From a virus (Duplodnaviria > Caudoviricetes): a stretch of DNA of 64,000 bases. The stretch is taken from IMG/VR virus record IMGVR_UViG_3300021255_004000, positions 1-64,000 of that record; one strand, written 5' to 3'. Positions 1 through 64,000 of the stretch are shown here, piece after piece; position 1 is the stretch's first letter, and each line of letters starts with the position of its first letter. The notes under the pieces were generated by a model. It saw only the letters and a list, made by a program, of their open reading frames with translations, was not told the origin of the DNA and did no database searches. Both the position numbers and the translations under genes were made by a program.

Positions 1-378
1 GTTGATTTGACTCCACGCACAAATGCTCCTCAGTCAGCAATCGCTCAGGAAAGTGTTGATCTTGACAAATACAAAAAGAACAAGATTGAAGAAAACAAAA
101 CTGAAGAGCCAAAGAAAAAGTTGAATGAGAACAATGAATTCTCTTTTGATGCAATTCTTGACGAAGAAGATATTGATGGAGAAGGATATAATTCAGACAT
201 CCCTGAAGCTGATACAGATTATCTTGATGATGATTATGCAGAACACTTCGATGATGGCTTTGAAGAAGACGATGAGTTCGATTTTGACAAAATGGAAGAT
301 GAAAGAATCAACAGCGAGAATCCAACTCCTGAAGAAATCTTCTCTTTCAATGATGAGCTTTTTGACGACGCAATATAA
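1..378 (+). CDS. C-terminal part of a highly acidic hypothetical protein (probably starts upstream of the window)
   Basis: Open frame from the window edge; D/E-rich tail; TAA at 376-378 followed by a terminator. Confidence 0.6.
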   Translation, partial: VDLTPRTNAPQSAIAQESVDLDKYKKNKIEENKTEEPKKKLNENNEFSFDAILDEEDIDGEGYNSDIPEADTDYLDDDYAEHFDDGFEEDDEFDFDKMEDERINSENPTPEEIFSFNDELFDDAI

Positions 379-397
379 TTGAAAAGTTGAAATCAAT

Positions 398-430
398 AAA
401 GGCAACCCAAGCGGGTTGCCTTTGTTTTTA
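398..430. terminator. Bidirectional intrinsic terminator
   Basis: AAAGGCAACCC-aagc-GGGTTGCCTTT hairpin with A/T tails between convergent genes. Confidence 0.85.
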
Positions 431-1318
431 TTTGCCTAATTTTTTACTGTGGAATGAAACCCCGTCAGGAGTACTGAATCCAAGGTCAGCAGTTACCTTG
501 CAACCACAGAAACCTGTTTCTTGGTTTTCTTTTGATCCCAAGTACGGGCACCACTGACAAGCGTGGAAGTCCTGTGTTTTTCCGCGAGCTCTTGCCCAAT
601 TCATTGAATGGATATCATCAATGTTTTTCATATAGTAATCTTCGATGATATGACGAAGGTCCTCTTCAGTGTATTCAATTTCCTTTACACCGCGAAGCAT
701 ATTTTGTTCAACATTCTTTGAAGCAAGATCTTCAATAAGAGGTCCGAAAATAAAGCAGCGGATCTTTTTTGCAATTTCTGGAATGTCCCAACCGCGTTCA
801 AGGCCTTTCATATAGGCATAAAGCAACTGCTGATTTTTGTAGTTGTTTACATTGATTGATTTTCCTGTCTTGTAGTCGAAAATAATGATTTCCATATCAT
901 TTTCAATGCACAAATCAAGAGAACCAGTGAAAGCTTCTCCGTTGATAACATTATCAACTTTCTGCTCCTGACCTACTTTGTATCCGTGCTGTTCACGAGG
1001 TTCAACAAAGTGTTTCCAAAAAGCGAAAAACTTTTTGATAGCAGGTTCATAATCGTAATAGAATTCCTTGTCAGGATCAGTTGTATTCACGTGATATGCT
1101 TCAGCATATTTTGCAAGGTTTTTGCGGAAGTCTTCCTCTGACATTCCAGTATGATAGTCTTCTGCTGCCTTATGAAAGGCGCTTCCTTTGTCAGCGAGCT
1201 GTGTGTTTACAGGTGCGTCACTTTTCCAACCTTCAACATAGTTGAGTTTGTACTTAAGAGAACATTCAGCAAAACAACCAATGCGAGATGCTGACCAAGG
1301 ATATTTCTTTGTTTCCAT
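428..1318 (-). CDS. PD-(D/E)XK exonuclease (RecB/Cas4-like, PDDEXK_1 type)
   Basis: SASR..C N-terminus, GSAFH, GSLD, DYKTG, QQLLYA and C-terminal CQWCPY..C; start moved to METKK with a GGAG RBS. Confidence 0.85.
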   Translation of the reverse strand: METKKYPWSASRIGCFAECSLKYKLNYVEGWKSDAPVNTQLADKGSAFHKAAEDYHTGMSEEDFRKNLAKYAEAYHVNTTDPDKEFYYDYEPAIKKFFAFWKHFVEPREQHGYKVGQEQKVDNVINGEAFTGSLDLCIENDMEIIIFDYKTGKSINVNNYKNQQLLYAYMKGLERGWDIPEIAKKIRCFIFGPLIEDLASKNVEQNMLRGVKEIEYTEEDLRHIIEDYYMKNIDDIHSMNWARARGKTQDFHACQWCPYLGSKENQETGFCGCKVTADLGFSTPDGVSFHSKKLGK

Positions 1319-1319
1319 T

Positions 1320-1556
1320 TTAAGCTCCGTAATTTCTTCCTGCGATGACTGCAACTGCAACAGCATAAACTTTGTTGATTCCTGCTGCGTCGCTTGATGC
1401 AATTTCAGACTTCCATCCATTATCTCGAGTGAATTCAACTTTGTTTGGACCAAGAGTTCTCACACTTTGAATGTCGTTCCAAATCTCTACTTCCATTTTA
1501 TCGAATGGACCGCCTACAGGTATTGTCATTATCAACTCAGGCTTTTTCTTTGCCAT
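1320..1556 (-). CDS. Hypothetical early protein
   Basis: AAGGAG RBS; directly downstream of an early-type promoter. Confidence 0.7.
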   Translation of the reverse strand: MAKKKPELIMTIPVGGPFDKMEVEIWNDIQSVRTLGPNKVEFTRDNGWKSEIASSDAAGINKVYAVAVAVIAGRNYGA

Positions 1557-1580
1557 ATTACTGCTCCTTTTTATCAGGTT

Positions 1581-1617
1581 ACAGTAATAATATAAAAGAC
1601 TTATTTTGAAAGTTCAA
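1581..1617 (-). promoter_or_regulatory. Sigma70-like early promoter TTGAAC-N17-TATATT
   Basis: One of 7 near-identical copies in the window. Confidence 0.8.
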
Positions 1618-2431
1618 TAATTTTCTTAAAAACTTCAAAATTATTTGAGTAAGGTCCGTCATAAACAGCAAACTCGATTGTCATTCCAGGGAATGCAAAG
1701 TCTTCAGTTGCTTTTTTCCAAGCTTTTGCAACAGTCTCAGGATCATTTCGGAAAGCTCCACATCCGAAGGCACCTACAACCAAGTTATCAACCTTCTTTT
1801 TTGCAGCAACTGCAAAAATCTTCATTGCACGCTGATAATGAATCCGATAAAGTTCTTCATTTGAAATGCTTTTCTCGAGGGGCTTGTCGACATTGAACAT
1901 ATCAACATTCTTTTCCCGAAGGTTTGGAGCTGCGCAAGTAATAACAGAAATCTTTTTCCAATCTTTTCTGTCAAGCAATTTATAATCATCATCTTTGAAA
2001 ACAATAACATCTGGTGTCCAAATAATATCATCGTTATGAAGCGCGTTCAAATTGTCGCGATGTGGTTTATAGAACTCATCCCAACATCTTTTGTTTGACA
2101 AAGTTGGGTAAAGTGTCGAACAACGGCAAAGGCATTCTTCCTGAGCAGTTGCTCCTTTTGTAACGCCACCGCCAGGAGTTGTTGCGGATGCGAAGTTCAA
2201 AACGGCTGTCTTTCCTTCAGTGAACTTTCTTGCAGCGTCAAATGTTTTTGACTTTGTTACTTTTACGACAAGATCATCACCTTCAGCAGGAACTTCATAT
2301 TTGACTTCTTTGCCTTCAGGAATTACCTGAGTGTAATTGTTCTGCTGAACAATATTTGCGGCAAGTTCTGCATCACAATGATACATACTTGCAGTGTTTT
2401 CAAAGATTCTTACATTCTCTTCTCTTGCCAT
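1601..2431 (-). CDS. Bacterial-type poly(ADP-ribose) glycohydrolase (TIGR02452/DUF2263 macrodomain family)
   Basis: VLNFASATTPGGG-x7-QEE catalytic loop, ITCAAPN, GAFGCGAFRN. Confidence 0.9.
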   Translation of the reverse strand: MAREENVRIFENTASMYHCDAELAANIVQQNNYTQVIPEGKEVKYEVPAEGDDLVVKVTKSKTFDAARKFTEGKTAVLNFASATTPGGGVTKGATAQEECLCRCSTLYPTLSNKRCWDEFYKPHRDNLNALHNDDIIWTPDVIVFKDDDYKLLDRKDWKKISVITCAAPNLREKNVDMFNVDKPLEKSISNEELYRIHYQRAMKIFAVAAKKKVDNLVVGAFGCGAFRNDPETVAKAWKKATEDFAFPGMTIEFAVYDGPYSNNFEVFKKIIELSK

Positions 2432-2802
2432 TATTTTTCCTCTTTCTTTGCAAGGTGTTTGCCGACCAATTCCGACTGAGGAGCAGTTTTGACTTCTTCT
2501 GAGATGTCAACTCCTTTTTCCTTATAAGCTGCCTGCAACATTTCAAGCGGTGAATGCGGCTGCTTCATAAAGAATTGATCTTTGCTTCTTGGGAAGCGGA
2601 TGTCACTTACATATCCGCAATCTTTTCCCATACAATACATATTATAGCGGTCTTTTGAATCTGTCAAATCAAGATAACTAAAGATTGGAGCGCCGCAAGC
2701 GCAGTGACCCATCATTATCAAGTTTTCAGAGATTTCTTTTGTTGCTTTTAATGACTGATCTTTACATATAGTCTTTCCTAATTTCTTTGCTTTTGAGCTC
2801 AT
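2431..2802 (-). CDS. Hypothetical protein, possible Zn-ribbon
   Basis: HCACG...CMGKDCG; GAGG RBS. Confidence 0.65.
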   Translation of the reverse strand: MSSKAKKLGKTICKDQSLKATKEISENLIMMGHCACGAPIFSYLDLTDSKDRYNMYCMGKDCGYVSDIRFPRSKDQFFMKQPHSPLEMLQAAYKEKGVDISEEVKTAPQSELVGKHLAKKEEK

Positions 2803-2849
2803 ATAAAATACCTCTATTAAAATATTAACTAATTTTTAAGGACTTAATT

Positions 2850-3803
2850 ATGGAAATTAAAACTGGCGACATTTTTGAAAATAAAAACGGTATAAGAATC
2901 GGCGTTGTTGAAGTCGAGCCTGAAGCTGATTATGTTTGCTTCAAGATTGGAAGAGGCCTTACAAAAGATAAACTTGACTCTGCTCATTTTGAGACTCGTG
3001 ACGCTTCTCTTGAAGGACTTGAAAACTGTTTAGCAGTAAATGGATATGAAAAGCTTCCTGATGTACTTACTGAATCTGTACATTTGAAAGAAGATGATAC
3101 AGCAAATCAGGATGATGATCCTAATGCTCAACAGGACCAAAATGCTGCAAGTGGAGATGATGCAGCTGCTCAACCTGAAGAACCTGATAATCCTGTAGCT
3201 GCTGAAGTTGACCCAAATGTACAGTCTGATGAACAAGTTGAACTTAACAATGATTTACAGCAGGGTGAAGCGCCTTTGAAAATGCCTTCTGCTGCTCCTA
3301 TCCCAAATGGCGGCGGGGCTGCTGTTGATGCTAAGGGTGACCCATTGCAACTTGCAGATGGAACTGATACACAGGTTGCTCAGGACTCATCATTGCAGTT
3401 TGATGCAATCAATCCTGAAGGCGAAGCTTCTATCAGTTTTGAAAGTGGAAACTTCAATCAACTTACTCAGATGCCTCAGCAGATTATGACAAAGATTGCA
3501 ACAATTCAAAGAACAATTATGCCACTTGCTGAAGTTGCTTTAATTGAACTGCTTGGAAATAACAAAGCATTTAAGGGTGAATCATTCAACGCAGTTTTCA
3601 ATATGCTTGATAACACACCAAAGTTTGAATGTACTGCAACATATTCTGTTGAGTTGTTTATTGGAACTGACATCGAACAGGCAGATATTCAGCACGATGC
3701 AAAGTACATTCTTGACCGCTTGCAGGCAGTTCCAAATGTTCAGTGGAACAAATGCGAGATAGATTGTACAGATGGAAAAGTAAACTTAGGCTTTATTGTT
3801 TAA
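2850..3803 (+). CDS. Acidic hypothetical late protein, possibly an internal head protein
   Basis: ACTAA motif upstream; D/Q/P-rich linker; LxE sites (LTE-S, LKE-D). Confidence 0.6.
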   Translation: MEIKTGDIFENKNGIRIGVVEVEPEADYVCFKIGRGLTKDKLDSAHFETRDASLEGLENCLAVNGYEKLPDVLTESVHLKEDDTANQDDDPNAQQDQNAASGDDAAAQPEEPDNPVAAEVDPNVQSDEQVELNNDLQQGEAPLKMPSAAPIPNGGGAAVDAKGDPLQLADGTDTQVAQDSSLQFDAINPEGEASISFESGNFNQLTQMPQQIMTKIATIQRTIMPLAEVALIELLGNNKAFKGESFNAVFNMLDNTPKFECTATYSVELFIGTDIEQADIQHDAKYILDRLQAVPNVQWNKCEIDCTDGKVNLGFIV

Positions 3804-5019
3804 TTACTTTTTCAATTTCATCAAGAACGAAGTCAGAATTAAAGTATTTATCATCAAGTAAAGCAAATAATTCATTTCGGATTTTATTGTATTCCTCGGG
3901 GTTAGCCTCGAGGAAGTTTATTTTATCCCACATTTCTTCAGGAGAAGTAACTTTCAAATACTCTGGGAAATCAGAGTATATGTTTGATGTATCATATTCA
4001 TTTTTACACCAAAATGGTATAATGCCATAATACAGCATTGTCCAAACTTTCTGTGTAACAAATGTCGTATGTTTAAGTGATACTGGCGGAATAAAAGTAT
4101 ATTTTGAGTCCCACATCAAGTCTTCCATTTCAAGAATTGGTTTATTCTCAAAATTATCAAATGGTAGCTTAAGTCTTTCAACTGTTCCGCGTGTTGCAGC
4201 GTTTTCGCTCCAATTTTTACCGTAAGCTTTGATAGTTGGGTCAAAATCATAAATCCATTTTTTGAACAACTTTGCTCGATCTGGGAGGCCGTGCAAAGTC
4301 ATTATAAACTTATTGCTTCTTTTGTCGTTTCTCCAATCAATTTTCTTCTTTCCTTTAAGGAAATACTTTTCAAGATGTGAATATGAACATTTAATATGAT
4401 TGGTTTTCATTGTCTTTGAAGCTTCACCATAGCCGCTGCAAACAGTGACATCATATTCAGCATTTGATTGAGATGCAACATTGTCAGGTCCTTTTATAAG
4501 GTCGATAGGATATGTTAAAAAAATACGAGGATCATCAAGAATCCAATCAAGTTCAACATCAGGATGCATTGATGCAAAGTAAATAATTTGAGAACCATTG
4601 CGGCAAGAAGCTAAAGGTGAACGCATTCTTGTTCCATCAAATGTATATGTCAAATCCCATAATGTTGCGTTTGCACAAGAAGCAGCAAGTACAATAATTT
4701 TATCTACTTTGATATGATCTTCTTCCAAAGATGCTTCAAGCATTCTATATGCGTCGCCTTGCTGAATCTTTGTTCCGTGATCTGAACACCATTGTTTCTG
4801 TCTTCGGTAATAGTCGATTAAGTTGGAAGGTTTCTTTGCGGCATTAAAACCTGTAAAGGCTTTATCCATATCATTTGTTGATGCAAGATAGTATTTGTTT
4901 TCTGGGTGACGTTTTGCAAAGTCAATGAACATTTTTGCAATAAGGTCTCCGCCATATTCTTTATATCCATCAAGAAATGATGTACCTACACCTCCCAATT
5001 TGCCTAAAATGATATTCAA
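3793..5019 (-). CDS. GT-B glycosyltransferase resembling T4 DNA beta-glucosyltransferase
   Basis: C-terminal FVTQKVW...IPFW..EYD...VTSPEEMWDKINFL resembles the BGT C-terminal domain; N-terminal Rossmann strand; TTG start with GGAGG RBS. Confidence 0.6.
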   Translation of the reverse strand: MNIILGKLGGVGTSFLDGYKEYGGDLIAKMFIDFAKRHPENKYYLASTNDMDKAFTGFNAAKKPSNLIDYYRRQKQWCSDHGTKIQQGDAYRMLEASLEEDHIKVDKIIVLAASCANATLWDLTYTFDGTRMRSPLASCRNGSQIIYFASMHPDVELDWILDDPRIFLTYPIDLIKGPDNVASQSNAEYDVTVCSGYGEASKTMKTNHIKCSYSHLEKYFLKGKKKIDWRNDKRSNKFIMTLHGLPDRAKLFKKWIYDFDPTIKAYGKNWSENAATRGTVERLKLPFDNFENKPILEMEDLMWDSKYTFIPPVSLKHTTFVTQKVWTMLYYGIIPFWCKNEYDTSNIYSDFPEYLKVTSPEEMWDKINFLEANPEEYNKIRNELFALLDDKYFNSDFVLDEIEKVIKQ

Positions 5020-5051
5020 AGTTTACCTCCGTATTTTTAATATTAACTTTA

Positions 5052-5111
5052 TATAAATAAATTATCCTTCCAACCTTATTTATTATTGTCCCATATAGCT
5101 AAAAAAGTGGG
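5052..5111 (-). repeat. Dispersed ~60-bp intergenic element, copy 1
   Basis: TATAAATAAATTATCCTTC...TTATTATTGTCCCATATAGCTAAAAAAGTGGG, nearly identical to 27732-27790. Confidence 0.9.
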
Positions 5112-5112
5112 C

Positions 5113-6396
5113 TTAAATATGCATTCCAATAAGGCCTGGGATTTTCTTGTTGATTTTCTCAGGTGTTGGAGCTTGGTTATTAGGATCATCTTTTGTTGTA
5201 AATGACAAGTTGAATGTTGTGATGTTACCTGTAGTTGACTTTGTCATAATTACAATGTCATAAGTTGATGATGGCTGAAGTCCTTCAATTACAACTTCTT
5301 TCTGTTTACAGTTTTTAACAACAATGTTTTTCTGTCCTGGGATAACAAAAACTATTTCTTCAAAGAACTTATAATCAGCAGGCTTTACTGCATATTTGAT
5401 TACAGCTTTTGTAGGAGTTGATGTTGGCTCATAATAAATAAAACTATTCAAAGAGACTTCTGTTGTTTCTGTATAATATCCTTTGATGATGTCATAAGTT
5501 GTTTCATTTGTAAGTGACTTACCAAGTTGAATTATTTGTTCTTCAGTATAATCATCACTTTCAAAGTACTTACGGGCTATTGCATTCAATTCTGCATCAG
5601 ATGTATCAATTTCACCTTTTACATCAATGCTGTCCCATCTTTCATTTACAAACTCCAAAATAGTTTCTTCTGTAAGATAGACATCAGCTTCATCATCGTG
5701 TTTAAGGTGCTGCCATCTGTAAGGCAATGTTACAACTGCTTCTGATGTTGGGATAACAACTTGATAAGAACGAACTGTAAGTTCAACTTCAATCGGAAAA
5801 ATGCGCTGGCTTTCAAGGAACTTTAATTCTTCCCATTCAGGCTTTGTGTTGACACTTTCGATTGTGATGTTGGCAGGAATTGCAACTGGGTTGCCTTTCC
5901 AGTTAAAAACACAATACATCCAAACAGGATGCTTTGGTTCTTGTTCCCAATAAAGTCGTTGTGCTGCTTGTTTAACATCATCGCGTCTTGAATAATACAA
6001 TGTTACTTTCCACTTCGACTTGCAAGGCAAAATGCGAAGTCTTTTGTAAATTGTCATATCATAAATGCCATAAATTGTTTGTGATGCGTTTTGAGCATAA
6101 GGTCTGTCATCTGCCTGCCAATCATCAGATTGGTTGAATGCTCCAAAAGGCAATTCCAATGATGTTGGACGGAACTTGTCAACTAACAATTCTTCACCAG
6201 TTTTACCTTTATCCAATGTTTCAATTCTTCTACGGAATACTGCATCAGGCATCGCATAAACAACACGAGAATAATCATTCTTAAATAAAACTTCGGCCAA
6301 AAACTTTGATACGCAGCATTTTACAGAAAGATTGATGTCAATCCATTTCTTTTTTGCGTCATCATAATAGCCTTTTTGTGTCTCTTCTACTCCCAT
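5113..6396 (-). CDS. Putative virion protein with C-terminal fibronectin type III domain
   Basis: IEGLQPSSTYDIVI FN3 signature; leaderless ACTAA motif upstream. Confidence 0.55.
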   Translation of the reverse strand: MGVEETQKGYYDDAKKKWIDINLSVKCCVSKFLAEVLFKNDYSRVVYAMPDAVFRRRIETLDKGKTGEELLVDKFRPTSLELPFGAFNQSDDWQADDRPYAQNASQTIYGIYDMTIYKRLRILPCKSKWKVTLYYSRRDDVKQAAQRLYWEQEPKHPVWMYCVFNWKGNPVAIPANITIESVNTKPEWEELKFLESQRIFPIEVELTVRSYQVVIPTSEAVVTLPYRWQHLKHDDEADVYLTEETILEFVNERWDSIDVKGEIDTSDAELNAIARKYFESDDYTEEQIIQLGKSLTNETTYDIIKGYYTETTEVSLNSFIYYEPTSTPTKAVIKYAVKPADYKFFEEIVFVIPGQKNIVVKNCKQKEVVIEGLQPSSTYDIVIMTKSTTGNITTFNLSFTTKDDPNNQAPTPEKINKKIPGLIGMHI

Positions 6397-6449
6397 AAGT
6401 AATTAGTTAAAAATTCATATTGATGACTAATTTATTAGGAGACATATAA

Positions 6450-6896
6450 ATGGGCAAGAAATTGTTTAATGAGCCTATGACATTGTTTCAACAAAATGTA
6501 AATGAAATTATGAAGGAAAGCGCGTCTAAGGAGCTTATAGAAGATCTTATTCGTTTGAATATGTTTAAGAACGCTGAAAAGGACGAGAAACAACTCGTCC
6601 TTGTTGAACTCTATAATCTGCTTGGTGCGGAAAAGTTTATGGATGTTATGGACCTTCTTGAAGGTAAGACCATAAAGTTCCCTCATAAAGCTGATTTCAA
6701 AGAAACAATTCAGATAGCTTTATGTTATTATTATCGACAGTTCAAAGATTATTCGTGGGAAGAAATCAAAGAACTTATTAAGGATGACGACCTCAGTTCT
6801 GTTAAACTTGGGGTTCGTGTACAACAGCTTCAAAGATTTATCAACAAGTTTGGTGAATTGCGTTATCGGAGAGAATTGAATGAGCGACACAAATAA
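6450..6896 (+). CDS. Hypothetical protein, possibly a Mor/C-like transcription regulator
   Basis: LLGAEKFMDVMDLLEGKTIKFP resembles the Mor family; AGGAG RBS. Confidence 0.4.
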   Translation: MGKKLFNEPMTLFQQNVNEIMKESASKELIEDLIRLNMFKNAEKDEKQLVLVELYNLLGAEKFMDVMDLLEGKTIKFPHKADFKETIQIALCYYYRQFKDYSWEEIKELIKDDDLSSVKLGVRVQQLQRFINKFGELRYRRELNERHK

Positions 6897-7548
6897 TGTA
6901 AACGCTGTGATGTCAAATGGTCCTGAAGAAACAGCTGCGGCTGAACAGCTTGCAAAACAGGCTGAGGCAGATAAAGCAATAACAGAACTTCAAACTCTTG
7001 AAAAGCTTGCAGCAGTACCTTCAGAGAATGCTGCTGTTGCAAAGTTGAATGAGTCACCAATTCGTGATGTTGAAAGATCTTTAGGTGATTTTACAAAGCA
7101 CACATTTGAAATCATCAATAAAGAGTATCAGTTTCAAGAAACTATTGAAGCAGAAATTGCTGCACGCTTACAGCTTGATGCAAAAGATGGCGGCTTTACT
7201 CCTAAGGAATTGATTGCATTACATACAAACAACTCAGTCAACTTGAATGACCGTGTATCAAAGGTTTTGGGACCAACATTCACTTTGATGACAGAAGAAG
7301 TAAAAGCAGAAATTGCAGCTCGTACTGCAGAAAAGCAACAGCAGCAAGCTCAGGTAAACATTGCAATCGGTGGTAACACATCACCTGAACAGATGAAAGG
7401 CCTCAATGAAACAGTTGGCGGTGGTAATCGTGATGAAGCTCAGGCTATCTTGCAGGGCGCATTTATGTTCCAGCAGTTTTTACAGCAGCTTGGTGTAAAA
7501 ACTCCTATGGAAACCATTGCAAGTGCGCAGCAAGAAAATCAAAACTAA
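6880..7548 (+). CDS. Hypothetical helical protein
   Basis: 222 aa ORF overlapping the upstream gene; GGAG RBS. Confidence 0.7.
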   Translation: MSDTNNVNAVMSNGPEETAAAEQLAKQAEADKAITELQTLEKLAAVPSENAAVAKLNESPIRDVERSLGDFTKHTFEIINKEYQFQETIEAEIAARLQLDAKDGGFTPKELIALHTNNSVNLNDRVSKVLGPTFTLMTEEVKAEIAARTAEKQQQQAQVNIAIGGNTSPEQMKGLNETVGGGNRDEAQAILQGAFMFQQFLQQLGVKTPMETIASAQQENQN

Positions 7549-7572
7549 TTACTATTATTGAGGATTTAAGTA

Positions 7573-10500
7573 ATGGCATTATACACAAGTAATTCCGAGT
7601 TTGATTTAGAGACAAGAGTTCAGTTAACAAATGAAATGCCAACAACTCGTGATTATGAATATCTGCACCATTCATTAAGAAATGATACTTGGAAATGGCT
7701 TATCGGTACTGAAGATGTTACTTATGATTTGCCTGTAGGCGGCAGTGAATCTCATAATCTTGAAGCTCCTGTCAAAATTGTAAACGGAAAACAAGCAGAA
7801 AATTATGGTCCTAGCAAACAGCAGGTTTGGGACCCAACAACAGAATCTTATGTTGAAGAAACTCCTACTTTCCACAAGATGGAAATCAAAGGTGTATTAG
7901 CCGCTGAACACGACTTATTCTTACACGAGATTTATCGTTACTTAAGTTGCCTTTATCCTGACCATCCTGATTGGTTGAACTTGCTTACAAGAAATGAAAT
8001 CCTTGATGCTTTCAACAATGCAGCAGCGATGGTTGACTATAAGCCAAATAATGAATTCTTCCGTTTGGTTGCAGAGACAATTCAGTCTGATGATCCTGAT
8101 GTTGAAGAGTTCAAACTTAATTTAAGAAACCTCACAAGCAATGCAGCCCGCCGTAAGTTTTATGGTTCAATGTTAGGCTATCGTATGTATGGCCACGATG
8201 CATTTGAAAATGTATCAATCTTTCCAGTAGGAAAAGCATTAACATTGGATTCAGTAAATGAAAATGAGTGGCGTGAAAACAAAAAGAAAGGCTTTGACGC
8301 AAAGAAGTACATTATTGATACTTTTGATGAACGCTATCAAACATTGTTCCGCCGCATTGACTGGTTGGGTAATAACCGTGATACATCATTTACTAAAGCA
8401 AATGGTTACACAATTCCATCTTACTCAATCCCAGGCTATGAAGACATTCAGTTTGAGTTTGTTTCAAGTAAGACAGGTGAATTCACTTCTGATGTTTACA
8501 ATCTTTCAAAAGACTCTGCTTATTCATTCTATGATTTGACAACAAATGGTCAGACAACTACTGGTTCTATTTCTGATAAGGTTGAACTTAACACCTATGA
8601 GCCAACTATTACAGAAACAATGTTGTCATACTTCTCAGGTGATGACAAGATCATAGGTTTGCAAACATCAATTTCATCTTCAATGGTTTATAACCAACTT
8701 ACAAAGTACAAGCCTTTTGAAGAAATCATTGCAACATTTAAAGAAAATGGCATTGCTGATAGCTTATATAACATCTATATGTCACAAATGCCATTCAGTG
8801 CAAATGGAGAAGTAAGAGCAGGTAACACACAGTGGTTCTCAACATTTATTTCAACAGCAGCAAGCTTTGTATCAGGCTTTGGTGGTACAAGTACTCTTTT
8901 TGAGAAAGTTGATTATTCTTATAACCCAGTTATTAAAGATACAATTATGTTGCCTATTGACATTATGCGCGACTGCTATCCAAAAACAGTTGAGTTTAAT
9001 GAAGATGAAACTGTTAAAAACAGAACAGCTGAATTGGACATATCATCAGCAACTCTTAATAAAGGTGACATCATTTCAATTTTGGAATACACTGACTTCC
9101 CTACTCCATATAAAGTTGCAGGTGGTACTTGCGGACAGTTAAGATGTCATATCACAACACCTACAAAGTCTTATGCAAACTACAATGCAATTTCAAAGTA
9201 TGAGCCTTTTGATACTGCAAATGATTACATTACATCTGACGACAACTACTGTGCTCTTATTCAACTTAAAGATGGAAGCTATGGTGTTCTTTATGGTTCA
9301 TTGAACTTGACTTGGCAAACATTGTCAGAAAATGGACACGCATTTACTTGTCCTAAAGATATTACATTCAACATTCGTGCAATTCCTGAAAAGAAGTCGG
9401 AAGACATTTACAAATATGTTTATGGCTCAGATGCAGATAATCTTATTGATGAAATAAGAGATGAAATTACATTAAAGACTCGTGAACTTGAAAAGCATTA
9501 CAACTTGGTTGTTCAGGATTGTAATGATGATAGCAAATATATTGATCTTTATGTAGGTCTTCCTTCAAGAATTAAAGAACAAGAAAGTTTAATCAAAGAA
9601 CTTCTCAAAGCAATCGAAGACTTGCCCGAAACAGCAACTCCTGAAGAAAGTGCAGCTGCAAAAGAAGCTTATGACTCTGCAGTTGAACAACTTGCTGTTT
9701 ATGAAGATGCTTACAAAGCTGCTGTTGAAAAACTTGAAGAAGTTGCTTATTCAAACTTTGAACATTATAAAGACACTGCATCAGACTTGGAAGATCTTAA
9801 TGAACAGCTTGCTGAATATCTTGAAAAGAAAGATGAATTGATGGAAAACCGTTCATTATTTGTTGATAAGGAAAGATGTTTTACTGCAACACGCGGCTGT
9901 AAAGTTGAGTTCTTTATTTTCAGTTCAGGCGAAGCTTTTTCAAAATTGCCGTTCATTATTGATGATACTTATATTTCTGAAATATCATTAGGTAACATTT
10001 CAATTCAGCCTATGTTCCTTTCAGACGAAAACCACATCAAAATGGTTCAGGTTGACAACTTTATCTTTGCTGATTATGATCCTATTACTTTGCGTGATAG
10101 CACATTCTACCAACTTTATTCATTGATGGAAGATAAAGCAAGAGAAGTTGCTTTTGTTGGTCATAACAGTTTGAAGATTTACAATGAATCAGAATATGAT
10201 GTTTCAGCTCAGGTTTACATTGATAAGTCTGTAGGTAATGCTTGCTATGAAATGCAGTTCTTGACAGATGATGCAAGAACAAAGTATGAATCACTCTCAA
10301 TTGGTTCAAAAGTTTCTGGCCCAGGTATCTCAAGTAACACATTTGTTACAAAGTTGAGCAATTATGTTGCAACTGTGAATACATCTTTGCCTAAAGGCGG
10401 AACACAAACATATACATTCAAATGTCCTGTAACGACAGCACCTGAGTCAATTAAAAACGATCCTTTTAACTACAAGCGCGTTATGTACGCAAACAGCGAG

Positions 10501-12510
10501 TATGAAAAAGAGTCATTCTTTGACCACGGTGTTTATGGTACATCAGAATGGCCTTCAATCGAAAAGGCTGTTATGAATGGTGACTTGAATGATAAACAGA
10601 TTCTTAATAAGTCAACATTCTTCAATGTTGTAAAATATCTTTATGAAGACAAGCTCACTGAAGATAAGAATCTTCTTATCCCATCAGTTGCAAAGAACAC
10701 AAGAAATGTTTTTGTTGAAGTAAACATTGATAAAATTATTAAAGCAAAGAACCATTCAGGTGACACAGAAAACTTGATGAATGTTGAATGGCTTGACTAC
10801 ATTTCAAACAATGATGAACTTGAATTAGCAAAGGAGAGTGTTAATGTTGGTTCAAACTTGATACTCAATGCTGATACATCAGGCTATGCTTCTTTGCTTT
10901 CTAAAACAGAATACACAGATCCTAACCTCAAAGTGTTGTTCCAAACAAACAACTGGGGAGATGATACAATTCCTGCTTATGTACAGATCGGTACAGGTGG
11001 CAGTGGTTTAAGAGATTACTTCAAACTTGTAAGTAACATTCAATATCCAAATGTTTATGGTGCAACATTCTGGGATCATACAGTTGAGCCTTATGAAGAT
11101 ACAAACAATAACATCATTGATGATTGGATTAAAGATGGCCCAGATGGCCAAAAAGTAAATAAAAGAGCAACTTGGGCAAATGTTGATAATAAGTTGTCAA
11201 AGCAAACTGACTACAACACTTATGAAAACATCGACAAGCCACTTTTTGAAATACCTCTTAATGAATACAATATGAATCTTCATACGATTGCAAACAATCG
11301 TGAATATTCAACTATTGACATTATGTTCTATGAACAAAACTTCAAGAACATTTCAAAAGAATACAACTTAAGCATTGGTTTGCAGAAAACTCTTTCAAAC
11401 AAGTTGCTTGCTTCAGATGATTACATTTCAATCGACTCAGAAGATTATGCAAGAAACACACCTGAAGATGAAAACTTGAAAAACATTTACTACTTCTATG
11501 ATGATGGTTCAAAAACAAGCAATAATAAAGGTAAGTTTAAGGTTGCTGTAAACAATGACGCATTTACAGAGTATAGTGTAATTGTTGGCGGTCTTCTTGG
11601 TTATACACCTTGGTATTACAACAAGATGACAAACAAACTTACTAATACATCTTTCAACTTGGATATTACAAGCTTCCCAGGATTAGTTGAGGCAGCAAGC
11701 AATGGTGATGATCTTTCTGAATTCTTAAGAAGATTTATGATAATCAAAGCTATCTTCGACTTCAGTACAGACAATGCAACTGTCTTGAATGAATATTCAA
11801 AAAACTTTCTTGGTTATGGTAATGAAGAATACGATGGTTTCTTTGATGATCTTTCTGCCTATGAAAGCATTTTCAAAAACAAGTTGATTATGTTTACATA
11901 CCTCAGAGGAAACTATGAAAATAACGGAGCTGATATTTTTGGCCTTAAAGATTATGATACACTTGCACTCTTCTGGGCAAATGACAAAATCAACTTTGTA
12001 AAGATAAACAAAAACTACACTTTGTGTACAACTGTTTATCCAAAGAATATAAACACAAATTATAATGAATATCTTGTATTTCACGGTTACTTTACATATC
12101 CTCTTATTAAGAAAGACTGTGTTGAAAAGTATGATGAAGACCCTGAAGACTTCCGTCAGATGATGGCAACATCTGATGAATATGTAATGGATAACAGCAA
12201 CTCAATCATTAAGTATACATCACAGGTTTTCAATTCAATTAAGTTGCCAAGAAATCATATTGCAGATGGTTCATATGATTTCAAACTTTTCATCGACCCT
12301 CACTTTGTTTCAACAGGCTATCGTTATGATGATTATGTTGAAAATGGTGTAAATGCTGCAACTGTTGAATATTGTATCTCACAATCAGCAATTCGTTATG
12401 ATAAAAAGCATAAAGTGTTCTACACAAATGCAACTGTTGTTGAAGACGGTGCTCTTGATAACTCAATGGATAATGACTTCGAAGTAATGCAAAGTATGCT
12501 GAGCGAATAA
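7573..12510 (+). CDS. Giant virion protein, putative baseplate wedge/tail protein
   Basis: 1645 aa; RRKFYGS motif resembling baseplate wedge proteins; internal coiled coil; late motif upstream. Confidence 0.6.
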   Translation: MALYTSNSEFDLETRVQLTNEMPTTRDYEYLHHSLRNDTWKWLIGTEDVTYDLPVGGSESHNLEAPVKIVNGKQAENYGPSKQQVWDPTTESYVEETPTFHKMEIKGVLAAEHDLFLHEIYRYLSCLYPDHPDWLNLLTRNEILDAFNNAAAMVDYKPNNEFFRLVAETIQSDDPDVEEFKLNLRNLTSNAARRKFYGSMLGYRMYGHDAFENVSIFPVGKALTLDSVNENEWRENKKKGFDAKKYIIDTFDERYQTLFRRIDWLGNNRDTSFTKANGYTIPSYSIPGYEDIQFEFVSSKTGEFTSDVYNLSKDSAYSFYDLTTNGQTTTGSISDKVELNTYEPTITETMLSYFSGDDKIIGLQTSISSSMVYNQLTKYKPFEEIIATFKENGIADSLYNIYMSQMPFSANGEVRAGNTQWFSTFISTAASFVSGFGGTSTLFEKVDYSYNPVIKDTIMLPIDIMRDCYPKTVEFNEDETVKNRTAELDISSATLNKGDIISILEYTDFPTPYKVAGGTCGQLRCHITTPTKSYANYNAISKYEPFDTANDYITSDDNYCALIQLKDGSYGVLYGSLNLTWQTLSENGHAFTCPKDITFNIRAIPEKKSEDIYKYVYGSDADNLIDEIRDEITLKTRELEKHYNLVVQDCNDDSKYIDLYVGLPSRIKEQESLIKELLKAIEDLPETATPEESAAAKEAYDSAVEQLAVYEDAYKAAVEKLEEVAYSNFEHYKDTASDLEDLNEQLAEYLEKKDELMENRSLFVDKERCFTATRGCKVEFFIFSSGEAFSKLPFIIDDTYISEISLGNISIQPMFLSDENHIKMVQVDNFIFADYDPITLRDSTFYQLYSLMEDKAREVAFVGHNSLKIYNESEYDVSAQVYIDKSVGNACYEMQFLTDDARTKYESLSIGSKVSGPGISSNTFVTKLSNYVATVNTSLPKGGTQTYTFKCPVTTAPESIKNDPFNYKRVMYANSEYEKESFFDHGVYGTSEWPSIEKAVMNGDLNDKQILNKSTFFNVVKYLYEDKLTEDKNLLIPSVAKNTRNVFVEVNIDKIIKAKNHSGDTENLMNVEWLDYISNNDELELAKESVNVGSNLILNADTSGYASLLSKTEYTDPNLKVLFQTNNWGDDTIPAYVQIGTGGSGLRDYFKLVSNIQYPNVYGATFWDHTVEPYEDTNNNIIDDWIKDGPDGQKVNKRATWANVDNKLSKQTDYNTYENIDKPLFEIPLNEYNMNLHTIANNREYSTIDIMFYEQNFKNISKEYNLSIGLQKTLSNKLLASDDYISIDSEDYARNTPEDENLKNIYYFYDDGSKTSNNKGKFKVAVNNDAFTEYSVIVGGLLGYTPWYYNKMTNKLTNTSFNLDITSFPGLVEAASNGDDLSEFLRRFMIIKAIFDFSTDNATVLNEYSKNFLGYGNEEYDGFFDDLSAYESIFKNKLIMFTYLRGNYENNGADIFGLKDYDTLALFWANDKINFVKINKNYTLCTTVYPKNINTNYNEYLVFHGYFTYPLIKKDCVEKYDEDPEDFRQMMATSDEYVMDNSNSIIKYTSQVFNSIKLPRNHIADGSYDFKLFIDPHFVSTGYRYDDYVENGVNAATVEYCISQSAIRYDKKHKVFYTNATVVEDGALDNSMDNDFEVMQSMLSE

Positions 12511-12548
12511 CAATAAGACTAATTATTAGCTCAGGAGATATCATATAA

Positions 12549-15500
12549 ATGAATTACACATTAGACATTTCTAGTGAACTTAATGAATACAGCCGTAAGA
12601 TTAAAAAACTTGAGGCTTCTTACGGCTCAAGTTATTCAAAAACAGATGTCGTGTCAAAAGTAAAAGAACTTACAACTGCATTAGGCCTTGCAAGTTGCGA
12701 CATTGAAAAGTCAAACACATTCATTCGTTTCAATTTGAAAAACTCTGCAGGTGCAAATTGTGTTGAGGTAAAAGCAACACCTGTAAGCAAAACAGAAAAA
12801 ATCGTTGTTAAGTTTGCTGAACACAAGTACTTCAAAAATCTCAAATATCTTTTCGGAGCATATAAAACAGAATACAATCAAGATGAAGGCTCATCAGATT
12901 TAACAAAAGAAGCTTATATCAGAAGTATTATTGGCGCAAACTTCCACGCAACAGATTTGTCACCTTCTGACAAGTTTGTATCAGTTGAAGAGGTTGACTT
13001 AAGAAGTCCATATCTTGAAGCATTAAACAATGTTCTTTTTGAGTCAACACGCGACATTGAAGGTGAGATTTATGGTATCAACGATGACGGTGAATTGTAT
13101 GTTTGTGGCAAGCGTACAGCTGCTTTCCAAAGACTTTATGACAATAAGTTAATTTCTTCTCTTGATGATATTGTTCCTGCGGTAGTTATTGATAACACAG
13201 TTGTAAAAGCTATAAGAGATAATGCAGTTGACTTCAGAGACAATGACGAATATGAAAAGCCAAAGTTTATGAGTATCAAGGTTAAAAAGCCAATGAATGA
13301 TACTTATGATGTTGGTAACGACCCATCTTTCAAGTACTTCAAAAACTTGTTGGTATTTGAAGCAAAACTTAATTTGGCTTCTCCTCGACTTGTTGAAAAA
13401 TCAGATTTTGATAATGGCGAGTTTCAACTTGTATGTAATGCTTTAACTCAAGGTGACGAAATCCTTTCAGGTATTGCTCTTGATGGCAGTGGAACAAAAA
13501 CACATACAATTCTTACAAATGTAAAAAAGAAATGTAGATATCTTGCAGCACAGGGTGATGACCTTGTTGCAATTATGGCTGACGGTATGGTTTATACCGC
13601 AAAGAATGTAAACTTCGAATCTGCAAAGTCTATTGATATGGAGACAGAAGGCAAAGAGTTTTCTGTTGAAGGCGCCCAGCTTATTGATATGATCTATGAT
13701 GACACTGAAGGTTGGGTAGGTACATTTGGTTATGAAGAAACTCAGGGTGAAGACTTTTACGGTGATAAGTATTACAGATTTATGATTTCAAAGTCATTGA
13801 ACTCTGTAACCCAGGCAGGAAGTGAAGCTGCTTCAATGTATGCTGCTCCTTTTGAAATCAGTGAAAACCCAGTTGCTTTGACATTCGCTGCTCGTTCAAA
13901 TGACAACTTGATTATGTCACCTGTTACAACAAGACTTGAAGTTGTTGATACTTACGGCGGAGTATTTGGTGTCCCTGAAACATCTTTTGTAAATCCTAAA
14001 GATATTGCAATTAAGTCTTATACAGAAACTGATGTTACAGGCGGTGCAAATAATGATTTAGCTGATGTAGGTCCAATCGTTACAACAGATGACAATAAAG
14101 AAATACTTCAAAACATTCTTGAAGGTCCCTATGTTGTAAACCCAAGCGAGTATGAAGAAGACGGTTCAAAAATGTACCAAAAGATTTTCTCTGATGGTGA
14201 TATGGACATCGTACTTCAGCAGGATTACATCTTTATCAAAACTCAACTTTATACTGTTGATGAAAACGGCGATTATGAAAGAACGATGACAAGAGGCAAA
14301 CACTGGCTTGGTGCAAAGTTGCCAATAACACTTGACACAACTTTGTTGAAGTTGCGCTCAATGCCTGTAAGTGGTACAACATCTTGTTACAACTTTGTTC
14401 TTGACGACATCAAGACATTCTGTTCTTGGGCGCTTGATACTGCACAGAAAGAAGAGATTGGTGACAACTATACATTTACAAACTTGTCACTTGAGGAATC
14501 ATTTACAGCAGATGAACTTAACTGTTTCAAAAATGCAATTAAGCCACTTTCAGAAAATTATACTGGCAGTGCAACAGAAGGCCGTGGTCTTTTGACATAT
14601 GCTCAGTTCTTGTCACTTGGTGTAACATACTATTCAGGTAACACAAAACTTGATGTAACGAATGACTCATTTGCAGTTGCTCCTGAAGCCATTGATAAAG
14701 TTGTATTTGAGACAGGCCTCCCACTTACAAATGATTTGAAAGTTGATGATACAGCAAGATTCCAACTTGTTGGTACAAAAGATAATAATGTTATTATAAT
14801 CTCAAAAGAATATGCAAATGCAATCGACTTTGAAGAAGCATATCGACTTTACTTGCTTCACGCATTTACTTATGTTCGTGGTATTCGTGAATATGATGCT
14901 TTCGGTGCAAAAGTTGTAACAAACATTTATTCATTCGGAAGCAAGATTTATTTCAGATGCTACACAGGCGATATGTTCTTCATTGACAAAAAGTACTTGC
15001 ACAAAGCAGAAGATATTGAAACAGTAAGCAACTGGAGAGTATCACAGCAGCCAGGCCTTTCACATATCAACGGATGGGATGTTGAAGACCTTAAGAACAT
15101 TGGCGGTTATGAAACAGTTACATTGAAAGATGGTAAGTTGCTTCCTATCAACAATAAAGAACACGCAATTTACTTCTTCAAGTTGACATCACCATTATTT
15201 ACTTTGCCTGATAATCAGCATATGTTCTTTGGTGGTTATGCATTCCCATCAAAAACAATTTATGATAAGTACGCTTCTATGGGTGGCGGCAAGTTTGATA
15301 CAACTCAGGAATGGTGGAAGATCAACCTTGAAAATTGGATTGCAGCTGATGAAAGCTCAGGTAAGACACCAGTTGTTGTTTACTCAAATGATGGCGGTGC
15401 TACATTCAATATATTACCTGTAAGACAGTACTTGCCTGAAAACTTCTTTAATGATGGTATTGACCGTCAGGTTGCATACTTCACAGAAACAGAAGATGGT

Positions 15501-18500
15501 AAAGTTGCAGGCTTTGTAAAAGAAAACGATAACGGCGCAGAGTCATACACAACAAATCAGATTGTTATTGACTTTGACGACTTTAATAAGGTTGACTCAA
15601 CTGCAACAAAATGGGAACAGGTTGGCATTCCTCGTGACGGTGAAGTAAGAAGCTTCTATAATGATGCAGGCAAAATTACTTACACAACAGGCCGCCTTGG
15701 TTTTGGTGTAGATGTTGATGTTTCACAGATGCTTGGTTCAGATACATTCAACTTCGACTTTACAGGTAACAACACCTTAGTTATTCCTGATGGTCTTAAA
15801 GTTGCAAAAGTTGAAAATGGCAATGCAATTAAGTTTAATAAATCAATCACAGATGAAGTTACCACAGGTACATATCGTGTATTACTTGCTGCATATACAA
15901 AAACAGATATTCCTTTCCAAGAAGACTACTTGTCAAAGGATTCATCAATTCTTTCAGACTATTTAAGATCAAACGGTGCACTTAAGGTTGACAGTGTTAA
16001 GGCAGTTACAAATGCTTTGACAGCAAACCGTGCTTATTTTGAAAACTTCCCAACTGTTCAGGAAGATACTTCAAAAACATATTATGAATATAATGGCGAT
16101 GAAGTTGTTGAGTTGACAAACAACTATAATGAAAGAATTATCAAATGTACTGAAGACGGTGAAAAGTTTGCATTCTCAAATCGTAAAGATAGCGATGGCA
16201 ATCCAATCGAAAGTTTGATTGACTTTGCTTCATCATTAGGTAATGGCCTTCAAGCAAGTCAACTTGTTGCACAAGGTAAACCTGCTCATACATTAAAAGA
16301 CTTCTTATCAAATGCTGAATGTATGGAAGATGATTCAGAATTCACATCATTGGTTAAAGGGACAAAGTCATTTGCATATATGAAGGAGTTTGATGAAGGA
16401 AGCGTACTTGCAATGTTTGATGCAAATACTGCTTTGGCAACAATCCTTGAAAAAGAAGGTATAGTCGAAAACACAGAAGATACATCAGAGTATGATGCTG
16501 TTGTAAACTTTGTTGAGAATATGGAAGATCAGTTCGGCGGTCCTGATAACAACTTTACAGATGCAGCTGCTCGTTTCGTGTTCAAGGAAATAGGAGGTAA
16601 GAAGTATCTTTATGATAAGAAGTACCAGGTATTCGTACTTAAGTCAAGAAGATTCATTTGTGGTACATTATCAATTCCTTATACATTCTACAACGGTGGC
16701 AATGGTATGACAGTTATTCCTGACCCACTTATTGAGTACAGCACTGAAACAGGAAATATGATTAAAGCAGGTGCACTTGCTTCAGGTATTTATTATCATC
16801 CAATGGGCTATGGCGGTTTAAGAAACAATACTTCAATCACAAAGACAACTCCTTGGAAGAGAGACCCTGCTGCATTCACTGATGATTATTTGAAAAACTC
16901 TGTTGGTGATTATGTGTTCTTGACAGATAATGTTGGTTCAAGAATCAGAACATATGATGCTATTCAACTTGTTGAAGATGGCGGCTATGACGTTTCTTAT
17001 GACAGCTTCTTAAATGATGGAGCAAATGAAATTACAGTAAAGTCAGGCGACACTGAAACAACATATCACTATTATAAACTTCATAAGACTGGTATCAAAC
17101 AATACCACTCTTGCGATTATGTAAGAAAAGACTCAAAAGTTTATTTGAGATTCTATAAAAATGCTCAGCGCATTACTGACTTTGAACTTGTTGATGACTG
17201 CTTATTGAATTACAACGGTGAAAAGTGCTATGAAGCAAGCATCGATGAAAGTGGATTCCTTGTTGTAGGTGAATGCGTTGGTACGCCTTCATCAACAGTT
17301 ACAGCAAAGTTTAAGGTTCATTATACAGCAAATGGTGTTGCATTTACAGATGAAGTTGAGTCAACCTTTACAGTAAACGGAAGCAACAGTGTACCTTGGG
17401 TCGATGCAATATCAGGAGAAGACACATCAGTAATTTATTACAAAGGCCGTGGTCTTATTTCAAAACCTGATGAAGGTTCAAGTACAAACACAAAAACTGT
17501 ATCATACAAGTTGACTTTGACTGATGCTGATGATAGCTTTGACTTGTCAACTGCTGACATTAAGACAACTGAATGTTCTTACTCAATCGAAAACGGTAAA
17601 CTTGTTATAACATTTGTCGCAGGTAACGACTATGTTGAAAGAAGTGTATCAGTAAATGGCACAACAGTTTGGAAAGCAGCAATTATTCAACTTGATTATG
17701 AAATATCAAAACAAGTTGTACTTACAGGACTCAAGAAACTGAGCGGTGAAGATGAGTCAAGAACTGACTTCTATTTTGGTGATATGCTTGCTTCGGATAA
17801 CATCAACATTCCATCAGACTTGATTGTTTCAAGAAGTGGAACATTGCTTTATCTTGGATATAAAAATCATATTGATGCTCCTGAAGGAACAATCGTTACA
17901 GGTGCTTATGGTTATTCAATTTCAAAGAAGCCTAAGTACAGTACATTCCAAAACTTGCTTTATGGCGAAGGTGTAATGATTGACAAAGGCATAGCATATG
18001 ATGAGTCTGTTCTTACATCAATGAAAGTTTCAGCAACAGCTGAAGACAATTCAGAGATTAAGTTGAATGCTCCTGTAACATTCAATGAAGCTTACAACGA
18101 TGGTGTTGAACATTACTTCAAGTTTAAGATTCTTACTGTATCTGAACAGTCACTTGCGCCAAAACATATGAATGATGAAAGTTATTATTATGAATTGTCA
18201 AAAGAACAGATGAGCTTGTACACGCCTAACCGTGTATGGTACAACCCTAAAGGTTCACCTGTGCCACCTATCAAAGTTGGTTCAAAGATTTTCAATTCAG
18301 AAAACAACTATGCATATTATGATGAAGATTATCGTAACGCAAATGATGTAAACATTTATATGTGTGATGAAGCAGGCCACTATGTAAACTTTGATGAAAA
18401 CGGCGTTGAGTATCGTCTTGATAGCAAAGTTGATGGAACATACACTGGTGACTGTTCAGCAAATGTTTATATGGGTGTTGATAACAGATATGTATCACCA

Positions 18501-19151
18501 AAGCCAATCAACCCAACTTGTCAAGACTGGTATTATGAAAACATTTATACTCCAAACAATGAGGTAAATCCTCTTTGGCAGATAATTCATATTTCACCAA
18601 AGATTGAAAACAAGAAGTGGGTTCAGAAGGTAAGCATTTGTCGTTATAAGAAGTCGGGTTCTTCACAGTTACTTGTTGATGATGTTGAACACCCTTATGT
18701 TTCAATGAACGAATTAAATCAAATTATTGCTGAAGATGGTGCCTTAAGAGTTAAGGAAAACTTCCTCAACTTCAATGCTGCTGACGGCGATATTGAATTA
18801 CTTCTTTCAGAGGGAGATGAACATTACAAAAATCTTATCAATTCAAATGATGGTGATATGACATTGTATGGTCTTAACTTCAGTGTAAACAAGTTAAAGA
18901 ATATGTTTGACAATGATCACTCAGAGTTATCGGCAACATTGCAAGCTTCTTATTCTGTAAACACATTGAGAGACTTTACAACAAATGTTCAAGATGACTC
19001 AACTATTGCAAAGATTACAGAAATGGGTATCTTCGATAAGAATCACAAATTGATTGCTTATGCGCAGTTCCCACCTATCGAGTACCGTACAGAAAAACAA
19101 CACGCTGCATTTACAGCTGTAATTTATCACGGTAATATGACAGGCAACTAA
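12549..19151 (+). CDS. Giant tail fibre/baseplate protein with C-terminal tail-collar-like domain
   Basis: 2200 aa; C-terminal ITEMGIFDKNHKLIAYAQFPPIEY (tail-collar fibre motif); Asp-box YSNDGGATF. Confidence 0.7.
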   Translation: MNYTLDISSELNEYSRKIKKLEASYGSSYSKTDVVSKVKELTTALGLASCDIEKSNTFIRFNLKNSAGANCVEVKATPVSKTEKIVVKFAEHKYFKNLKYLFGAYKTEYNQDEGSSDLTKEAYIRSIIGANFHATDLSPSDKFVSVEEVDLRSPYLEALNNVLFESTRDIEGEIYGINDDGELYVCGKRTAAFQRLYDNKLISSLDDIVPAVVIDNTVVKAIRDNAVDFRDNDEYEKPKFMSIKVKKPMNDTYDVGNDPSFKYFKNLLVFEAKLNLASPRLVEKSDFDNGEFQLVCNALTQGDEILSGIALDGSGTKTHTILTNVKKKCRYLAAQGDDLVAIMADGMVYTAKNVNFESAKSIDMETEGKEFSVEGAQLIDMIYDDTEGWVGTFGYEETQGEDFYGDKYYRFMISKSLNSVTQAGSEAASMYAAPFEISENPVALTFAARSNDNLIMSPVTTRLEVVDTYGGVFGVPETSFVNPKDIAIKSYTETDVTGGANNDLADVGPIVTTDDNKEILQNILEGPYVVNPSEYEEDGSKMYQKIFSDGDMDIVLQQDYIFIKTQLYTVDENGDYERTMTRGKHWLGAKLPITLDTTLLKLRSMPVSGTTSCYNFVLDDIKTFCSWALDTAQKEEIGDNYTFTNLSLEESFTADELNCFKNAIKPLSENYTGSATEGRGLLTYAQFLSLGVTYYSGNTKLDVTNDSFAVAPEAIDKVVFETGLPLTNDLKVDDTARFQLVGTKDNNVIIISKEYANAIDFEEAYRLYLLHAFTYVRGIREYDAFGAKVVTNIYSFGSKIYFRCYTGDMFFIDKKYLHKAEDIETVSNWRVSQQPGLSHINGWDVEDLKNIGGYETVTLKDGKLLPINNKEHAIYFFKLTSPLFTLPDNQHMFFGGYAFPSKTIYDKYASMGGGKFDTTQEWWKINLENWIAADESSGKTPVVVYSNDGGATFNILPVRQYLPENFFNDGIDRQVAYFTETEDGKVAGFVKENDNGAESYTTNQIVIDFDDFNKVDSTATKWEQVGIPRDGEVRSFYNDAGKITYTTGRLGFGVDVDVSQMLGSDTFNFDFTGNNTLVIPDGLKVAKVENGNAIKFNKSITDEVTTGTYRVLLAAYTKTDIPFQEDYLSKDSSILSDYLRSNGALKVDSVKAVTNALTANRAYFENFPTVQEDTSKTYYEYNGDEVVELTNNYNERIIKCTEDGEKFAFSNRKDSDGNPIESLIDFASSLGNGLQASQLVAQGKPAHTLKDFLSNAECMEDDSEFTSLVKGTKSFAYMKEFDEGSVLAMFDANTALATILEKEGIVENTEDTSEYDAVVNFVENMEDQFGGPDNNFTDAAARFVFKEIGGKKYLYDKKYQVFVLKSRRFICGTLSIPYTFYNGGNGMTVIPDPLIEYSTETGNMIKAGALASGIYYHPMGYGGLRNNTSITKTTPWKRDPAAFTDDYLKNSVGDYVFLTDNVGSRIRTYDAIQLVEDGGYDVSYDSFLNDGANEITVKSGDTETTYHYYKLHKTGIKQYHSCDYVRKDSKVYLRFYKNAQRITDFELVDDCLLNYNGEKCYEASIDESGFLVVGECVGTPSSTVTAKFKVHYTANGVAFTDEVESTFTVNGSNSVPWVDAISGEDTSVIYYKGRGLISKPDEGSSTNTKTVSYKLTLTDADDSFDLSTADIKTTECSYSIENGKLVITFVAGNDYVERSVSVNGTTVWKAAIIQLDYEISKQVVLTGLKKLSGEDESRTDFYFGDMLASDNINIPSDLIVSRSGTLLYLGYKNHIDAPEGTIVTGAYGYSISKKPKYSTFQNLLYGEGVMIDKGIAYDESVLTSMKVSATAEDNSEIKLNAPVTFNEAYNDGVEHYFKFKILTVSEQSLAPKHMNDESYYYELSKEQMSLYTPNRVWYNPKGSPVPPIKVGSKIFNSENNYAYYDEDYRNANDVNIYMCDEAGHYVNFDENGVEYRLDSKVDGTYTGDCSANVYMGVDNRYVSPKPINPTCQDWYYENIYTPNNEVNPLWQIIHISPKIENKKWVQKVSICRYKKSGSSQLLVDDVEHPYVSMNELNQIIAEDGALRVKENFLNFNAADGDIELLLSEGDEHYKNLINSNDGDMTLYGLNFSVNKLKNMFDNDHSELSATLQASYSVNTLRDFTTNVQDDSTIAKITEMGIFDKNHKLIAYAQFPPIEYRTEKQHAAFTAVIYHGNMTGN

Positions 19152-19156
19152 GTAAT

Positions 19157-19438
19157 ATGATATTGGATGTAATTTGTGGTTTTGATGCTGCGTATGAAAA
19201 TGTACGCAGCAATCTTGACTTCAATCTTGATTATTCTCTTACTGAAAACCTTATAAAAGGCAAGGCAATTCTTAATCCATTTTTAAGAATAGCAATGCTC
19301 GACTGTTTTACAAAAGGTGACAGCGGCGTGTATTCAAATCTTATTTTTGAGAATAAAAAGTACCTTAACTTTTTTAAGGTAAAACATACTAAGAAAGAGT
19401 TTAATGAGTTCATCAGCAACTTAAACAAAGTAATATAA
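19157..19438 (+). CDS. Hypothetical protein (leaderless)
   Basis: Fills the gap between structural genes; ACTAA 5 nt before ATG. Confidence 0.55.
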   Translation: MILDVICGFDAAYENVRSNLDFNLDYSLTENLIKGKAILNPFLRIAMLDCFTKGDSGVYSNLIFENKKYLNFFKVKHTKKEFNEFISNLNKVI

Positions 19439-19460
19439 GACTAATTGATTGGAGGATATA

Positions 19461-20543
19461 ATGGAAGTATCTAATAAAACATTAGATGAACAGGCAACAG
19501 AAATTGCTGAACAGCCAAAGATCCCAATGGGATATATGACAATGGAGCTGTCTACAAAAGGTAAGTTCGGTGCGCCAAAAGTATTTCACATTCGTAATTT
19601 CAAAACAGAAGACCTTGTAGGTTTGGCTATCGAGGACGAAGATAAATTGCAGGAAGCTGCAGCTGATATGTTGCAGGATCTTATCTTTGAAAAAGATGTT
19701 GATGTAAAGAAGTTTCACCAGAAAGAAGTTGTTGAAACATTCCTTCGTCTTTACCGCAGATACTATCAGAATGTTTTGAAAAATCTTCCTTGGGAATTGA
19801 CTGAAGAAGATAAAGACATTATTGCAAAAGAAGAAGGTGGTAAAGATACTGACGCTTACAGACGCCGCCTTGCTGCTATCAAACGCGGTGAAGAAAAGCA
19901 GTTCTTTGACATTGACCTTAAGCAGGTTGATTACTATGAAATCCCAGAAAATGTTACAGGCACTGTTCGTGTAACACAAAAAGATCCTGAGACAGGAAAA
20001 GACTTTGTAGTTGAATATTCATATCCAAGATATGGTGATGCAATTCTTTTGAAAAAGTTCATTATGAATATTCCTGAAATCAAGGAAGGTGAACGCCGCT
20101 TTGCTTCAATTACTGAAAATGTAAAGTTCCGTCAGAAGATGGAGAACGCTTGGAAGGAAGGTGAAAATGTGCCGCTTGAAAGAATCCCAAGATTCACACA
20201 GCAGGATATGGACGCTTTCAATGAATTCCAAAAGAAAAAAGCTCGCTTTGCAACTCGTGCAGTAAAGGCACTCCATTTGAAATCTATTGATGGTGTTGAC
20301 ATCAGTGATTTGCCACTTGACAAAAAACTTGCTTATGCAGATGATCCTCGTTTGGACCACGCAACATTTGAGCAGGTAAACAAACTTTATGAAGATATGA
20401 AAATCGGGCCGGTTGAGGATGTGAAAGTAATTGACCCTTATACAAAGAAGGTGACAAAGATACACTATACCTTTCGATTATTTACTATACTTCAGACCAT
20501 ACGCGATAACAAGCCTGATGGAACTGTTATTGAGTTTGTCTAA
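19461..20543 (+). CDS. Baseplate hub/tail assembly chaperone (T4 gp26-like)
   Basis: ELSTKGK...HIRNFKTED N-terminal motif; GGAGG RBS before MEVSN; location after baseplate genes. Confidence 0.6.
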   Translation: MEVSNKTLDEQATEIAEQPKIPMGYMTMELSTKGKFGAPKVFHIRNFKTEDLVGLAIEDEDKLQEAAADMLQDLIFEKDVDVKKFHQKEVVETFLRLYRRYYQNVLKNLPWELTEEDKDIIAKEEGGKDTDAYRRRLAAIKRGEEKQFFDIDLKQVDYYEIPENVTGTVRVTQKDPETGKDFVVEYSYPRYGDAILLKKFIMNIPEIKEGERRFASITENVKFRQKMENAWKEGENVPLERIPRFTQQDMDAFNEFQKKKARFATRAVKALHLKSIDGVDISDLPLDKKLAYADDPRLDHATFEQVNKLYEDMKIGPVEDVKVIDPYTKKVTKIHYTFRLFTILQTIRDNKPDGTVIEFV

Positions 20544-20742
20544 AGAGACAAGTAATAGTTTTGCAGAGTTGATGCAAATGCCGATGCACATCACAATCGG
20601 TATTTACAACGCTCTCAGGAAGTATCTTGAAAAAGAAGCGAAGGCAAGAAAAGAAGCAGAAGAAAAAGAAAGAAGCAAACAAGGAATGTCAACTCCTTCG
20701 ATGCCGTCATTCCGAATGCCATCTGGTATGCCACACTTCTAA
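20518..20742 (+). CDS. Small tail-assembly chaperone C-terminal segment, possibly expressed by frameshift
   Basis: SFAELMQMP motif; overlaps the upstream gene in the +1 frame, which is open from 20455; no clear RBS. Confidence 0.55.
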   Translation: MELLLSLSKETSNSFAELMQMPMHITIGIYNALRKYLEKEAKARKEAEEKERSKQGMSTPSMPSFRMPSGMPHF

Positions 20743-20743
20743 C

Positions 20744-20777
20744 AAAAAAGGCGAGCAAAAAGCTCGCCTTAATTTTT
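20744..20777. terminator. Bidirectional terminator
   Basis: AAGGCGAGC-aaaaa-GCTCGCCTT between convergent genes. Confidence 0.85.
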
Positions 20778-21399
20778 AATCTTTTATTGTCCTACCAACA
20801 GGCTTTGTTGTATCTTCTTTTCGTGTTGCCCACGGGTCAAGTACGACATCGCCCATTTCATCGAAGTCACAAGCAAGATATGCACGCGACGCAAAGTAGT
20901 CACTGTAATGGAGTACCCACTCGTCAAACTTTCTTGGCTGTTCATTTTCAAACCCTGGCATCTGACGAGATGTTGTCCAAATGCCTTGATGTGCAGCAAC
21001 CAATCTTCCGATTGTTTCAAAGCCGTGGTCCTTACACCACTGTCCGCCAAGTGCAGGATGGTCGAAAGCTGTAAACTCGTGATCACGACCTTCAGGATAC
21101 TTCCACATATCGTGAATGATAGCAGCAGCAATCAACTCATCTTTTTCACATTCAACAGCAGGTGTCGCACGAATAAGTTCAATAACATTTCTTACAACAA
21201 CCTTTGTGTGGCGAATAAGTCCACCTTCACCAGCAGCATACTTCGGATGATATTTACCTGTTGATGAAGCAGGCTTAAGACGATGAATAGGATCGACACT
21301 ATCCAAAGTCATTTTAACAAAGTTACGAATGTCGTCATCATCAATCTGTGCGACTTCGTAAGAAAGTAATTCATTCAATGTTTTCTTTGAATAGTCCAT
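20776..21399 (-). CDS. HD-domain phosphohydrolase
   Basis: KYHP..GGLIRHT...IIHD.WK...H...HQG...YSD pattern. Confidence 0.85.
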   Translation of the reverse strand: MDYSKKTLNELLSYEVAQIDDDDIRNFVKMTLDSVDPIHRLKPASSTGKYHPKYAAGEGGLIRHTKVVVRNVIELIRATPAVECEKDELIAAAIIHDMWKYPEGRDHEFTAFDHPALGGQWCKDHGFETIGRLVAAHQGIWTTSRQMPGFENEQPRKFDEWVLHYSDYFASRAYLACDFDEMGDVVLDPWATRKEDTTKPVGRTIKD

Positions 21400-21686
21400 T
21401 AGTTACCGCCTTCAAAAAATGCAAACAGTGTTTCATTCAACTCCATAAGGATGTCTTCAACTGTTGTCTTTTTGTTTATTCTTCTTTTTAAGTTTGCTGT
21501 CAAAACTTTTATCGGACCTTTTGCAATAATAGCACAAGCATCAAGTCGTCCATTTACTTCCTGTAAGAAAGCGGCAGTTGTATAAGCTTTATACTTTGTA
21601 CCGCCGAAGTCCTGCATAATCTTTTCAATAGTTGCCGTCAGTTCATTCTTTCCCTGAGGCACCTCATCCTTCTTTTTCATTGGCAT
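21399..21686 (-). CDS. Hypothetical protein
   Basis: GAGG RBS; translationally coupled to the HD gene. Confidence 0.7.
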   Translation of the reverse strand: MPMKKKDEVPQGKNELTATIEKIMQDFGGTKYKAYTTAAFLQEVNGRLDACAIIAKGPIKVLTANLKRRINKKTTVEDILMELNETLFAFFEGGN

Positions 21687-21697
21687 AAGCCCACCTC

Positions 21698-23044
21698 TTA
21701 GTTCCTAATGATCCTTCTTCCTACAGTTGCAGGCTGAGGTAATGGACCTTCATCAGCGGCAGCATACTTTGGAGCGGCTGGCTGAGGTGTTGGCTGTTGA
21801 GCAGCTTGTTCAACCATTCTTGTAGGTTTATTGTTGCGGCAAGCATCAATGATTCTTGTCATACCAAGAATGTAAGAAGCCTTTGAAGTATAAACTGAAT
21901 TGTCTTTATAGAAGTCAGCAAACATATCACGAACTTTGAAGTAATTCGGATGTTTGATAAGCGGCTCAATATCAGCAATAGTTTTATTCTTCTGCCAATC
22001 TGACATTGTCTTGGCTGCATCCTTCTGTGCATTCACACGAGCAAACAAGTCAATGAGTTCACATTCAAGTTTGTCATCAGTCTTCTTTCCATTTCCGTTG
22101 TATTCATTGATTGTACCGAACAAACGATATGTTTCAGCATTTGCAAATGCAAGAACAGATAATCGGATATGACCGTCATAATCGTTCACATTTATCAATG
22201 TCTCAAACAACTCTTTTGAAGTTTCACCGTTTAACAAACGGAGTAATGTCTGATAAAAATCTTCAACATTTGCAAGACCGAATGACTGCTTAATTCCTTC
22301 CAAGTCAAATGTTTCAGTCTCGACACACTGTTGCAAAATCATTGTTGCACGACGCAAAGAACCATCACAGTTCTGAGCAATCAACTGCAAGCCGTATGTC
22401 TTAAACTCAATAGGAGCTTCAATATTCAACTTTTTGATAATTGAATAAAGATACTTCATTATATCAATTTCCCCAAACTGAGGATACTTAAATGTCATAA
22501 GACGAGATGTCAATGCTTTGATAGAAGCTTCAGCCATTTTACTGTTTGAAGACTCATCAACCATTGATGTGAAAATGTAATGAACATTTCCGCGTTTACT
22601 TTCAAGCAATTTCAAAAGCTTTGATTTACACTGAGCAGAAAGAGCCTGCATCTCATCAAGGATAACAACTTTTGTCTTATCCTTAAATGGTGCAGTTGCA
22701 GTGAATGCATCAAGCTTTTCCATAATGTCTTCTGATTTGTCTTTTGCACCGTCAAGATTGATAACATCTCTTGACCAAGTTTCATCAACGATTGCTTTAC
22801 AAGATGGGCATTCACAACAAGGTTCACCGTCAGCGTCAGGATGCTGACATACCATCATCTGAGCCAAAATCTTTGCAGCAGTTGTTTTACCTGTACCATA
22901 CTTTGCCTGAAGAAGCATAGCCTCAGGCCACTCATTTTTCTTGGCAGCTTTGTATGCAAATGTTTTCAGTTTGTCAAGTCCATACACATCTTTAAGTTTT
23001 GTAGGACGAAGACTTATAGACCAGTTTATTGATTTATTTGCCAT
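21698..23044 (-). CDS. dnaX: DNA polymerase III gamma/tau-like clamp loader subunit
   Basis: RP..L..V.G; Walker A YGTGKTT; Zn module C..PCCECPSC; Walker B ILDE; SRL; GSLR; start moved to MANKS. Confidence 0.88.
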   Translation of the reverse strand: MANKSINWSISLRPTKLKDVYGLDKLKTFAYKAAKKNEWPEAMLLQAKYGTGKTTAAKILAQMMVCQHPDADGEPCCECPSCKAIVDETWSRDVINLDGAKDKSEDIMEKLDAFTATAPFKDKTKVVILDEMQALSAQCKSKLLKLLESKRGNVHYIFTSMVDESSNSKMAEASIKALTSRLMTFKYPQFGEIDIMKYLYSIIKKLNIEAPIEFKTYGLQLIAQNCDGSLRRATMILQQCVETETFDLEGIKQSFGLANVEDFYQTLLRLLNGETSKELFETLINVNDYDGHIRLSVLAFANAETYRLFGTINEYNGNGKKTDDKLECELIDLFARVNAQKDAAKTMSDWQKNKTIADIEPLIKHPNYFKVRDMFADFYKDNSVYTSKASYILGMTRIIDACRNNKPTRMVEQAAQQPTPQPAAPKYAAADEGPLPQPATVGRRIIRN

Positions 23045-23071
23045 TTTAACCTCTATATATAAATTAACACA

Positions 23072-23087
23072 GGGAGCCGAAGCTCCC
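23072..23087 (-). terminator. Hairpin/terminator
   Basis: GGGAGC-cgaa-GCTCCC just downstream of the 23094 gene. Confidence 0.55.
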
Positions 23088-23093
23088 AATATG

Positions 23094-23852
23094 TTAAGCC
23101 TTTATTTTGATAACTTCGTCCACAAGAAGATGTGGGTTTGCCTGCTTAATCATCTGTGCAAGGCGGCCAAGTGCCCATTCAAATTCGTCCTGGTTAGTTG
23201 CATTGATAACTGCCTGAGCAAACTGCTGAAGGTGAATGCCAGTGAACTTTGGATCCTTAATAGGTTCAGATCCGCGAGAAAATGAGTACTTGTTAGGGAA
23301 GAAATAGCGGCGAGCACGGTCATAGAAATGTTTCAACATTGAAGCGCTTTCACCATTGAGATAAGGATTGCGACCGATTCCCTGGTTTTCGCGTTTGAGA
23401 ACTTTTTCAAAAGTCAGGCCTTCTTCCTTATTTGAGTAAGCATTTCTCAATGCGATTGCCTGACCAATTACAGGATGAGGATACTTTTCTACATCGCTCA
23501 AAAGCGTGTAACCAACATAAAGTTTGTCACCGTCCTGAATTGCGGCAATGTAACCGTAAGGCTTACCACGGCGTGTCTGTGTGTATTCACATCCGTTCAT
23601 ATCAGAAACAGTTTTGCCGATATAACCGTAACGGAAAGTATCAACACAAATCTTTGTCTGCTTGCGAACATCTTCAAGATACTTGCGGCAATCAATCAAA
23701 TTGTTTGCAGCATCGAAAAGCTCTTTTGCTTCATCTGCTGAAAGAGCGTTGTTCTTTTCTGCAAACTCATCAAGGCTGCAATCTGTCTGTGCAATAAAGC
23801 GTGCTGCTTCACGGATGTCCATCTTGTACTTCTTTTCAACTTTCTTTTCCAT
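23094..23852 (-). CDS. Hypothetical protein
   Basis: 252 aa ORF; AGGAG RBS. Confidence 0.75.
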   Translation of the reverse strand: MEKKVEKKYKMDIREAARFIAQTDCSLDEFAEKNNALSADEAKELFDAANNLIDCRKYLEDVRKQTKICVDTFRYGYIGKTVSDMNGCEYTQTRRGKPYGYIAAIQDGDKLYVGYTLLSDVEKYPHPVIGQAIALRNAYSNKEEGLTFEKVLKRENQGIGRNPYLNGESASMLKHFYDRARRYFFPNKYSFSRGSEPIKDPKFTGIHLQQFAQAVINATNQDEFEWALGRLAQMIKQANPHLLVDEVIKIKA

Positions 23853-23855
23853 CTT

Positions 23856-24146
23856 TTACTCCTGAAACTTTGATTTGTCATAACGACGCCAAGCTTTTCC
23901 CCAAGCAGGGTCGTAACCTTCGATAGGTTCACCTTTTGTGAACACATTCTTTACCTCGTGATCCTTCAAGGCTTCGATAACTTTCTGAGCTTCTTCATCG
24001 CTCAGGTAAGTAAGTTCGATTCCGTCAACCGCGCCGATGTCTTTTTCATTGCCATCTTCGTCTTTTGACAGAACAGTTGTTTCGCGCATAACGAACAACT
24101 TCCTAGGAGTATCGTGGTACTTAAATTCTTTTACATAAGATTTCAT
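23856..24146 (-). CDS. Hypothetical protein
   Basis: GAGG RBS; operon context. Confidence 0.7.
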   Translation of the reverse strand: MKSYVKEFKYHDTPRKLFVMRETTVLSKDEDGNEKDIGAVDGIELTYLSDEEAQKVIEALKDHEVKNVFTKGEPIEGYDPAWGKAWRRYDKSKFQE

Positions 24147-24163
24147 TCTTATTGTACCTCTCT

Positions 24164-24487
24164 TTATTCAAAAAGGACTTTAAGTCCTAATGATGTTCCA
24201 ACAAAAACTTCAAGGCGTGCGCCTCTACTTGCTTCCCAACCTTTCAAAGCGTAAATGTGAGTACACTCTGTTACAAATCTAATGTCACGCTTCATAACCC
24301 AGTTGTAAAGCTCTTCGTCTTCAAGATATTCTTGTGCATCAAGATAAGCTGGGTCATCTTCAAGAGTAAGCGGATTTACAATTTCTGCATTTGGATACTT
24401 TCGTCGGAGAGTTTCTTCCGCGTCAGCGAAATGTTCTCTCCAATGTTCTGGGTCGATTGTTATTGGCCCGCTGATATAAATCTTCAT
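24164..24487 (-). CDS. DUF4406 family (nucleoside deoxyribosyltransferase-like fold)
   Basis: KIYISGPIT...NP...CTHIYALKGWEASRGARLE. Confidence 0.85.
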   Translation of the reverse strand: MKIYISGPITIDPEHWREHFADAEETLRRKYPNAEIVNPLTLEDDPAYLDAQEYLEDEELYNWVMKRDIRFVTECTHIYALKGWEASRGARLEVFVGTSLGLKVLFE

Positions 24488-24494
24488 ATTGCTC

Positions 24495-24884
24495 CTATTC
24501 AAATATTAACTTAATTCCTACAACATTCAGACTGCCACCATCAAGAAGTTTGATAAGATATTTTTCCTTTTCATTGAGTTCGTCCTCATCTTTATCACCG
24601 ATAATCTGAGCACGAGCAAGAAGCATCAAATCATTTGCACGACTGTCAGTAACATCGACCTTCATTTCAAGGTCATCATCATCGTTGAAATATGTTTCAG
24701 CATTTTCATTGATGTAACCAACAATCTTTGACTTGATGTCGATCATCTGCTGAATCTGATTATATGTAAGGTTACGAATGTTCTCTTTGATTCTTTTGAA
24801 GTTTTCGTGGTCCTTGCCAATGAAAAGCGGAGCGCGGCCTACTTCTGTAATGTTGATGCCGTTGTCAGTAATAACATAAAACAT
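24495..24884 (-). CDS. Hypothetical protein
   Basis: Coupled ORF with GGAGG RBS. Confidence 0.7.
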   Translation of the reverse strand: MFYVITDNGINITEVGRAPLFIGKDHENFKRIKENIRNLTYNQIQQMIDIKSKIVGYINENAETYFNDDDDLEMKVDVTDSRANDLMLLARAQIIGDKDEDELNEKEKYLIKLLDGGSLNVVGIKLIFE

Positions 24885-25174
24885 TATTCTACCTCCTCGT
24901 CCATCTTATGGATATTGTAATCTTCCTGGTTGTGAATAAAAGTTTCAATTTCATCAAAGGTTTCTCTGAAGTCTTCAGAATAGTTGTTTCTTTTTGCAAT
25001 GAGTTCGTGACGAGCTTCAGTTCTTTCTTCAGGATGATCACGATCATCAGCCATATAAGAGCAGAAAACTTTCCAGTCAAATTCATTTACAATTTTGTAA
25101 ATGTCAGCAGCGGTTTCTTCACTGATATTGAATGTTTTTGCAATTTTCTGGATAAGAACTTCGCTTCTTTTCAT
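24884..25174 (-). CDS. Hypothetical early protein
   Basis: AAGGAG RBS; first gene after an early promoter. Confidence 0.7.
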   Translation of the reverse strand: MKRSEVLIQKIAKTFNISEETAADIYKIVNEFDWKVFCSYMADDRDHPEERTEARHELIAKRNNYSEDFRETFDEIETFIHNQEDYNIHKMDEEVE

Positions 25175-25200
25175 ATCGTGCTCCTTTTATTTAATTTGTT

Positions 25201-25237
25201 ACAAAAATAATATAAAAGAAGTTTTGGAAAAGTTCAA
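25201..25237 (-). promoter_or_regulatory. Early promoter TTGAAC-N17-TATATT
   Basis: Conserved copy. Confidence 0.75.
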
Positions 25238-25239
25238 TT

Positions 25240-25596
25240 TTAATCGTTAATTTTATCTAATTTTACATCAAAATCTTTGGCTAATTGCTTTGCAACTTCC
25301 TGAGAACAAGGCTCAACTTGCATATTGTAAAGAATTGACTTTTTGACGCCATATCGTTCAAACATATCAGTTGCACGGATGTAGTCTTCTTTTCGTACTT
25401 TATATGTTTTCCAACTGACATAAGCTCGATACGCCCCGAAAAAAGTAAAGAAAGCGAAAAACACAAATAAAACATTCAAGTACCAAACTGGAGCAAAAGT
25501 CCAGCCCCAATGATGTAACATTAAAATGTCCATAATCAATGAGGCAGTACTCCATAATGTTTCAATTATGGAATACTTGTTGAACTTGAAAAACAT
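25240..25596 (-). CDS. Small membrane protein (two hydrophobic segments)
   Basis: WSTASLIMDILML and WYLNVLFVFFAFFTFFGAY. Confidence 0.6.
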   Translation of the reverse strand: MFFKFNKYSIIETLWSTASLIMDILMLHHWGWTFAPVWYLNVLFVFFAFFTFFGAYRAYVSWKTYKVRKEDYIRATDMFERYGVKKSILYNMQVEPCSQEVAKQLAKDFDVKLDKIND

Positions 25597-25597
25597 T

Positions 25598-27694
25598 TTA
25601 GTTTTCGACAGTTTCATTTGTGAATGCTCCACTTTCAACGTGATAACAAGTAACATCATCAGCGAGAGAACGAATCATTTCTTTCGTTGGTTCCTTATGT
25701 GTAATAAATATCATTTGGTCGAAAACATTTGAGTTGATTAAACTTGAGAATGTTTTCATACTGTTGTCATCTGAAGCAGCTGCATCAATTTCATCAAGTG
25801 CAGCAAATGTCAATCCATAAGCTCGACATAATGCAACCTTAAATGCAATACCTAAAACTGAGCGTTCATATCCAGAAGCCATCTTTGAGTTGATTAAAGA
25901 CTTTACATCTTCCATATCATTGTTAGGATCTGTTGTGTAAAAGAACTCAACACCGCGTTTACTTTGCAACAAACGAATACGGAACTCAGGGAATACTTCC
26001 TGCACAAAAGTGTTCATTTCAGTTTCAAGTTTTGAACAAGTTTTAACGATTAAGAAGTTGGGTAATTCCTTGTCAAGAACTTTCTTTACTTCGTTATAGC
26101 AGTCAATATCTTTTGCAAGTGAAGCAGCATTGTTTTTGATTTCCTCAATGTTTAATTCGCTGTTCTTAATATCTTCATCATACTGTTCAATTTGTTTTTG
26201 TGCAGCATTGTTGAACACCATTGCATTATCAAACATTTTGATGTCAGACTTGATTGCTTCATACTTGCGTTCAATTTCATCTTGTATCTTCCAAGCATCT
26301 TTTCGCTTTTCAAGTTCGTTCATAACATTGTTATAAGCATCTTGTAAAGCTGCCTTATCTGCCTCAGCAACGGTCAAGTCGCTTTCAAGTTGTTCATAAA
26401 CTTCAAGCGGCATTACTTTTGATTTCAAAACATTATAAGTACTTCTTAAAGAAGTTAAGTTTGCCTCTGATGTAGCTTTCTTTGAAATCAAACTTGAAAT
26501 CTTTTGTCTGATTTCTTCTTTTTTGCGTTTGTCATCTGCAATAGTAAAACCAAGGTTTCCTTCTTCTGTTTTCAAGTAAATGATTTGATTTGAGTTTGCT
26601 TCCTTATCAACTTCAATCACAGTATGATCCATATTACAAGTTGACTGACCACACTCAGGACAAACACCTCTTTCTATCAATGAAAGTTTCTTTGCAAACT
26701 CAGTATCTTTATATTGACAGGTTGCAATGTTTTGAAGAACTTCAGTCTGCTTTGTCTGATTAGCTTTAATTGACTCATCAAACATTTGAAGTGTTGCATT
26801 CTGACTGTCAATTTCTTTTCTTAAGTTTTCTATTTCTGATGTCAATGCTGAACTTTTACCATCAAAGTCAAAAGTCTCAAGTTCTGTTTTTGCAGCTTGA
26901 GCAGTCTCTTTTTTCTGTTTGAGATCTTGAATCTTATACCCCAGGTTGTTTGACTTTTCAACAATATCATTTCTTTTATCGTGAAGTTCGTTTACTTCAC
27001 CCATAATCTTTTTGACATTTGTAAGTTCTTCAAACAACTTATCTTGCTCTGCCTGTTTTGCATAATAAGTACTTGAGTCAAAAGGCGGTTCTTTCAACAC
27101 AACAGAATCACGGCGAGCTTTCTTTGCAACAAGTTCCTTATTAAGATAATCAATTTTTGAGTTGTCCAACTTAATAGCTTCATTTGCTTCATCAATCTTA
27201 TCATTGATGCCTTTTACTTTTTCAGCAAAGTCAAATTGGAACAAACGCTGAAGTAAGTTTGCTCGCTGAACAGGAGTCATTGTTGCGATGTCATCTTGTC
27301 CCTGCATTGACAAAATAATGTCAGAATAAAAAGTAAAGTCAAGTTCCTTAATAAGGTCTGTTACTTCTGAATTGATATAATGCTTTCCTTCATATTCAAC
27401 ATCTCTTTCAAGTGGTGTTCCTCCACGCACATTTAAGATAACATTGAAAACAATAGGAACAGAGTTATATTTCATTTCAAGAACAATCTTTGCGTGGTCA
27501 AATCCTTTCTGAACAAACTCCTTTACAGAGTCCGCACGCTTTCTTTCTGCAAGACAAACTGCAATAGCTTCCATAACTGCTGACTTGCCTTGTCCATTAT
27601 CACCTTCCAAAATCGTAATTGCAGAAGACAAATCCAAATCTGCTTCAGTTATTTTCATAAAATGTTCAAGATGCAAGTTATCTAATTCTATCAT
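25598..27694 (-). CDS. SbcC/Rad50/T4 gp46-like SMC ATPase
   Basis: Walker A GDNGQGKS; Q-loop; coiled coil with CPEC zinc hook; ASGYE signature; LDEID; ITH. Confidence 0.92.
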   Translation of the reverse strand: MIELDNLHLEHFMKITEADLDLSSAITILEGDNGQGKSAVMEAIAVCLAERKRADSVKEFVQKGFDHAKIVLEMKYNSVPIVFNVILNVRGGTPLERDVEYEGKHYINSEVTDLIKELDFTFYSDIILSMQGQDDIATMTPVQRANLLQRLFQFDFAEKVKGINDKIDEANEAIKLDNSKIDYLNKELVAKKARRDSVVLKEPPFDSSTYYAKQAEQDKLFEELTNVKKIMGEVNELHDKRNDIVEKSNNLGYKIQDLKQKKETAQAAKTELETFDFDGKSSALTSEIENLRKEIDSQNATLQMFDESIKANQTKQTEVLQNIATCQYKDTEFAKKLSLIERGVCPECGQSTCNMDHTVIEVDKEANSNQIIYLKTEEGNLGFTIADDKRKKEEIRQKISSLISKKATSEANLTSLRSTYNVLKSKVMPLEVYEQLESDLTVAEADKAALQDAYNNVMNELEKRKDAWKIQDEIERKYEAIKSDIKMFDNAMVFNNAAQKQIEQYDEDIKNSELNIEEIKNNAASLAKDIDCYNEVKKVLDKELPNFLIVKTCSKLETEMNTFVQEVFPEFRIRLLQSKRGVEFFYTTDPNNDMEDVKSLINSKMASGYERSVLGIAFKVALCRAYGLTFAALDEIDAAASDDNSMKTFSSLINSNVFDQMIFITHKEPTKEMIRSLADDVTCYHVESGAFTNETVEN

Positions 27695-27731
27695 AAAAAT
27701 ATATTAACATCATAATGAAAATGAAAATTAC

Positions 27732-27790
27732 TATAAATAAATTGTCCTTCAATTCCATTTATTATTGTCCCATATAGCTAAAAAAGTGGG
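27732..27790 (-). repeat. Dispersed ~60-bp intergenic element, copy 2
   Basis: TATAAATAAATTGTCCTTCAATTCCATTTATTATTGTCCCATATAGCTAAAAAAGTGGG. Confidence 0.9.
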
Positions 27791-27831
27791 TTTGATTGCA
27801 AAATGTTAATATATACTTACAGGAGTTTTTA

Positions 27832-28233
27832 ATGAATATCATAAATAAAAATGTCATTCGGCCAAATATAGATCCTGCTCAACTTACTGATGGAATCAAC
27901 CTTTCAAGAAAAGAGTTTGCTTCGGTTGGTATCGTTGTTCGTAATCTTGCAAAGAAACACGGTGAAGGAAAGTTTCAAGACGAGACATTACTTGTGAATG
28001 ACTTCAGATCAGAAATGCGCCAGATATTTGATGTGCATATTACTTTTGAAGAATTGAAAACAAAAGAAAATAAGCCAAGCGCAATGAAGGTTGTTGCTTG
28101 CCGCTTCAAAAAGAAAAGACCTTTAATTTTCTTGGGATATGAGACTGACAACAAAACTTGGTTTGTCCTTGACGAAAAAAGATTCCCAGTTTTGGAAGAT
28201 CCAAACAGTCCGTTCCTTGGAGTTAATATTTAA
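27832..28233 (+). CDS. Hypothetical protein
   Basis: AGGAG RBS; GTTAATAT motif upstream. Confidence 0.7.
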   Translation: MNIINKNVIRPNIDPAQLTDGINLSRKEFASVGIVVRNLAKKHGEGKFQDETLLVNDFRSEMRQIFDVHITFEELKTKENKPSAMKVVACRFKKKRPLIFLGYETDNKTWFVLDEKRFPVLEDPNSPFLGVNI

Positions 28234-28250
28234 TACATATAGGAGAAATA

Positions 28251-29228
28251 ATGAGAATTTTAAGACACAATAGTTGTTGCACCTTCGATCCACGGAGTAC
28301 AGTGGATGTAAAGCCTTATCGCGGAAATGACTTTTATGCAAAGAAAATTGGCAGAAAGTATGATGACGATGATGACGATGATGAAAGTCCTATAATTAAA
28401 AGAAATCTTTCACGCTCAGGAAATCACATTTATTTCTATGATGTAATTGATACTCAGTCACAGATGTGGTTACAAACACAGATGACTGCTGCATACGAAG
28501 AATATGTTATTTCAAATGCAAAAGAACTTGCACATTCACATTCAATCACAGAAAACATTTATTTACATATCAATTCTCCCGGCGGAAGTGTAACATCAGC
28601 TTTGGCTTTGTATGACTTTATCAAAAGCTTCCCTATGGTTTGTGTTGGTATCGTTGAAGGTATGGCTGCATCAGGCGCCTCAATTATGTTATGCGCTTGT
28701 GCAATGCGTCAGATGACAAAAACATCAACTGTTCTTTGTCACGAACTTCGTCATATTGGTTTTGGCTATGTACACGAAACTTGGCGTAACATTCAGGATC
28801 AGTATGAAAATGACAAGTTCTTTATGGACAAGTTGAAGGAAATCTATCTTGAAGAAACAAAGATTCCTGCAGAGACAATCGATGATGCTCTTTCACACGA
28901 CATTTATTGGGGAATTGACAAATGTAAAGAATATGAACTTTGTGATTTTGTTTGTGGTACTGATATGACAGATGACATTGTCAAAATGATTGATGAACGC
29001 GTTGAACGCCGCATTAAAGATAATGATGAACTTTGTGATTGCGAAGTTTGTACTGAAGTTGTTGAAGAACCCACAGGTAAAACTGTTGAAGAAAAGCCTG
29101 CTGAAGAGTCTCCTGTTTCCACAAAGAAAACAAGGGCAAAGAAATCTAAAAAAGTTGAAGAAAAAACCAAGGAGCCTTCAGAAGAAACACAGAAAAATGA
29201 CACCTCAGAAAACCCATCGGACGACTAA
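28251..29228 (+). CDS. clpP: ClpP-family serine protease with acidic N-terminal and K/E-rich C-terminal extensions
   Basis: HINSPGGSV; GMAASGAS (Ser); LCHE (His); HDIYW (Asp). Confidence 0.85.
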   Translation: MRILRHNSCCTFDPRSTVDVKPYRGNDFYAKKIGRKYDDDDDDDESPIIKRNLSRSGNHIYFYDVIDTQSQMWLQTQMTAAYEEYVISNAKELAHSHSITENIYLHINSPGGSVTSALALYDFIKSFPMVCVGIVEGMAASGASIMLCACAMRQMTKTSTVLCHELRHIGFGYVHETWRNIQDQYENDKFFMDKLKEIYLEETKIPAETIDDALSHDIYWGIDKCKEYELCDFVCGTDMTDDIVKMIDERVERRIKDNDELCDCEVCTEVVEEPTGKTVEEKPAEESPVSTKKTRAKKSKKVEEKTKEPSEETQKNDTSENPSDD

Positions 29229-29248
29229 TAATATAAGAGGATTATATT

Positions 29249-29680
29249 ATGAAGACCGAATTGTTTGAGGCTGTTTACAATTTGGCAAATAACACCTATG
29301 TTCCGATAGGTCAACGGAATATGGGTGCAACAACTGCTAAAATTGATAGACAGATTGAAGAGCCAAGAGGGGACACTGCAGATGAAATCTTAAAGAATGT
29401 TCGTGATGATGCTGCAGAATTGGTGGCTCGTGCGGATATACCTGATTCTTCAAAAGCACAGGTAGTTACTCAGGTTGTTTATGATAAAATGGCTGATCCA
29501 CACAACGACAAGTTTCAAGCTGCAATTCTTGATAAAGTTATTTCAGAAAACAAGAAAAAGTTTTTTGATGGCTTGCTTGAAGACTGTTGTGCAGGTGATT
29601 TTGCAGGCTTTGTTCCTGAGCATATTATCGGTGAAAAACAGAAAAAAGAACAAGACGATGGCAATTCGTCTTGCTGTTAA
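29249..29680 (+). CDS. Hypothetical protein
   Basis: GAGG RBS; ACTAA upstream. Confidence 0.7.
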   Translation: MKTELFEAVYNLANNTYVPIGQRNMGATTAKIDRQIEEPRGDTADEILKNVRDDAAELVARADIPDSSKAQVVTQVVYDKMADPHNDKFQAAILDKVISENKKKFFDGLLEDCCAGDFAGFVPEHIIGEKQKKEQDDGNSSCC

Positions 29681-29741
29681 TTCAACTAACTATTCCTAGC
29701 CTGAAGTCCAGTTCTTCGGGTATTTTTTACGAAGAGGTATT

Positions 29742-32237
29742 ATGAAGGTTTACAAACGCAACGGCGCCGAACAGGATTTCTGTTTGGACAAAATTATAAA
29801 CGCAATTAAGAAAGCAAACAATGCAGTATCAGATGATGGCCGGTTAACTGATGAACAGTTTGACAAAGTCGTAGCAACTGTTGAAAAGTTTCTTGAGCCA
29901 TTTGACACAGTAAAGGTTGAAGACATTCAGGACTTGGTTGAAAAAGCCTTGATGAAACACAACCGCTATGAAATCGCAAAAGCATACATTCTTTTCAGAG
30001 ACAAGAAACAAAATCAGAAACTTTATGATGATGTTGACGAACAGGTTTTAGCAATCACAAAGGGTGAGTCTGCTGAACTTCGTGGTGATAATGCCAATAA
30101 ACATATCGATGTCAACTCTTCTATTCGTGATTACATTGCAGGCACTGAATGTAAGTCTCTTGCTCAAAAGATGCTTGATAAAGTTATTATCACAGCTCAC
30201 AAAAAGGGCTGGTTGCACTATCACGATATGGACTACTCTCCTGTAATGCCATTGCACAATTGTGATGTCTTTAATATCGAAGATATGCTTGACAATGGTT
30301 TTATGATGAATGATACAAAGATCACTCGTCCTCGTCGTTTCTCAACAGCTGCAAATCTTGCTGCACAAATCAATTTGATTATCTCAGGTTCACAGTATGG
30401 TGGACAAACATTCTCTTGGGCACCTTTAGCAAAATATGTTGAAAGTACTCGTGTTGATTGTAAACTCGAACTTCTTACAATTCTTTCAGTTTTACCTAAG
30501 TGGCTTGCATTCATCTTGAAGCCTTGGTACAAAAAGATGACTGAAGTTATGGTTAGACGCGACATTCACGTCGGAATTAAAACATATCAGTATCAGGTAC
30601 TTTGTCATCAGTCTTCAAACGGACAGACTCCTTTCGTTTCAAACGTTATCAACTTGCGTGAAGCAATGGGAAAACAGGAACAGAAGGACCTTGCATTTAT
30701 CATTGAAGAAATCTTGAAACGCAGAACTAAGGGTGTTCTTGACAAACTTGGTAAGCCTATGCCGCCGCTTTTCCCAAAGTTGTTGTACTACACTTGCGAT
30801 GGGTTGAATGTTAAGAAAGGTGATCCTTACTTCTATCTTACTGAATTAGCTGCAAAGTGTATCACTGTTCGTATGCAGCCTGATATTATTTCAGAAAAGA
30901 AAAATCGTGAAGTAAAGAAAGGACAGATGATTCCTTGTATGGGTTGTCGTTCATTCCTTGCGCCAATTTGGGAAGAAAGAAGATATCCAAGAAACACAAA
31001 GTTTTATTGGCAGTACACAACATCAAGCAATGTTCAATATGAAGGTGCACCTGGAAGAAACATCGACTTTAACAGAAAAATTGAATATGGTGTTCTTCCT
31101 TTCTCTGATGCAGATAGCGGAATTGCAATCAACTTCAGAGGTAACACAGGCTGGCTGAAAGAAATGACTGATGAAGAAGTTGTTATCTTACAACCTATTG
31201 TTTATGGCCGCTTTAATATGGGTGTTGTTACAATCAACTTGCCACATTGTGCTCTTTCTGCTGTTAAGTCAGTAAAAGACAACAATATGGATCCTAAGTA
31301 CTTAAGAGACGAGTTTTATCGTATTCTTGATGAGCGACTTGACATTTGCCATAAAGCATTACTTACAAGATGGGAATCTGTAAAGAACATCAAAGCAAAG
31401 AACAGTCCAATTCTTTGGCAGCACGGTGCTCTTGCTCGCTTGAATGAAGATGATACAATCGGTGATTGGGTTATGAAACACGAGCCTGCATTTACTTCGA
31501 TTTCATTGGGATATGTTGGTCTTTATGAAACTTGTATGGCTTTGACAGGTGAGTCAAACACAACACTTAAAGGTCAGAAAGCTTCTTCAAAGATTTTGCA
31601 GTATCTTAATAAGAAATGTGAAGAATGGAAAGAAGAAGACCATTTAGGCTATTCAATTTATGGTACACCTGAAGAGGCACTTACTTACAAGTTTGCTTCT
31701 GCTTTGGCAAAAGACTTTGGTTTAATTGAACATATCACTGATAAAGAGTATATCGTAAACAGTTACCACGTCGACCCACGCGAAGACATTGACGCATTCA
31801 GAAAGTTGAAAATTGAAGGTCAGTATCTTGCTCTTTCAAGTGGCGGTGCAGTATCATATATTGAAACATCTGATATGCAGAAAAACCCTGAAGCAATCAT
31901 AAGTGTAATTCAGTATATGCACGAACACATTATGTACGCTGAAGTAAATACAAAACTTGATACTTGCTACAACTGTGGCTATCAAGGCGAGCTTGAAATG
32001 ATTAAGACAGAGAACGGTGACTTCAGATTTGTTTGTCCTGTTTGTAAATGTGATGATCCTGATAAGCAACTTGTAACACGCCGCATCTGTGGTTATATGG
32101 GAGTTGTAAATGCGGGTAATGTAAACAAAGGACGAGGTGATGATATTTACAATCGTTGTTTGCATCTTGACAGTGAAAGCAACATTCGTTATGTAAATCA
32201 CACAAAACCAATTCCTAAAAATTGTTTATGTTCTTAA
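29742..32237 (+). CDS. nrdD: Anaerobic (class III) ribonucleoside-triphosphate reductase with ATP cone
   Basis: N-terminal ATP cone; HYHDMDY..NC; MGCRSF; GRFN.GVVTINLP; YGTP; CxxC-CxxC; RRICGY glycyl radical motif. Confidence 0.97.
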   Translation: MKVYKRNGAEQDFCLDKIINAIKKANNAVSDDGRLTDEQFDKVVATVEKFLEPFDTVKVEDIQDLVEKALMKHNRYEIAKAYILFRDKKQNQKLYDDVDEQVLAITKGESAELRGDNANKHIDVNSSIRDYIAGTECKSLAQKMLDKVIITAHKKGWLHYHDMDYSPVMPLHNCDVFNIEDMLDNGFMMNDTKITRPRRFSTAANLAAQINLIISGSQYGGQTFSWAPLAKYVESTRVDCKLELLTILSVLPKWLAFILKPWYKKMTEVMVRRDIHVGIKTYQYQVLCHQSSNGQTPFVSNVINLREAMGKQEQKDLAFIIEEILKRRTKGVLDKLGKPMPPLFPKLLYYTCDGLNVKKGDPYFYLTELAAKCITVRMQPDIISEKKNREVKKGQMIPCMGCRSFLAPIWEERRYPRNTKFYWQYTTSSNVQYEGAPGRNIDFNRKIEYGVLPFSDADSGIAINFRGNTGWLKEMTDEEVVILQPIVYGRFNMGVVTINLPHCALSAVKSVKDNNMDPKYLRDEFYRILDERLDICHKALLTRWESVKNIKAKNSPILWQHGALARLNEDDTIGDWVMKHEPAFTSISLGYVGLYETCMALTGESNTTLKGQKASSKILQYLNKKCEEWKEEDHLGYSIYGTPEEALTYKFASALAKDFGLIEHITDKEYIVNSYHVDPREDIDAFRKLKIEGQYLALSSGGAVSYIETSDMQKNPEAIISVIQYMHEHIMYAEVNTKLDTCYNCGYQGELEMIKTENGDFRFVCPVCKCDDPDKQLVTRRICGYMGVVNAGNVNKGRGDDIYNRCLHLDSESNIRYVNHTKPIPKNCLCS

Positions 32238-32251
32238 AATGAAACAAGCAT

Positions 32252-32290
32252 AAAAATACCCGCTCGAAATTGAGCGGGTTTTATTTTATT
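32252..32290. terminator. Bidirectional terminator
   Basis: ACCCGCTC-gaaatt-GAGCGGGT with A/T tails. Confidence 0.8.
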
Positions 32291-33098
32291 TACCGTTTTT
32301 ACTGTTTAAGTACTTCATTATGTGATTTTCCAATTTCCACATATCGCAGTAAAGACAATCATCAGATAAGATGTAATTTAAGTATGGCAAAACCTGCTCT
32401 GGAAGTCCACACCAGTTAGCAGTCTTTAATGCAAGTTCCGCATACTCATCATACAATATGTCCTCGTCTTTGCTTTCACAAGCACTCATATTGTAAACAA
32501 AGCGGCGGACGAACTGTCTTAATTCAACAGAAAGACGAACTCTTGTATCTTCACGAAGTGTGTTTTTTGAACTTTGAGCGTCTTCATTCAAAATCTTATC
32601 AAAAAGTGCGTTTTTATTTTCACCATATAATTCATTGTACATTCTGTTAAGTCCTTCTATTTTGTAAATCAATTCATAAGTATCTTCTTCACCAAGAGCA
32701 TCAACTCTTTCAAGCGTCATTGTTTCATAGGGGCTTAATTCCCAATGTTTGATTTCAGCAATGTCTGCATCGCTTGACAAAACTTTTACAACAAGACGAG
32801 CTTCATCAACATTTACATAAGCATCAAGAACTGATGTATCTGGACAAGTTGATAAGTCAAGATTGTCGTTTACAAAGTCTTCAACGCTGTCAGCTTTTCC
32901 ATAGCATCCTGCTGTGTCACGATGATCTGCAAGATCAAAGCCCATTCCTTCATAGCCTGAATAATCATTATCTTCGCTGTCATTGCCTTTGAAACAAGCA
33001 ATCACAAACTTTTCAAAAGCATTTGGATTTGTCCAAAAAGCATCAGGCGGGTCAAAGCCAAATGCAACAGGACCTCTATAGTTTTCTGCCATTATCAT
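32286..33098 (-). CDS. Hypothetical late protein inserted between nrdD and nrdG
   Basis: AGGAG RBS; ACTAA motif upstream; acidic. Confidence 0.7.
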   Translation of the reverse strand: MIMAENYRGPVAFGFDPPDAFWTNPNAFEKFVIACFKGNDSEDNDYSGYEGMGFDLADHRDTAGCYGKADSVEDFVNDNLDLSTCPDTSVLDAYVNVDEARLVVKVLSSDADIAEIKHWELSPYETMTLERVDALGEEDTYELIYKIEGLNRMYNELYGENKNALFDKILNEDAQSSKNTLREDTRVRLSVELRQFVRRFVYNMSACESKDEDILYDEYAELALKTANWCGLPEQVLPYLNYILSDDCLYCDMWKLENHIMKYLNSKNGK

Positions 33099-33134
33099 TT
33101 CTCCTGTTAATATAAAATTAGTAAAGAGGATTCT

Positions 33135-33617
33135 ATGGGAAACTACTCAGTCATTAAAGAGTTTTGTACTTCCAACGGCCCAGGCGTCCGTACCTCAATA
33201 TATTTGAGCGGTTGTAACATTCATTGTAAAGGATGTTTTAACTATGATGCTTGGGACTTCACTTCAGGTGAACCTGTCACAGAAGAAGTAATCAATCAAC
33301 TTATTAAGTCGATTGAGCCTGAGTTCATTCAAGGCATTTCTATTTTAGGTGGAGAGCCTATGGATGTAAAAAATCAAGCAACAACACTTGAAATCATAAA
33401 AGCAGTGAAGAAAGCTTACGGTGACAAAAAAGACATTTGGATTTGGACAGGCTATGAAATTGATAGAAACCTGCCGCATACACCTTCAACAAAACAGATA
33501 CTTCGTAATGTAGATGTTATCGTTGATGGCCCTTTTGTCATTGAAGAACAAGATGTAAAACTGCCTTATATGGGCTCAAGAAATCAACGCGTACTTCATA
33601 AAGGCGTTGATTTCTAA
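33135..33617 (+). CDS. nrdG: Anaerobic RNR activating radical-SAM protein
   Basis: NGPGVR; CxxxCxxC; LGGEP; WTGY; VDG.F; GS.NQR. Confidence 0.96.
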   Translation: MGNYSVIKEFCTSNGPGVRTSIYLSGCNIHCKGCFNYDAWDFTSGEPVTEEVINQLIKSIEPEFIQGISILGGEPMDVKNQATTLEIIKAVKKAYGDKKDIWIWTGYEIDRNLPHTPSTKQILRNVDVIVDGPFVIEEQDVKLPYMGSRNQRVLHKGVDF

Positions 33618-34030
33618 ACATTTGGTTGTTCTTTGGAAACAACTTTGTTTGGTCCGTCTTCAGTCCAAACCCACAAGACAAGATCTGGGTCGATTGCAAC
33701 ATCATAAACAGCGTTTGGCGCATTTGCTTCGGCATCTGCTGACCAAACCTCACCAGCCTGTGTCTCATCTGGGATTTTGTGACTGTGACTTGAAAATGAT
33801 GAGTCACCAGAGCCACCGCCCACAGACTCTGTTGGCAACTCCTTCCAAGCGCCTTCTTTAGGCTTATAGTAAACAGTTGCGTTTTCTTTGTTAAACTTTT
33901 CCTTTGCATCACGCAAAGATACCATCTTAGTAAGTTGAAACTTATAAGGATTTTCAGCATCTAAAGGCTGTGCACCATCATCGAGAGTTTGAATAAATGT
34001 TTTATATGCGTCTTTGAAATCAACACCCAT
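33614..34030 (-). CDS. Hypothetical late protein (leaderless)
   Basis: ACTAA 5 nt upstream of ATG. Confidence 0.65.
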   Translation of the reverse strand: MGVDFKDAYKTFIQTLDDGAQPLDAENPYKFQLTKMVSLRDAKEKFNKENATVYYKPKEGAWKELPTESVGGGSGDSSFSSHSHKIPDETQAGEVWSADAEANAPNAVYDVAIDPDLVLWVWTEDGPNKVVSKEQPNV

Positions 34031-34095
34031 ATCAGTTAGTCACAGAATGTTAATATAAATAAAGACATACTAGATAATATCAATTTGGAGGATAT

Positions 34096-35370
34096 ATGAG
34101 TTATTTTGGAAAGGTAAGATGGGCAGCATTCCAGCCACTCATTGGCGGCTGCGATATAGGCGCTGAAAAGTCATTTGGCTGTAAACCTACTTGTGTTATC
34201 GACTATGATGGCGTCGCAAACTCTGATCTTTACCTCAACTATATGGCAAATGTCAAAAAGACACCATTAAAACATTTTGTAATTGATGGCGGAGCCTATT
34301 CACTTGCAAAAGACTTGAAGAAAGATGAAGATGGAAATCCTATTTACAGTTGGTCAGATCCTGAACTTCAGAATCTTGATGTTGTTGTAGGCGTTCCTAT
34401 TTGTGCAGGTCTTTCTTCAGCAAACACACAAAACAGTTCATCATCAAAGATGGGCCGCGGTTCTGATGCTATGCAGAACAACAATATGTTGGGTATGCTA
34501 GACATTACACTGAACACAATCAAACCGAAAGTTTACATTTTTGAAAACGCTTACAAGCTTGCAACTCCACTTGGTGCAGGCATTAAAGAAAAGTTGATTA
34601 AACTTGCAAATGAAGCAGGCTACGCAACAAACATCGTTAAGGTAAACACAATCAACCACGGCTTGCCACAGAATCGTACTCGTACTTTCTTTGTTGCTTA
34701 CCGTGGAGATGTTGCTCCTTTGATGACATATGAACCAACACCTTGTCCAACAATTATGGATGTTCTTGAAGGCTTGCCACCTCAGCAGTCAGCATTCCAA
34801 GAAAGAAGCTCTGACGACGGTTGGATTCAGTACTTGAAAGATAAGTGGGGTCCAAATTACCGCGAAGAGTGGGCAAAACACGCAAGCGCTGCTGACTTTG
34901 TCGCCGATGAATGTGGCGATATGGAAATGGCAAAGAAGTACTTTGACGAAAAAGGTAAGAAGATTATCGACTATTGTATCAGCAAGAAAGCTCAGGGCAA
35001 AGGCTGGATGTCAGGTGCTCCACTTTACTATGGTCCTTCAAAACTTCCTTCATTGTATGGCCGCTCAATGGGTCGTTGTTGGCATCCTACTGAAGAGCGC
35101 GGATTCTCATTGCGTGAATGTATGCGTTTGATGGCAATGCCTGATGACTTTGAATGTCCGCCAAAAGGAAAGGCTGGTATGATTGGTCAGAATGTTCCTG
35201 TATGTACTGCAGCTTACTACACAAATCAGGTTTTGAAATATCTTGACGGCGAGTTGAAGATGTCCGAACAGAAAAATGTTGAACAGGATTTCTGCTCAAC
35301 TGGAGCGATTAGGAAAGAAGCAAAGTTAAAGCCTTTACCTAAGACAGGATTTGCTGCAATACTGAAATAA
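34096..35370 (+). CDS. C5-cytosine DNA methyltransferase homologue with atypical motifs
   Basis: FQPLIGG (motif I), VPICAGLS (IV), FENA (VI), PQNRTR (VIII), R.FSLRECMRLM.MPDDF (IX), IGQNVP (X). Confidence 0.85.
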   Translation: MSYFGKVRWAAFQPLIGGCDIGAEKSFGCKPTCVIDYDGVANSDLYLNYMANVKKTPLKHFVIDGGAYSLAKDLKKDEDGNPIYSWSDPELQNLDVVVGVPICAGLSSANTQNSSSSKMGRGSDAMQNNNMLGMLDITLNTIKPKVYIFENAYKLATPLGAGIKEKLIKLANEAGYATNIVKVNTINHGLPQNRTRTFFVAYRGDVAPLMTYEPTPCPTIMDVLEGLPPQQSAFQERSSDDGWIQYLKDKWGPNYREEWAKHASAADFVADECGDMEMAKKYFDEKGKKIIDYCISKKAQGKGWMSGAPLYYGPSKLPSLYGRSMGRCWHPTEERGFSLRECMRLMAMPDDFECPPKGKAGMIGQNVPVCTAAYYTNQVLKYLDGELKMSEQKNVEQDFCSTGAIRKEAKLKPLPKTGFAAILK

Positions 35371-35394
35371 ATTAAAATAACAATAAAGATTAAG

Positions 35395-35426
35395 TCGGAA
35401 ACCTATGTGGTTTCCGATTTTTTTTT
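35395..35426 (+). terminator. Intrinsic terminator
   Basis: TCGGAAACC-tatgt-GGTTTCCGA followed by a T run. Confidence 0.85.
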
Positions 35427-35438
35427 CAACTAAATTAT

Positions 35439-36092
35439 ATGAAAGTTATAATTACAAATGATTCATTGGACAGCTTATTAAGCGTACAAATAAGCACAAA
35501 CGGCGGACAGAGCTATTCTACATATAGTGTTAGCTCTCTTAAAGATGGCTTAACATTTGACTGTAGTCCTAAAGACTTAAAAGTCATTTGTGATGTAAAC
35601 ACATTGAAGTATATTCAAGTTCTTGCTGATGGCGAAAAAGCAAGCAGCAGTGACATTGACTTAAGCAACTACATAAAGATTAAAGACATTTATGTTGATC
35701 TTTATAAAAATACTTATTATGGCAGCAAAGATCTTTCTGATGAGGAAAGACGCAAGTTATCAGACCTTGAACGAATGATGTATGATAATAAAGATTATAG
35801 GTTTTATTGTAATGGTGAAGGTTTTGAACCTGAAATGTGTAGTAAAGATTTGAGAGTTGCTCCTGCTGAAGTAGATGATTATTGGAATTCTGGAATTAGT
35901 TTTGATTATGATTTTCACAATTCTTGGCGTTCAAATAACGGCTACTATTATTACTTCATAAATAATGAAGATATTTTAATTGATGCACCTTATTTTAATC
36001 TAATATGTCCTGATTGTTATGGGTATATTGATGATAACACCAACCATAAGTTTTTGATAAATGAAAGAATTCACTTTATTAAACATTTCTAA
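35439..36092 (+). CDS. Hypothetical mosaic late protein
   Basis: Leaderless ACTAA motif; Asp-box-like STNGGQSY; DLSNY linker; AT-rich C-terminal half. Confidence 0.65.
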   Translation: MKVIITNDSLDSLLSVQISTNGGQSYSTYSVSSLKDGLTFDCSPKDLKVICDVNTLKYIQVLADGEKASSSDIDLSNYIKIKDIYVDLYKNTYYGSKDLSDEERRKLSDLERMMYDNKDYRFYCNGEGFEPEMCSKDLRVAPAEVDDYWNSGISFDYDFHNSWRSNNGYYYYFINNEDILIDAPYFNLICPDCYGYIDDNTNHKFLINERIHFIKHF

Positions 36093-36837
36093 TTACATAG
36101 AAAATCCTATAGCAAACTTTTGTATATCTAAGTATGAACACAAAAAGATTTATACTCTTGATGATGTAATGCCAGATATACAAAAGTTGAAGCATTCAAA
36201 ATATATTTTAGAACATAATTGTGGAATGTCTTTATTAGGGGATCAACTCAGATTATATCTTGCATCCAAGCAAGACAACTTTTTATATGTTGATGCAGAC
36301 TGCTACATACCTGATTTTTCAGAAATATTAAGTCATAAAAACTGCACTTGTTACGATGACTTCGGAAGAATAAATAACGGCACATTCTTTTATTCACAAC
36401 ACGACTGTGAGTTTAACAATTACTACTTAAACTTATATGATAAAGTACCTGAAAGAGACTACAGACTTTATAACACAGACTTTTTCAGAAAATATCCTTA
36501 TAAGTTGGATTTAAAAAACAAAAAGTCAGGTGATATGGATTTAATTAAAGTAAAGTATCATCATTTTATGATAAGCAAGTTTTATTATTTCAAAAAGTTT
36601 TATCCTAATGTTGATACAATTTATTATATAAAAGAGCCACATCCACTCTTTAGTGTTCCTAGTGTTTATTGGAGAATGTTTGAAGATTATAAATCTTTCA
36701 TTATGAATACTGCAAACGGGAAAGTTTGGCATTACAACACAGTGAATTGTTTAATACCACAAAATGACTTGATAAGACTCTTTAAAGAGCAAATGAATTA
36801 CACATATCAAAAACAATTAAAATATGTTGAAATGTAA
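36061..36837 (+). CDS. Putative GT-A glycosyltransferase (DxD)
   Basis: GDQLRLY...LYVDAD...NNG pattern typical of GT32/capsule-synthesis-like enzymes; very AT-rich. Confidence 0.6.
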   Translation: MKEFTLLNISNYIENPIANFCISKYEHKKIYTLDDVMPDIQKLKHSKYILEHNCGMSLLGDQLRLYLASKQDNFLYVDADCYIPDFSEILSHKNCTCYDDFGRINNGTFFYSQHDCEFNNYYLNLYDKVPERDYRLYNTDFFRKYPYKLDLKNKKSGDMDLIKVKYHHFMISKFYYFKKFYPNVDTIYYIKEPHPLFSVPSVYWRMFEDYKSFIMNTANGKVWHYNTVNCLIPQNDLIRLFKEQMNYTYQKQLKYVEM

Positions 36838-36868
36838 AAAAGGCGAGCAGTTGCTCGCCTTATATTTT
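36836..36868. terminator. Bidirectional terminator
   Basis: AAGGCGAGC-agtt-GCTCGCCTT. Confidence 0.85.
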
Positions 36869-37427
36869 AAGCAAAGTTTTTTATCGCTTCAATAATCTCT
36901 TCGTCTGAGCGTGAACCATCAACAACAGTCCACTTTCCATCTTTGGAAATTGCTTTTGACTGACCACTTAAAACACAAAGTTTTGCAGGTGGCTCATTCC
37001 CAGTTGCTTCTTTCCAAAGTCTTTCAACTTTAGCAAATGGCGTCTCGGCTTTTGCACCTGCATCAGCAGCAACAGAAACATCTTCACTGAAATCATCAAT
37101 GTCGTCCCACTCAGATGGACTGTCTGCTGTTTCAATAGTCATATTATATTTATCACCGTTATCATAACGGAAAACAGCTGAAGTTGAGCCTTCAGAGAAT
37201 GCGTCAGCAACTGCATCATCGATTTCAAGAGTGTTTGTAATAGCACCACAGTCTTTCAACCAACTTCTTAAAACTCCAGTAGCTTCATCGTATGGGATTT
37301 TCTGAATCATATCAAGTGATACATCTTCAGAATCTGAACCAAGGTACTCGCCGCTTCCTGTTGCATAGCCCCAGAGAGTATCCTCTCCATCATCTGCCAT
37401 ATTAAATCTAAAATATTTTGTTTGCAT
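36867..37427 (-). CDS. Acidic hypothetical protein
   Basis: GAGG RBS before MQTK. Confidence 0.7.
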   Translation of the reverse strand: MQTKYFRFNMADDGEDTLWGYATGSGEYLGSDSEDVSLDMIQKIPYDEATGVLRSWLKDCGAITNTLEIDDAVADAFSEGSTSAVFRYDNGDKYNMTIETADSPSEWDDIDDFSEDVSVAADAGAKAETPFAKVERLWKEATGNEPPAKLCVLSGQSKAISKDGKWTVVDGSRSDEEIIEAIKNFA

Positions 37428-37437
37428 CTTGTCCTCT

Positions 37438-37980
37438 TTATTTTTTGATTTGTCTATTTGACTCCCAAGATGTTTCCTGAGCAAGCTGCTCAAGATAAAT
37501 ATCAAGGTCATTATTGATACGAGCAATAGCAGTAAGGTACAATTTCATTTCATTCTGAGCACGAACGATCATTTTGAAATATGTATCTTTCTGTCCTTCA
37601 GCAACATCATACAAACTTTTTACCTGCTCAATTCTTTGGTTGTCTGCACGCATTGCGTCAAGATCATAAGCACCAGCAGAAGAAGCAAAAACGCCAGGAA
37701 GATTGTATGTACCACCGTTGTTTGCCTTTGAGTACTTTGCAACGATGTCGCTTTTCTCAACAGACAAGTCAACATAATCAGTAATTGAATCACGGTAAAG
37801 TGATACAGCAGATTTAAGAGAGTCGATTTCTTTCAAACATTTTTCAATGTTATCCTTAAGGCCAGTTCTAAGCGCTTCAATTACTTTTTGATTCTTTTCA
37901 TCAATATTCTGAACAGCATATCCTTCTTTCAAAGGCTGATGTTCACAAGCAATGATTTCATCGAAGTTTTCTTTATTCAT
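37438..37980 (-). CDS. Coiled-coil hypothetical protein
   Basis: GGAG RBS before MNKE. Confidence 0.7.
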   Translation of the reverse strand: MNKENFDEIIACEHQPLKEGYAVQNIDEKNQKVIEALRTGLKDNIEKCLKEIDSLKSAVSLYRDSITDYVDLSVEKSDIVAKYSKANNGGTYNLPGVFASSAGAYDLDAMRADNQRIEQVKSLYDVAEGQKDTYFKMIVRAQNEMKLYLTAIARINNDLDIYLEQLAQETSWESNRQIKK

Positions 37981-39220
37981 CTTTATTCTCCTCGTCATCT
38001 TCAATATCACTGAAATCAAACTTATCAGCTTCAGAATCGAAGTCTTCAAGTTCGTCCTCAGAAACTTCCTGACCGCCGCTTACAATCATATCACTTGACA
38101 TTGTTTCAAAGCCGTTCCAAGTTGAGTTGTTTGCTTTTGCGTCAGCGTATGTAAACATATCAACTACTTCGTCAGAAAGATCATCTCCGTTATTTTCTTC
38201 TCCATCACGAGGTCCAAGGTAATCTGCAGCTTCTGATGCAGCATCAATATAATCAGCTTCCATAGGCTGGTCAAGAATTGCACGAGCAGCGTTTTTGTAA
38301 TTGATTTCTTTATTCCAAAAGTGGATGTAATCAGAGATAACAGGATCTTCGCTTTCAATATCTTTAAGTGCGTCAATAAACTTTTCTCCGCGGTCCTTAA
38401 GATAATCAACAAATGCAGGCCAAGTAATTGCTTCTTCAGAAACAACTTCCCATTCACCAGCATCACCTGTTTCAACAAATGATTTTATATCGGATATATT
38501 TGCAACTTTTTCACCAGCAGCAATAGCAATTTCTGCTATATCATCTGCTTCAGCAAGTGCTTCATTGTAAAGTTCTTCAGTAATTGCGTGGATTTTATCA
38601 AACTCAGTTCCTGAAGCGTGCCAATGCATAAACTTCAAATCGTTTGCAAAAAGATTGGCGAACATTGCAGCTTTTGCAATATTTCCAATATCTTTTTCTT
38701 CAACATCAGTTGTTTCTGTTGAGGTATCATCGTTGATGTCTGATGTTGAAAGGTCTTCCTCATTTTCGATAAGTTTCAAGAATGAGCCTTTTGGCAAAAC
38801 TCCTCCGTCTTCATCAATACGAAGCAAAAAGCCTTTCTTACCTTCAAGAATTGTTACTCCTTTTACAGGTGACTTAATAACTGTCAACTGAGGAGTAGGC
38901 TGTCCTTCAGGGATTTGTCCATTTGCTTGAATGTGTTTTGGGAATTCTGCAAGTTCAGCCGCTGCCACTTCAGGTACAACATAATTGTCAGAAAAAGAAT
39001 GAGAGAGTTTTGGGTCTTTTCTTTGATAGCGGACTGTCTTATAATTTGGATTGACTTCCTTAACTTCAAAGCCAGAGTTTTCAAGTGTTTTCTGAGCTTG
39101 AGGTTGGCTGTCTTGTTGAATTATGATTTCTTCCACAGACATTCCTGCAGGAGGCACAAAACCTAAAGCCTGCAAAAAGTTGGGGATAGTCAAATTGTCA
39201 CTGTTACTAACTAAGAACAT
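37973..39220 (-). CDS. Multi-domain protein containing a Dps/ferritin-like domain
   Basis: MHWHASGTEFDKIH...ELY...ADDIAE matches the Dps ferroxidase pattern; acidic flanks. Confidence 0.7.
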   Translation of the reverse strand: MFLVSNSDNLTIPNFLQALGFVPPAGMSVEEIIIQQDSQPQAQKTLENSGFEVKEVNPNYKTVRYQRKDPKLSHSFSDNYVVPEVAAAELAEFPKHIQANGQIPEGQPTPQLTVIKSPVKGVTILEGKKGFLLRIDEDGGVLPKGSFLKLIENEEDLSTSDINDDTSTETTDVEEKDIGNIAKAAMFANLFANDLKFMHWHASGTEFDKIHAITEELYNEALAEADDIAEIAIAAGEKVANISDIKSFVETGDAGEWEVVSEEAITWPAFVDYLKDRGEKFIDALKDIESEDPVISDYIHFWNKEINYKNAARAILDQPMEADYIDAASEAADYLGPRDGEENNGDDLSDEVVDMFTYADAKANNSTWNGFETMSSDMIVSGGQEVSEDELEDFDSEADKFDFSDIEDDEENKDE

Positions 39221-39259
39221 TTGTATTCCTCTTATATAGTTAGTAACAGCGATATGATT

Positions 39260-40021
39260 TTAATAAATGTTTGAAAGTGTTTTGATTTCGTTATCAAATA
39301 TCTCTTTAATTCCACGCATTTCACGGTGATAATCTTTAGGAGATATCTCCAAGTTTTTACAGATGGTTGCAACAGAGTCACGCTTCCCATCTCCAAACTT
39401 TGCACGAGTATTCCAAATCTTTACCTGTGTTGCATTGAAGCGCTTTGTCAAGCAGTTGTTTACAGCAGCCCAGAAAATCTTTTTCTCTGTCTGTTCTTCA
39501 TAGACTTTTTCTGGAGAGTTTGTTGTCAACTCATCAACAAGTAATGCAGCCTTGTTTTGAGTAAGATACTGACTTGAGTCGCCGTGCAAATCATTGCTGC
39601 CACTTGCCTGATTGTAGTCGGTAAGCATTTCATTTTTTGACTGTTCAATCAACTGCTTTGTGCGGTCACGATTGTAAGTCATCAAATAGCCCCAGTAAGC
39701 AGCATAAAATGTCCAAGTTCTTTTGCCCTGCTTGTTTGTCTTTTTTGGAATCTTTTCAAGTTTGATACTGTCCATAGCTTTTACAAGTTCAGAGTAAACA
39801 TCTGCTTCATAACTTTCAGTGATGTCGAAAATCTGATCTGTTGTAAAGTATGTCTTTTCGAGACGATGAACAAGATCCCACTTCATTTTGTGAGCAAGAT
39901 CAATGTACTGATTGTATGTCTGTTGCTGAAGTTCAACAATCTTTTTTGTGTCGCCTCTCTCCTTTGCAGTTACATAGTCAACTGCCATTTGATAATCATA
40001 AAAATCTTTAGCTTGCGCCAT
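39260..40021 (-). CDS. Phage-encoded sigma70-family sigma factor
   Basis: Region-2-like TFYAAYWGYL..NRD, SPE motif and region-4-like HTH SVATICKNLEISPKDY; GGAGG RBS before MAQAK. Confidence 0.7.
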   Translation of the reverse strand: MAQAKDFYDYQMAVDYVTAKERGDTKKIVELQQQTYNQYIDLAHKMKWDLVHRLEKTYFTTDQIFDITESYEADVYSELVKAMDSIKLEKIPKKTNKQGKRTWTFYAAYWGYLMTYNRDRTKQLIEQSKNEMLTDYNQASGSNDLHGDSSQYLTQNKAALLVDELTTNSPEKVYEEQTEKKIFWAAVNNCLTKRFNATQVKIWNTRAKFGDGKRDSVATICKNLEISPKDYHREMRGIKEIFDNEIKTLSNIY

Positions 40022-40511
40022 CTTCTGTTCCTCCAAGATTGATTGTGACTTCTACAAGACGACTGTTTATCCAGCCATCTTTGTATTCACATGCACAATC
40101 GAATCCTTTGAGTTTCAGAAGGATAACAATCATTTTTCCAAGTTCAATAACGTCCTCTTCAGGAACGATATTTTCCTCAGTTTTCTGAACAACATCGACC
40201 TCTTCATAATGGTCTAATTTGTCTTTTCCTTTTCTGTCTTTTGCATAAACAGGAACTCTTTCTTTCCACTTTTTCTCCACAGGAACTTTTTTCATATTGA
40301 CATAGCCTTCAAGATAGAAGTCATCTTCATTTTCATTGTCAAAGCTAACGGTTAAACCGTTTGGAGAACGAATCATTTTACAAGCGCTTCTTGTGATTGC
40401 TGCATCAAGCTCTTTCAAAAGAGTGTTGTACTCAGGGTGGTCATTGAAAAACTTTTCAACAATCGACCAAGCATTGTTTCTGATGTCAGTTGCTGTGCAA
40501 AAATCAAACAT
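40008..40511 (-). CDS. Hypothetical protein
   Basis: Coupled ORF in an early operon. Confidence 0.7.
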   Translation of the reverse strand: MFDFCTATDIRNNAWSIVEKFFNDHPEYNTLLKELDAAITRSACKMIRSPNGLTVSFDNENEDDFYLEGYVNMKKVPVEKKWKERVPVYAKDRKGKDKLDHYEEVDVVQKTEENIVPEEDVIELGKMIVILLKLKGFDCACEYKDGWINSRLVEVTINLGGTEDGAS

Positions 40512-40711
40512 TACTCAGCCTCCTCAACAAAAAAGCACTGTGGATTTTCTGCATAATACTCGTATGCAGCAAAAGCTTTATCGCCATAAACTTCATAAGC
40601 AGACTTGCCGTAAGCTTTTTCAACAAGAGCCTCAAAATCTGACCAAGTGAACTCTTCAGCAAATGCAGCGACACTCAAAGACATCAAAATTGCAACGATA
40701 AGCTTTTTCAT
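40511..40711 (-). CDS. Small exported protein with Sec signal peptide
   Basis: MKKLIVAILMSLSVAAFA-EE (AxA cleavage site). Confidence 0.7.
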   Translation of the reverse strand: MKKLIVAILMSLSVAAFAEEFTWSDFEALVEKAYGKSAYEVYGDKAFAAYEYYAENPQCFFVEEAE

Positions 40712-40725
40712 TTTTAACCTCGGAT

Positions 40726-40756
40726 TTAATATAAAAGAAAAACCAGGGAAGTTCAA
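40726..40756 (-). promoter_or_regulatory. Early promoter overlapping the upstream terminator hairpin (40741-40768)
   Basis: TTGAAC-N17-TATATT; drives the operon containing the sigma factor. Confidence 0.7.
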
Positions 40757-40783
40757 TTTTCCCTGGTTGTTGAAAACTGTTGC

Positions 40784-41092
40784 TTAAGCCTCAACATTTA
40801 CAGTTGCGGTTTTTGCAGCCTTTGTTGCTTTCTTTGCTTTAGGAGCCTTTGCAACAGGAGCAGTCTTTTCTGAGTTGATTACGAGAAGAGTTTTGCCGTT
40901 TGCCATCGGGAAGCGAGAAAGTCCTTCGCGGTCAACTGATGTGTTGATGTAGTTTTTGTACAAGTTGTAGCGGCTTACTCCGAGCTCTGCTGCAGCTTCC
41001 TTGAGGGTAAGGTCATTTTTGTAGTTTCCTGAACCTTCCTGAATTGCGAGTGCTGTGTTGAACTTGCGAACGATCTTAACTGTCTTTGCCAT
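40784..41092 (-). CDS. Small basic DNA-binding protein (HTH plus histone H1-like K/A tail)
   Basis: LTLKEAAAELGVSRYNLY; KAPKAKKATKAAK; GGAGG RBS before MAKT. Confidence 0.7.
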   Translation of the reverse strand: MAKTVKIVRKFNTALAIQEGSGNYKNDLTLKEAAAELGVSRYNLYKNYINTSVDREGLSRFPMANGKTLLVINSEKTAPVAKAPKAKKATKAAKTATVNVEA

Positions 41093-41157
41093 ATTAGGCC
41101 TCCTTTGTTGTTGCGGATCTTTTCCTTTCCGCTTTTTGTTGGTTTTTTGTCGGTTTG

Positions 41158-41194
41158 ACAATAATAATATAAAAGACCTGATGCAAAAGTTCAA
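41158..41194 (-). promoter_or_regulatory. Early promoter TTGAAC-N17-TATATT
   Basis: Conserved copy. Confidence 0.8.
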
Positions 41195-41211
41195 AAAATA
41201 TGAAAAATTTT

Positions 41212-41262
41212 CCCACTTTTTTAGCTATATGGGACAATATAAAATATAATGAAAAATGGAAT
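41212..41262 (+). repeat. Dispersed intergenic element, copy 3 (inverted)
   Basis: CCCACTTTTTTAGCTATATGGGACAATA core is the exact reverse complement of copies 1 and 2. Confidence 0.85.
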
Positions 41263-41294
41263 TATTTTACTAATTCTATTATAAGAGGATAGTA

Positions 41295-44200
41295 ATGTTA
41301 TCAACAAAGCAAAAATCTGACTTGTTATTTAAGCATTATCTTGGTGCAGGTTCTACTCGTGATAATCGTGAGTTTTTCGAGGAAGCAATTAAGTCTTCTT
41401 TTGTTGTAAGACCTGACCAGTTATGGACTTATTCTGATAGAATTCCTGATGGTACTGAAGCCACAGGTGGAAAGGACAACATTGAGTACATTATCAATAT
41501 GGGCCTTGATGGAAATGACCCGATCTTTTACCATTACATTAGCGAAGATCAAGATAAAGTTCCACTTGTAAAGAGATACATCGACTTGCCTCTTACAATG
41601 ATTGACAAAGGAACTGACAATGCATTCTTGATTGCTGATGAAGATGGAAATCAAATTAAAGACATCATTCCTTTCAACTATTGTGAAGAGTATTACAACT
41701 ATGTTCTCAAGACTGCTGATGGTAAACGCATTCCTTTTGGTGTAGGTGACTGGAATGTTGATACATACTCAGGTATCGTTACTTTCTATGGTGAATTGCC
41801 TGATGGTGTAGATCACGAACATCCGCCTTTAATATCTTTTTACCAGTACATTGGTGGTAACGGATTCCGTCAAGATACTTATGGTTATGATGGTGCAATT
41901 CTTCCTCTTGATAATGTTGAAATTGCTGCAGGTTCTTGTGCGATAACAAATGGTTCTGAAGGTAGAACTCTTTATGAACATATTGTTGATAAAGCAAACG
42001 AAATCCAAAATGACTTCGTTGATGTATTTGGTTGGGACGGCGCAGACAAAAATGAAGGTATTGCTCTTTCATTTGAGAAAATAATTCCTCTTACTTATAC
42101 ATCAAATCAGGATGCAGTTAAAGGTTATGACCAAGCATCTAATTCTGAAATTGGTACATTGCTTTCAAACAAGACAACCAACTTTGAAGCAGATGACAAC
42201 TATGAAATCGTATTTGCTTCTCAGAAACTTGACCCAACTGCTGCTTACAGAATTGAAATTGCTGAAGGTGTTGCAACAGGATTTGAGAATGATGTTGCTC
42301 AAGATCCTGTAAACATTACAGGTAACGAATGGGGACTTTACAAAGTTTGGTTAAATGACCACGCTTTTGTTGTACTTAAAGTTAAAAATCCTGAAGATGA
42401 AACATTGACATTTACAGTTTCATCAAAGAACAAAGTAATTACTGCTTTGCTTTTGTATTGGAGCGACCAAGACAAACAGTATCAGCCATTCCTTCCAAAA
42501 GAGGACTTGCTTGGTAATTTTGGTTTCCCAGTTGTTACTATCAACGGTCGTTTACCTCCATCTGTTCAGTTGGGTACTGCTGCTCTTGCAACATTCTCAG
42601 ATGTTATTACACCTGATTATTATGGTCCTCGTACATTTGCAGTTGTTATCGCAAACGAAGATGGGACTGATGTAAAGTCAGCTGATTACATTGTAAAGAA
42701 CAAAGAAGATTGGTATCTTAATGACATTCTTGAACAGATTAAAACAAAATATGGAAAAGACCTTAAAGGTACAATCTATTTAAGAGCAGGCCATTATATC
42801 ACAAATGGTGACCTTGACATTTCAATGTTCACAAATGCAATTATCGAAGGTGACCATTTTGCGACAACAATCGATCTTGGTGGACACGCTTTGATAGTTA
42901 AACCTGAAGAAGGAAAGATTGCTGAACTTTGCCACACAAAACTTGCTAATGTAGGTAGTGTTGATATTTCTGCAAAAGGTATCGCAATTCTTTCAGATTT
43001 GGATCTTTCAGGTGTTGACATTGAACTTGAAGCTTATAATTCAGGTAAAGTGCTTGTTCGTTCGGTTTCTGCAAACAATGTTCATATCTTTGGTGAACAG
43101 GATGCTGAACTTCCAAATGTTGACATCAAGAGTTCTTACCTCAACAAAGTTACAGTTGAAAAGAACAAAACATATTTGAGCAATAACACAATTAACGAAG
43201 TTTCTGTAGCAATTCCTCCTGCTGATACAGAAGACAACACGATGGTACTTCGTGGAAATGTTATCAACACTTTGGCAACAAAGTATGATGACTTGTTTAT
43301 TGACAACAATATGATCTTCCGCTATAAAGGCATTGCAGGTTCTGCTGCTAATCAGATTCCTGTAGGTACACCTAAAGATCATACAGTTTTGAACAGTAAT
43401 AAAGATGAGTTGACAACTACAGGTCGTTTCCCTATTTTCAGTAAGGACGACTTCTTGCATATGAAATATGCAGAGTTTGCTTCACCATTCAATTACAACA
43501 AAACAGAAAATATAATTGAACTCCTTTATGATACGGGCGTTCTTAAAATAGTTGATGGTAAACTTACAACAGTTATTAAGTCTGACAGAATTGCAATGTC
43601 AGAGGTTGTGTTTGACCGTCACGAAAACTCTGAACTTGACCCAGTAATTTATAACAACTCACATACATTAAATGATGTATTCAAACACATTTATATGTGG
43701 AAGGCAGACCTTGATCCTAACGGTAAAGTACCGCTTCAGGAATTGCCTGACAGTGTCGCTTATGGTGGTTTGTTATTCGTTGGTACTTGGTCATTTGTAA
43801 ATAACAGTGGTAAATATCCAACTTTCAATGATGCACAAATAAGTTTCAGTGAAGACAAAGTTGTAAATGAATTACAACCTGGTTGGTTCTTCATCGTTTC
43901 AGAAGCTGTTGATACATCTGATACAGATGCAGACAATGATACACCAGTTGCAGAACAAATTGCTGAAGATGGTGTTAAGTTTACTGCTGGTGACTGGGTA
44001 ATTTATGAAGGTAAAGAAAAAGCCACAAAGACAGTCGATTGGTCAAAAGCTGTTACATTCAGAATTGGTGATTATATCATCACTAACAAGAATATGCTTG
44101 CAACTCTTGGACAGACTGATATTTTCCAAATCCTTACTGCTGATACAATCGACAGTTTTGATGATGAAACAAACGGCGGTGTTGTAATTAAGAAAGGTAT

Positions 44201-46154
44201 TGTTTCAACAACACTTAATGCAGTTGAAGAAGTTGCAAATGTTTTGAAGAAAGACTTTGACATTACAACTCTTGAACTTGACTGTACATATAACACAACT
44301 GAAGGTAAAGCAAAGTGGGTAAAGATTGACCGTGCATATTCTGATCCAACATACTCACCTTTACCATATTATGCAAAGGTACCTGAGGTTGAAAACCTTG
44401 ATTGGTATTGGAAAAAGAACAGAAAAGGCGGTGCTCTTGACTTAAGCGGCGATACAATTATTGAAGCTTTTAAGAAAGTAAACGATGAGTTGAGAAAGTT
44501 GCAGCCTAAGAAACCAATGTACATTGGTTCTGTTCCTTTTGAAATGATGAAAGAATATGACACTGTTTCTTACAGAAATTACAGAAATGGTGTTATGGGT
44601 TCTGTTGTTACTCGTCTTGATTCTTCAAAAGTAAAATCTTTTGATACTCAAACAAGATGCTTACCTGACGGCACAAGAACATATCAAGAATTGATTTTCT
44701 TTGGTGATGAAGCAAAACTTACAGTAAATGTTGACAACACTGAGTATGAGTTTATTGTAGGTGTTGATAAGCCTGCACAGGAACAAGGACCTGTATATGT
44801 ATCAAAAGCAACAGAGGCAATGACATATGCAGATCACGGCGAAGGTTACTGGCAAGGTATTTATATCGTTGTAAAGAATGATAACCTCAAAGATGGTGTA
44901 CATACTGTTCACGCAACAATCGACGATGTTAAAGTTATATATGATGATAAGACAGATACTTGGCAGTTCCAAAACGATTATGCAGGTTCTTCAAATGTTG
45001 TTACATACAACACATTTACACCATACTTCCCAGCAAGCGTTGTAAAAGTTGATAAGACTTATGTAGGTATTGCTGAAGTTCCTATTGCAGATTTGGCAAC
45101 CGCTGATATGTGTTCAGGTATTCGCAAAATAAACCTTGCAAACTTCAAGAAGATTTCAGGTATTGAACTTCGTCTTGACAAAATATATAAAGATTGGAAT
45201 GTGCCTGCTGAAAAACTTGCTGAAGTTAAAGTTCTTTTGAATGATGACCCAGAAAAAGTACTTTGTGAATCAACTGTTGCTGATGATTATATCGAACTTG
45301 AAGACTCTGGCGATGGCGTATATCAGAACTTGCATTTGGAAAACTTTGAAATCCCAGTTACTTATGAAAACAAAGATGACATCTTGCCTTATTCAACAAC
45401 TTTGGATTTCTACATTACAGTTTATGACTTGTACAATGAGCCACACGAGATAAAGTTTTACTCATACACAGGTGTTCGTTTCGACCCAACAACAGAAGAT
45501 GAAAGATGTAAAGCAGGTAACCTTGATGAAAACTCTTCTTTCAAGGATCTGCCTAATTCATTCGGCGGTCTTTGGTATTCATCAGCAACTTGTGTTGAAG
45601 AACTTACAAAGATTGGTGAACTTGTTGATGGAAAGCCTGTAGGAGTTTATCAGCAGCCACAAGAAACATACTGGGTTGGCACAGGTTCACCTGCTCCTTT
45701 CAATCCAAAAACAAGTTGGAAAGGACATCAGTATGGCGAAGACTTCTATGGTGTTGCTTGTTTCAACATTGGCCACATCGAAGATGCAACAGGATTTGTG
45801 TTCAAAATTGAAGGTCTTGAAAAAGACTTGAAGAATTATACATTTGATAAACTCAGCGGTTCTACTAATGATGTTATTCTTCAGGTTTGTCTTGTTGACC
45901 CTGATGAACTTGAACACGCAAATGCAAAAGTTACTGCATTCCTTGATGCTGATAATCCTTATGATGGCTTCACACCTGTAAAAGAGAATGTATTTGAAAC
46001 ACCAGTTATGTATGCGGGTAACTCAACTGCAACTGAAAAGCGCGTTACATTCGGCCGTAATAAGATACTTTCTGGTGATGTATATGTTCGTATTGGTATC
46101 AAAAAGGATTCAGGACTTCGCTTTACAGGAATTAAGTTGGTAGAGGAAATATAA
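41295..46154 (+). CDS. Large tail fibre/spike protein with beta-helix region
   Basis: 1619 aa; GTIYLRAGHY...IEG pectate-lyase-like start; KADLD.NGKVP..ELP fibre motif. Confidence 0.65.
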   Translation: MLSTKQKSDLLFKHYLGAGSTRDNREFFEEAIKSSFVVRPDQLWTYSDRIPDGTEATGGKDNIEYIINMGLDGNDPIFYHYISEDQDKVPLVKRYIDLPLTMIDKGTDNAFLIADEDGNQIKDIIPFNYCEEYYNYVLKTADGKRIPFGVGDWNVDTYSGIVTFYGELPDGVDHEHPPLISFYQYIGGNGFRQDTYGYDGAILPLDNVEIAAGSCAITNGSEGRTLYEHIVDKANEIQNDFVDVFGWDGADKNEGIALSFEKIIPLTYTSNQDAVKGYDQASNSEIGTLLSNKTTNFEADDNYEIVFASQKLDPTAAYRIEIAEGVATGFENDVAQDPVNITGNEWGLYKVWLNDHAFVVLKVKNPEDETLTFTVSSKNKVITALLLYWSDQDKQYQPFLPKEDLLGNFGFPVVTINGRLPPSVQLGTAALATFSDVITPDYYGPRTFAVVIANEDGTDVKSADYIVKNKEDWYLNDILEQIKTKYGKDLKGTIYLRAGHYITNGDLDISMFTNAIIEGDHFATTIDLGGHALIVKPEEGKIAELCHTKLANVGSVDISAKGIAILSDLDLSGVDIELEAYNSGKVLVRSVSANNVHIFGEQDAELPNVDIKSSYLNKVTVEKNKTYLSNNTINEVSVAIPPADTEDNTMVLRGNVINTLATKYDDLFIDNNMIFRYKGIAGSAANQIPVGTPKDHTVLNSNKDELTTTGRFPIFSKDDFLHMKYAEFASPFNYNKTENIIELLYDTGVLKIVDGKLTTVIKSDRIAMSEVVFDRHENSELDPVIYNNSHTLNDVFKHIYMWKADLDPNGKVPLQELPDSVAYGGLLFVGTWSFVNNSGKYPTFNDAQISFSEDKVVNELQPGWFFIVSEAVDTSDTDADNDTPVAEQIAEDGVKFTAGDWVIYEGKEKATKTVDWSKAVTFRIGDYIITNKNMLATLGQTDIFQILTADTIDSFDDETNGGVVIKKGIVSTTLNAVEEVANVLKKDFDITTLELDCTYNTTEGKAKWVKIDRAYSDPTYSPLPYYAKVPEVENLDWYWKKNRKGGALDLSGDTIIEAFKKVNDELRKLQPKKPMYIGSVPFEMMKEYDTVSYRNYRNGVMGSVVTRLDSSKVKSFDTQTRCLPDGTRTYQELIFFGDEAKLTVNVDNTEYEFIVGVDKPAQEQGPVYVSKATEAMTYADHGEGYWQGIYIVVKNDNLKDGVHTVHATIDDVKVIYDDKTDTWQFQNDYAGSSNVVTYNTFTPYFPASVVKVDKTYVGIAEVPIADLATADMCSGIRKINLANFKKISGIELRLDKIYKDWNVPAEKLAEVKVLLNDDPEKVLCESTVADDYIELEDSGDGVYQNLHLENFEIPVTYENKDDILPYSTTLDFYITVYDLYNEPHEIKFYSYTGVRFDPTTEDERCKAGNLDENSSFKDLPNSFGGLWYSSATCVEELTKIGELVDGKPVGVYQQPQETYWVGTGSPAPFNPKTSWKGHQYGEDFYGVACFNIGHIEDATGFVFKIEGLEKDLKNYTFDKLSGSTNDVILQVCLVDPDELEHANAKVTAFLDADNPYDGFTPVKENVFETPVMYAGNSTATEKRVTFGRNKILSGDVYVRIGIKKDSGLRFTGIKLVEEI

Positions 46155-46157
46155 TTT

Positions 46158-47006
46158 ATGGATAAGAAGTACACATCTAATGTTGAAGACAAAAGATTAA
46201 ACATTGAAGAGCAACCTACAATGGGTCAGCATATTCTTCCCCAGCAAATCTGGAGAGATGGTGCTCTTATCCCCGGTTCACCTGATGATGTAAAGTTTAA
46301 GTCACCTGAACTTATTGATGGTGTTGCTGTTCAAACATCTTACTTTAATGATGGACAAACTGTTCATCAGCTTATACAGAAAATAAATCGGTTGCCACTT
46401 ACAAAAGTAAGAGGAACAAAAAATGTTTACTTCAATGAAGAGTTGAAAAACATAATCGGACGCGAGTTTGACAATGATCCAACTGATAAAAAGAAAAGTT
46501 GGCAGTACATCATTTATTCAAGTAAAGGTGAACTTGCTTATGGTCTTGGTGATCCAATAGTTGATGTTGCAACAGGCCACTTGTTCTTCCGAAATAAAGA
46601 TTTCGTTGAAGCAATCGATTCTGATGAGTCATTTTATATAACATTTTATAAGTATGTTGGTCGCTTCGGCTTTATGGGCTCAGGTGACAATGAACAGGAT
46701 GCATACGGCGGTCTTGACTTGCCTTTCCGTGATGATATAAAACATTTCAAAGATGCTGACAATGATAACCGCACAGCAACAATTCAACTTGAAGGCGCTG
46801 AAGGAAATACAATTTATGTGTTGCCAAATGCTGCAGAAGTTTATAATGATGGTAATGTTGTTATTGATGAATATGGAAAGTCAACTTCAATCAACAAGAA
46901 CTTAGGTACTGTTATGCTTCAGGAAAACTATCAGGAGATCGATTGGAACATTGGCTGGCATAACGGTGGAGTGTGGTTGCCTGATGGGACCGTTAGGAAG
47001 AACTAA
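46158..47006 (+). CDS. Virion protein paralogous to the N-terminus of the 41295 gene
   Basis: Shared P.Q.W, LPLT, G.GD..VD...G...F and FY.Y.G motifs. Confidence 0.65.
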   Translation: MDKKYTSNVEDKRLNIEEQPTMGQHILPQQIWRDGALIPGSPDDVKFKSPELIDGVAVQTSYFNDGQTVHQLIQKINRLPLTKVRGTKNVYFNEELKNIIGREFDNDPTDKKKSWQYIIYSSKGELAYGLGDPIVDVATGHLFFRNKDFVEAIDSDESFYITFYKYVGRFGFMGSGDNEQDAYGGLDLPFRDDIKHFKDADNDNRTATIQLEGAEGNTIYVLPNAAEVYNDGNVVIDEYGKSTSINKNLGTVMLQENYQEIDWNIGWHNGGVWLPDGTVRKN

Positions 47007-47023
47007 TTATCTAAGAGGATAAG

Positions 47024-50008
47024 ATGGCAGCAAAGATTCAAGTAGCAAGAGGTGACTTAGTAGGTAAACAAAGTGAAAAGCCTTTAGTACCTGCTGAATT
47101 ATTTTGGCAAGCAAGAACCTCTGATGATAACAATAAAGATGATTCATATGCAAAATGGGACGAAGGTACTTTATACATAGGCCGTCCTTCTTTGAATATG
47201 AAGAAGATAGCTGAAAAGCCTATCCCTATTGCAGGAGCAAGAACATACTTTTCAGTTGTTCCAAGAGGATACTTATCAGAAGAGTCATCAATAGCAGATC
47301 CTATTTTCAAACACGCAAGTGTAGGTGACCTTTATATTTTTGCAAATGACGCTAAAGAAGGCCAGTTCCATAATGTTGATGACTTCCGTAAAGATGACCT
47401 TTTACTCATTCTCGATATAGGCGAAAGCAATAAATCTCCTTACACAGGTGAAATAATCAATCAGTCATTGATTAAGTACAAAAGAATCAATTCTTCTGGT
47501 GGTTACGCTGATGATGTTTATTTTACTCAGAACGGTAAAGAAGACGGAGACAAATGGGCTGGTTTTGATGCAACAAATGTTCAGGACGCATTGCTTGAAC
47601 TTAACTGGGAAAAAGGACAGTATTGTGGCACAATCGGCTCAAACGCTCAGATTCCTGTATTCCCAAAAGTTGTAATTGGCGGTGTGTATCTTGTAACAGC
47701 TGACCAACTTGCTTTCAACACAGGCATTGAAGGAAAAGAGTTTTCACCTGATAAAGGCGACTTCGTATTCTGGAGACAGCCTGTAAACACTGACCCAACA
47801 TCAGGTTACTGGGTACAGATTCCTAGTGGTTATACAAATGCTGATGAAATTGATTATTATGACCACGATGACGATGTTGACCTTTACATCAGCAAGTTGT
47901 TCTCAACATTCACAGATGATCATAAAACTCATTTCAAAGAAAGCAGCAGCAATGTTCGTGAAATGCTTGACTTCTTGATGGCAGAAAAAGCCCAACTTGA
48001 CGAGCAGGGAAAAATCCCATTATCACAGATGCACGACACAGTTCTTGGTGCTTTGCAGTTTCGTGGCGTTTGGAATCCACTTAAAACAGATATTAAAATC
48101 GAAGATAACTTAGATACAGTTGACGGTAAACAATATGTAAAAGAAGGCAATGAGTCAATAGTAAATCCTTTGCCAATGTTGAAAGAATATACTGATGGTG
48201 ACACAACGGGAATTACATATCAAGGTCTTAATGACGGTGATTATTATGTTGTTCAGACACAGGACGATGTTCTTAACCTTCAATACAAGTTTTATAATGT
48301 TGACTTTGAGTTGAACACTGGAGACTGGATTGTTTGGCAGTCTTCACAAGTTGAAGATACTACTTCTGATGGCACAATCCACACAAATGGCTTCTGGAGC
48401 AAAATTGACAACACAGACCGCATCTCTGCAATGCAGTACAAAATTGATGTTTCAAACAGAAACAACTTCTTTGTAACACGCGCTGTTGATGAAAGCATTT
48501 TGACTTTAGTTGGTACTCCTAAACTTGTAGGACAGAATAAAATTGGTCTTGAGTTCCTTGGCAACAACACAGTTGCAATTACAGGCCGCGGACTTATTGA
48601 CCAACTTGAATATGAAAACCCATTACCAAACTTCCTTGTAAGATATGATAATGCAACTGGTACAGTAAAGAACTCATTCATTGAGGAAATTGGCGGTCAG
48701 TATGACAATCTTCCAAACAATGAAAGAACTGACCACATCAAGGACATCAATTCAGACAACTTGACTTTGATACATTCAAATCTTCAGGTTGGTGATGTTA
48801 ACGAAGTAAGACATCAAAAAGTTTTCGGTAACATTACTTTGGCTCCTCATATTACAACATCTCTCGATAAAGTTACTTGGGAGAAATCTGTGTTCCAGTT
48901 TGAGGTTGATGCTACAGATGAAGATGGTAAAATCAAACGCCGTACTGTAAGTCTTGTTGCGCCAAGCGGACTCCGTAATGATTTGGGCTATGGTGTAAAC
49001 GAAGACATTGCTGATGTTGAAACAAACATCATTCTTCCTGAGCATACATCAACTTTAGTTGGTAAACTTGCAGGCGTTGAGTTTGAAGAAACGCGTCTTC
49101 TTAAGTCAACAACTGAAGGTTACGCTGAAAGTACATCAATCGAAGAACATATCAATGCGGAAGATTCGACTGAAAACTATCACGACAGCATTCATAATAT
49201 CATTGAGTTCCATTCACAGGTTTCTGCACCAATTCAAAACTCTTATGAGTACTACTTTGGTGATTGGAACACATCTGAAGAAGGCGCTTATTATGATAAT
49301 GACGACTTCGATGAAAATGGTAAACTTGCAAGAAAGTGGGCAAAAGAATTCTTTAGCGCACGCCTTGTAAAAAATACACATCAGATAAACAGCAACATAA
49401 CTGTTATGTTACCAACGAAGAGCGGCTCTTTGATTACAGAAGAGTTTGTTCAGGATTTGCTCGGTAAAGACGACGATACTTATTTGACAATGTTTGGTGT
49501 TTCAAAAGTACTTGACACTGGCAATAAGATGAACACTTTGCAGAAGTCGCCTTTGAGACAGATTCAGAATGCACTTCGTACTCGTTTGCTTGCTTCAAAA
49601 GTTGAACGCGAGAATGAAGAAGAAAAAGCAAATCAGCAGCAAATCATTGCAGAAGCAACTGCTGATGAACTTGCTCCTTCAAGAGATGATGGCACATTCA
49701 AGCCTACAACTGATGTAAAGGTTGCAGATACAGTTATTGAAAATGACCTTGTCGCAGGTGTGTTTAATGAAGATGGTTCTATCAAAGAAAAGAAGTCAAT
49801 CTTTGCAACTCGTGCATTGGGTGTTTCTGACCCAGATTATGGTACAGGAATCATTCAGGCAGCAAGACAAAACTTCCCTGATGCAGAACAGTACTTTGAC
49901 CCAGTTACAGGTGAACCTACTGTCCCTACTGATGTTGTGGTTGATATGCCAAATGAAAGCGGCGTAATGTTGACAAGCAACTCAGTTATTTCAGGCGGCG
50001 TTTGGTAA
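47024..50008 (+). CDS. Tail fibre protein
   Basis: IQVARG N-terminus; TNVQDAL; KAQLDEQGKIPLSQM; GDWIV; C-terminal GGVW. Confidence 0.65.
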   Translation: MAAKIQVARGDLVGKQSEKPLVPAELFWQARTSDDNNKDDSYAKWDEGTLYIGRPSLNMKKIAEKPIPIAGARTYFSVVPRGYLSEESSIADPIFKHASVGDLYIFANDAKEGQFHNVDDFRKDDLLLILDIGESNKSPYTGEIINQSLIKYKRINSSGGYADDVYFTQNGKEDGDKWAGFDATNVQDALLELNWEKGQYCGTIGSNAQIPVFPKVVIGGVYLVTADQLAFNTGIEGKEFSPDKGDFVFWRQPVNTDPTSGYWVQIPSGYTNADEIDYYDHDDDVDLYISKLFSTFTDDHKTHFKESSSNVREMLDFLMAEKAQLDEQGKIPLSQMHDTVLGALQFRGVWNPLKTDIKIEDNLDTVDGKQYVKEGNESIVNPLPMLKEYTDGDTTGITYQGLNDGDYYVVQTQDDVLNLQYKFYNVDFELNTGDWIVWQSSQVEDTTSDGTIHTNGFWSKIDNTDRISAMQYKIDVSNRNNFFVTRAVDESILTLVGTPKLVGQNKIGLEFLGNNTVAITGRGLIDQLEYENPLPNFLVRYDNATGTVKNSFIEEIGGQYDNLPNNERTDHIKDINSDNLTLIHSNLQVGDVNEVRHQKVFGNITLAPHITTSLDKVTWEKSVFQFEVDATDEDGKIKRRTVSLVAPSGLRNDLGYGVNEDIADVETNIILPEHTSTLVGKLAGVEFEETRLLKSTTEGYAESTSIEEHINAEDSTENYHDSIHNIIEFHSQVSAPIQNSYEYYFGDWNTSEEGAYYDNDDFDENGKLARKWAKEFFSARLVKNTHQINSNITVMLPTKSGSLITEEFVQDLLGKDDDTYLTMFGVSKVLDTGNKMNTLQKSPLRQIQNALRTRLLASKVERENEEEKANQQQIIAEATADELAPSRDDGTFKPTTDVKVADTVIENDLVAGVFNEDGSIKEKKSIFATRALGVSDPDYGTGIIQAARQNFPDAEQYFDPVTGEPTVPTDVVVDMPNESGVMLTSNSVISGGVW

Positions 50009-50047
50009 GAATAATTAAAACATATACTAATTTATAAGAGGATTAAA

Positions 50048-52207
50048 ATGGATACAAAACACTTTAACAACATAAAGATTGCTCGTGGTACTCGTGCTAA
50101 ATGGTTAGCAGGTGCAAAGCCATCTTATGGCGAAATGTTCTATGATAAAAACACCAAAGGTGTTTACATCGCAATTCCAAATGCTGATGCTGAAAATGGA
50201 ATTGATCTTAAACGCTTTGGTGGTTTTGACTCAGTAGTTCTTAAAGGAACAATTCAGGCATCCAACTTTGCGAATATTTGTAAAATTGCAGAACCTGGTG
50301 ATGCATATATTGTAACAGGTGCAATCAATGTTGTACAGCCTGAAATTACATTTGACAATAAGGGTAATGTTTTAAGAAACACAACAAGCGTAAGAACTTA
50401 CGACGATTACTTTAAGAACGGTCAGGTAATTATTTTTACAAGTGAAGATGTTTCAAACATTCCAAATGCATACATCTTCAATGAATCTGAAATTGCTGCA
50501 AATCCTGAAGGCGCAAAAGGTATCGTTACTTTGGCAGGTACTGCTGAAGCTGCTGACCTTGAATATGATCCATCATTGACAGAAGTTGCTTCTGACAAGG
50601 GAATGGGCACAGGTAAAGCAATCACTGATGTACAGACAGCTCTTGATGCTCTTTTCAATGAAAAGATGGAGTTCATCGGCTCATTCAATGAAATAACAAT
50701 TACAGCAACAGACAACCTTACTGATGCTGACAATTATACTCCTGCAACAGCTGCAGATAAAGCTTGGGCAATCATTGCAAAGCAGAAGCAGTTGCTTATG
50801 GGTCAGTCCATTGTTTACTCAGGTCCTACATCAAAGATTACAACTGTAGATGGTGATGTTACAGTCAGAACAAACACAATGATTGTAAATAACGCAGGCG
50901 TTATTTATACAATTCCTCTTGGTGCTTCTGAAGCTCGTGATATTGCATATACTCCTTCTGGTGATCTTAAAACAGATGAGTCTGTTCCAACATTTACAAC
51001 TGTTCAGACAGACGGTACAATCGTTCAGTTAACTGAAGATCAGATTGCAACTGTACAGCACGCATTGGACTACTTGCACCAGAATAAAGCTGACTTGAAC
51101 AGCAATGGTAAGTTGCCACTTTCACAGATGCCATCAACAATGATTGGTGCTCTTCAGTATGTTGGTACTGTTAAGATTGACGATGATGTAACATCTTTGA
51201 CAGTTGCAGAATTGGCTGGTTTGATGCGTTCTGCAAAAGAAGGTGGAGATTCTTGGGAAACAGAAACTGATAGCAAGGAAGGAAACAAGAAAGCTCAGGC
51301 ATATGAAAACCTTGACTCTGGTGACTATGTAATTATCTCAATTCCACTTTCAACAACTGACGGTGAAGATCACAAACTTTCAAGACAGATTTCAGTTCTT
51401 GATGGTAAAACTGAAGTATTCAAACTCAGCAACGGCGATCACGTGATTGTGAACAAAGCTGATGAAGATGGATATGTGTTTGACCGTCTTGATACATCTG
51501 CTGCTGTTGATGCTATCAACGAAATCATCGGTTCAGTTGAAATCGTTGATAAAGAAAGACTTGTTCCTGAGTCATTCAACGAAGATGGTACAGCAACATC
51601 TGCAACTATTCAGGAAACACAGATTACAACTGATGCAGCAACTCACACAATCAGAGTTGAAGCACCAAACGCCGTTCTTGAAAGCAAAGCAATCCCTGCT
51701 CACAACTTGTCACAGGCTGGCGGCAACCGTTCATTAGTTGAGTCTGACTTGTTCGTAAACGATACAAAGCACAGCTCAAACTACAAAACTGGCGACGATA
51801 AAACACACAACACTGAAATCATCGGAAAGAAGAAAGATGGTACACAGGTTACTGTTGAACTTCCAAACAAAGATGGTATGCTTCAGGTTATCGGCGAAGG
51901 TAACGGTACAAAAGATGTTCTTCCTAAGTTCGATGAAGACGGATCTTTAATCGACTCTGAAGTATCTCAGACAAACGATGCAACAACAGGAAACGGTACA
52001 TTCCACCTTGGCGAAAACTTTGACATCAACTATGATGAACTTGCAAAACTCTTGCAGTATCTTCGCGGAACTGTTAAGATTACTCGCTTGTTCGACCACG
52101 ACGATGCAAACATCAATTCTGAATCACAAACTGCTCGTACACACGATGAAAACACACTTGTTGTACTTGACGAGGATTCTGCTATTGATGGCGGTGAATG
52201 GGAATAA
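50048..52207 (+). CDS. Tail fibre protein
   Basis: IKIARG N-terminus; VQ.ALD repeats; KADLNSNGKLPLSQMP; C-terminal IDGGEW. Confidence 0.65.
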   Translation: MDTKHFNNIKIARGTRAKWLAGAKPSYGEMFYDKNTKGVYIAIPNADAENGIDLKRFGGFDSVVLKGTIQASNFANICKIAEPGDAYIVTGAINVVQPEITFDNKGNVLRNTTSVRTYDDYFKNGQVIIFTSEDVSNIPNAYIFNESEIAANPEGAKGIVTLAGTAEAADLEYDPSLTEVASDKGMGTGKAITDVQTALDALFNEKMEFIGSFNEITITATDNLTDADNYTPATAADKAWAIIAKQKQLLMGQSIVYSGPTSKITTVDGDVTVRTNTMIVNNAGVIYTIPLGASEARDIAYTPSGDLKTDESVPTFTTVQTDGTIVQLTEDQIATVQHALDYLHQNKADLNSNGKLPLSQMPSTMIGALQYVGTVKIDDDVTSLTVAELAGLMRSAKEGGDSWETETDSKEGNKKAQAYENLDSGDYVIISIPLSTTDGEDHKLSRQISVLDGKTEVFKLSNGDHVIVNKADEDGYVFDRLDTSAAVDAINEIIGSVEIVDKERLVPESFNEDGTATSATIQETQITTDAATHTIRVEAPNAVLESKAIPAHNLSQAGGNRSLVESDLFVNDTKHSSNYKTGDDKTHNTEIIGKKKDGTQVTVELPNKDGMLQVIGEGNGTKDVLPKFDEDGSLIDSEVSQTNDATTGNGTFHLGENFDINYDELAKLLQYLRGTVKITRLFDHDDANINSESQTARTHDENTLVVLDEDSAIDGGEWE

Positions 52208-52223
52208 ACCTTTTAGGTTGAAA

Positions 52224-52260
52224 TAAAAAGGCGGGCAAAAAGCCCGCCTTAATTTATTTA
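52224..52260. terminator. Bidirectional terminator
   Basis: AAGGCGGGC-aaaaa-GCCCGCCTT. Confidence 0.85.
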
Positions 52261-52267
52261 TTGGCAC

Positions 52268-52555
52268 TTATCTGTTCTGTTTGAAAATTCCCAAACTCGG
52301 GATTTCAAATTCTCCCATAGGAACGCCACACCAAGTATGCTCAACAACCTTGTAGCCGTCTCTCTTGTCCTTCTCAAGTTCCTTTGAAAAGATTTCTTCT
52401 TTTCGTTCCTTTGCCCAAATAAAAAGTTTGGCAAACTCGCTCATAGGTACTTGGTGGCCTTTATTGACCATAGACTGCAGTTCGTTTATACCTGTTTTTA
52501 ATGTCTGATTGATAAGTGCCTCATCAGTCATATCCCTTACTTCAGATTCCATCAT
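52268..52555 (-). CDS. Hypothetical protein
   Basis: AAGGAG RBS. Confidence 0.65.
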   Translation of the reverse strand: MMESEVRDMTDEALINQTLKTGINELQSMVNKGHQVPMSEFAKLFIWAKERKEEIFSKELEKDKRDGYKVVEHTWCGVPMGEFEIPSLGIFKQNR

Positions 52556-52576
52556 ATTTGAACTCCTTAAAACTAA

Positions 52577-52600
52577 GCGGAAGTATTTCTCAACTTCCGC
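52577..52600 (-). terminator. Hairpin/terminator after the vWA gene
   Basis: GCGGAAGT-N8-ACTTCCGC. Confidence 0.55.
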
Positions 52601-52608
52601 CTTTGTTT

Positions 52609-54672
52609 TTATCTTACATTGATTACTTTCATCTTCTGTGCAGCGATTTCTTCGCGTTTGTTTGAAGCAGAGCTTATCAAAGCCTGTCCGCCATCAAAAC
52701 CGCCCCAGCAAACAGCGAATGTATCACCCTTAATTCCTGCGAGTTCTTCAGCCCAGTCTCCCAAGCAGTCCTCGAAGTCGGAGATTACGCAAAGTTTGTC
52801 CTGTTCAGATTTCAAGTACTTTTCCTTTGCATAACGGATTCCACGAGCGATTGATGTACCGCCACCACAGCAGATTGCTTCAAGGTTTGATCTTTTCAAA
52901 GGAAGGTCATCAACAAGGCGAGTGTCCCACAAGATGATTCTTGACTTTGTACCAAACTTTGATTTGTATTTAAGTACTTCAGAAAGAAGTGCCTTAACCA
53001 ATTCAATGTTAACCGAACCTGAAACATCGATTAAAGCAACCAAGTTTCCAGGGCGGTATTCCTCAACAGTTGTAATGCGTGTTCTCATTACACCGCCTGA
53101 AGTTTTACCGCGGTTGTAGTTGTACAGCGGATCCTGACGATCTCTCTGAACAGTTTTGCCGATACAGTTTCTCTCAATGAACTTGAGAACAGATTTGTCA
53201 AGGCGCATTGTAGGAGTTGCATCAACCAAGTTTGTTGACTCTCCATCACCAGGAGCGCTCCAGTCATCTGCATCATCTCCGCCTGAACCTGAAGCAGCAA
53301 CCGCTGCCTGACCCTGCTGACCATTTTCTGCATTTCTGCGGTCCTCAGCAGCCTGAGCCATTGCCTGTGCAAGTTGATTGCCTTTGTCACCGTTCTGAGC
53401 ATTTGCTTTGACAACTGAAGCCTTCATCTTGTTTCCGTTTCCGTTGTTTCCGTTTCCCTGCTCAGGCTTTCCTTTGCCGTCGCCTTTTACTTTTGACTTT
53501 CCGCCTTTACCAGCTTCGTCCTGTCCTTTATCGCCGTTCTTGCCGTTGCCATTCTGATCTTTACCGTTTCCGTTCTGACCATCCTGACCCTGCTGATTTC
53601 CGTTGTTTCCTGACTGGCCCTGCTGATTGCCGTTCTGTCCGTTTTGGCCGTCCTGACTGTTGTTTCCGCCTTCGCCATCTTTTGATTTGTGGTTGAAGAT
53701 TGAAGTTGGGTCATCTTTCAAGCCGTTGTTATTATTCTGCTGCTGAGAATTGTTTCCCTGCTGCTGTTGATTTCCACCCTGAGAGTTTCCTCCCTGCTGA
53801 CCGCCACCTGACTGCTGTCCGCCAGCCTGCGAACCACCCTGAGATGAACCCTGGCCTTGTCCCTGGCCCTGACCTGACTGACCCTGCTGTCCAGACTGAC
53901 CTGACTGTCCGCCCTGCTGCTGACCATTCTGTCCCTGCTGTTGCTGAGCCTGCTGTCTCTGCATCTCATCAACCTGTTCATTGAGTTTGTCCATAAACTC
54001 ATTAGGCTGAGTAAGAATCAAGTGGAGATATCCCATCCAAGTCAAACCGTTAGGGAAGCCGAAGTCTGAAGGATGAACTCCGCGAGAGAACTTGTGGATT
54101 TCATCAGGCTTTTCTTCCATCCATTTTTCGATTGACTGAAGTTGTTCTTCGTTTGCGTAAGAAATAAAGCGGGCAAGCGCAGCATCAGAAATTCTTTCGC
54201 GAACTTCCTCAAAGTCCTTTGCTTCAGGCCAGTACTTACCGTTGATTTCAAGGTCCTGGGTAATGTTGCGGATCATATGAATGAAGCTTTCAGAAACATC
54301 GTCCTCTTCATTTCCTTCCATTTCAATATGTTCGCGGAACTTAGGCCATTTTGACTTGATCTGTCGTGAGGCCTGCATATCTTTGTACCAGTTGTCTTTG
54401 AAGTGCTGCAGTACACAATGTCCTGCCTCGTGCATCATCAACTGTTCTTTTGCAAGGCCGTTTGCTGCATCTGTTGCAAAAATATTGTAAACTCCAGAAG
54501 CTGTCTTACAAGAGCAGCCAGGAGCCATTGTCATAGGATCTTCCATTTCTTCCCAAACCAAGGTATTCATCTGATCCATAACTTCTTCGTAGTTTGGGCT
54601 GTGAATTGGGTCGAGGTGAGGAATGCGAGCAAGGAGTTCTGCTTTCTTTTGCTGCATTTCAAGTTCTTCCAT
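52609..54672 (-). CDS. Zincin metallopeptidase plus vWA domain protein (DUF2201-like) with long Q/G/N-rich linker
   Basis: HEAGH..H; DLEIN; MIDAS DVSGS, GGGT, ISD; GGAGG RBS before MEELE. Confidence 0.85.
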   Translation of the reverse strand: MEELEMQQKKAELLARIPHLDPIHSPNYEEVMDQMNTLVWEEMEDPMTMAPGCSCKTASGVYNIFATDAANGLAKEQLMMHEAGHCVLQHFKDNWYKDMQASRQIKSKWPKFREHIEMEGNEEDDVSESFIHMIRNITQDLEINGKYWPEAKDFEEVRERISDAALARFISYANEEQLQSIEKWMEEKPDEIHKFSRGVHPSDFGFPNGLTWMGYLHLILTQPNEFMDKLNEQVDEMQRQQAQQQQGQNGQQQGGQSGQSGQQGQSGQGQGQGQGSSQGGSQAGGQQSGGGQQGGNSQGGNQQQQGNNSQQQNNNNGLKDDPTSIFNHKSKDGEGGNNSQDGQNGQNGNQQGQSGNNGNQQGQDGQNGNGKDQNGNGKNGDKGQDEAGKGGKSKVKGDGKGKPEQGNGNNGNGNKMKASVVKANAQNGDKGNQLAQAMAQAAEDRRNAENGQQGQAAVAASGSGGDDADDWSAPGDGESTNLVDATPTMRLDKSVLKFIERNCIGKTVQRDRQDPLYNYNRGKTSGGVMRTRITTVEEYRPGNLVALIDVSGSVNIELVKALLSEVLKYKSKFGTKSRIILWDTRLVDDLPLKRSNLEAICCGGGTSIARGIRYAKEKYLKSEQDKLCVISDFEDCLGDWAEELAGIKGDTFAVCWGGFDGGQALISSASNKREEIAAQKMKVINVR

Positions 54673-54686
54673 AATTTCCTCCATTT

Positions 54687-54723
54687 ACAGTAATAATATA
54701 AAAGACTTCTGTCAAAAGTTCAA
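54687..54723 (-). promoter_or_regulatory. Early promoter TTGAAC-N17-TATATT
   Basis: Conserved copy. Confidence 0.8.
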
Positions 54724-54750
54724 AAATTCTTAAATTATTTTGAAATAAAA

Positions 54751-54778
54751 AACGGGAAACAATTCTCAGTTTCCCGTT
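54751..54778 (-). terminator. Intrinsic terminator
   Basis: AACGGGAAAC-N8-GTTTCCCGTT with a U tail on the minus strand. Confidence 0.75.
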
Positions 54779-54794
54779 CTTTTATCTGCTTTAT

Positions 54795-55034
54795 TTAGGC
54801 GCGGCGACCGCGTGTAATCTGCAGGAATGTGTCGATTGTAACAGGCTGGTATGTCTGATCTTTGATAACATAAACCCGTTCAATTTCTGACTGTGAAAGA
54901 ACTTTGGAAATATCTCCTTCCACATAGAATGTTCCTTTGCGGAAACCTGCGGAAACAACTTCGTTTCCTCTTGCATATTTTGAACCTGTTCTCGGCTTAA
55001 CGTTGATGTAGTAATCCATCTTTAATCTTCCCAT
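54795..55034 (-). CDS. Hypothetical protein
   Basis: AAGGAG RBS. Confidence 0.65.
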   Translation of the reverse strand: MGRLKMDYYINVKPRTGSKYARGNEVVSAGFRKGTFYVEGDISKVLSQSEIERVYVIKDQTYQPVTIDTFLQITRGRRA

Positions 55035-55067
55035 AATTATCTCCTTAAAAATTGGTTTTCAAATTAT

Positions 55068-55088
55068 TCCCAGGGACAAGCCCTGGGA
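55068..55088 (-). terminator. Hairpin after the AAA gene
   Basis: TCCCAGGG-acaag-CCCTGGGA. Confidence 0.6.
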
Positions 55089-55096
55089 TTTTTCGA

Positions 55097-56470
55097 TTAG
55101 GCAGAGAACTCTGCGTAGAACTTGTAGTTCTCGAGAACTTTTTCCATTCCCTGCTGAGCGATTTCAACTTCAGGATTCTGTGGAAGAGCCTGAGTGATAC
55201 GGATCAACTGTTCAACGGCAGTTATATCAGCAGTAAGTTTTGCAAAGTTTACAGCGCGTGTTTTTTCATCAACTCCCTGGCCGACCAGAGCAGTCAAAGT
55301 TTCGTGCGGATTTTTGTCAGCGTAGGTCTGCATAATCTGTGTGTAGATTTCTCCCAAACCTTTGCGTGTATCAACCGCATTTGCGTGAGTTCCGTCAAGG
55401 AACAGGCTGAGTTTTGCAACCTTATCTGCGATAGAAGTTACACCCTGGAAAATGTCCTGACCGCCAATTACAGGAGCCTCACCAGACTTAAGTCTCTTAA
55501 GAACCTGACGAGTTCTTTCCTGAACTGCTTTGAGGTAGCTCCGTGTTTGATTAACATCCTCGAAGGAACCTGTACCTGCACCAATCAAACCCTGCACCAT
55601 CTTGTCGATGAACTGATTGCGTTTAGGATTGAGCGGTACATCGAGCGCAGCACAAGCCCACATTGCTCGCTGCATATATTCGTAAGTACGGCCAGAAATG
55701 AAGTTGTAAACTTCTCCAGTTTCGCTGAAGTTTCCTTCAAACATTTCAGCAAAGTTTTTGTTTTTGATGTCAAGCATTCCCTTGCCAGAGTCTCTTTCGT
55801 TTGCATAGCATTCGAAGATTTCCATCATCATATTTTTGACTTCGGCACGAGCATTCTTTTTGAAAGCTTCAGTCATTATCGGGAAAGGATCCTTGAACTC
55901 AGGCCAGTCCGCAATGCGTTCATTTTCATCCTGAGAGAACTCATCAAGGAAGTCCATATAGTTGTCAGGACAAAGGTTGATAACGCAGAAGCGGTTGAGT
56001 GAAGGCGAAGTAATATCGCAGTAAGAAGGCAGGTTGTCTTTGAAGTTACCTGCGGAAATAATTACGCAGTCATCAGGAAGAGTGTTTCCGTTTCCGATTG
56101 TGCGTTCGAAGATCAAGCGGTACAAAGCACCCTGCACCAAAGAAGGACAAACAGAAAGTTCGTCGATAAACAAGATACAAGGAATACCTTCCTTCTGCTT
56201 TTCAAGAATTGTCTGATACCAAGTAGGGTTCTTAGTTGTCAAACATTCCTTTCCAGGCTCGTTAACCTGAAAACCAAGGATTTCGTTATTTTCAAATCCT
56301 GAACCGATGAGTGAAACGACGTGATATCCATAGTGCTCGCCGATCTCATTTACAATCGAGGTTTTTGCCAAACCTGGGTTAGAAAGCAAGAGCATCGGTA
56401 CCTTGTTTTCTGTCGCACGAGTTACCTCAAAAGCTGTAATGATGGTATCTCTGATCTTATTTGTTCCCAT
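55097..56470 (-). CDS. MoxR-like AAA+ ATPase
   Basis: Walker A SNPGLAKT; Walker B LFIDEL; AGN; arginine finger LNRF; SGR sensor. Confidence 0.85.
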   Translation of the reverse strand: MGTNKIRDTIITAFEVTRATENKVPMLLLSNPGLAKTSIVNEIGEHYGYHVVSLIGSGFENNEILGFQVNEPGKECLTTKNPTWYQTILEKQKEGIPCILFIDELSVCPSLVQGALYRLIFERTIGNGNTLPDDCVIISAGNFKDNLPSYCDITSPSLNRFCVINLCPDNYMDFLDEFSQDENERIADWPEFKDPFPIMTEAFKKNARAEVKNMMMEIFECYANERDSGKGMLDIKNKNFAEMFEGNFSETGEVYNFISGRTYEYMQRAMWACAALDVPLNPKRNQFIDKMVQGLIGAGTGSFEDVNQTRSYLKAVQERTRQVLKRLKSGEAPVIGGQDIFQGVTSIADKVAKLSLFLDGTHANAVDTRKGLGEIYTQIMQTYADKNPHETLTALVGQGVDEKTRAVNFAKLTADITAVEQLIRITQALPQNPEVEIAQQGMEKVLENYKFYAEFSA

Positions 56471-56508
56471 ACTATCCTCCGTGGGTTACTTTGTTTTGTT
56501 TTATTGTT

Positions 56509-56545
56509 ACAGTAATAATATAAAAGTAACTTGCGGAAAGTTCAA
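56509..56545 (-). promoter_or_regulatory. Early promoter TTGAAC-N17-TATATT
   Basis: Conserved copy embedded in a TGCGGAA/TTCCGCA hairpin. Confidence 0.8.
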
Positions 56546-56597
56546 AAAATTTTTGAAAATTCCGCATTTTTTTTAATTATTCTGCCATACTCGCTGA

Positions 56598-57200
56598 TTA
56601 AGCTTTAGGGACAATTTCGTTTATCAACATTGAGTTGTTTTCATTGAAGAAAACATCACCAGCTTCCTGCAAAGTTGCAAACTCGCCGCTGCGGTATTTC
56701 TTCAAGAAAATAACCAAGTTTTTATTGTACTTGAAACGGAACTGAGAAGTCGGAACTGTTTCGTCCTTGTTCATAGGTACCCGTTCCATTATAACAATGT
56801 TCTTCCAAAGAATAACTTTGTCAATTCTCCAAAGCTTCTGAGACTTAATTCGTCTTTCATACTTTGGAAGTTCTTTTATCGACTTTCCGCTTTCAACCAT
56901 TGTTGCAAGTTCCTGAGGAGTCAACTGATGTTCCTCATACTCAGTCTCAATTAAAAGTGGATAATGTCGAGGCTTGATGTACTCCTTGATGTCGTGAATA
57001 AACACCTGTGGGTCCTTTGTAAAGTCCCACGGAAAGAAGTACTCGTTTCCAGTGTTCTTATGAATAATAAAAACGCCATCTTGTCCGTTTTGTGATGCAG
57101 TTCTTGTTGCAAGTACACACGGACATTTTTCACAGAAGCTAATCAACTTCTTCATAGTTGTTTGCTTCCATTTATCTCCGTTGAAGTTTTCAGCTATCAT
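56598..57200 (-). CDS. Hypothetical protein
   Basis: 200 aa coupled ORF. Confidence 0.7.
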   Translation of the reverse strand: MIAENFNGDKWKQTTMKKLISFCEKCPCVLATRTASQNGQDGVFIIHKNTGNEYFFPWDFTKDPQVFIHDIKEYIKPRHYPLLIETEYEEHQLTPQELATMVESGKSIKELPKYERRIKSQKLWRIDKVILWKNIVIMERVPMNKDETVPTSQFRFKYNKNLVIFLKKYRSGEFATLQEAGDVFFNENNSMLINEIVPKA

Positions 57201-57494
57201 TTAGGCCTCGCTTGAGTTTTCAGCTGCAACTCCGCCATCAATAAGTACACACAAAGTGAAGAAGTCTTCTGATGCAGCAGCAGGATCGTCCTGTTCCCGT
57301 ACTTCCTTCCAGTACTTGTATGCCTTTGCAATGTCTTTCTTATTTGCTTCGTGGCCCTGAGCGAAACCTTTCTGTCTTTCAGCAATATCAGCCTTAATCA
57401 TCTTAATCTGAGACTGAAGTGCGTCAGCTTTTTCTTCAAGAGCCATCTCTGCTTCAAACTCGCCAACCAATTCATTGTAAGATACATTTGTCAT
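57201..57494 (-). CDS. Small helical protein, possibly a T4 DsbA/GapR-like dsDNA-binding protein
   Basis: Coiled-coil N-half followed by KKDIAKAYK; weak resemblance only. Confidence 0.4.
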   Translation of the reverse strand: MTNVSYNELVGEFEAEMALEEKADALQSQIKMIKADIAERQKGFAQGHEANKKDIAKAYKYWKEVREQDDPAAASEDFFTLCVLIDGGVAAENSSEA

Positions 57495-57507
57495 TTCAAT
57501 TCACCTC

Positions 57508-57927
57508 TTAATTTGATTTCTTTTCTTTTGCTTCCTGATCTCTTACTGCTCTTTTTGCTGAGCTGTAAATGTTGAAAGCAACTTTTTCCCAAGCCTTCAA
57601 AGCTGAAAGCGGGTCAAGGAATAAGCCGATAGAAATATCGTTTACTCTCCAAGCGATTTCTTCTGTCTCTTTGCCATCTTCACCACGATGAACTTTCTTT
57701 GCAAGTTCGTAAGTGCCATCTTCGTTTTCAAGAACAACTTCTGCGTACTTTGCCCATACACCTTTGCTGTTCCCTGGCTGCTTTACATATTCGTCAAAGA
57801 CAAACTTTTCGATAGAAGTTCTGCCACAACCATTGTCATATACAGCAGAATAAAGAACATCGCCTTTTTTAAGGTCTTTCATAATGTCTCTGTCAATTCC
57901 ACTTTTTATGCCTGTGTTTGTTCGCAT
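57508..57927 (-). CDS. Hypothetical protein
   Basis: Overlaps the primase end; GGAG RBS. Confidence 0.7.
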   Translation of the reverse strand: MRTNTGIKSGIDRDIMKDLKKGDVLYSAVYDNGCGRTSIEKFVFDEYVKQPGNSKGVWAKYAEVVLENEDGTYELAKKVHRGEDGKETEEIAWRVNDISIGLFLDPLSALKAWEKVAFNIYSSAKRAVRDQEAKEKKSN

Positions 57928-59033
57928 CTTTTCTTCTCCTCTTGTAGCAACGCTACAGTATCATTTATCAATTTTTCATTGACAAGAATATCTTTTGAAT
58001 TATCAAGCCAATGAGCTTTTCTACATTGTTCAACTGTTCGTCCTGTTTTTACAGGAATGTCACCAACATCCTTTACACCTTGGTCGTGAAACGGCGGTAC
58101 AACAAACTTCCAATCTCTTTTGATAGGAGCTTCTTTTAATGATTCCATCAACCGTCTTAATGAAAGCCAACCTGCCAAATCATTGTCGATTATGTATGTA
58201 AAGTCAAACTGTTTTAAGAAGTATCTTTGTCTTTCAGAGATTGACGCTCCGAAAACTGCAGTTGAGTTCTTTGTGTTAAAGAAACTGTCAGTGCGAAGCA
58301 CAGCAAGATCCATAATGCCTTCAACAAAGTAAAGTCTTCTTGAACTGTCGAGTTTATCAATATCGTAAAGAGTTGATGTTGAAGCGCCTCTTGGATATAT
58401 ACATTTCTTGTATTCGTGTTCGTCAGGATTCAGTCCTTTGCGGCGCAACATATTGTAGTAATATTCTTTACCATAAATGTCACGGCCTTCACAAGAAAGT
58501 AACTTACCTCTTTCATAAATTGGAATTACAAGACGCTTTGTGAAATAAACCATCTGATCTTTATTGTTTGGCTCAAATGTATCAAAAGAGCGTGCCATTG
58601 TTGCAAAAGACATACGCATTGACTTTGCAACAGAGACAGGAATGCATCTTTGCATTAAGTACTTGCAAACATCAGGATCTTTATCAACTGGGATAAAAGC
58701 TCCATCAAGTGCGATATGAACATCAGGTGTTGCTGATAAATCTTCTTTGACTGTTTCTTTGAAAGGATTTACAAAAGTCGCTTCATCTTGAGCTTCCCAT
58801 TTTATACCAAGCTCTTTATTGATTGAATGTCCTGTTATCTCACGAAAGAGACCTCTCAACTTTCCGTTATAACCGCAACTGAAGCAGTGGCAAAGACCTC
58901 TATCTAAGTCAACAGAGAATGAAGGATGTTTATCTGTATGAAAGGGACAATGTCCCATAGTTGAATTGTGCTTGACATTTTTAGATATGTCAAGCCTTAA
59001 AACGATTTGTTCGTTAATCTCTCTTTCAGTCAT
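57906..59033 (-). CDS. DnaG-type DNA primase
   Basis: CHC2 Zn finger CPFH.DKHPSF..C.SCG; TOPRIM VEGIMD, DNDLAG, KDVGD. Confidence 0.92.
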   Translation of the reverse strand: MTEREINEQIVLRLDISKNVKHNSTMGHCPFHTDKHPSFSVDLDRGLCHCFSCGYNGKLRGLFREITGHSINKELGIKWEAQDEATFVNPFKETVKEDLSATPDVHIALDGAFIPVDKDPDVCKYLMQRCIPVSVAKSMRMSFATMARSFDTFEPNNKDQMVYFTKRLVIPIYERGKLLSCEGRDIYGKEYYYNMLRRKGLNPDEHEYKKCIYPRGASTSTLYDIDKLDSSRRLYFVEGIMDLAVLRTDSFFNTKNSTAVFGASISERQRYFLKQFDFTYIIDNDLAGWLSLRRLMESLKEAPIKRDWKFVVPPFHDQGVKDVGDIPVKTGRTVEQCRKAHWLDNSKDILVNEKLINDTVALLQEEKKRCEQTQA

Positions 59034-59065
59034 TTAGCATTTATACCTGAAATTATATTAACAGC

Positions 59066-59575
59066 TTAGTATGGTCTGTAACCTCTTTGTATTCTTTGTC
59101 CGTAAACAACTGTTGCTGCATATTTGTTTCCAGCGACGATGTTGTTATCAGAACCTCTTCGAAGTTCAGGCTTTACAAAACTGTTTAGCGTGTCGAAGTA
59201 TTTTTCTCGAAGAGCATCATCAGTCTCTCCATTTTCTTTTGCTTTTTGAATGTCATTGTGAAGCTGCTTCAAATTGAGAACACCTTCTTCAGAATTGATG
59301 TTCAATTTTCTTACAGAGTTTTCACAACGGTCAATAACATAATAACATCCGTATGTTTCACAACAGTTCTTTACAATCGTTCCTGCTTTCTCATCCATTG
59401 TTCCTTCAATGATTTTGATAAACTTTGGAATGTTTGTGTACAGTTTTATTGTACCATCATCAATGATAACACGAACATTATTCTTGTTTGGATTTGGACA
59501 AAAAATAAGAAAGAAGAAATCGCTCAGAAGTTCTTCTGTTGTCAACATCTTTTTTGGTTGAATTTCATCACTCAT
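59066..59575 (-). CDS. Hypothetical protein
   Basis: AGGA RBS before MSDE. Confidence 0.7.
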   Translation of the reverse strand: MSDEIQPKKMLTTEELLSDFFFLIFCPNPNKNNVRVIIDDGTIKLYTNIPKFIKIIEGTMDEKAGTIVKNCCETYGCYYVIDRCENSVRKLNINSEEGVLNLKQLHNDIQKAKENGETDDALREKYFDTLNSFVKPELRRGSDNNIVAGNKYAATVVYGQRIQRGYRPY

Positions 59576-59733
59576 TTTATAAGTCCTAATTCTTTTGCTG
59601 GGCAATCCTTGTCACAGTCCTCACAAAAACAGTCTGGACAACCTTCATCATTTTGTTTCTTCTCTTTTTCTTCAGTGGTCTTTTCCGCTTTATCAAGCAT
59701 TGCTTGAAACATTTCCTTTTCTGAAACTTCCAT
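59572..59733 (-). CDS. 53-aa Cys-rich protein (not in the ORF track)
   Basis: MEVSEKEMFQAMLDKAEKTTEEKEKKQNDEGCPDCFCEDCDKDCPAKELGLIK; fills the gap, with an ATGA overlap to the next gene. Confidence 0.7.
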   Translation of the reverse strand: MEVSEKEMFQAMLDKAEKTTEEKEKKQNDEGCPDCFCEDCDKDCPAKELGLIK

Positions 59734-61057
59734 AATATGTACCTACCTTATCGTACATATAATTAGCGGCTTCAGCAATAATCGAAGCAATGTCACATTC
59801 TTTATCATAATAGAATTCATCATAAATGTTGTAAGCAGTTATGCCCATCTGTTTCAACTTCCAAACAACATAAAGTTCCAAATAACTTTCAAAATAAAAC
59901 ACTGATGAGGAATGATCTTTTCCCTCAAGGTCCTCACAAATGTTGTAAAGCTTTTTCCAATCTTCAAACATTGCAGGCTTTACAACAGTCAGCCATCTTT
60001 CATAAGCTTCACCACTTGGGTACTTTGCTTTAATCAAATCAGAATTAGAGAAACAAAACTCTGAAAATGATTTGTCAGCGGACTTACCAAAACGCAACCG
60101 CATATGAACAGACTTCATATATTCACGAGGAAGATTAAGACCTGAACGATCTGCCATTTCCTGATAAAAGTCAAAGTCACGGTCCATCCACTCGCCTGTT
60201 GACATTAAATGACTTATACGAGGAACAGCAGACTTAATATCATAACGATACTTCAACCCATTTTGCTGACACCAGACAGTACGATCTGTTTCTCTTGCTT
60301 CATCATTTTCTGTTGCAATATATTTTGAATAGGCGCGGCCTGTAATTTTATTTCCTTCACACTTAAAACGAAGACGCTTTTTGTTATACTCGGACTTGTC
60401 TTCATTATATTCATCAAGCATTCTTTTGAAATCAGAAATTGTTCCTTTTGTGAAGTCAACAACTGCTTGCTTATCAAAATTATCCACAAGCTTATTATTG
60501 AACTGTGTAAGGCCACTTCTTATTGTTTGTTTTTGTTTCTTATTGAACACTTCAACTGTAATGTTGTCGGCAATATCAACAACGGTGTTTGCTGTGGGCT
60601 TGTCTTCGTGTTCTTCAAGATATTTTTGATATTCGTGCGGAAATGATTTTATAATTCCGAGTTGATTAAGACCATAAAGTTTACAAAAGTTTTCATCACC
60701 GTGGCCGAACTGATAGTGTTTATTGATAACATAAATGATTCCACAGTTCTTCATTCCTTTTATCCAATTTGACTGTTGCATACCTGAAATATCAAGGCCT
60801 GCTTTAAGGAATGTATCTTTTGTGAAGTAGATTCCGTGGTTCTGTTTTACATCTCCAATGTTGTAAGAAGATGCAAGAAAGAACATAAGCTCCTTCAATT
60901 TTTTCAATCGCTCTTCAACCTTCAGCTTCAAAGGAAAGTGTTCGATTAAATAATCATCAGTATAAATCTGACCTGAGTATGTCATTATCTCAAGACGCTG
61001 TTTATTTCTTTCAACATCTTTGTCATACTCATTCTTGATAAGAGCATTTAAGTCCAC
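59693..61057 (-). CDS. Protein with a minimal family-A polymerase-like catalytic domain
   Basis: TGRAYS; YDIKSAVPRI (motif A); DFY; REYMK...RFG (motif B); IYDEF (motif C); GTG start with GAGG RBS. Confidence 0.6.
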   Translation of the reverse strand: MDLNALIKNEYDKDVERNKQRLEIMTYSGQIYTDDYLIEHFPLKLKVEERLKKLKELMFFLASSYNIGDVKQNHGIYFTKDTFLKAGLDISGMQQSNWIKGMKNCGIIYVINKHYQFGHGDENFCKLYGLNQLGIIKSFPHEYQKYLEEHEDKPTANTVVDIADNITVEVFNKKQKQTIRSGLTQFNNKLVDNFDKQAVVDFTKGTISDFKRMLDEYNEDKSEYNKKRLRFKCEGNKITGRAYSKYIATENDEARETDRTVWCQQNGLKYRYDIKSAVPRISHLMSTGEWMDRDFDFYQEMADRSGLNLPREYMKSVHMRLRFGKSADKSFSEFCFSNSDLIKAKYPSGEAYERWLTVVKPAMFEDWKKLYNICEDLEGKDHSSSVFYFESYLELYVVWKLKQMGITAYNIYDEFYYDKECDIASIIAEAANYMYDKVGTYYGSFRKGNVSSNA

Positions 61058-61081
61058 AATTATAACCTCTATGGAATTATA

Positions 61082-61492
61082 TTAACCTTTTACAAAAAAA
61101 GAAGCCAACATATTTTCTGTTCGACTTTGATGATTTGGTGTACCGTAGTCAGGCTTTTCAAATAATTCATAAACGCCTAATACGATGCGGTTTGGATCTC
61201 CGCCTCTGTCATAAATGTTATCCCTTATTTTGATAAGTTCTTCATCATTTACAGGAATCTCAATTGGGTCAAACTTAAAGCAAGATGTATGTCCATTGCT
61301 TCTTGTATAAGTAATCTCTTCATCTTTTTCTTCAAGAAAATAAACTTCTGAGAAGAAGTCTCTCAAGTGAGCAACTCTATCATTTGCAGCTTGAAAGAAT
61401 GCTTCTTCATCAGCGAAACCCATATCTTCCATTATGTATCGGGGAGTTTTTGACACCAAACTTTTCAATTCATTAAAAGTGATGTCTTTCAT
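61082..61492 (-). CDS. Hypothetical protein
   Basis: Operon context. Confidence 0.65.
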   Translation of the reverse strand: MKDITFNELKSLVSKTPRYIMEDMGFADEEAFFQAANDRVAHLRDFFSEVYFLEEKDEEITYTRSNGHTSCFKFDPIEIPVNDEELIKIRDNIYDRGGDPNRIVLGVYELFEKPDYGTPNHQSRTENMLASFFVKG

Positions 61493-61502
61493 TTACACCG
61501 CC

Positions 61503-61943
61503 TTATGTTCTGTCAACCATACGACCAAGCGGGTCAGTAGTAAACTCTGTGTTTGCGATTGCTGCCATATCAACATCAACACCGCCAAACTTAGTTTTGT
61601 TTCCTTCTTTGAAAGTAGACTTCCAGTCAAAGGAGTCAGGATTGTTTTCTGGTGTAAGAAGATCAGTAAAACCACCAAGGTCAACACCATAATCTTCCTG
61701 TTCCTGAACGCGCTGCTGTCTCTGTGCAGGGCGTGGGGCCGGAGCTGATTCTTCGATTGAGTCAAAAGAGAACTCAACATCATCATCGCCGTTTATTATT
61801 GATGTAAGTGCTGTATTTACTTTTTTAAGCTGTTTCAAAATTGGCATAACCTGCAACTGGGCAGCTTCACCAGTTTTGATTGCTTTCATCAAGGCAGCTC
61901 CAACTTTTGTAAGTTCCTGCTGCGCTAATTCCAACTGTGCCAT
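61503..61943 (-). CDS. Hypothetical protein
   Basis: GAGG RBS; GTTAATAT and ACTAA motifs upstream. Confidence 0.7.
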   Translation of the reverse strand: MAQLELAQQELTKVGAALMKAIKTGEAAQLQVMPILKQLKKVNTALTSIINGDDDVEFSFDSIEESAPAPRPAQRQQRVQEQEDYGVDLGGFTDLLTPENNPDSFDWKSTFKEGNKTKFGGVDVDMAAIANTEFTTDPLGRMVDRT

Positions 61944-61988
61944 AAGTCACCTCTATATGTATATTAACAATTTAGTCAGAAATCACAA

Positions 61989-62010
61989 AAGGTACCCAGA
62001 CGGGTACCTT
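61989..62010 (-). terminator. Intrinsic terminator
   Basis: AAGGTACCC-agac-GGGTACCTT. Confidence 0.75.
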
Positions 62011-62033
62011 CAACTTATTCACATGATTTTTGA

Positions 62034-62582
62034 TTAAAATGTTGCGATGATTTTTTCAAGGCGAGCAACGCAAGCAGGATTTACACCGTTGAAAGTTGCT
62101 TTCCAATTTGTTTTCTTTACCTTCTGGAAGCGAGCCTTCATCCAAGCATAGCGTGTAGGATTCCAAATTGAAAGGAGGTGTGGGTTTGAAAGGTAAAGGC
62201 GGAATGTTTCTGCGAAAACTTCGCGGTTATTAGGCTCGTAGTTGCTAACGCTTCTTTCGCCCATTGGGATTGTTTCCCAGTTGAAATAATGTTCGTGAAT
62301 GTAGTGACCAACCTCGTGAAGGATTGCCCCGTAAATTGTATCATCAATTACATTGTAGCGAGCAGATTTTTCATTGTCGAAAATTGTGTTTCCAGGGACA
62401 ACTGCAACCACATCTGTTCCGTGAGTGTAGTAGCCTTCTCTTTTGTAGTTGCAAGCTCTTTTCTCAATCGAAAGTTTTGGAACAGCGTAACCGTTCAACT
62501 GGCAGAAACGAACAACAAGGGCCTTTGCTTCGTCCTTCATAATTTCCTTCATCTGTGCCTTGTTCGTGATTACAACTGCCAT
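62034..62582 (-). CDS. Small early zincin metallopeptidase (anthrax-LF-like HExxH...E)
   Basis: ILHEVGHYIH...SNY...REVFAETFRLY..P; own early promoter. Confidence 0.7.
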   Translation of the reverse strand: MAVVITNKAQMKEIMKDEAKALVVRFCQLNGYAVPKLSIEKRACNYKREGYYTHGTDVVAVVPGNTIFDNEKSARYNVIDDTIYGAILHEVGHYIHEHYFNWETIPMGERSVSNYEPNNREVFAETFRLYLSNPHLLSIWNPTRYAWMKARFQKVKKTNWKATFNGVNPACVARLEKIIATF

Positions 62583-62607
62583 ATTTGTTCCTCCTTGTCG
62601 GTTGTTT

Positions 62608-62644
62608 ACAATAATAATATAAAAGACTCGTGCACGAAGTTCAA
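62608..62644 (-). promoter_or_regulatory. Early promoter TTGAAC-N17-TATATT
   Basis: Conserved copy. Confidence 0.8.
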
Positions 62645-62675
62645 AAATCTAATGATAATTTTTCAAACTTTTGAG

Positions 62676-62731
62676 ACTTTTTTAGCTATATGGGACAATA
62701 TAATAATAGGAAATTGAAGGATTTATTTATA
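62676..62731 (+). repeat. Dispersed intergenic element, copy 4 (inverted)
   Basis: ACTTTTTTAGCTATATGGGACAATA...GGAAATTGAAGGATTTATTTATA. Confidence 0.85.
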
Positions 62732-62885
62732 TTTGGAAGTGTTTCTTTTTGAAAAGTTCATACTAAATAAATATATGGAAAGACCGCTAACCGTGGAAAG
62801 CGGACACCATTATAATTCATTATAATGTGTAAGTTTGACATAAATGCTAATTGAAAAGTCGAACAACACGAGGAGATTAAACATA

Positions 62886-64000
62886 ATGATTAGATTTACA
62901 GAAGCTGTAAAACAGTATTCAGAAGAGAAGAAGGCAAGAGGAATGTCTTCTGTAGTTACAGGTAAAGAATTGGCAAAGATTCGCCAGCTTTACAAAGAAG
63001 GCAAGTTCAACGAAGAAACTGAACCTGGAAAGAAAGAAGACGACAAGAAAGAAGAGATGACTGAAGCTCAGAAAGCTGAGTATAACAAAACTCTCGAAGA
63101 ATTCCGTGTATACAAAGAAAGCAAAGGTCTTGGCCGTGGCGTTTCAACAAAGCAGAAGAAAATGATCGAAAGAACAATTCTTTGCGGCACAATGACTGCT
63201 CCTGTTTCTCTTGACGAAAACGAAAAGACAATTATCGCTGGTCCTTCAACAAAAGTTGAAGAAGGTAAAGAAACAAAAGCTGAAACAAAAGTTCAGGAAA
63301 ATAAAGAACTCGACAAGAAAGCAATCGTTGCTTCTATCCGCGAAGCTCGCAAGCAGGTTTTCAATGCAAAGAGACTTTTGCAGGAAAATGACTTGATGGG
63401 TGCTGCTGATGCAACACAGGCTGCTGGTGATGCAATCAACTCTGCAGATGCTGCAATCGCTCCTGCTGCTGAAGGTGCTGTTCCTCAGAACATCGTTGAC
63501 GCTGTTTCTGCTATCAAGACATCAGTTGATGATCTTGCAACACAGTGTGGTATTGAATCACCTGTAGATACTGCTGCCGATCCTAACGCAGGTGTTCCTG
63601 CTGTTGATGGTACAATGCAGGATCCTAACGCTGGTGCTGTTGACCCTAACGCTGCTGCCGCAGGTGCTGGTGCTGTTATGGAAAGCACAAAGCTTGACGC
63701 TGCTAAAGCTCGCCTTGCAAAACGCGAAGCTATGTTGAAGAAAGTTCAGGAAGGAACTGATGGTCAGGACGCAATCACACAGGCTATTGCTGCAATGACA
63801 AATCCTCAGGAATTCCACGATATTGACAAGAAAGATTCAGAAGAATTGGTAAAACCAACAACAAAGAAATCTCCTGAAGCTGCAAACACTTGGCCTACTG
63901 TAAAAGGTACATACAAGGAATCAGTTACAGAAAAAATGATTTCTGACCGCATCGCTGAATCTGAAAACGCTTGGGACTTCAATCGTATCCTTCGCGAAGG
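62886..64000 (+). CDS. Putative prohead scaffold/core protein (runs off the window; absent from the ORF track)
   Basis: Open frame MIRFTEAVKQY... to the window end; GAGGAG RBS; E/K/A-rich with repeated hydrophobic-x-E sites (YKE-S, LQE-N, VME-S, IAE-S). Confidence 0.6.
   Translation, partial: MIRFTEAVKQYSEEKKARGMSSVVTGKELAKIRQLYKEGKFNEETEPGKKEDDKKEEMTEAQKAEYNKTLEEFRVYKESKGLGRGVSTKQKKMIERTILCGTMTAPVSLDENEKTIIAGPSTKVEEGKETKAETKVQENKELDKKAIVASIREARKQVFNAKRLLQENDLMGAADATQAAGDAINSADAAIAPAAEGAVPQNIVDAVSAIKTSVDDLATQCGIESPVDTAADPNAGVPAVDGTMQDPNAGAVDPNAAAAGAGAVMESTKLDAAKARLAKREAMLKKVQEGTDGQDAITQAIAAMTNPQEFHDIDKKDSEELVKPTTKKSPEAANTWPTVKGTYKESVTEKMISDRIAESENAWDFNRILRE

Follow-up and report, generated by a model that had tools for sequence, protein, structure and literature searches.

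Why would a phage keep the same 25 bases, letter for letter, at several places between its genes? In the 64,000-nucleotide stretch of phage DNA analysed here (the window), the 25-mer ACTTTTTTAGCTATATGGGACAATA occurs in four exact copies where chance would give 0, and 100 shuffles of the window produced no match, which confirms the identical four-copy core described in the initial annotation. Allowing up to 3 mismatches adds no further copy in the window. All four are intergenic and aimed at the start of a gene, as had been claimed, with a co-oriented ORF start downstream in every case (5019 for copy 1, 27694 for copy 2, 41295 for copy 3 and, for copy 4, 62844 or, more likely, 62886). The 25-mer is the core of a directional cassette of about 60 bases that lies in the promoter regions ahead of genes. 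The simplest reading of this cassette is a fourth promoter class, an outcome that the initial annotation had named as counting against its own proposals. Judging from sequence comparison, we give a probability of about 55% to the view that it is a phage-specific promoter class, not of the sigma70 type, belonging to this jumbo-phage lineage (genome of ~300 kb).

The three shorter promoter motifs are class I, a sigma70-like TTGAAC-N17-TATATTATTACTGTAA, class II, GTTAATAT, and class III, ACTAATT. The cassette is found on top of the class II or III motifs that the genes already possess, so that its description as an additional cis-site holds. Copy 1 (5052-5108, minus strand) starts 4 nt after the stop codon of the gene at 5113-6396 (minus strand); its 25-mer (5084-5108) is followed by ATAAAT, GGAAGGA and AATTTATTTATA (5052-5063), then by a class II motif (5040-5047) and the gene at 3793-5019 (minus strand). 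Copy 2 (27732-27787, minus strand), composed of the 25-mer (27763-27787) and its downstream block, has a divergent class II motif (27805-27812, plus strand) at a distance of 17 nt and leads into a second class II motif (27701-27708) and an SbcC-like gene (25598-27694, minus strand). In copy 3 (41215-41275, plus strand; 25-mer 41215-41239) the downstream block is fused with the class III motif ACTAATT (41269-41275), ahead of the gene for a 1619-aa protein (41295-46154, plus strand) whose tail-fibre-like character is a weak lead; a class I promoter, TTGAAC-N17-TATATT (41166-41194, minus strand), diverges from it. Copy 4 (62676-62733, plus strand), in which the 25-mer (62676-62700) is joined to GAAGGATTTATTTATATT, is likewise divergent from a class I promoter (62616-62644, minus strand), which heads the operon containing the gene of a 454-aa polymerase-fold protein.

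How far does this conservation extend? The check on related phages, set beforehand, was strongly positive. Related metagenomic phages with diverged flanks carry the identical 25-mer in 14 distinct gene contexts, although these relatives were retrieved by an exact 20-mer, which biases their apparent invariance; the unbiased sets are the four window copies, the three in genome G003 and the ten in the 306-kb genome described below. Otherwise the relatives share just short patches of 75-89% DNA identity near the element, and two single-base changes are the only variants among the near-clade 25-mers. A same-strand ORF start follows 34-143 nt downstream in 13 of the 14 near-clade contexts (23 of 24 distinct copies). 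In the sister clade, 183 kb of sequence holds no copy of the 25-mer within 3 mismatches; a homologous, co-diverged version, AATTTTTGAACTATAATGGAGGGAA, takes its place, with 10 invariant copies in a complete circular genome of 306 kb. The two versions match at 15 of the first 20 positions and share the frame A.TTTTT.A.CTATA..GGA. Beyond these two clades, the INPHARED public phage genomes gave no DNA or protein match, and a degenerate bipartite pattern run against IMG/VR recovered just the two known clades and two chance matches in coding DNA. Among 185,579 species genomes none matches the 20-mer, and the window contains no repeat arrays, which argues against a CRISPR repeat; Rfam covariance models gave 0 matches at gathering score over the whole window.

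The element is bipartite. When the copies are aligned, all 25 contiguous positions are fully informative and the 5' edge is sharp; this is not the pattern of a -35 box, spacer and -10 box. A second, AT-rich block (AATTTAT..) lies about 20 nt after the core in both clade versions, from position 46-48 onwards in the near clade and from 45-49 onwards in the sister clade, its -10 character being a matter of resemblance. In the window it takes the form GAAGGA..TTTATTTATA, 15-30 nt past the 25-mer, in copies 1, 2 and 4, the shared flank that had already been recognised, and copy 3 carries a weaker form, GGAATTATTTTAC. The CCCA/TGGG hairpin that had been noted in three copies does exist in copies 1-3, but it is weak (-1.7 kcal/mol as DNA, z 0.18) and is missing from copy 4, from 10 of the 14 related contexts and from the sister-clade version.

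Between the clades the cassette is gained, lost, flipped or parted from its neighbours. Copy 1 adjoins a gene that has been relocated relative to the sister clade. Copy 2 has a syntenic counterpart there, and in the window inserted SbcC genes stand between it and its class I promoter. Copy 3 corresponds to an insertion of about 75 bp, the syntenic site of the sister clade being without the element, with class I and class III motifs abutting. The site of copy 4 is retained, with the element flipped and placed in tandem with the class I promoter.

Placement in the complete 306-kb genome is just as restricted. All ten copies are intergenic in a genome that is 91% coding; five occupy divergent gaps, a category that accounts for 20% of intergenic length, and three or four are placed between co-directional genes, whose direction they share. 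Their strands run -,+,-,-,+,-,-,-,-,+. The polarised orientation reported for the window therefore stands as a local feature, in which each copy tracks its neighbouring gene, but there is no genome-wide polarity. Because orientation follows local genes and some ten copies are spread around the genome, always in promoter regions, the origin, packaging and genome-organisation readings that had been drawn from polarity lose their basis.

What else is found next to the element? In the 306-kb genome 7 of 10 copies are at most 100 bp upstream of a class I (sigma70-like, early) promoter in either orientation, and in the near clade this is true of 8-9 of 14 contexts, tandem or divergent. The distance from the end of the 25-mer to the class I -35 box varies (30-48 nt) and any of the three classes can come next, which fits an independent module. 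Some contexts provide no other start signal: in context F (locus L030) a stop codon is followed by an intrinsic terminator, the element, an RBS and ATG, without another promoter motif, and context B likewise has no other recognisable promoter. A terminator precedes the element in just 1 of 24 contexts. Back-to-back spacing of 17-19 nt to a divergent class II motif, as at copy 2, recurs in at least five contexts of both clades with unrelated spacer sequences; this leaves no room for a same-strand upstream promoter that could feed an RNA site, so the element is not such a site, and a nut/put-like site is excluded at copy 2. Two orphans among about 25 contexts (copy C of L002 and 304237 of G6) face the 3' end or the terminator of a convergent gene, which counts against a promoter reading. 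The downstream genes mostly have no known function, with some of DNA metabolism (SbcC, SbcD, exonuclease) and one for a probable tail fibre, and no single temporal class can be read from them.

How might such a cassette work? From these features we infer that it initiates transcription, and the start site and the enzyme can be proposed on the same footing. The 25-mer would be the recognition core of an autonomous, directional initiation cassette of ~60 bp, its contiguous 25 bp read by a phage-encoded specificity factor that has evolved along with the sequence and could be a polymerase, sigma-like subunit or activator. It is possible that transcripts begin at the GG after CTATA(N)(N), a T7-type layout. 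Alternatively, they may begin about 10 nt beyond the AT-rich second block, which would correspond to an activator plus a -10-like box. Placed upstream of genes that already have promoters, the cassette would add expression in a further temporal window.

Both layouts have precedents. The promoters of the single-subunit RNA polymerases of T7, T3 and SP6 consist of ~23 contiguous bp ending in ..CTATA GGGAGA. Like the element, T7-type promoters form one contiguous asymmetric block of ~25 bp, identical within a genome and different between related phages, with an AT-rich 5' part, CTATA and GG(G)A, and they are co-oriented upstream of genes in ~10 copies per genome. Unlike them, the element has one or two extra bases between TATA and GG and a second AT-rich block ~20 nt downstream, and neither the window nor the complete sister genome shows a match to PF00940. 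The activator-dependent middle and late promoters include those with the T4 MotA box, where sigma is appropriated, and those served by Mor/C of Mu and Ogr of P2. They too use a phage-specific upstream box in place of the -35 and a -10-like AT-rich box at a roughly fixed distance, and often stand in tandem with early promoters to give two expression periods. The box of the element differs in being asymmetric and 25 bp long rather than 9 bp or a dyad; no MotA C-terminal homologue was found, and the sigma70-type -10 candidates within the core are out of register between clades.

The outcome of searches for the enzyme weighs against the promoter reading. Family matches to sigma70 r2/r4, beta-prime, T7 RNA_pol or the MotA C-terminal domain are absent from the complete sister genome. 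PF00940 (RNA_pol) had no match in the scanned proteins of the window, in the partial relatives or in the 306-kb genome, the control genomes also being without a match, so that the sensitivity of this search is unproven, and PF09158 (MotA C-terminal domain) had none on the 306-kb contig. The giant proteins, considered as RNA polymerases, had no Pfam, PHROG or PDB sequence match; DxDGD was not found in the 1645-, 2200-, 994- and 719-aa proteins, and the 1619-aa protein, which weakly resembles tail fibres, has one DTDAD match in an acidic low-complexity stretch.

Nor does a host-type consensus explain this conserved cis-site. The position of a sigma70 -35 box falls outside the conserved block and is variable (ccc, gag, atg...), while what would have to be the spacer does not vary. 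In copy 4, TGnGACAAT qualifies by score as an extended -10; in the sister version its place is taken by GAGGGA, with a TATAAT 7 nt upstream. By eye, the sigma54, sigma28 and Bacteroidetes-type consensus sequences do not fit. Signals in the transcript were also considered. An AT-rich RNA stem, ATAAATAA/TTATTTAT, was discarded after own and swapped partners were compared (permutation p 0.24), as was a structured 5' leader after copy 4 (z -0.7) and a mini-ORF in the sister element (GGAGGG..ATG), which exists in just three of five copies with differing lengths.

Could the element instead control the promoters beside it? A phage DNA-binding protein bound to the 25-mer as an upstream operator or activating site, switching adjacent class I and other promoters on or off, is a possible though less probable explanation. 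The frequent class I promoters within 100 bp favor it, as does a preferred spacing that counts against a separate promoter class: the class I -10 box falls at position 84-86 in six of the nine tandem cases, counted over both clades, an arrangement that is also compatible with an upstream regulatory site of class I. Moreover, the element before the polymerase-fold operon, flipped between clades, precedes one and the same class I promoter in both, some copies directly adjoin an operator-like TTGACA-N13-TGTCAA repeat, and orphan 304237 is still upstream of a divergent class I-like promoter. Upstream regions of the Fis/UP type would be comparable, and a phage-factor site between divergent early and later promoters has a parallel in the p4 sites of phi29, inverted repeats whose positions are fixed where the early A2b/A2c and late A3 promoters diverge. 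In contrast to the p4 sites, the element is asymmetric, its distance is variable and it is also present without an early promoter: no class I promoter lies in the vicinity of copies 1 and 2 or in contexts B, F, G and I, and context F offers no other promoter to regulate. Over all cases class I spacing ranges from 69 to 96, out of helical phase, just 5 of 24 class I promoters have a tandem copy, and a contiguous, asymmetric site of 25 bp is unlike those of dimeric regulators.

If the cassette is a promoter of its own class, which protein reads it? Of the two partners that had been suggested, the HTH gene at 40784 drops out, having no homologue in the sister clade, syntenic region included. The PolA-like gene (59693-61057, minus strand; own class II motif at 61079-61086) encodes the 454-aa protein, which is conserved (62-65% identity in the sister clade) and has a suggestive fold, though nothing ties it specifically to the element and the proposed co-occurrence amounts to co-presence in both clades. 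By fold comparison an N-terminal winged helix (ORC/MCM/MarR-like, Z 6-7) precedes a C-terminal palm-fingers domain like that of family-A polymerases and T7 RNAP (Z 7-8.8), Z values that the tool assigns to the "common arrangement" range. Its family profile had no match among PDB sequences. In our reading of the sequence the steric-gate glutamate would be lacking, Val278 standing five residues past the motif-A Asp273. The partnership is speculative, and it is improbable that this protein uses the cassette as its cognate promoter or as a promoter-type origin, with the winged helix as recognition domain and a minimal family-A/T7-RNAP-fold core. If it were, the 454-aa protein would be the smallest RNA polymerase or primer synthase known of the single-subunit, sequence-specific kind, and its module for promoter recognition would have no relation to the one in T7 RNAP.

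A role for this pair as a replication or priming system appears improbable. The primary origin of T7 is a promoter with an AT-rich stretch, and oriF and oriG of T4 are also promoter-type origins; by analogy, the 454-aa protein would bind the 25-mer and make a primer, and the AT-rich block would be the unwinding region. The union of winged helix and catalytic fold, the position of the gene in a replication module two genes upstream of a DnaG-type primase, and the 25-bp site with an AT-rich block at a fixed distance are consistent with such an origin. When orientation was set against cumulative GC skew, the four window copies did fall at or near the four local minima, but these minima simply mark the places at which genes turn divergent. 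It would be unparsimonious to posit ten directional origins that are each bound to the start of a gene; the fold scores stay in the "common arrangement" range, and beyond co-presence in both clades no specific link of protein to site was found.

PeSL cassettes of T4-like phages, which join a sigma70 early promoter to a stem-loop terminator (PMC4122927; PMC2839356), are also short conserved intergenic regulatory cassettes repeated around a large phage genome, and they too sit at indel or gene-replacement boundaries between relatives, a likeness that holds qualitatively for all four window copies, whereas the element lacks a sigma70 consensus and a conserved hairpin. It is nevertheless very improbable that the repeat persists through PeSL-like modular gene shuffling or nuclease spread: synteny with the sister clade breaks at four of four window copies, but shuffling accounts for spread and not for letter-perfect upkeep of 25 asymmetric bases or concerted change between clades, and terminal repeats, a conserved hairpin and an adjacent nuclease are all absent. 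Since PeSLs are themselves functional promoter-terminator units, mobility would be a side effect and not a rival function.

Large uncultured phages of gut and rumen are annotated almost wholly without knowledge of their transcription programmes. For this lineage, three short promoter motifs are joined by a fourth, long and letter-perfect cassette whose copies differ in concert from one clade to the other and which moves as one piece. It can help in predicting operons and in following the exchange of gene modules, and it offers a defined DNA bait for the specificity factor of a phage in which no sigma or RNA polymerase gene is recognisable. Should the minimal winged-helix/polymerase-fold protein turn out to be that factor, it would add a new type to the single-subunit enzymes of transcription or priming and would be a compact, orthogonal part for expression.

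The 25-bp core of the element, ACTTTTTTAGCTATATGGGACAATA, occurs in the window as four exact copies, numbered here from left to right: copies 1 (5084-5108) and 2 (27763-27787) on the minus strand, and copies 3 (41215-41239) and 4 (62676-62700) on the plus strand. A scan of the window at up to three mismatches found no fifth copy, and none arose in 100 shuffles. All four copies are intergenic and run in the same direction as the next ORF, so the initial annotation was right to describe four identical sites between genes that point at gene starts. Alignment of the four extends over the core plus a brief stretch downstream, and no further. The gene start after copy 4 is likely the ATG at 62886, which has GAGGAG ahead of it. 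The 185-nt leader that separates the two holds an ACTAAAT class III-like motif followed by a GC-rich hairpin, CCGCTAACCGTGGAAAGCGG, at 62775-62806(+); as a whole, its structure is not unusual (z -0.7). Further copies are probably present elsewhere in the genome, at promoter junctions with the ATAAATAA tail.

The element is real and conserved. Searching IMG/VR and JGI metagenomes for the exact pattern gave 30 loci from relatives that carry the window's own version (the near clade); once duplicates were removed, the same 25-mer was found in 14 distinct gene contexts. The only variants are G17C, in the second, inverted copy of locus L002, and C2G, in L008/L030. Beyond the element, these loci share only short nearby patches (75-89% identity). 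Retrieval by exact 20-mers biases the near-clade invariance; in the unbiased sets, the four window copies and three copies in contig G003, there is a single mismatch among 175 positions. Information content is at background at position -1 and maximal at positions 1-25; it is moderate over the ATAAAT at 26-31 and climbs a second time at 46-55 (AATTTATTTAT), a block preceded by a purine-rich stretch, often GAAGGA. Conservation in two blocks (1-25/31 and 46-55) thus defines a bipartite unit of about 60 bp, the extent implied by the coordinates first assigned to it.

A second group of relatives, the sister clade, carries a homologous version. No window-type copy turns up at up to seven mismatches near homologues (62-63% identity) of the 454-aa protein encoded at 59693-61057(-), nor at up to three in two sister contigs of 77 and 106 kb. 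A k-mer census of these two contigs revealed another intergenic repeat, AA(TT/AA)TTTGAACTATAATGGAGGGAA, whose exact 20-mer is present ten times on the 306,108-bp contig JAZNWZ010000130.1 (G006:C130, or G6) and also on many IMG/VR contigs. The ends of JAZNWZ010000130.1 overlap by 141 bp, indicating a complete circular assembly; its deposition within a Firmicutes MAG, 'Candidatus Fimenecus', is probably a binning artefact and is no evidence of host. In the sister element 25 positions are essentially invariant over 22 contexts. Ungapped alignment with the window element gives agreement at 15 of the first 20 positions (A.TTTTT.A.CTATA..GGA); the second block, (R)TAAATTTAT, begins at positions 45-49, compared with 46-48 in the near clade. 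The paralogous copies of each clade are therefore letter-perfect, while the two versions differ in concert. A cis-site co-evolving with a single trans-acting reader would be expected to behave in this way.

Several readings can be set aside. The hairpin proposed in the initial annotation is insignificant as a fold and shows no conservation, a possible AT stem lacks covariation (p 0.24), and the element has no match in Rfam. A host CRISPR repeat or other bacterial repeat is out, since none of 185,579 prokaryotic species genomes contains the 20-mer. A sigma70-type promoter is likewise rejected: conservation is lacking at the -35 position, the would-be spacer never varies, and the candidate -10 sequences (TGnGACAAT in the window versus TATAAT in the sister clade) do not share a register.

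The window belongs to a large phage, with genes for a clamp loader, NrdD, an SbcC-like protein, a C5-methyltransferase and a DnaG-type primase. Family searches gave nothing for several giant proteins, and an INPHARED search returned no match. Two plus-strand genes of 1645 aa (7573-12510) and 2200 aa (12549-19151) correspond to a single ORF of ~3,911 aa in the sister clade (38912-50647 of contig G2, 36% identical to the second gene over 2,297 aa), either split in the window or fused in the sister clade. Three other promoter-like motifs are found in this lineage. Sigma70-like class I (TTGAAC-N17-TATATTATTACTGTAA) occurs seven times in the window (1589-1617, 25209-25237, 40728-40756, 41166-41194, 54695-54723, 56517-56545 and 62616-62644), always on the minus strand, and 24 times in the complete 306-kb sister genome, again all on one strand, a strict one-strand rule for early transcription. 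Class II (GTTAATAT) occurs 11 times in the window, each 10-25 nt ahead of an RBS, and class III (ACTAATT) about 10 times, mostly preceding large plus-strand genes.

The cassette is best read, with a probability of about 0.55, as a fourth, phage-specific type of promoter. A same-strand ORF starts 34-143 nt downstream in 13 of 14 near-clade contexts (23/24 distinct copies), the sole exception being the inverted, mutated copy of L002. At that locus (4296-4384) two copies stand head to head with 39 bp between them, and the G17C copy, which is directed into the preceding gene at its 3' end, may be a duplicate in decay or may give rise to an antisense RNA. In the near clade any class can follow the cassette: the -10 of class I then falls at position 77-96 (mode 84-86), class II comes at 60-62 or 80 and class III at 55-88. 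Near-clade contexts B and F have no other recognizable promoter; F is laid out most cleanly, running from stop codon through intrinsic terminator, element and RBS to ATG. The complete sister genome is 91% coding and all ten of its copies are intergenic: five are in divergent gaps, which account for 20% of intergenic length, three or four are placed between co-directional genes and share their direction, and the copy at 304237+ is aimed at the terminator of a convergent gene. Their orientation around the genome (-,+,-,-,+,-,-,-,-,+) is mixed, and the polarity proposed from the window does not hold globally. The start of copy 2 and a divergent class II motif are 17 nt apart, and this back-to-back spacing (17-19 nt) recurs in at least five contexts across both clades with unrelated spacer sequences, which identifies position 1 as a functional upstream boundary and leaves no space for an upstream promoter feeding an RNA-level site. 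Transcription might start in a T7-like manner at the GG after CTATA, as favored by the cross-clade register; alternatively, the 25 bp would form an upstream box and the second block a -10-like element, as favored by the fixed position of that block.

An upstream regulatory site of early promoters is a distinctly less probable reading. Seven of the ten sister elements are upstream of a class I or class I-like promoter by no more than 100 bp (five in tandem, two divergent). Some copies (near-clade loci L004, L012/L013 and L021; 103348, 114307, 193970 and 304237 of G6) are preceded, at 3-10 bp on the 5' side, by an operator-like inverted repeat, TTGACA-N13-TGTCAA (with TTAGACA variants). All three occurrences of this repeat in the 106-kb sister contig are beside elements, and it is found at none of the four window copies. 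Still less likely is a promoter-type origin or priming site; the four window copies do sit at or near four local minima of cumulative GC skew, which are simply the points where gene direction diverges.

Which protein would read a fourth promoter type? Scans of the complete sister genome for sigma70 region 2/4, beta-prime, a T7-type RNA polymerase and the MotA C-terminal domain found no match. Neither the HTH gene at 40784, previously suggested as a partner, nor the 182-aa gene at 62034 has a homologue in the sister contigs, and this holds for the syntenic region too; both are poor choices as a conserved reader. The other suggested partner, the PolA-like 454-aa protein, fares better, being conserved and single-copy (45-98% identity over about 20 metagenomic clusters), with invariant R-x3-K-x7-FG and YDEF motifs and no sequence match in Pfam, PHROG or PDB. 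Its model (pLDDT 81.6) comprises a winged helix (~30-153) resembling those of ORC2, MCM8 and MarR-type proteins (Z 6-7) and, at residues 160-452, a minimal family-A polymerase/T7-RNAP-like palm-fingers domain with no exonuclease domain. This domain matches apicoplast DNA polymerase (Z 8.8), yeast mitochondrial RNA polymerase (Z 8.3), T7 DNA polymerase (Z 7.7) and T7 RNA polymerase (Z 7.0). The Z values of these fold matches fall in a range flagged as possibly generic; the top Foldseek matches of the model are all family-A DNA polymerases (E about 0.04). By our own reading, position +5 from the motif-A aspartate would be valine, versus the glutamate of DNA polymerases. Together with its fold, the location of the gene two genes upstream of the DnaG-type primase makes the protein an attractive but unproven candidate partner, for transcription or priming.

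The window and the sister clade are collinear over about 60 kb. The site of copy 2 is conserved in the sister clade, where a class I promoter directly follows the element; in the window, SbcC and a 139-aa gene intervene. Copy 3 is missing at the syntenic site, where class I and class III abut, so that the window carries an insertion of ~75 bp. Copy 4 occupies a conserved site ahead of the 454-aa operon, but is flipped relative to the sister clade, and copy 1 neighbors a gene located elsewhere in the sister genome. The cassette is thus subject as a unit to gain, loss and inversion, and it coincides with synteny breaks, behavior that resembles the PeSL cassettes of T4-like phages (PMC4122927); that it is a mere recombination cassette is very improbable. 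Phage-specific promoters are an established kind, and what is unusual here is the lack of a recognizable reader, the bipartite form and the length.
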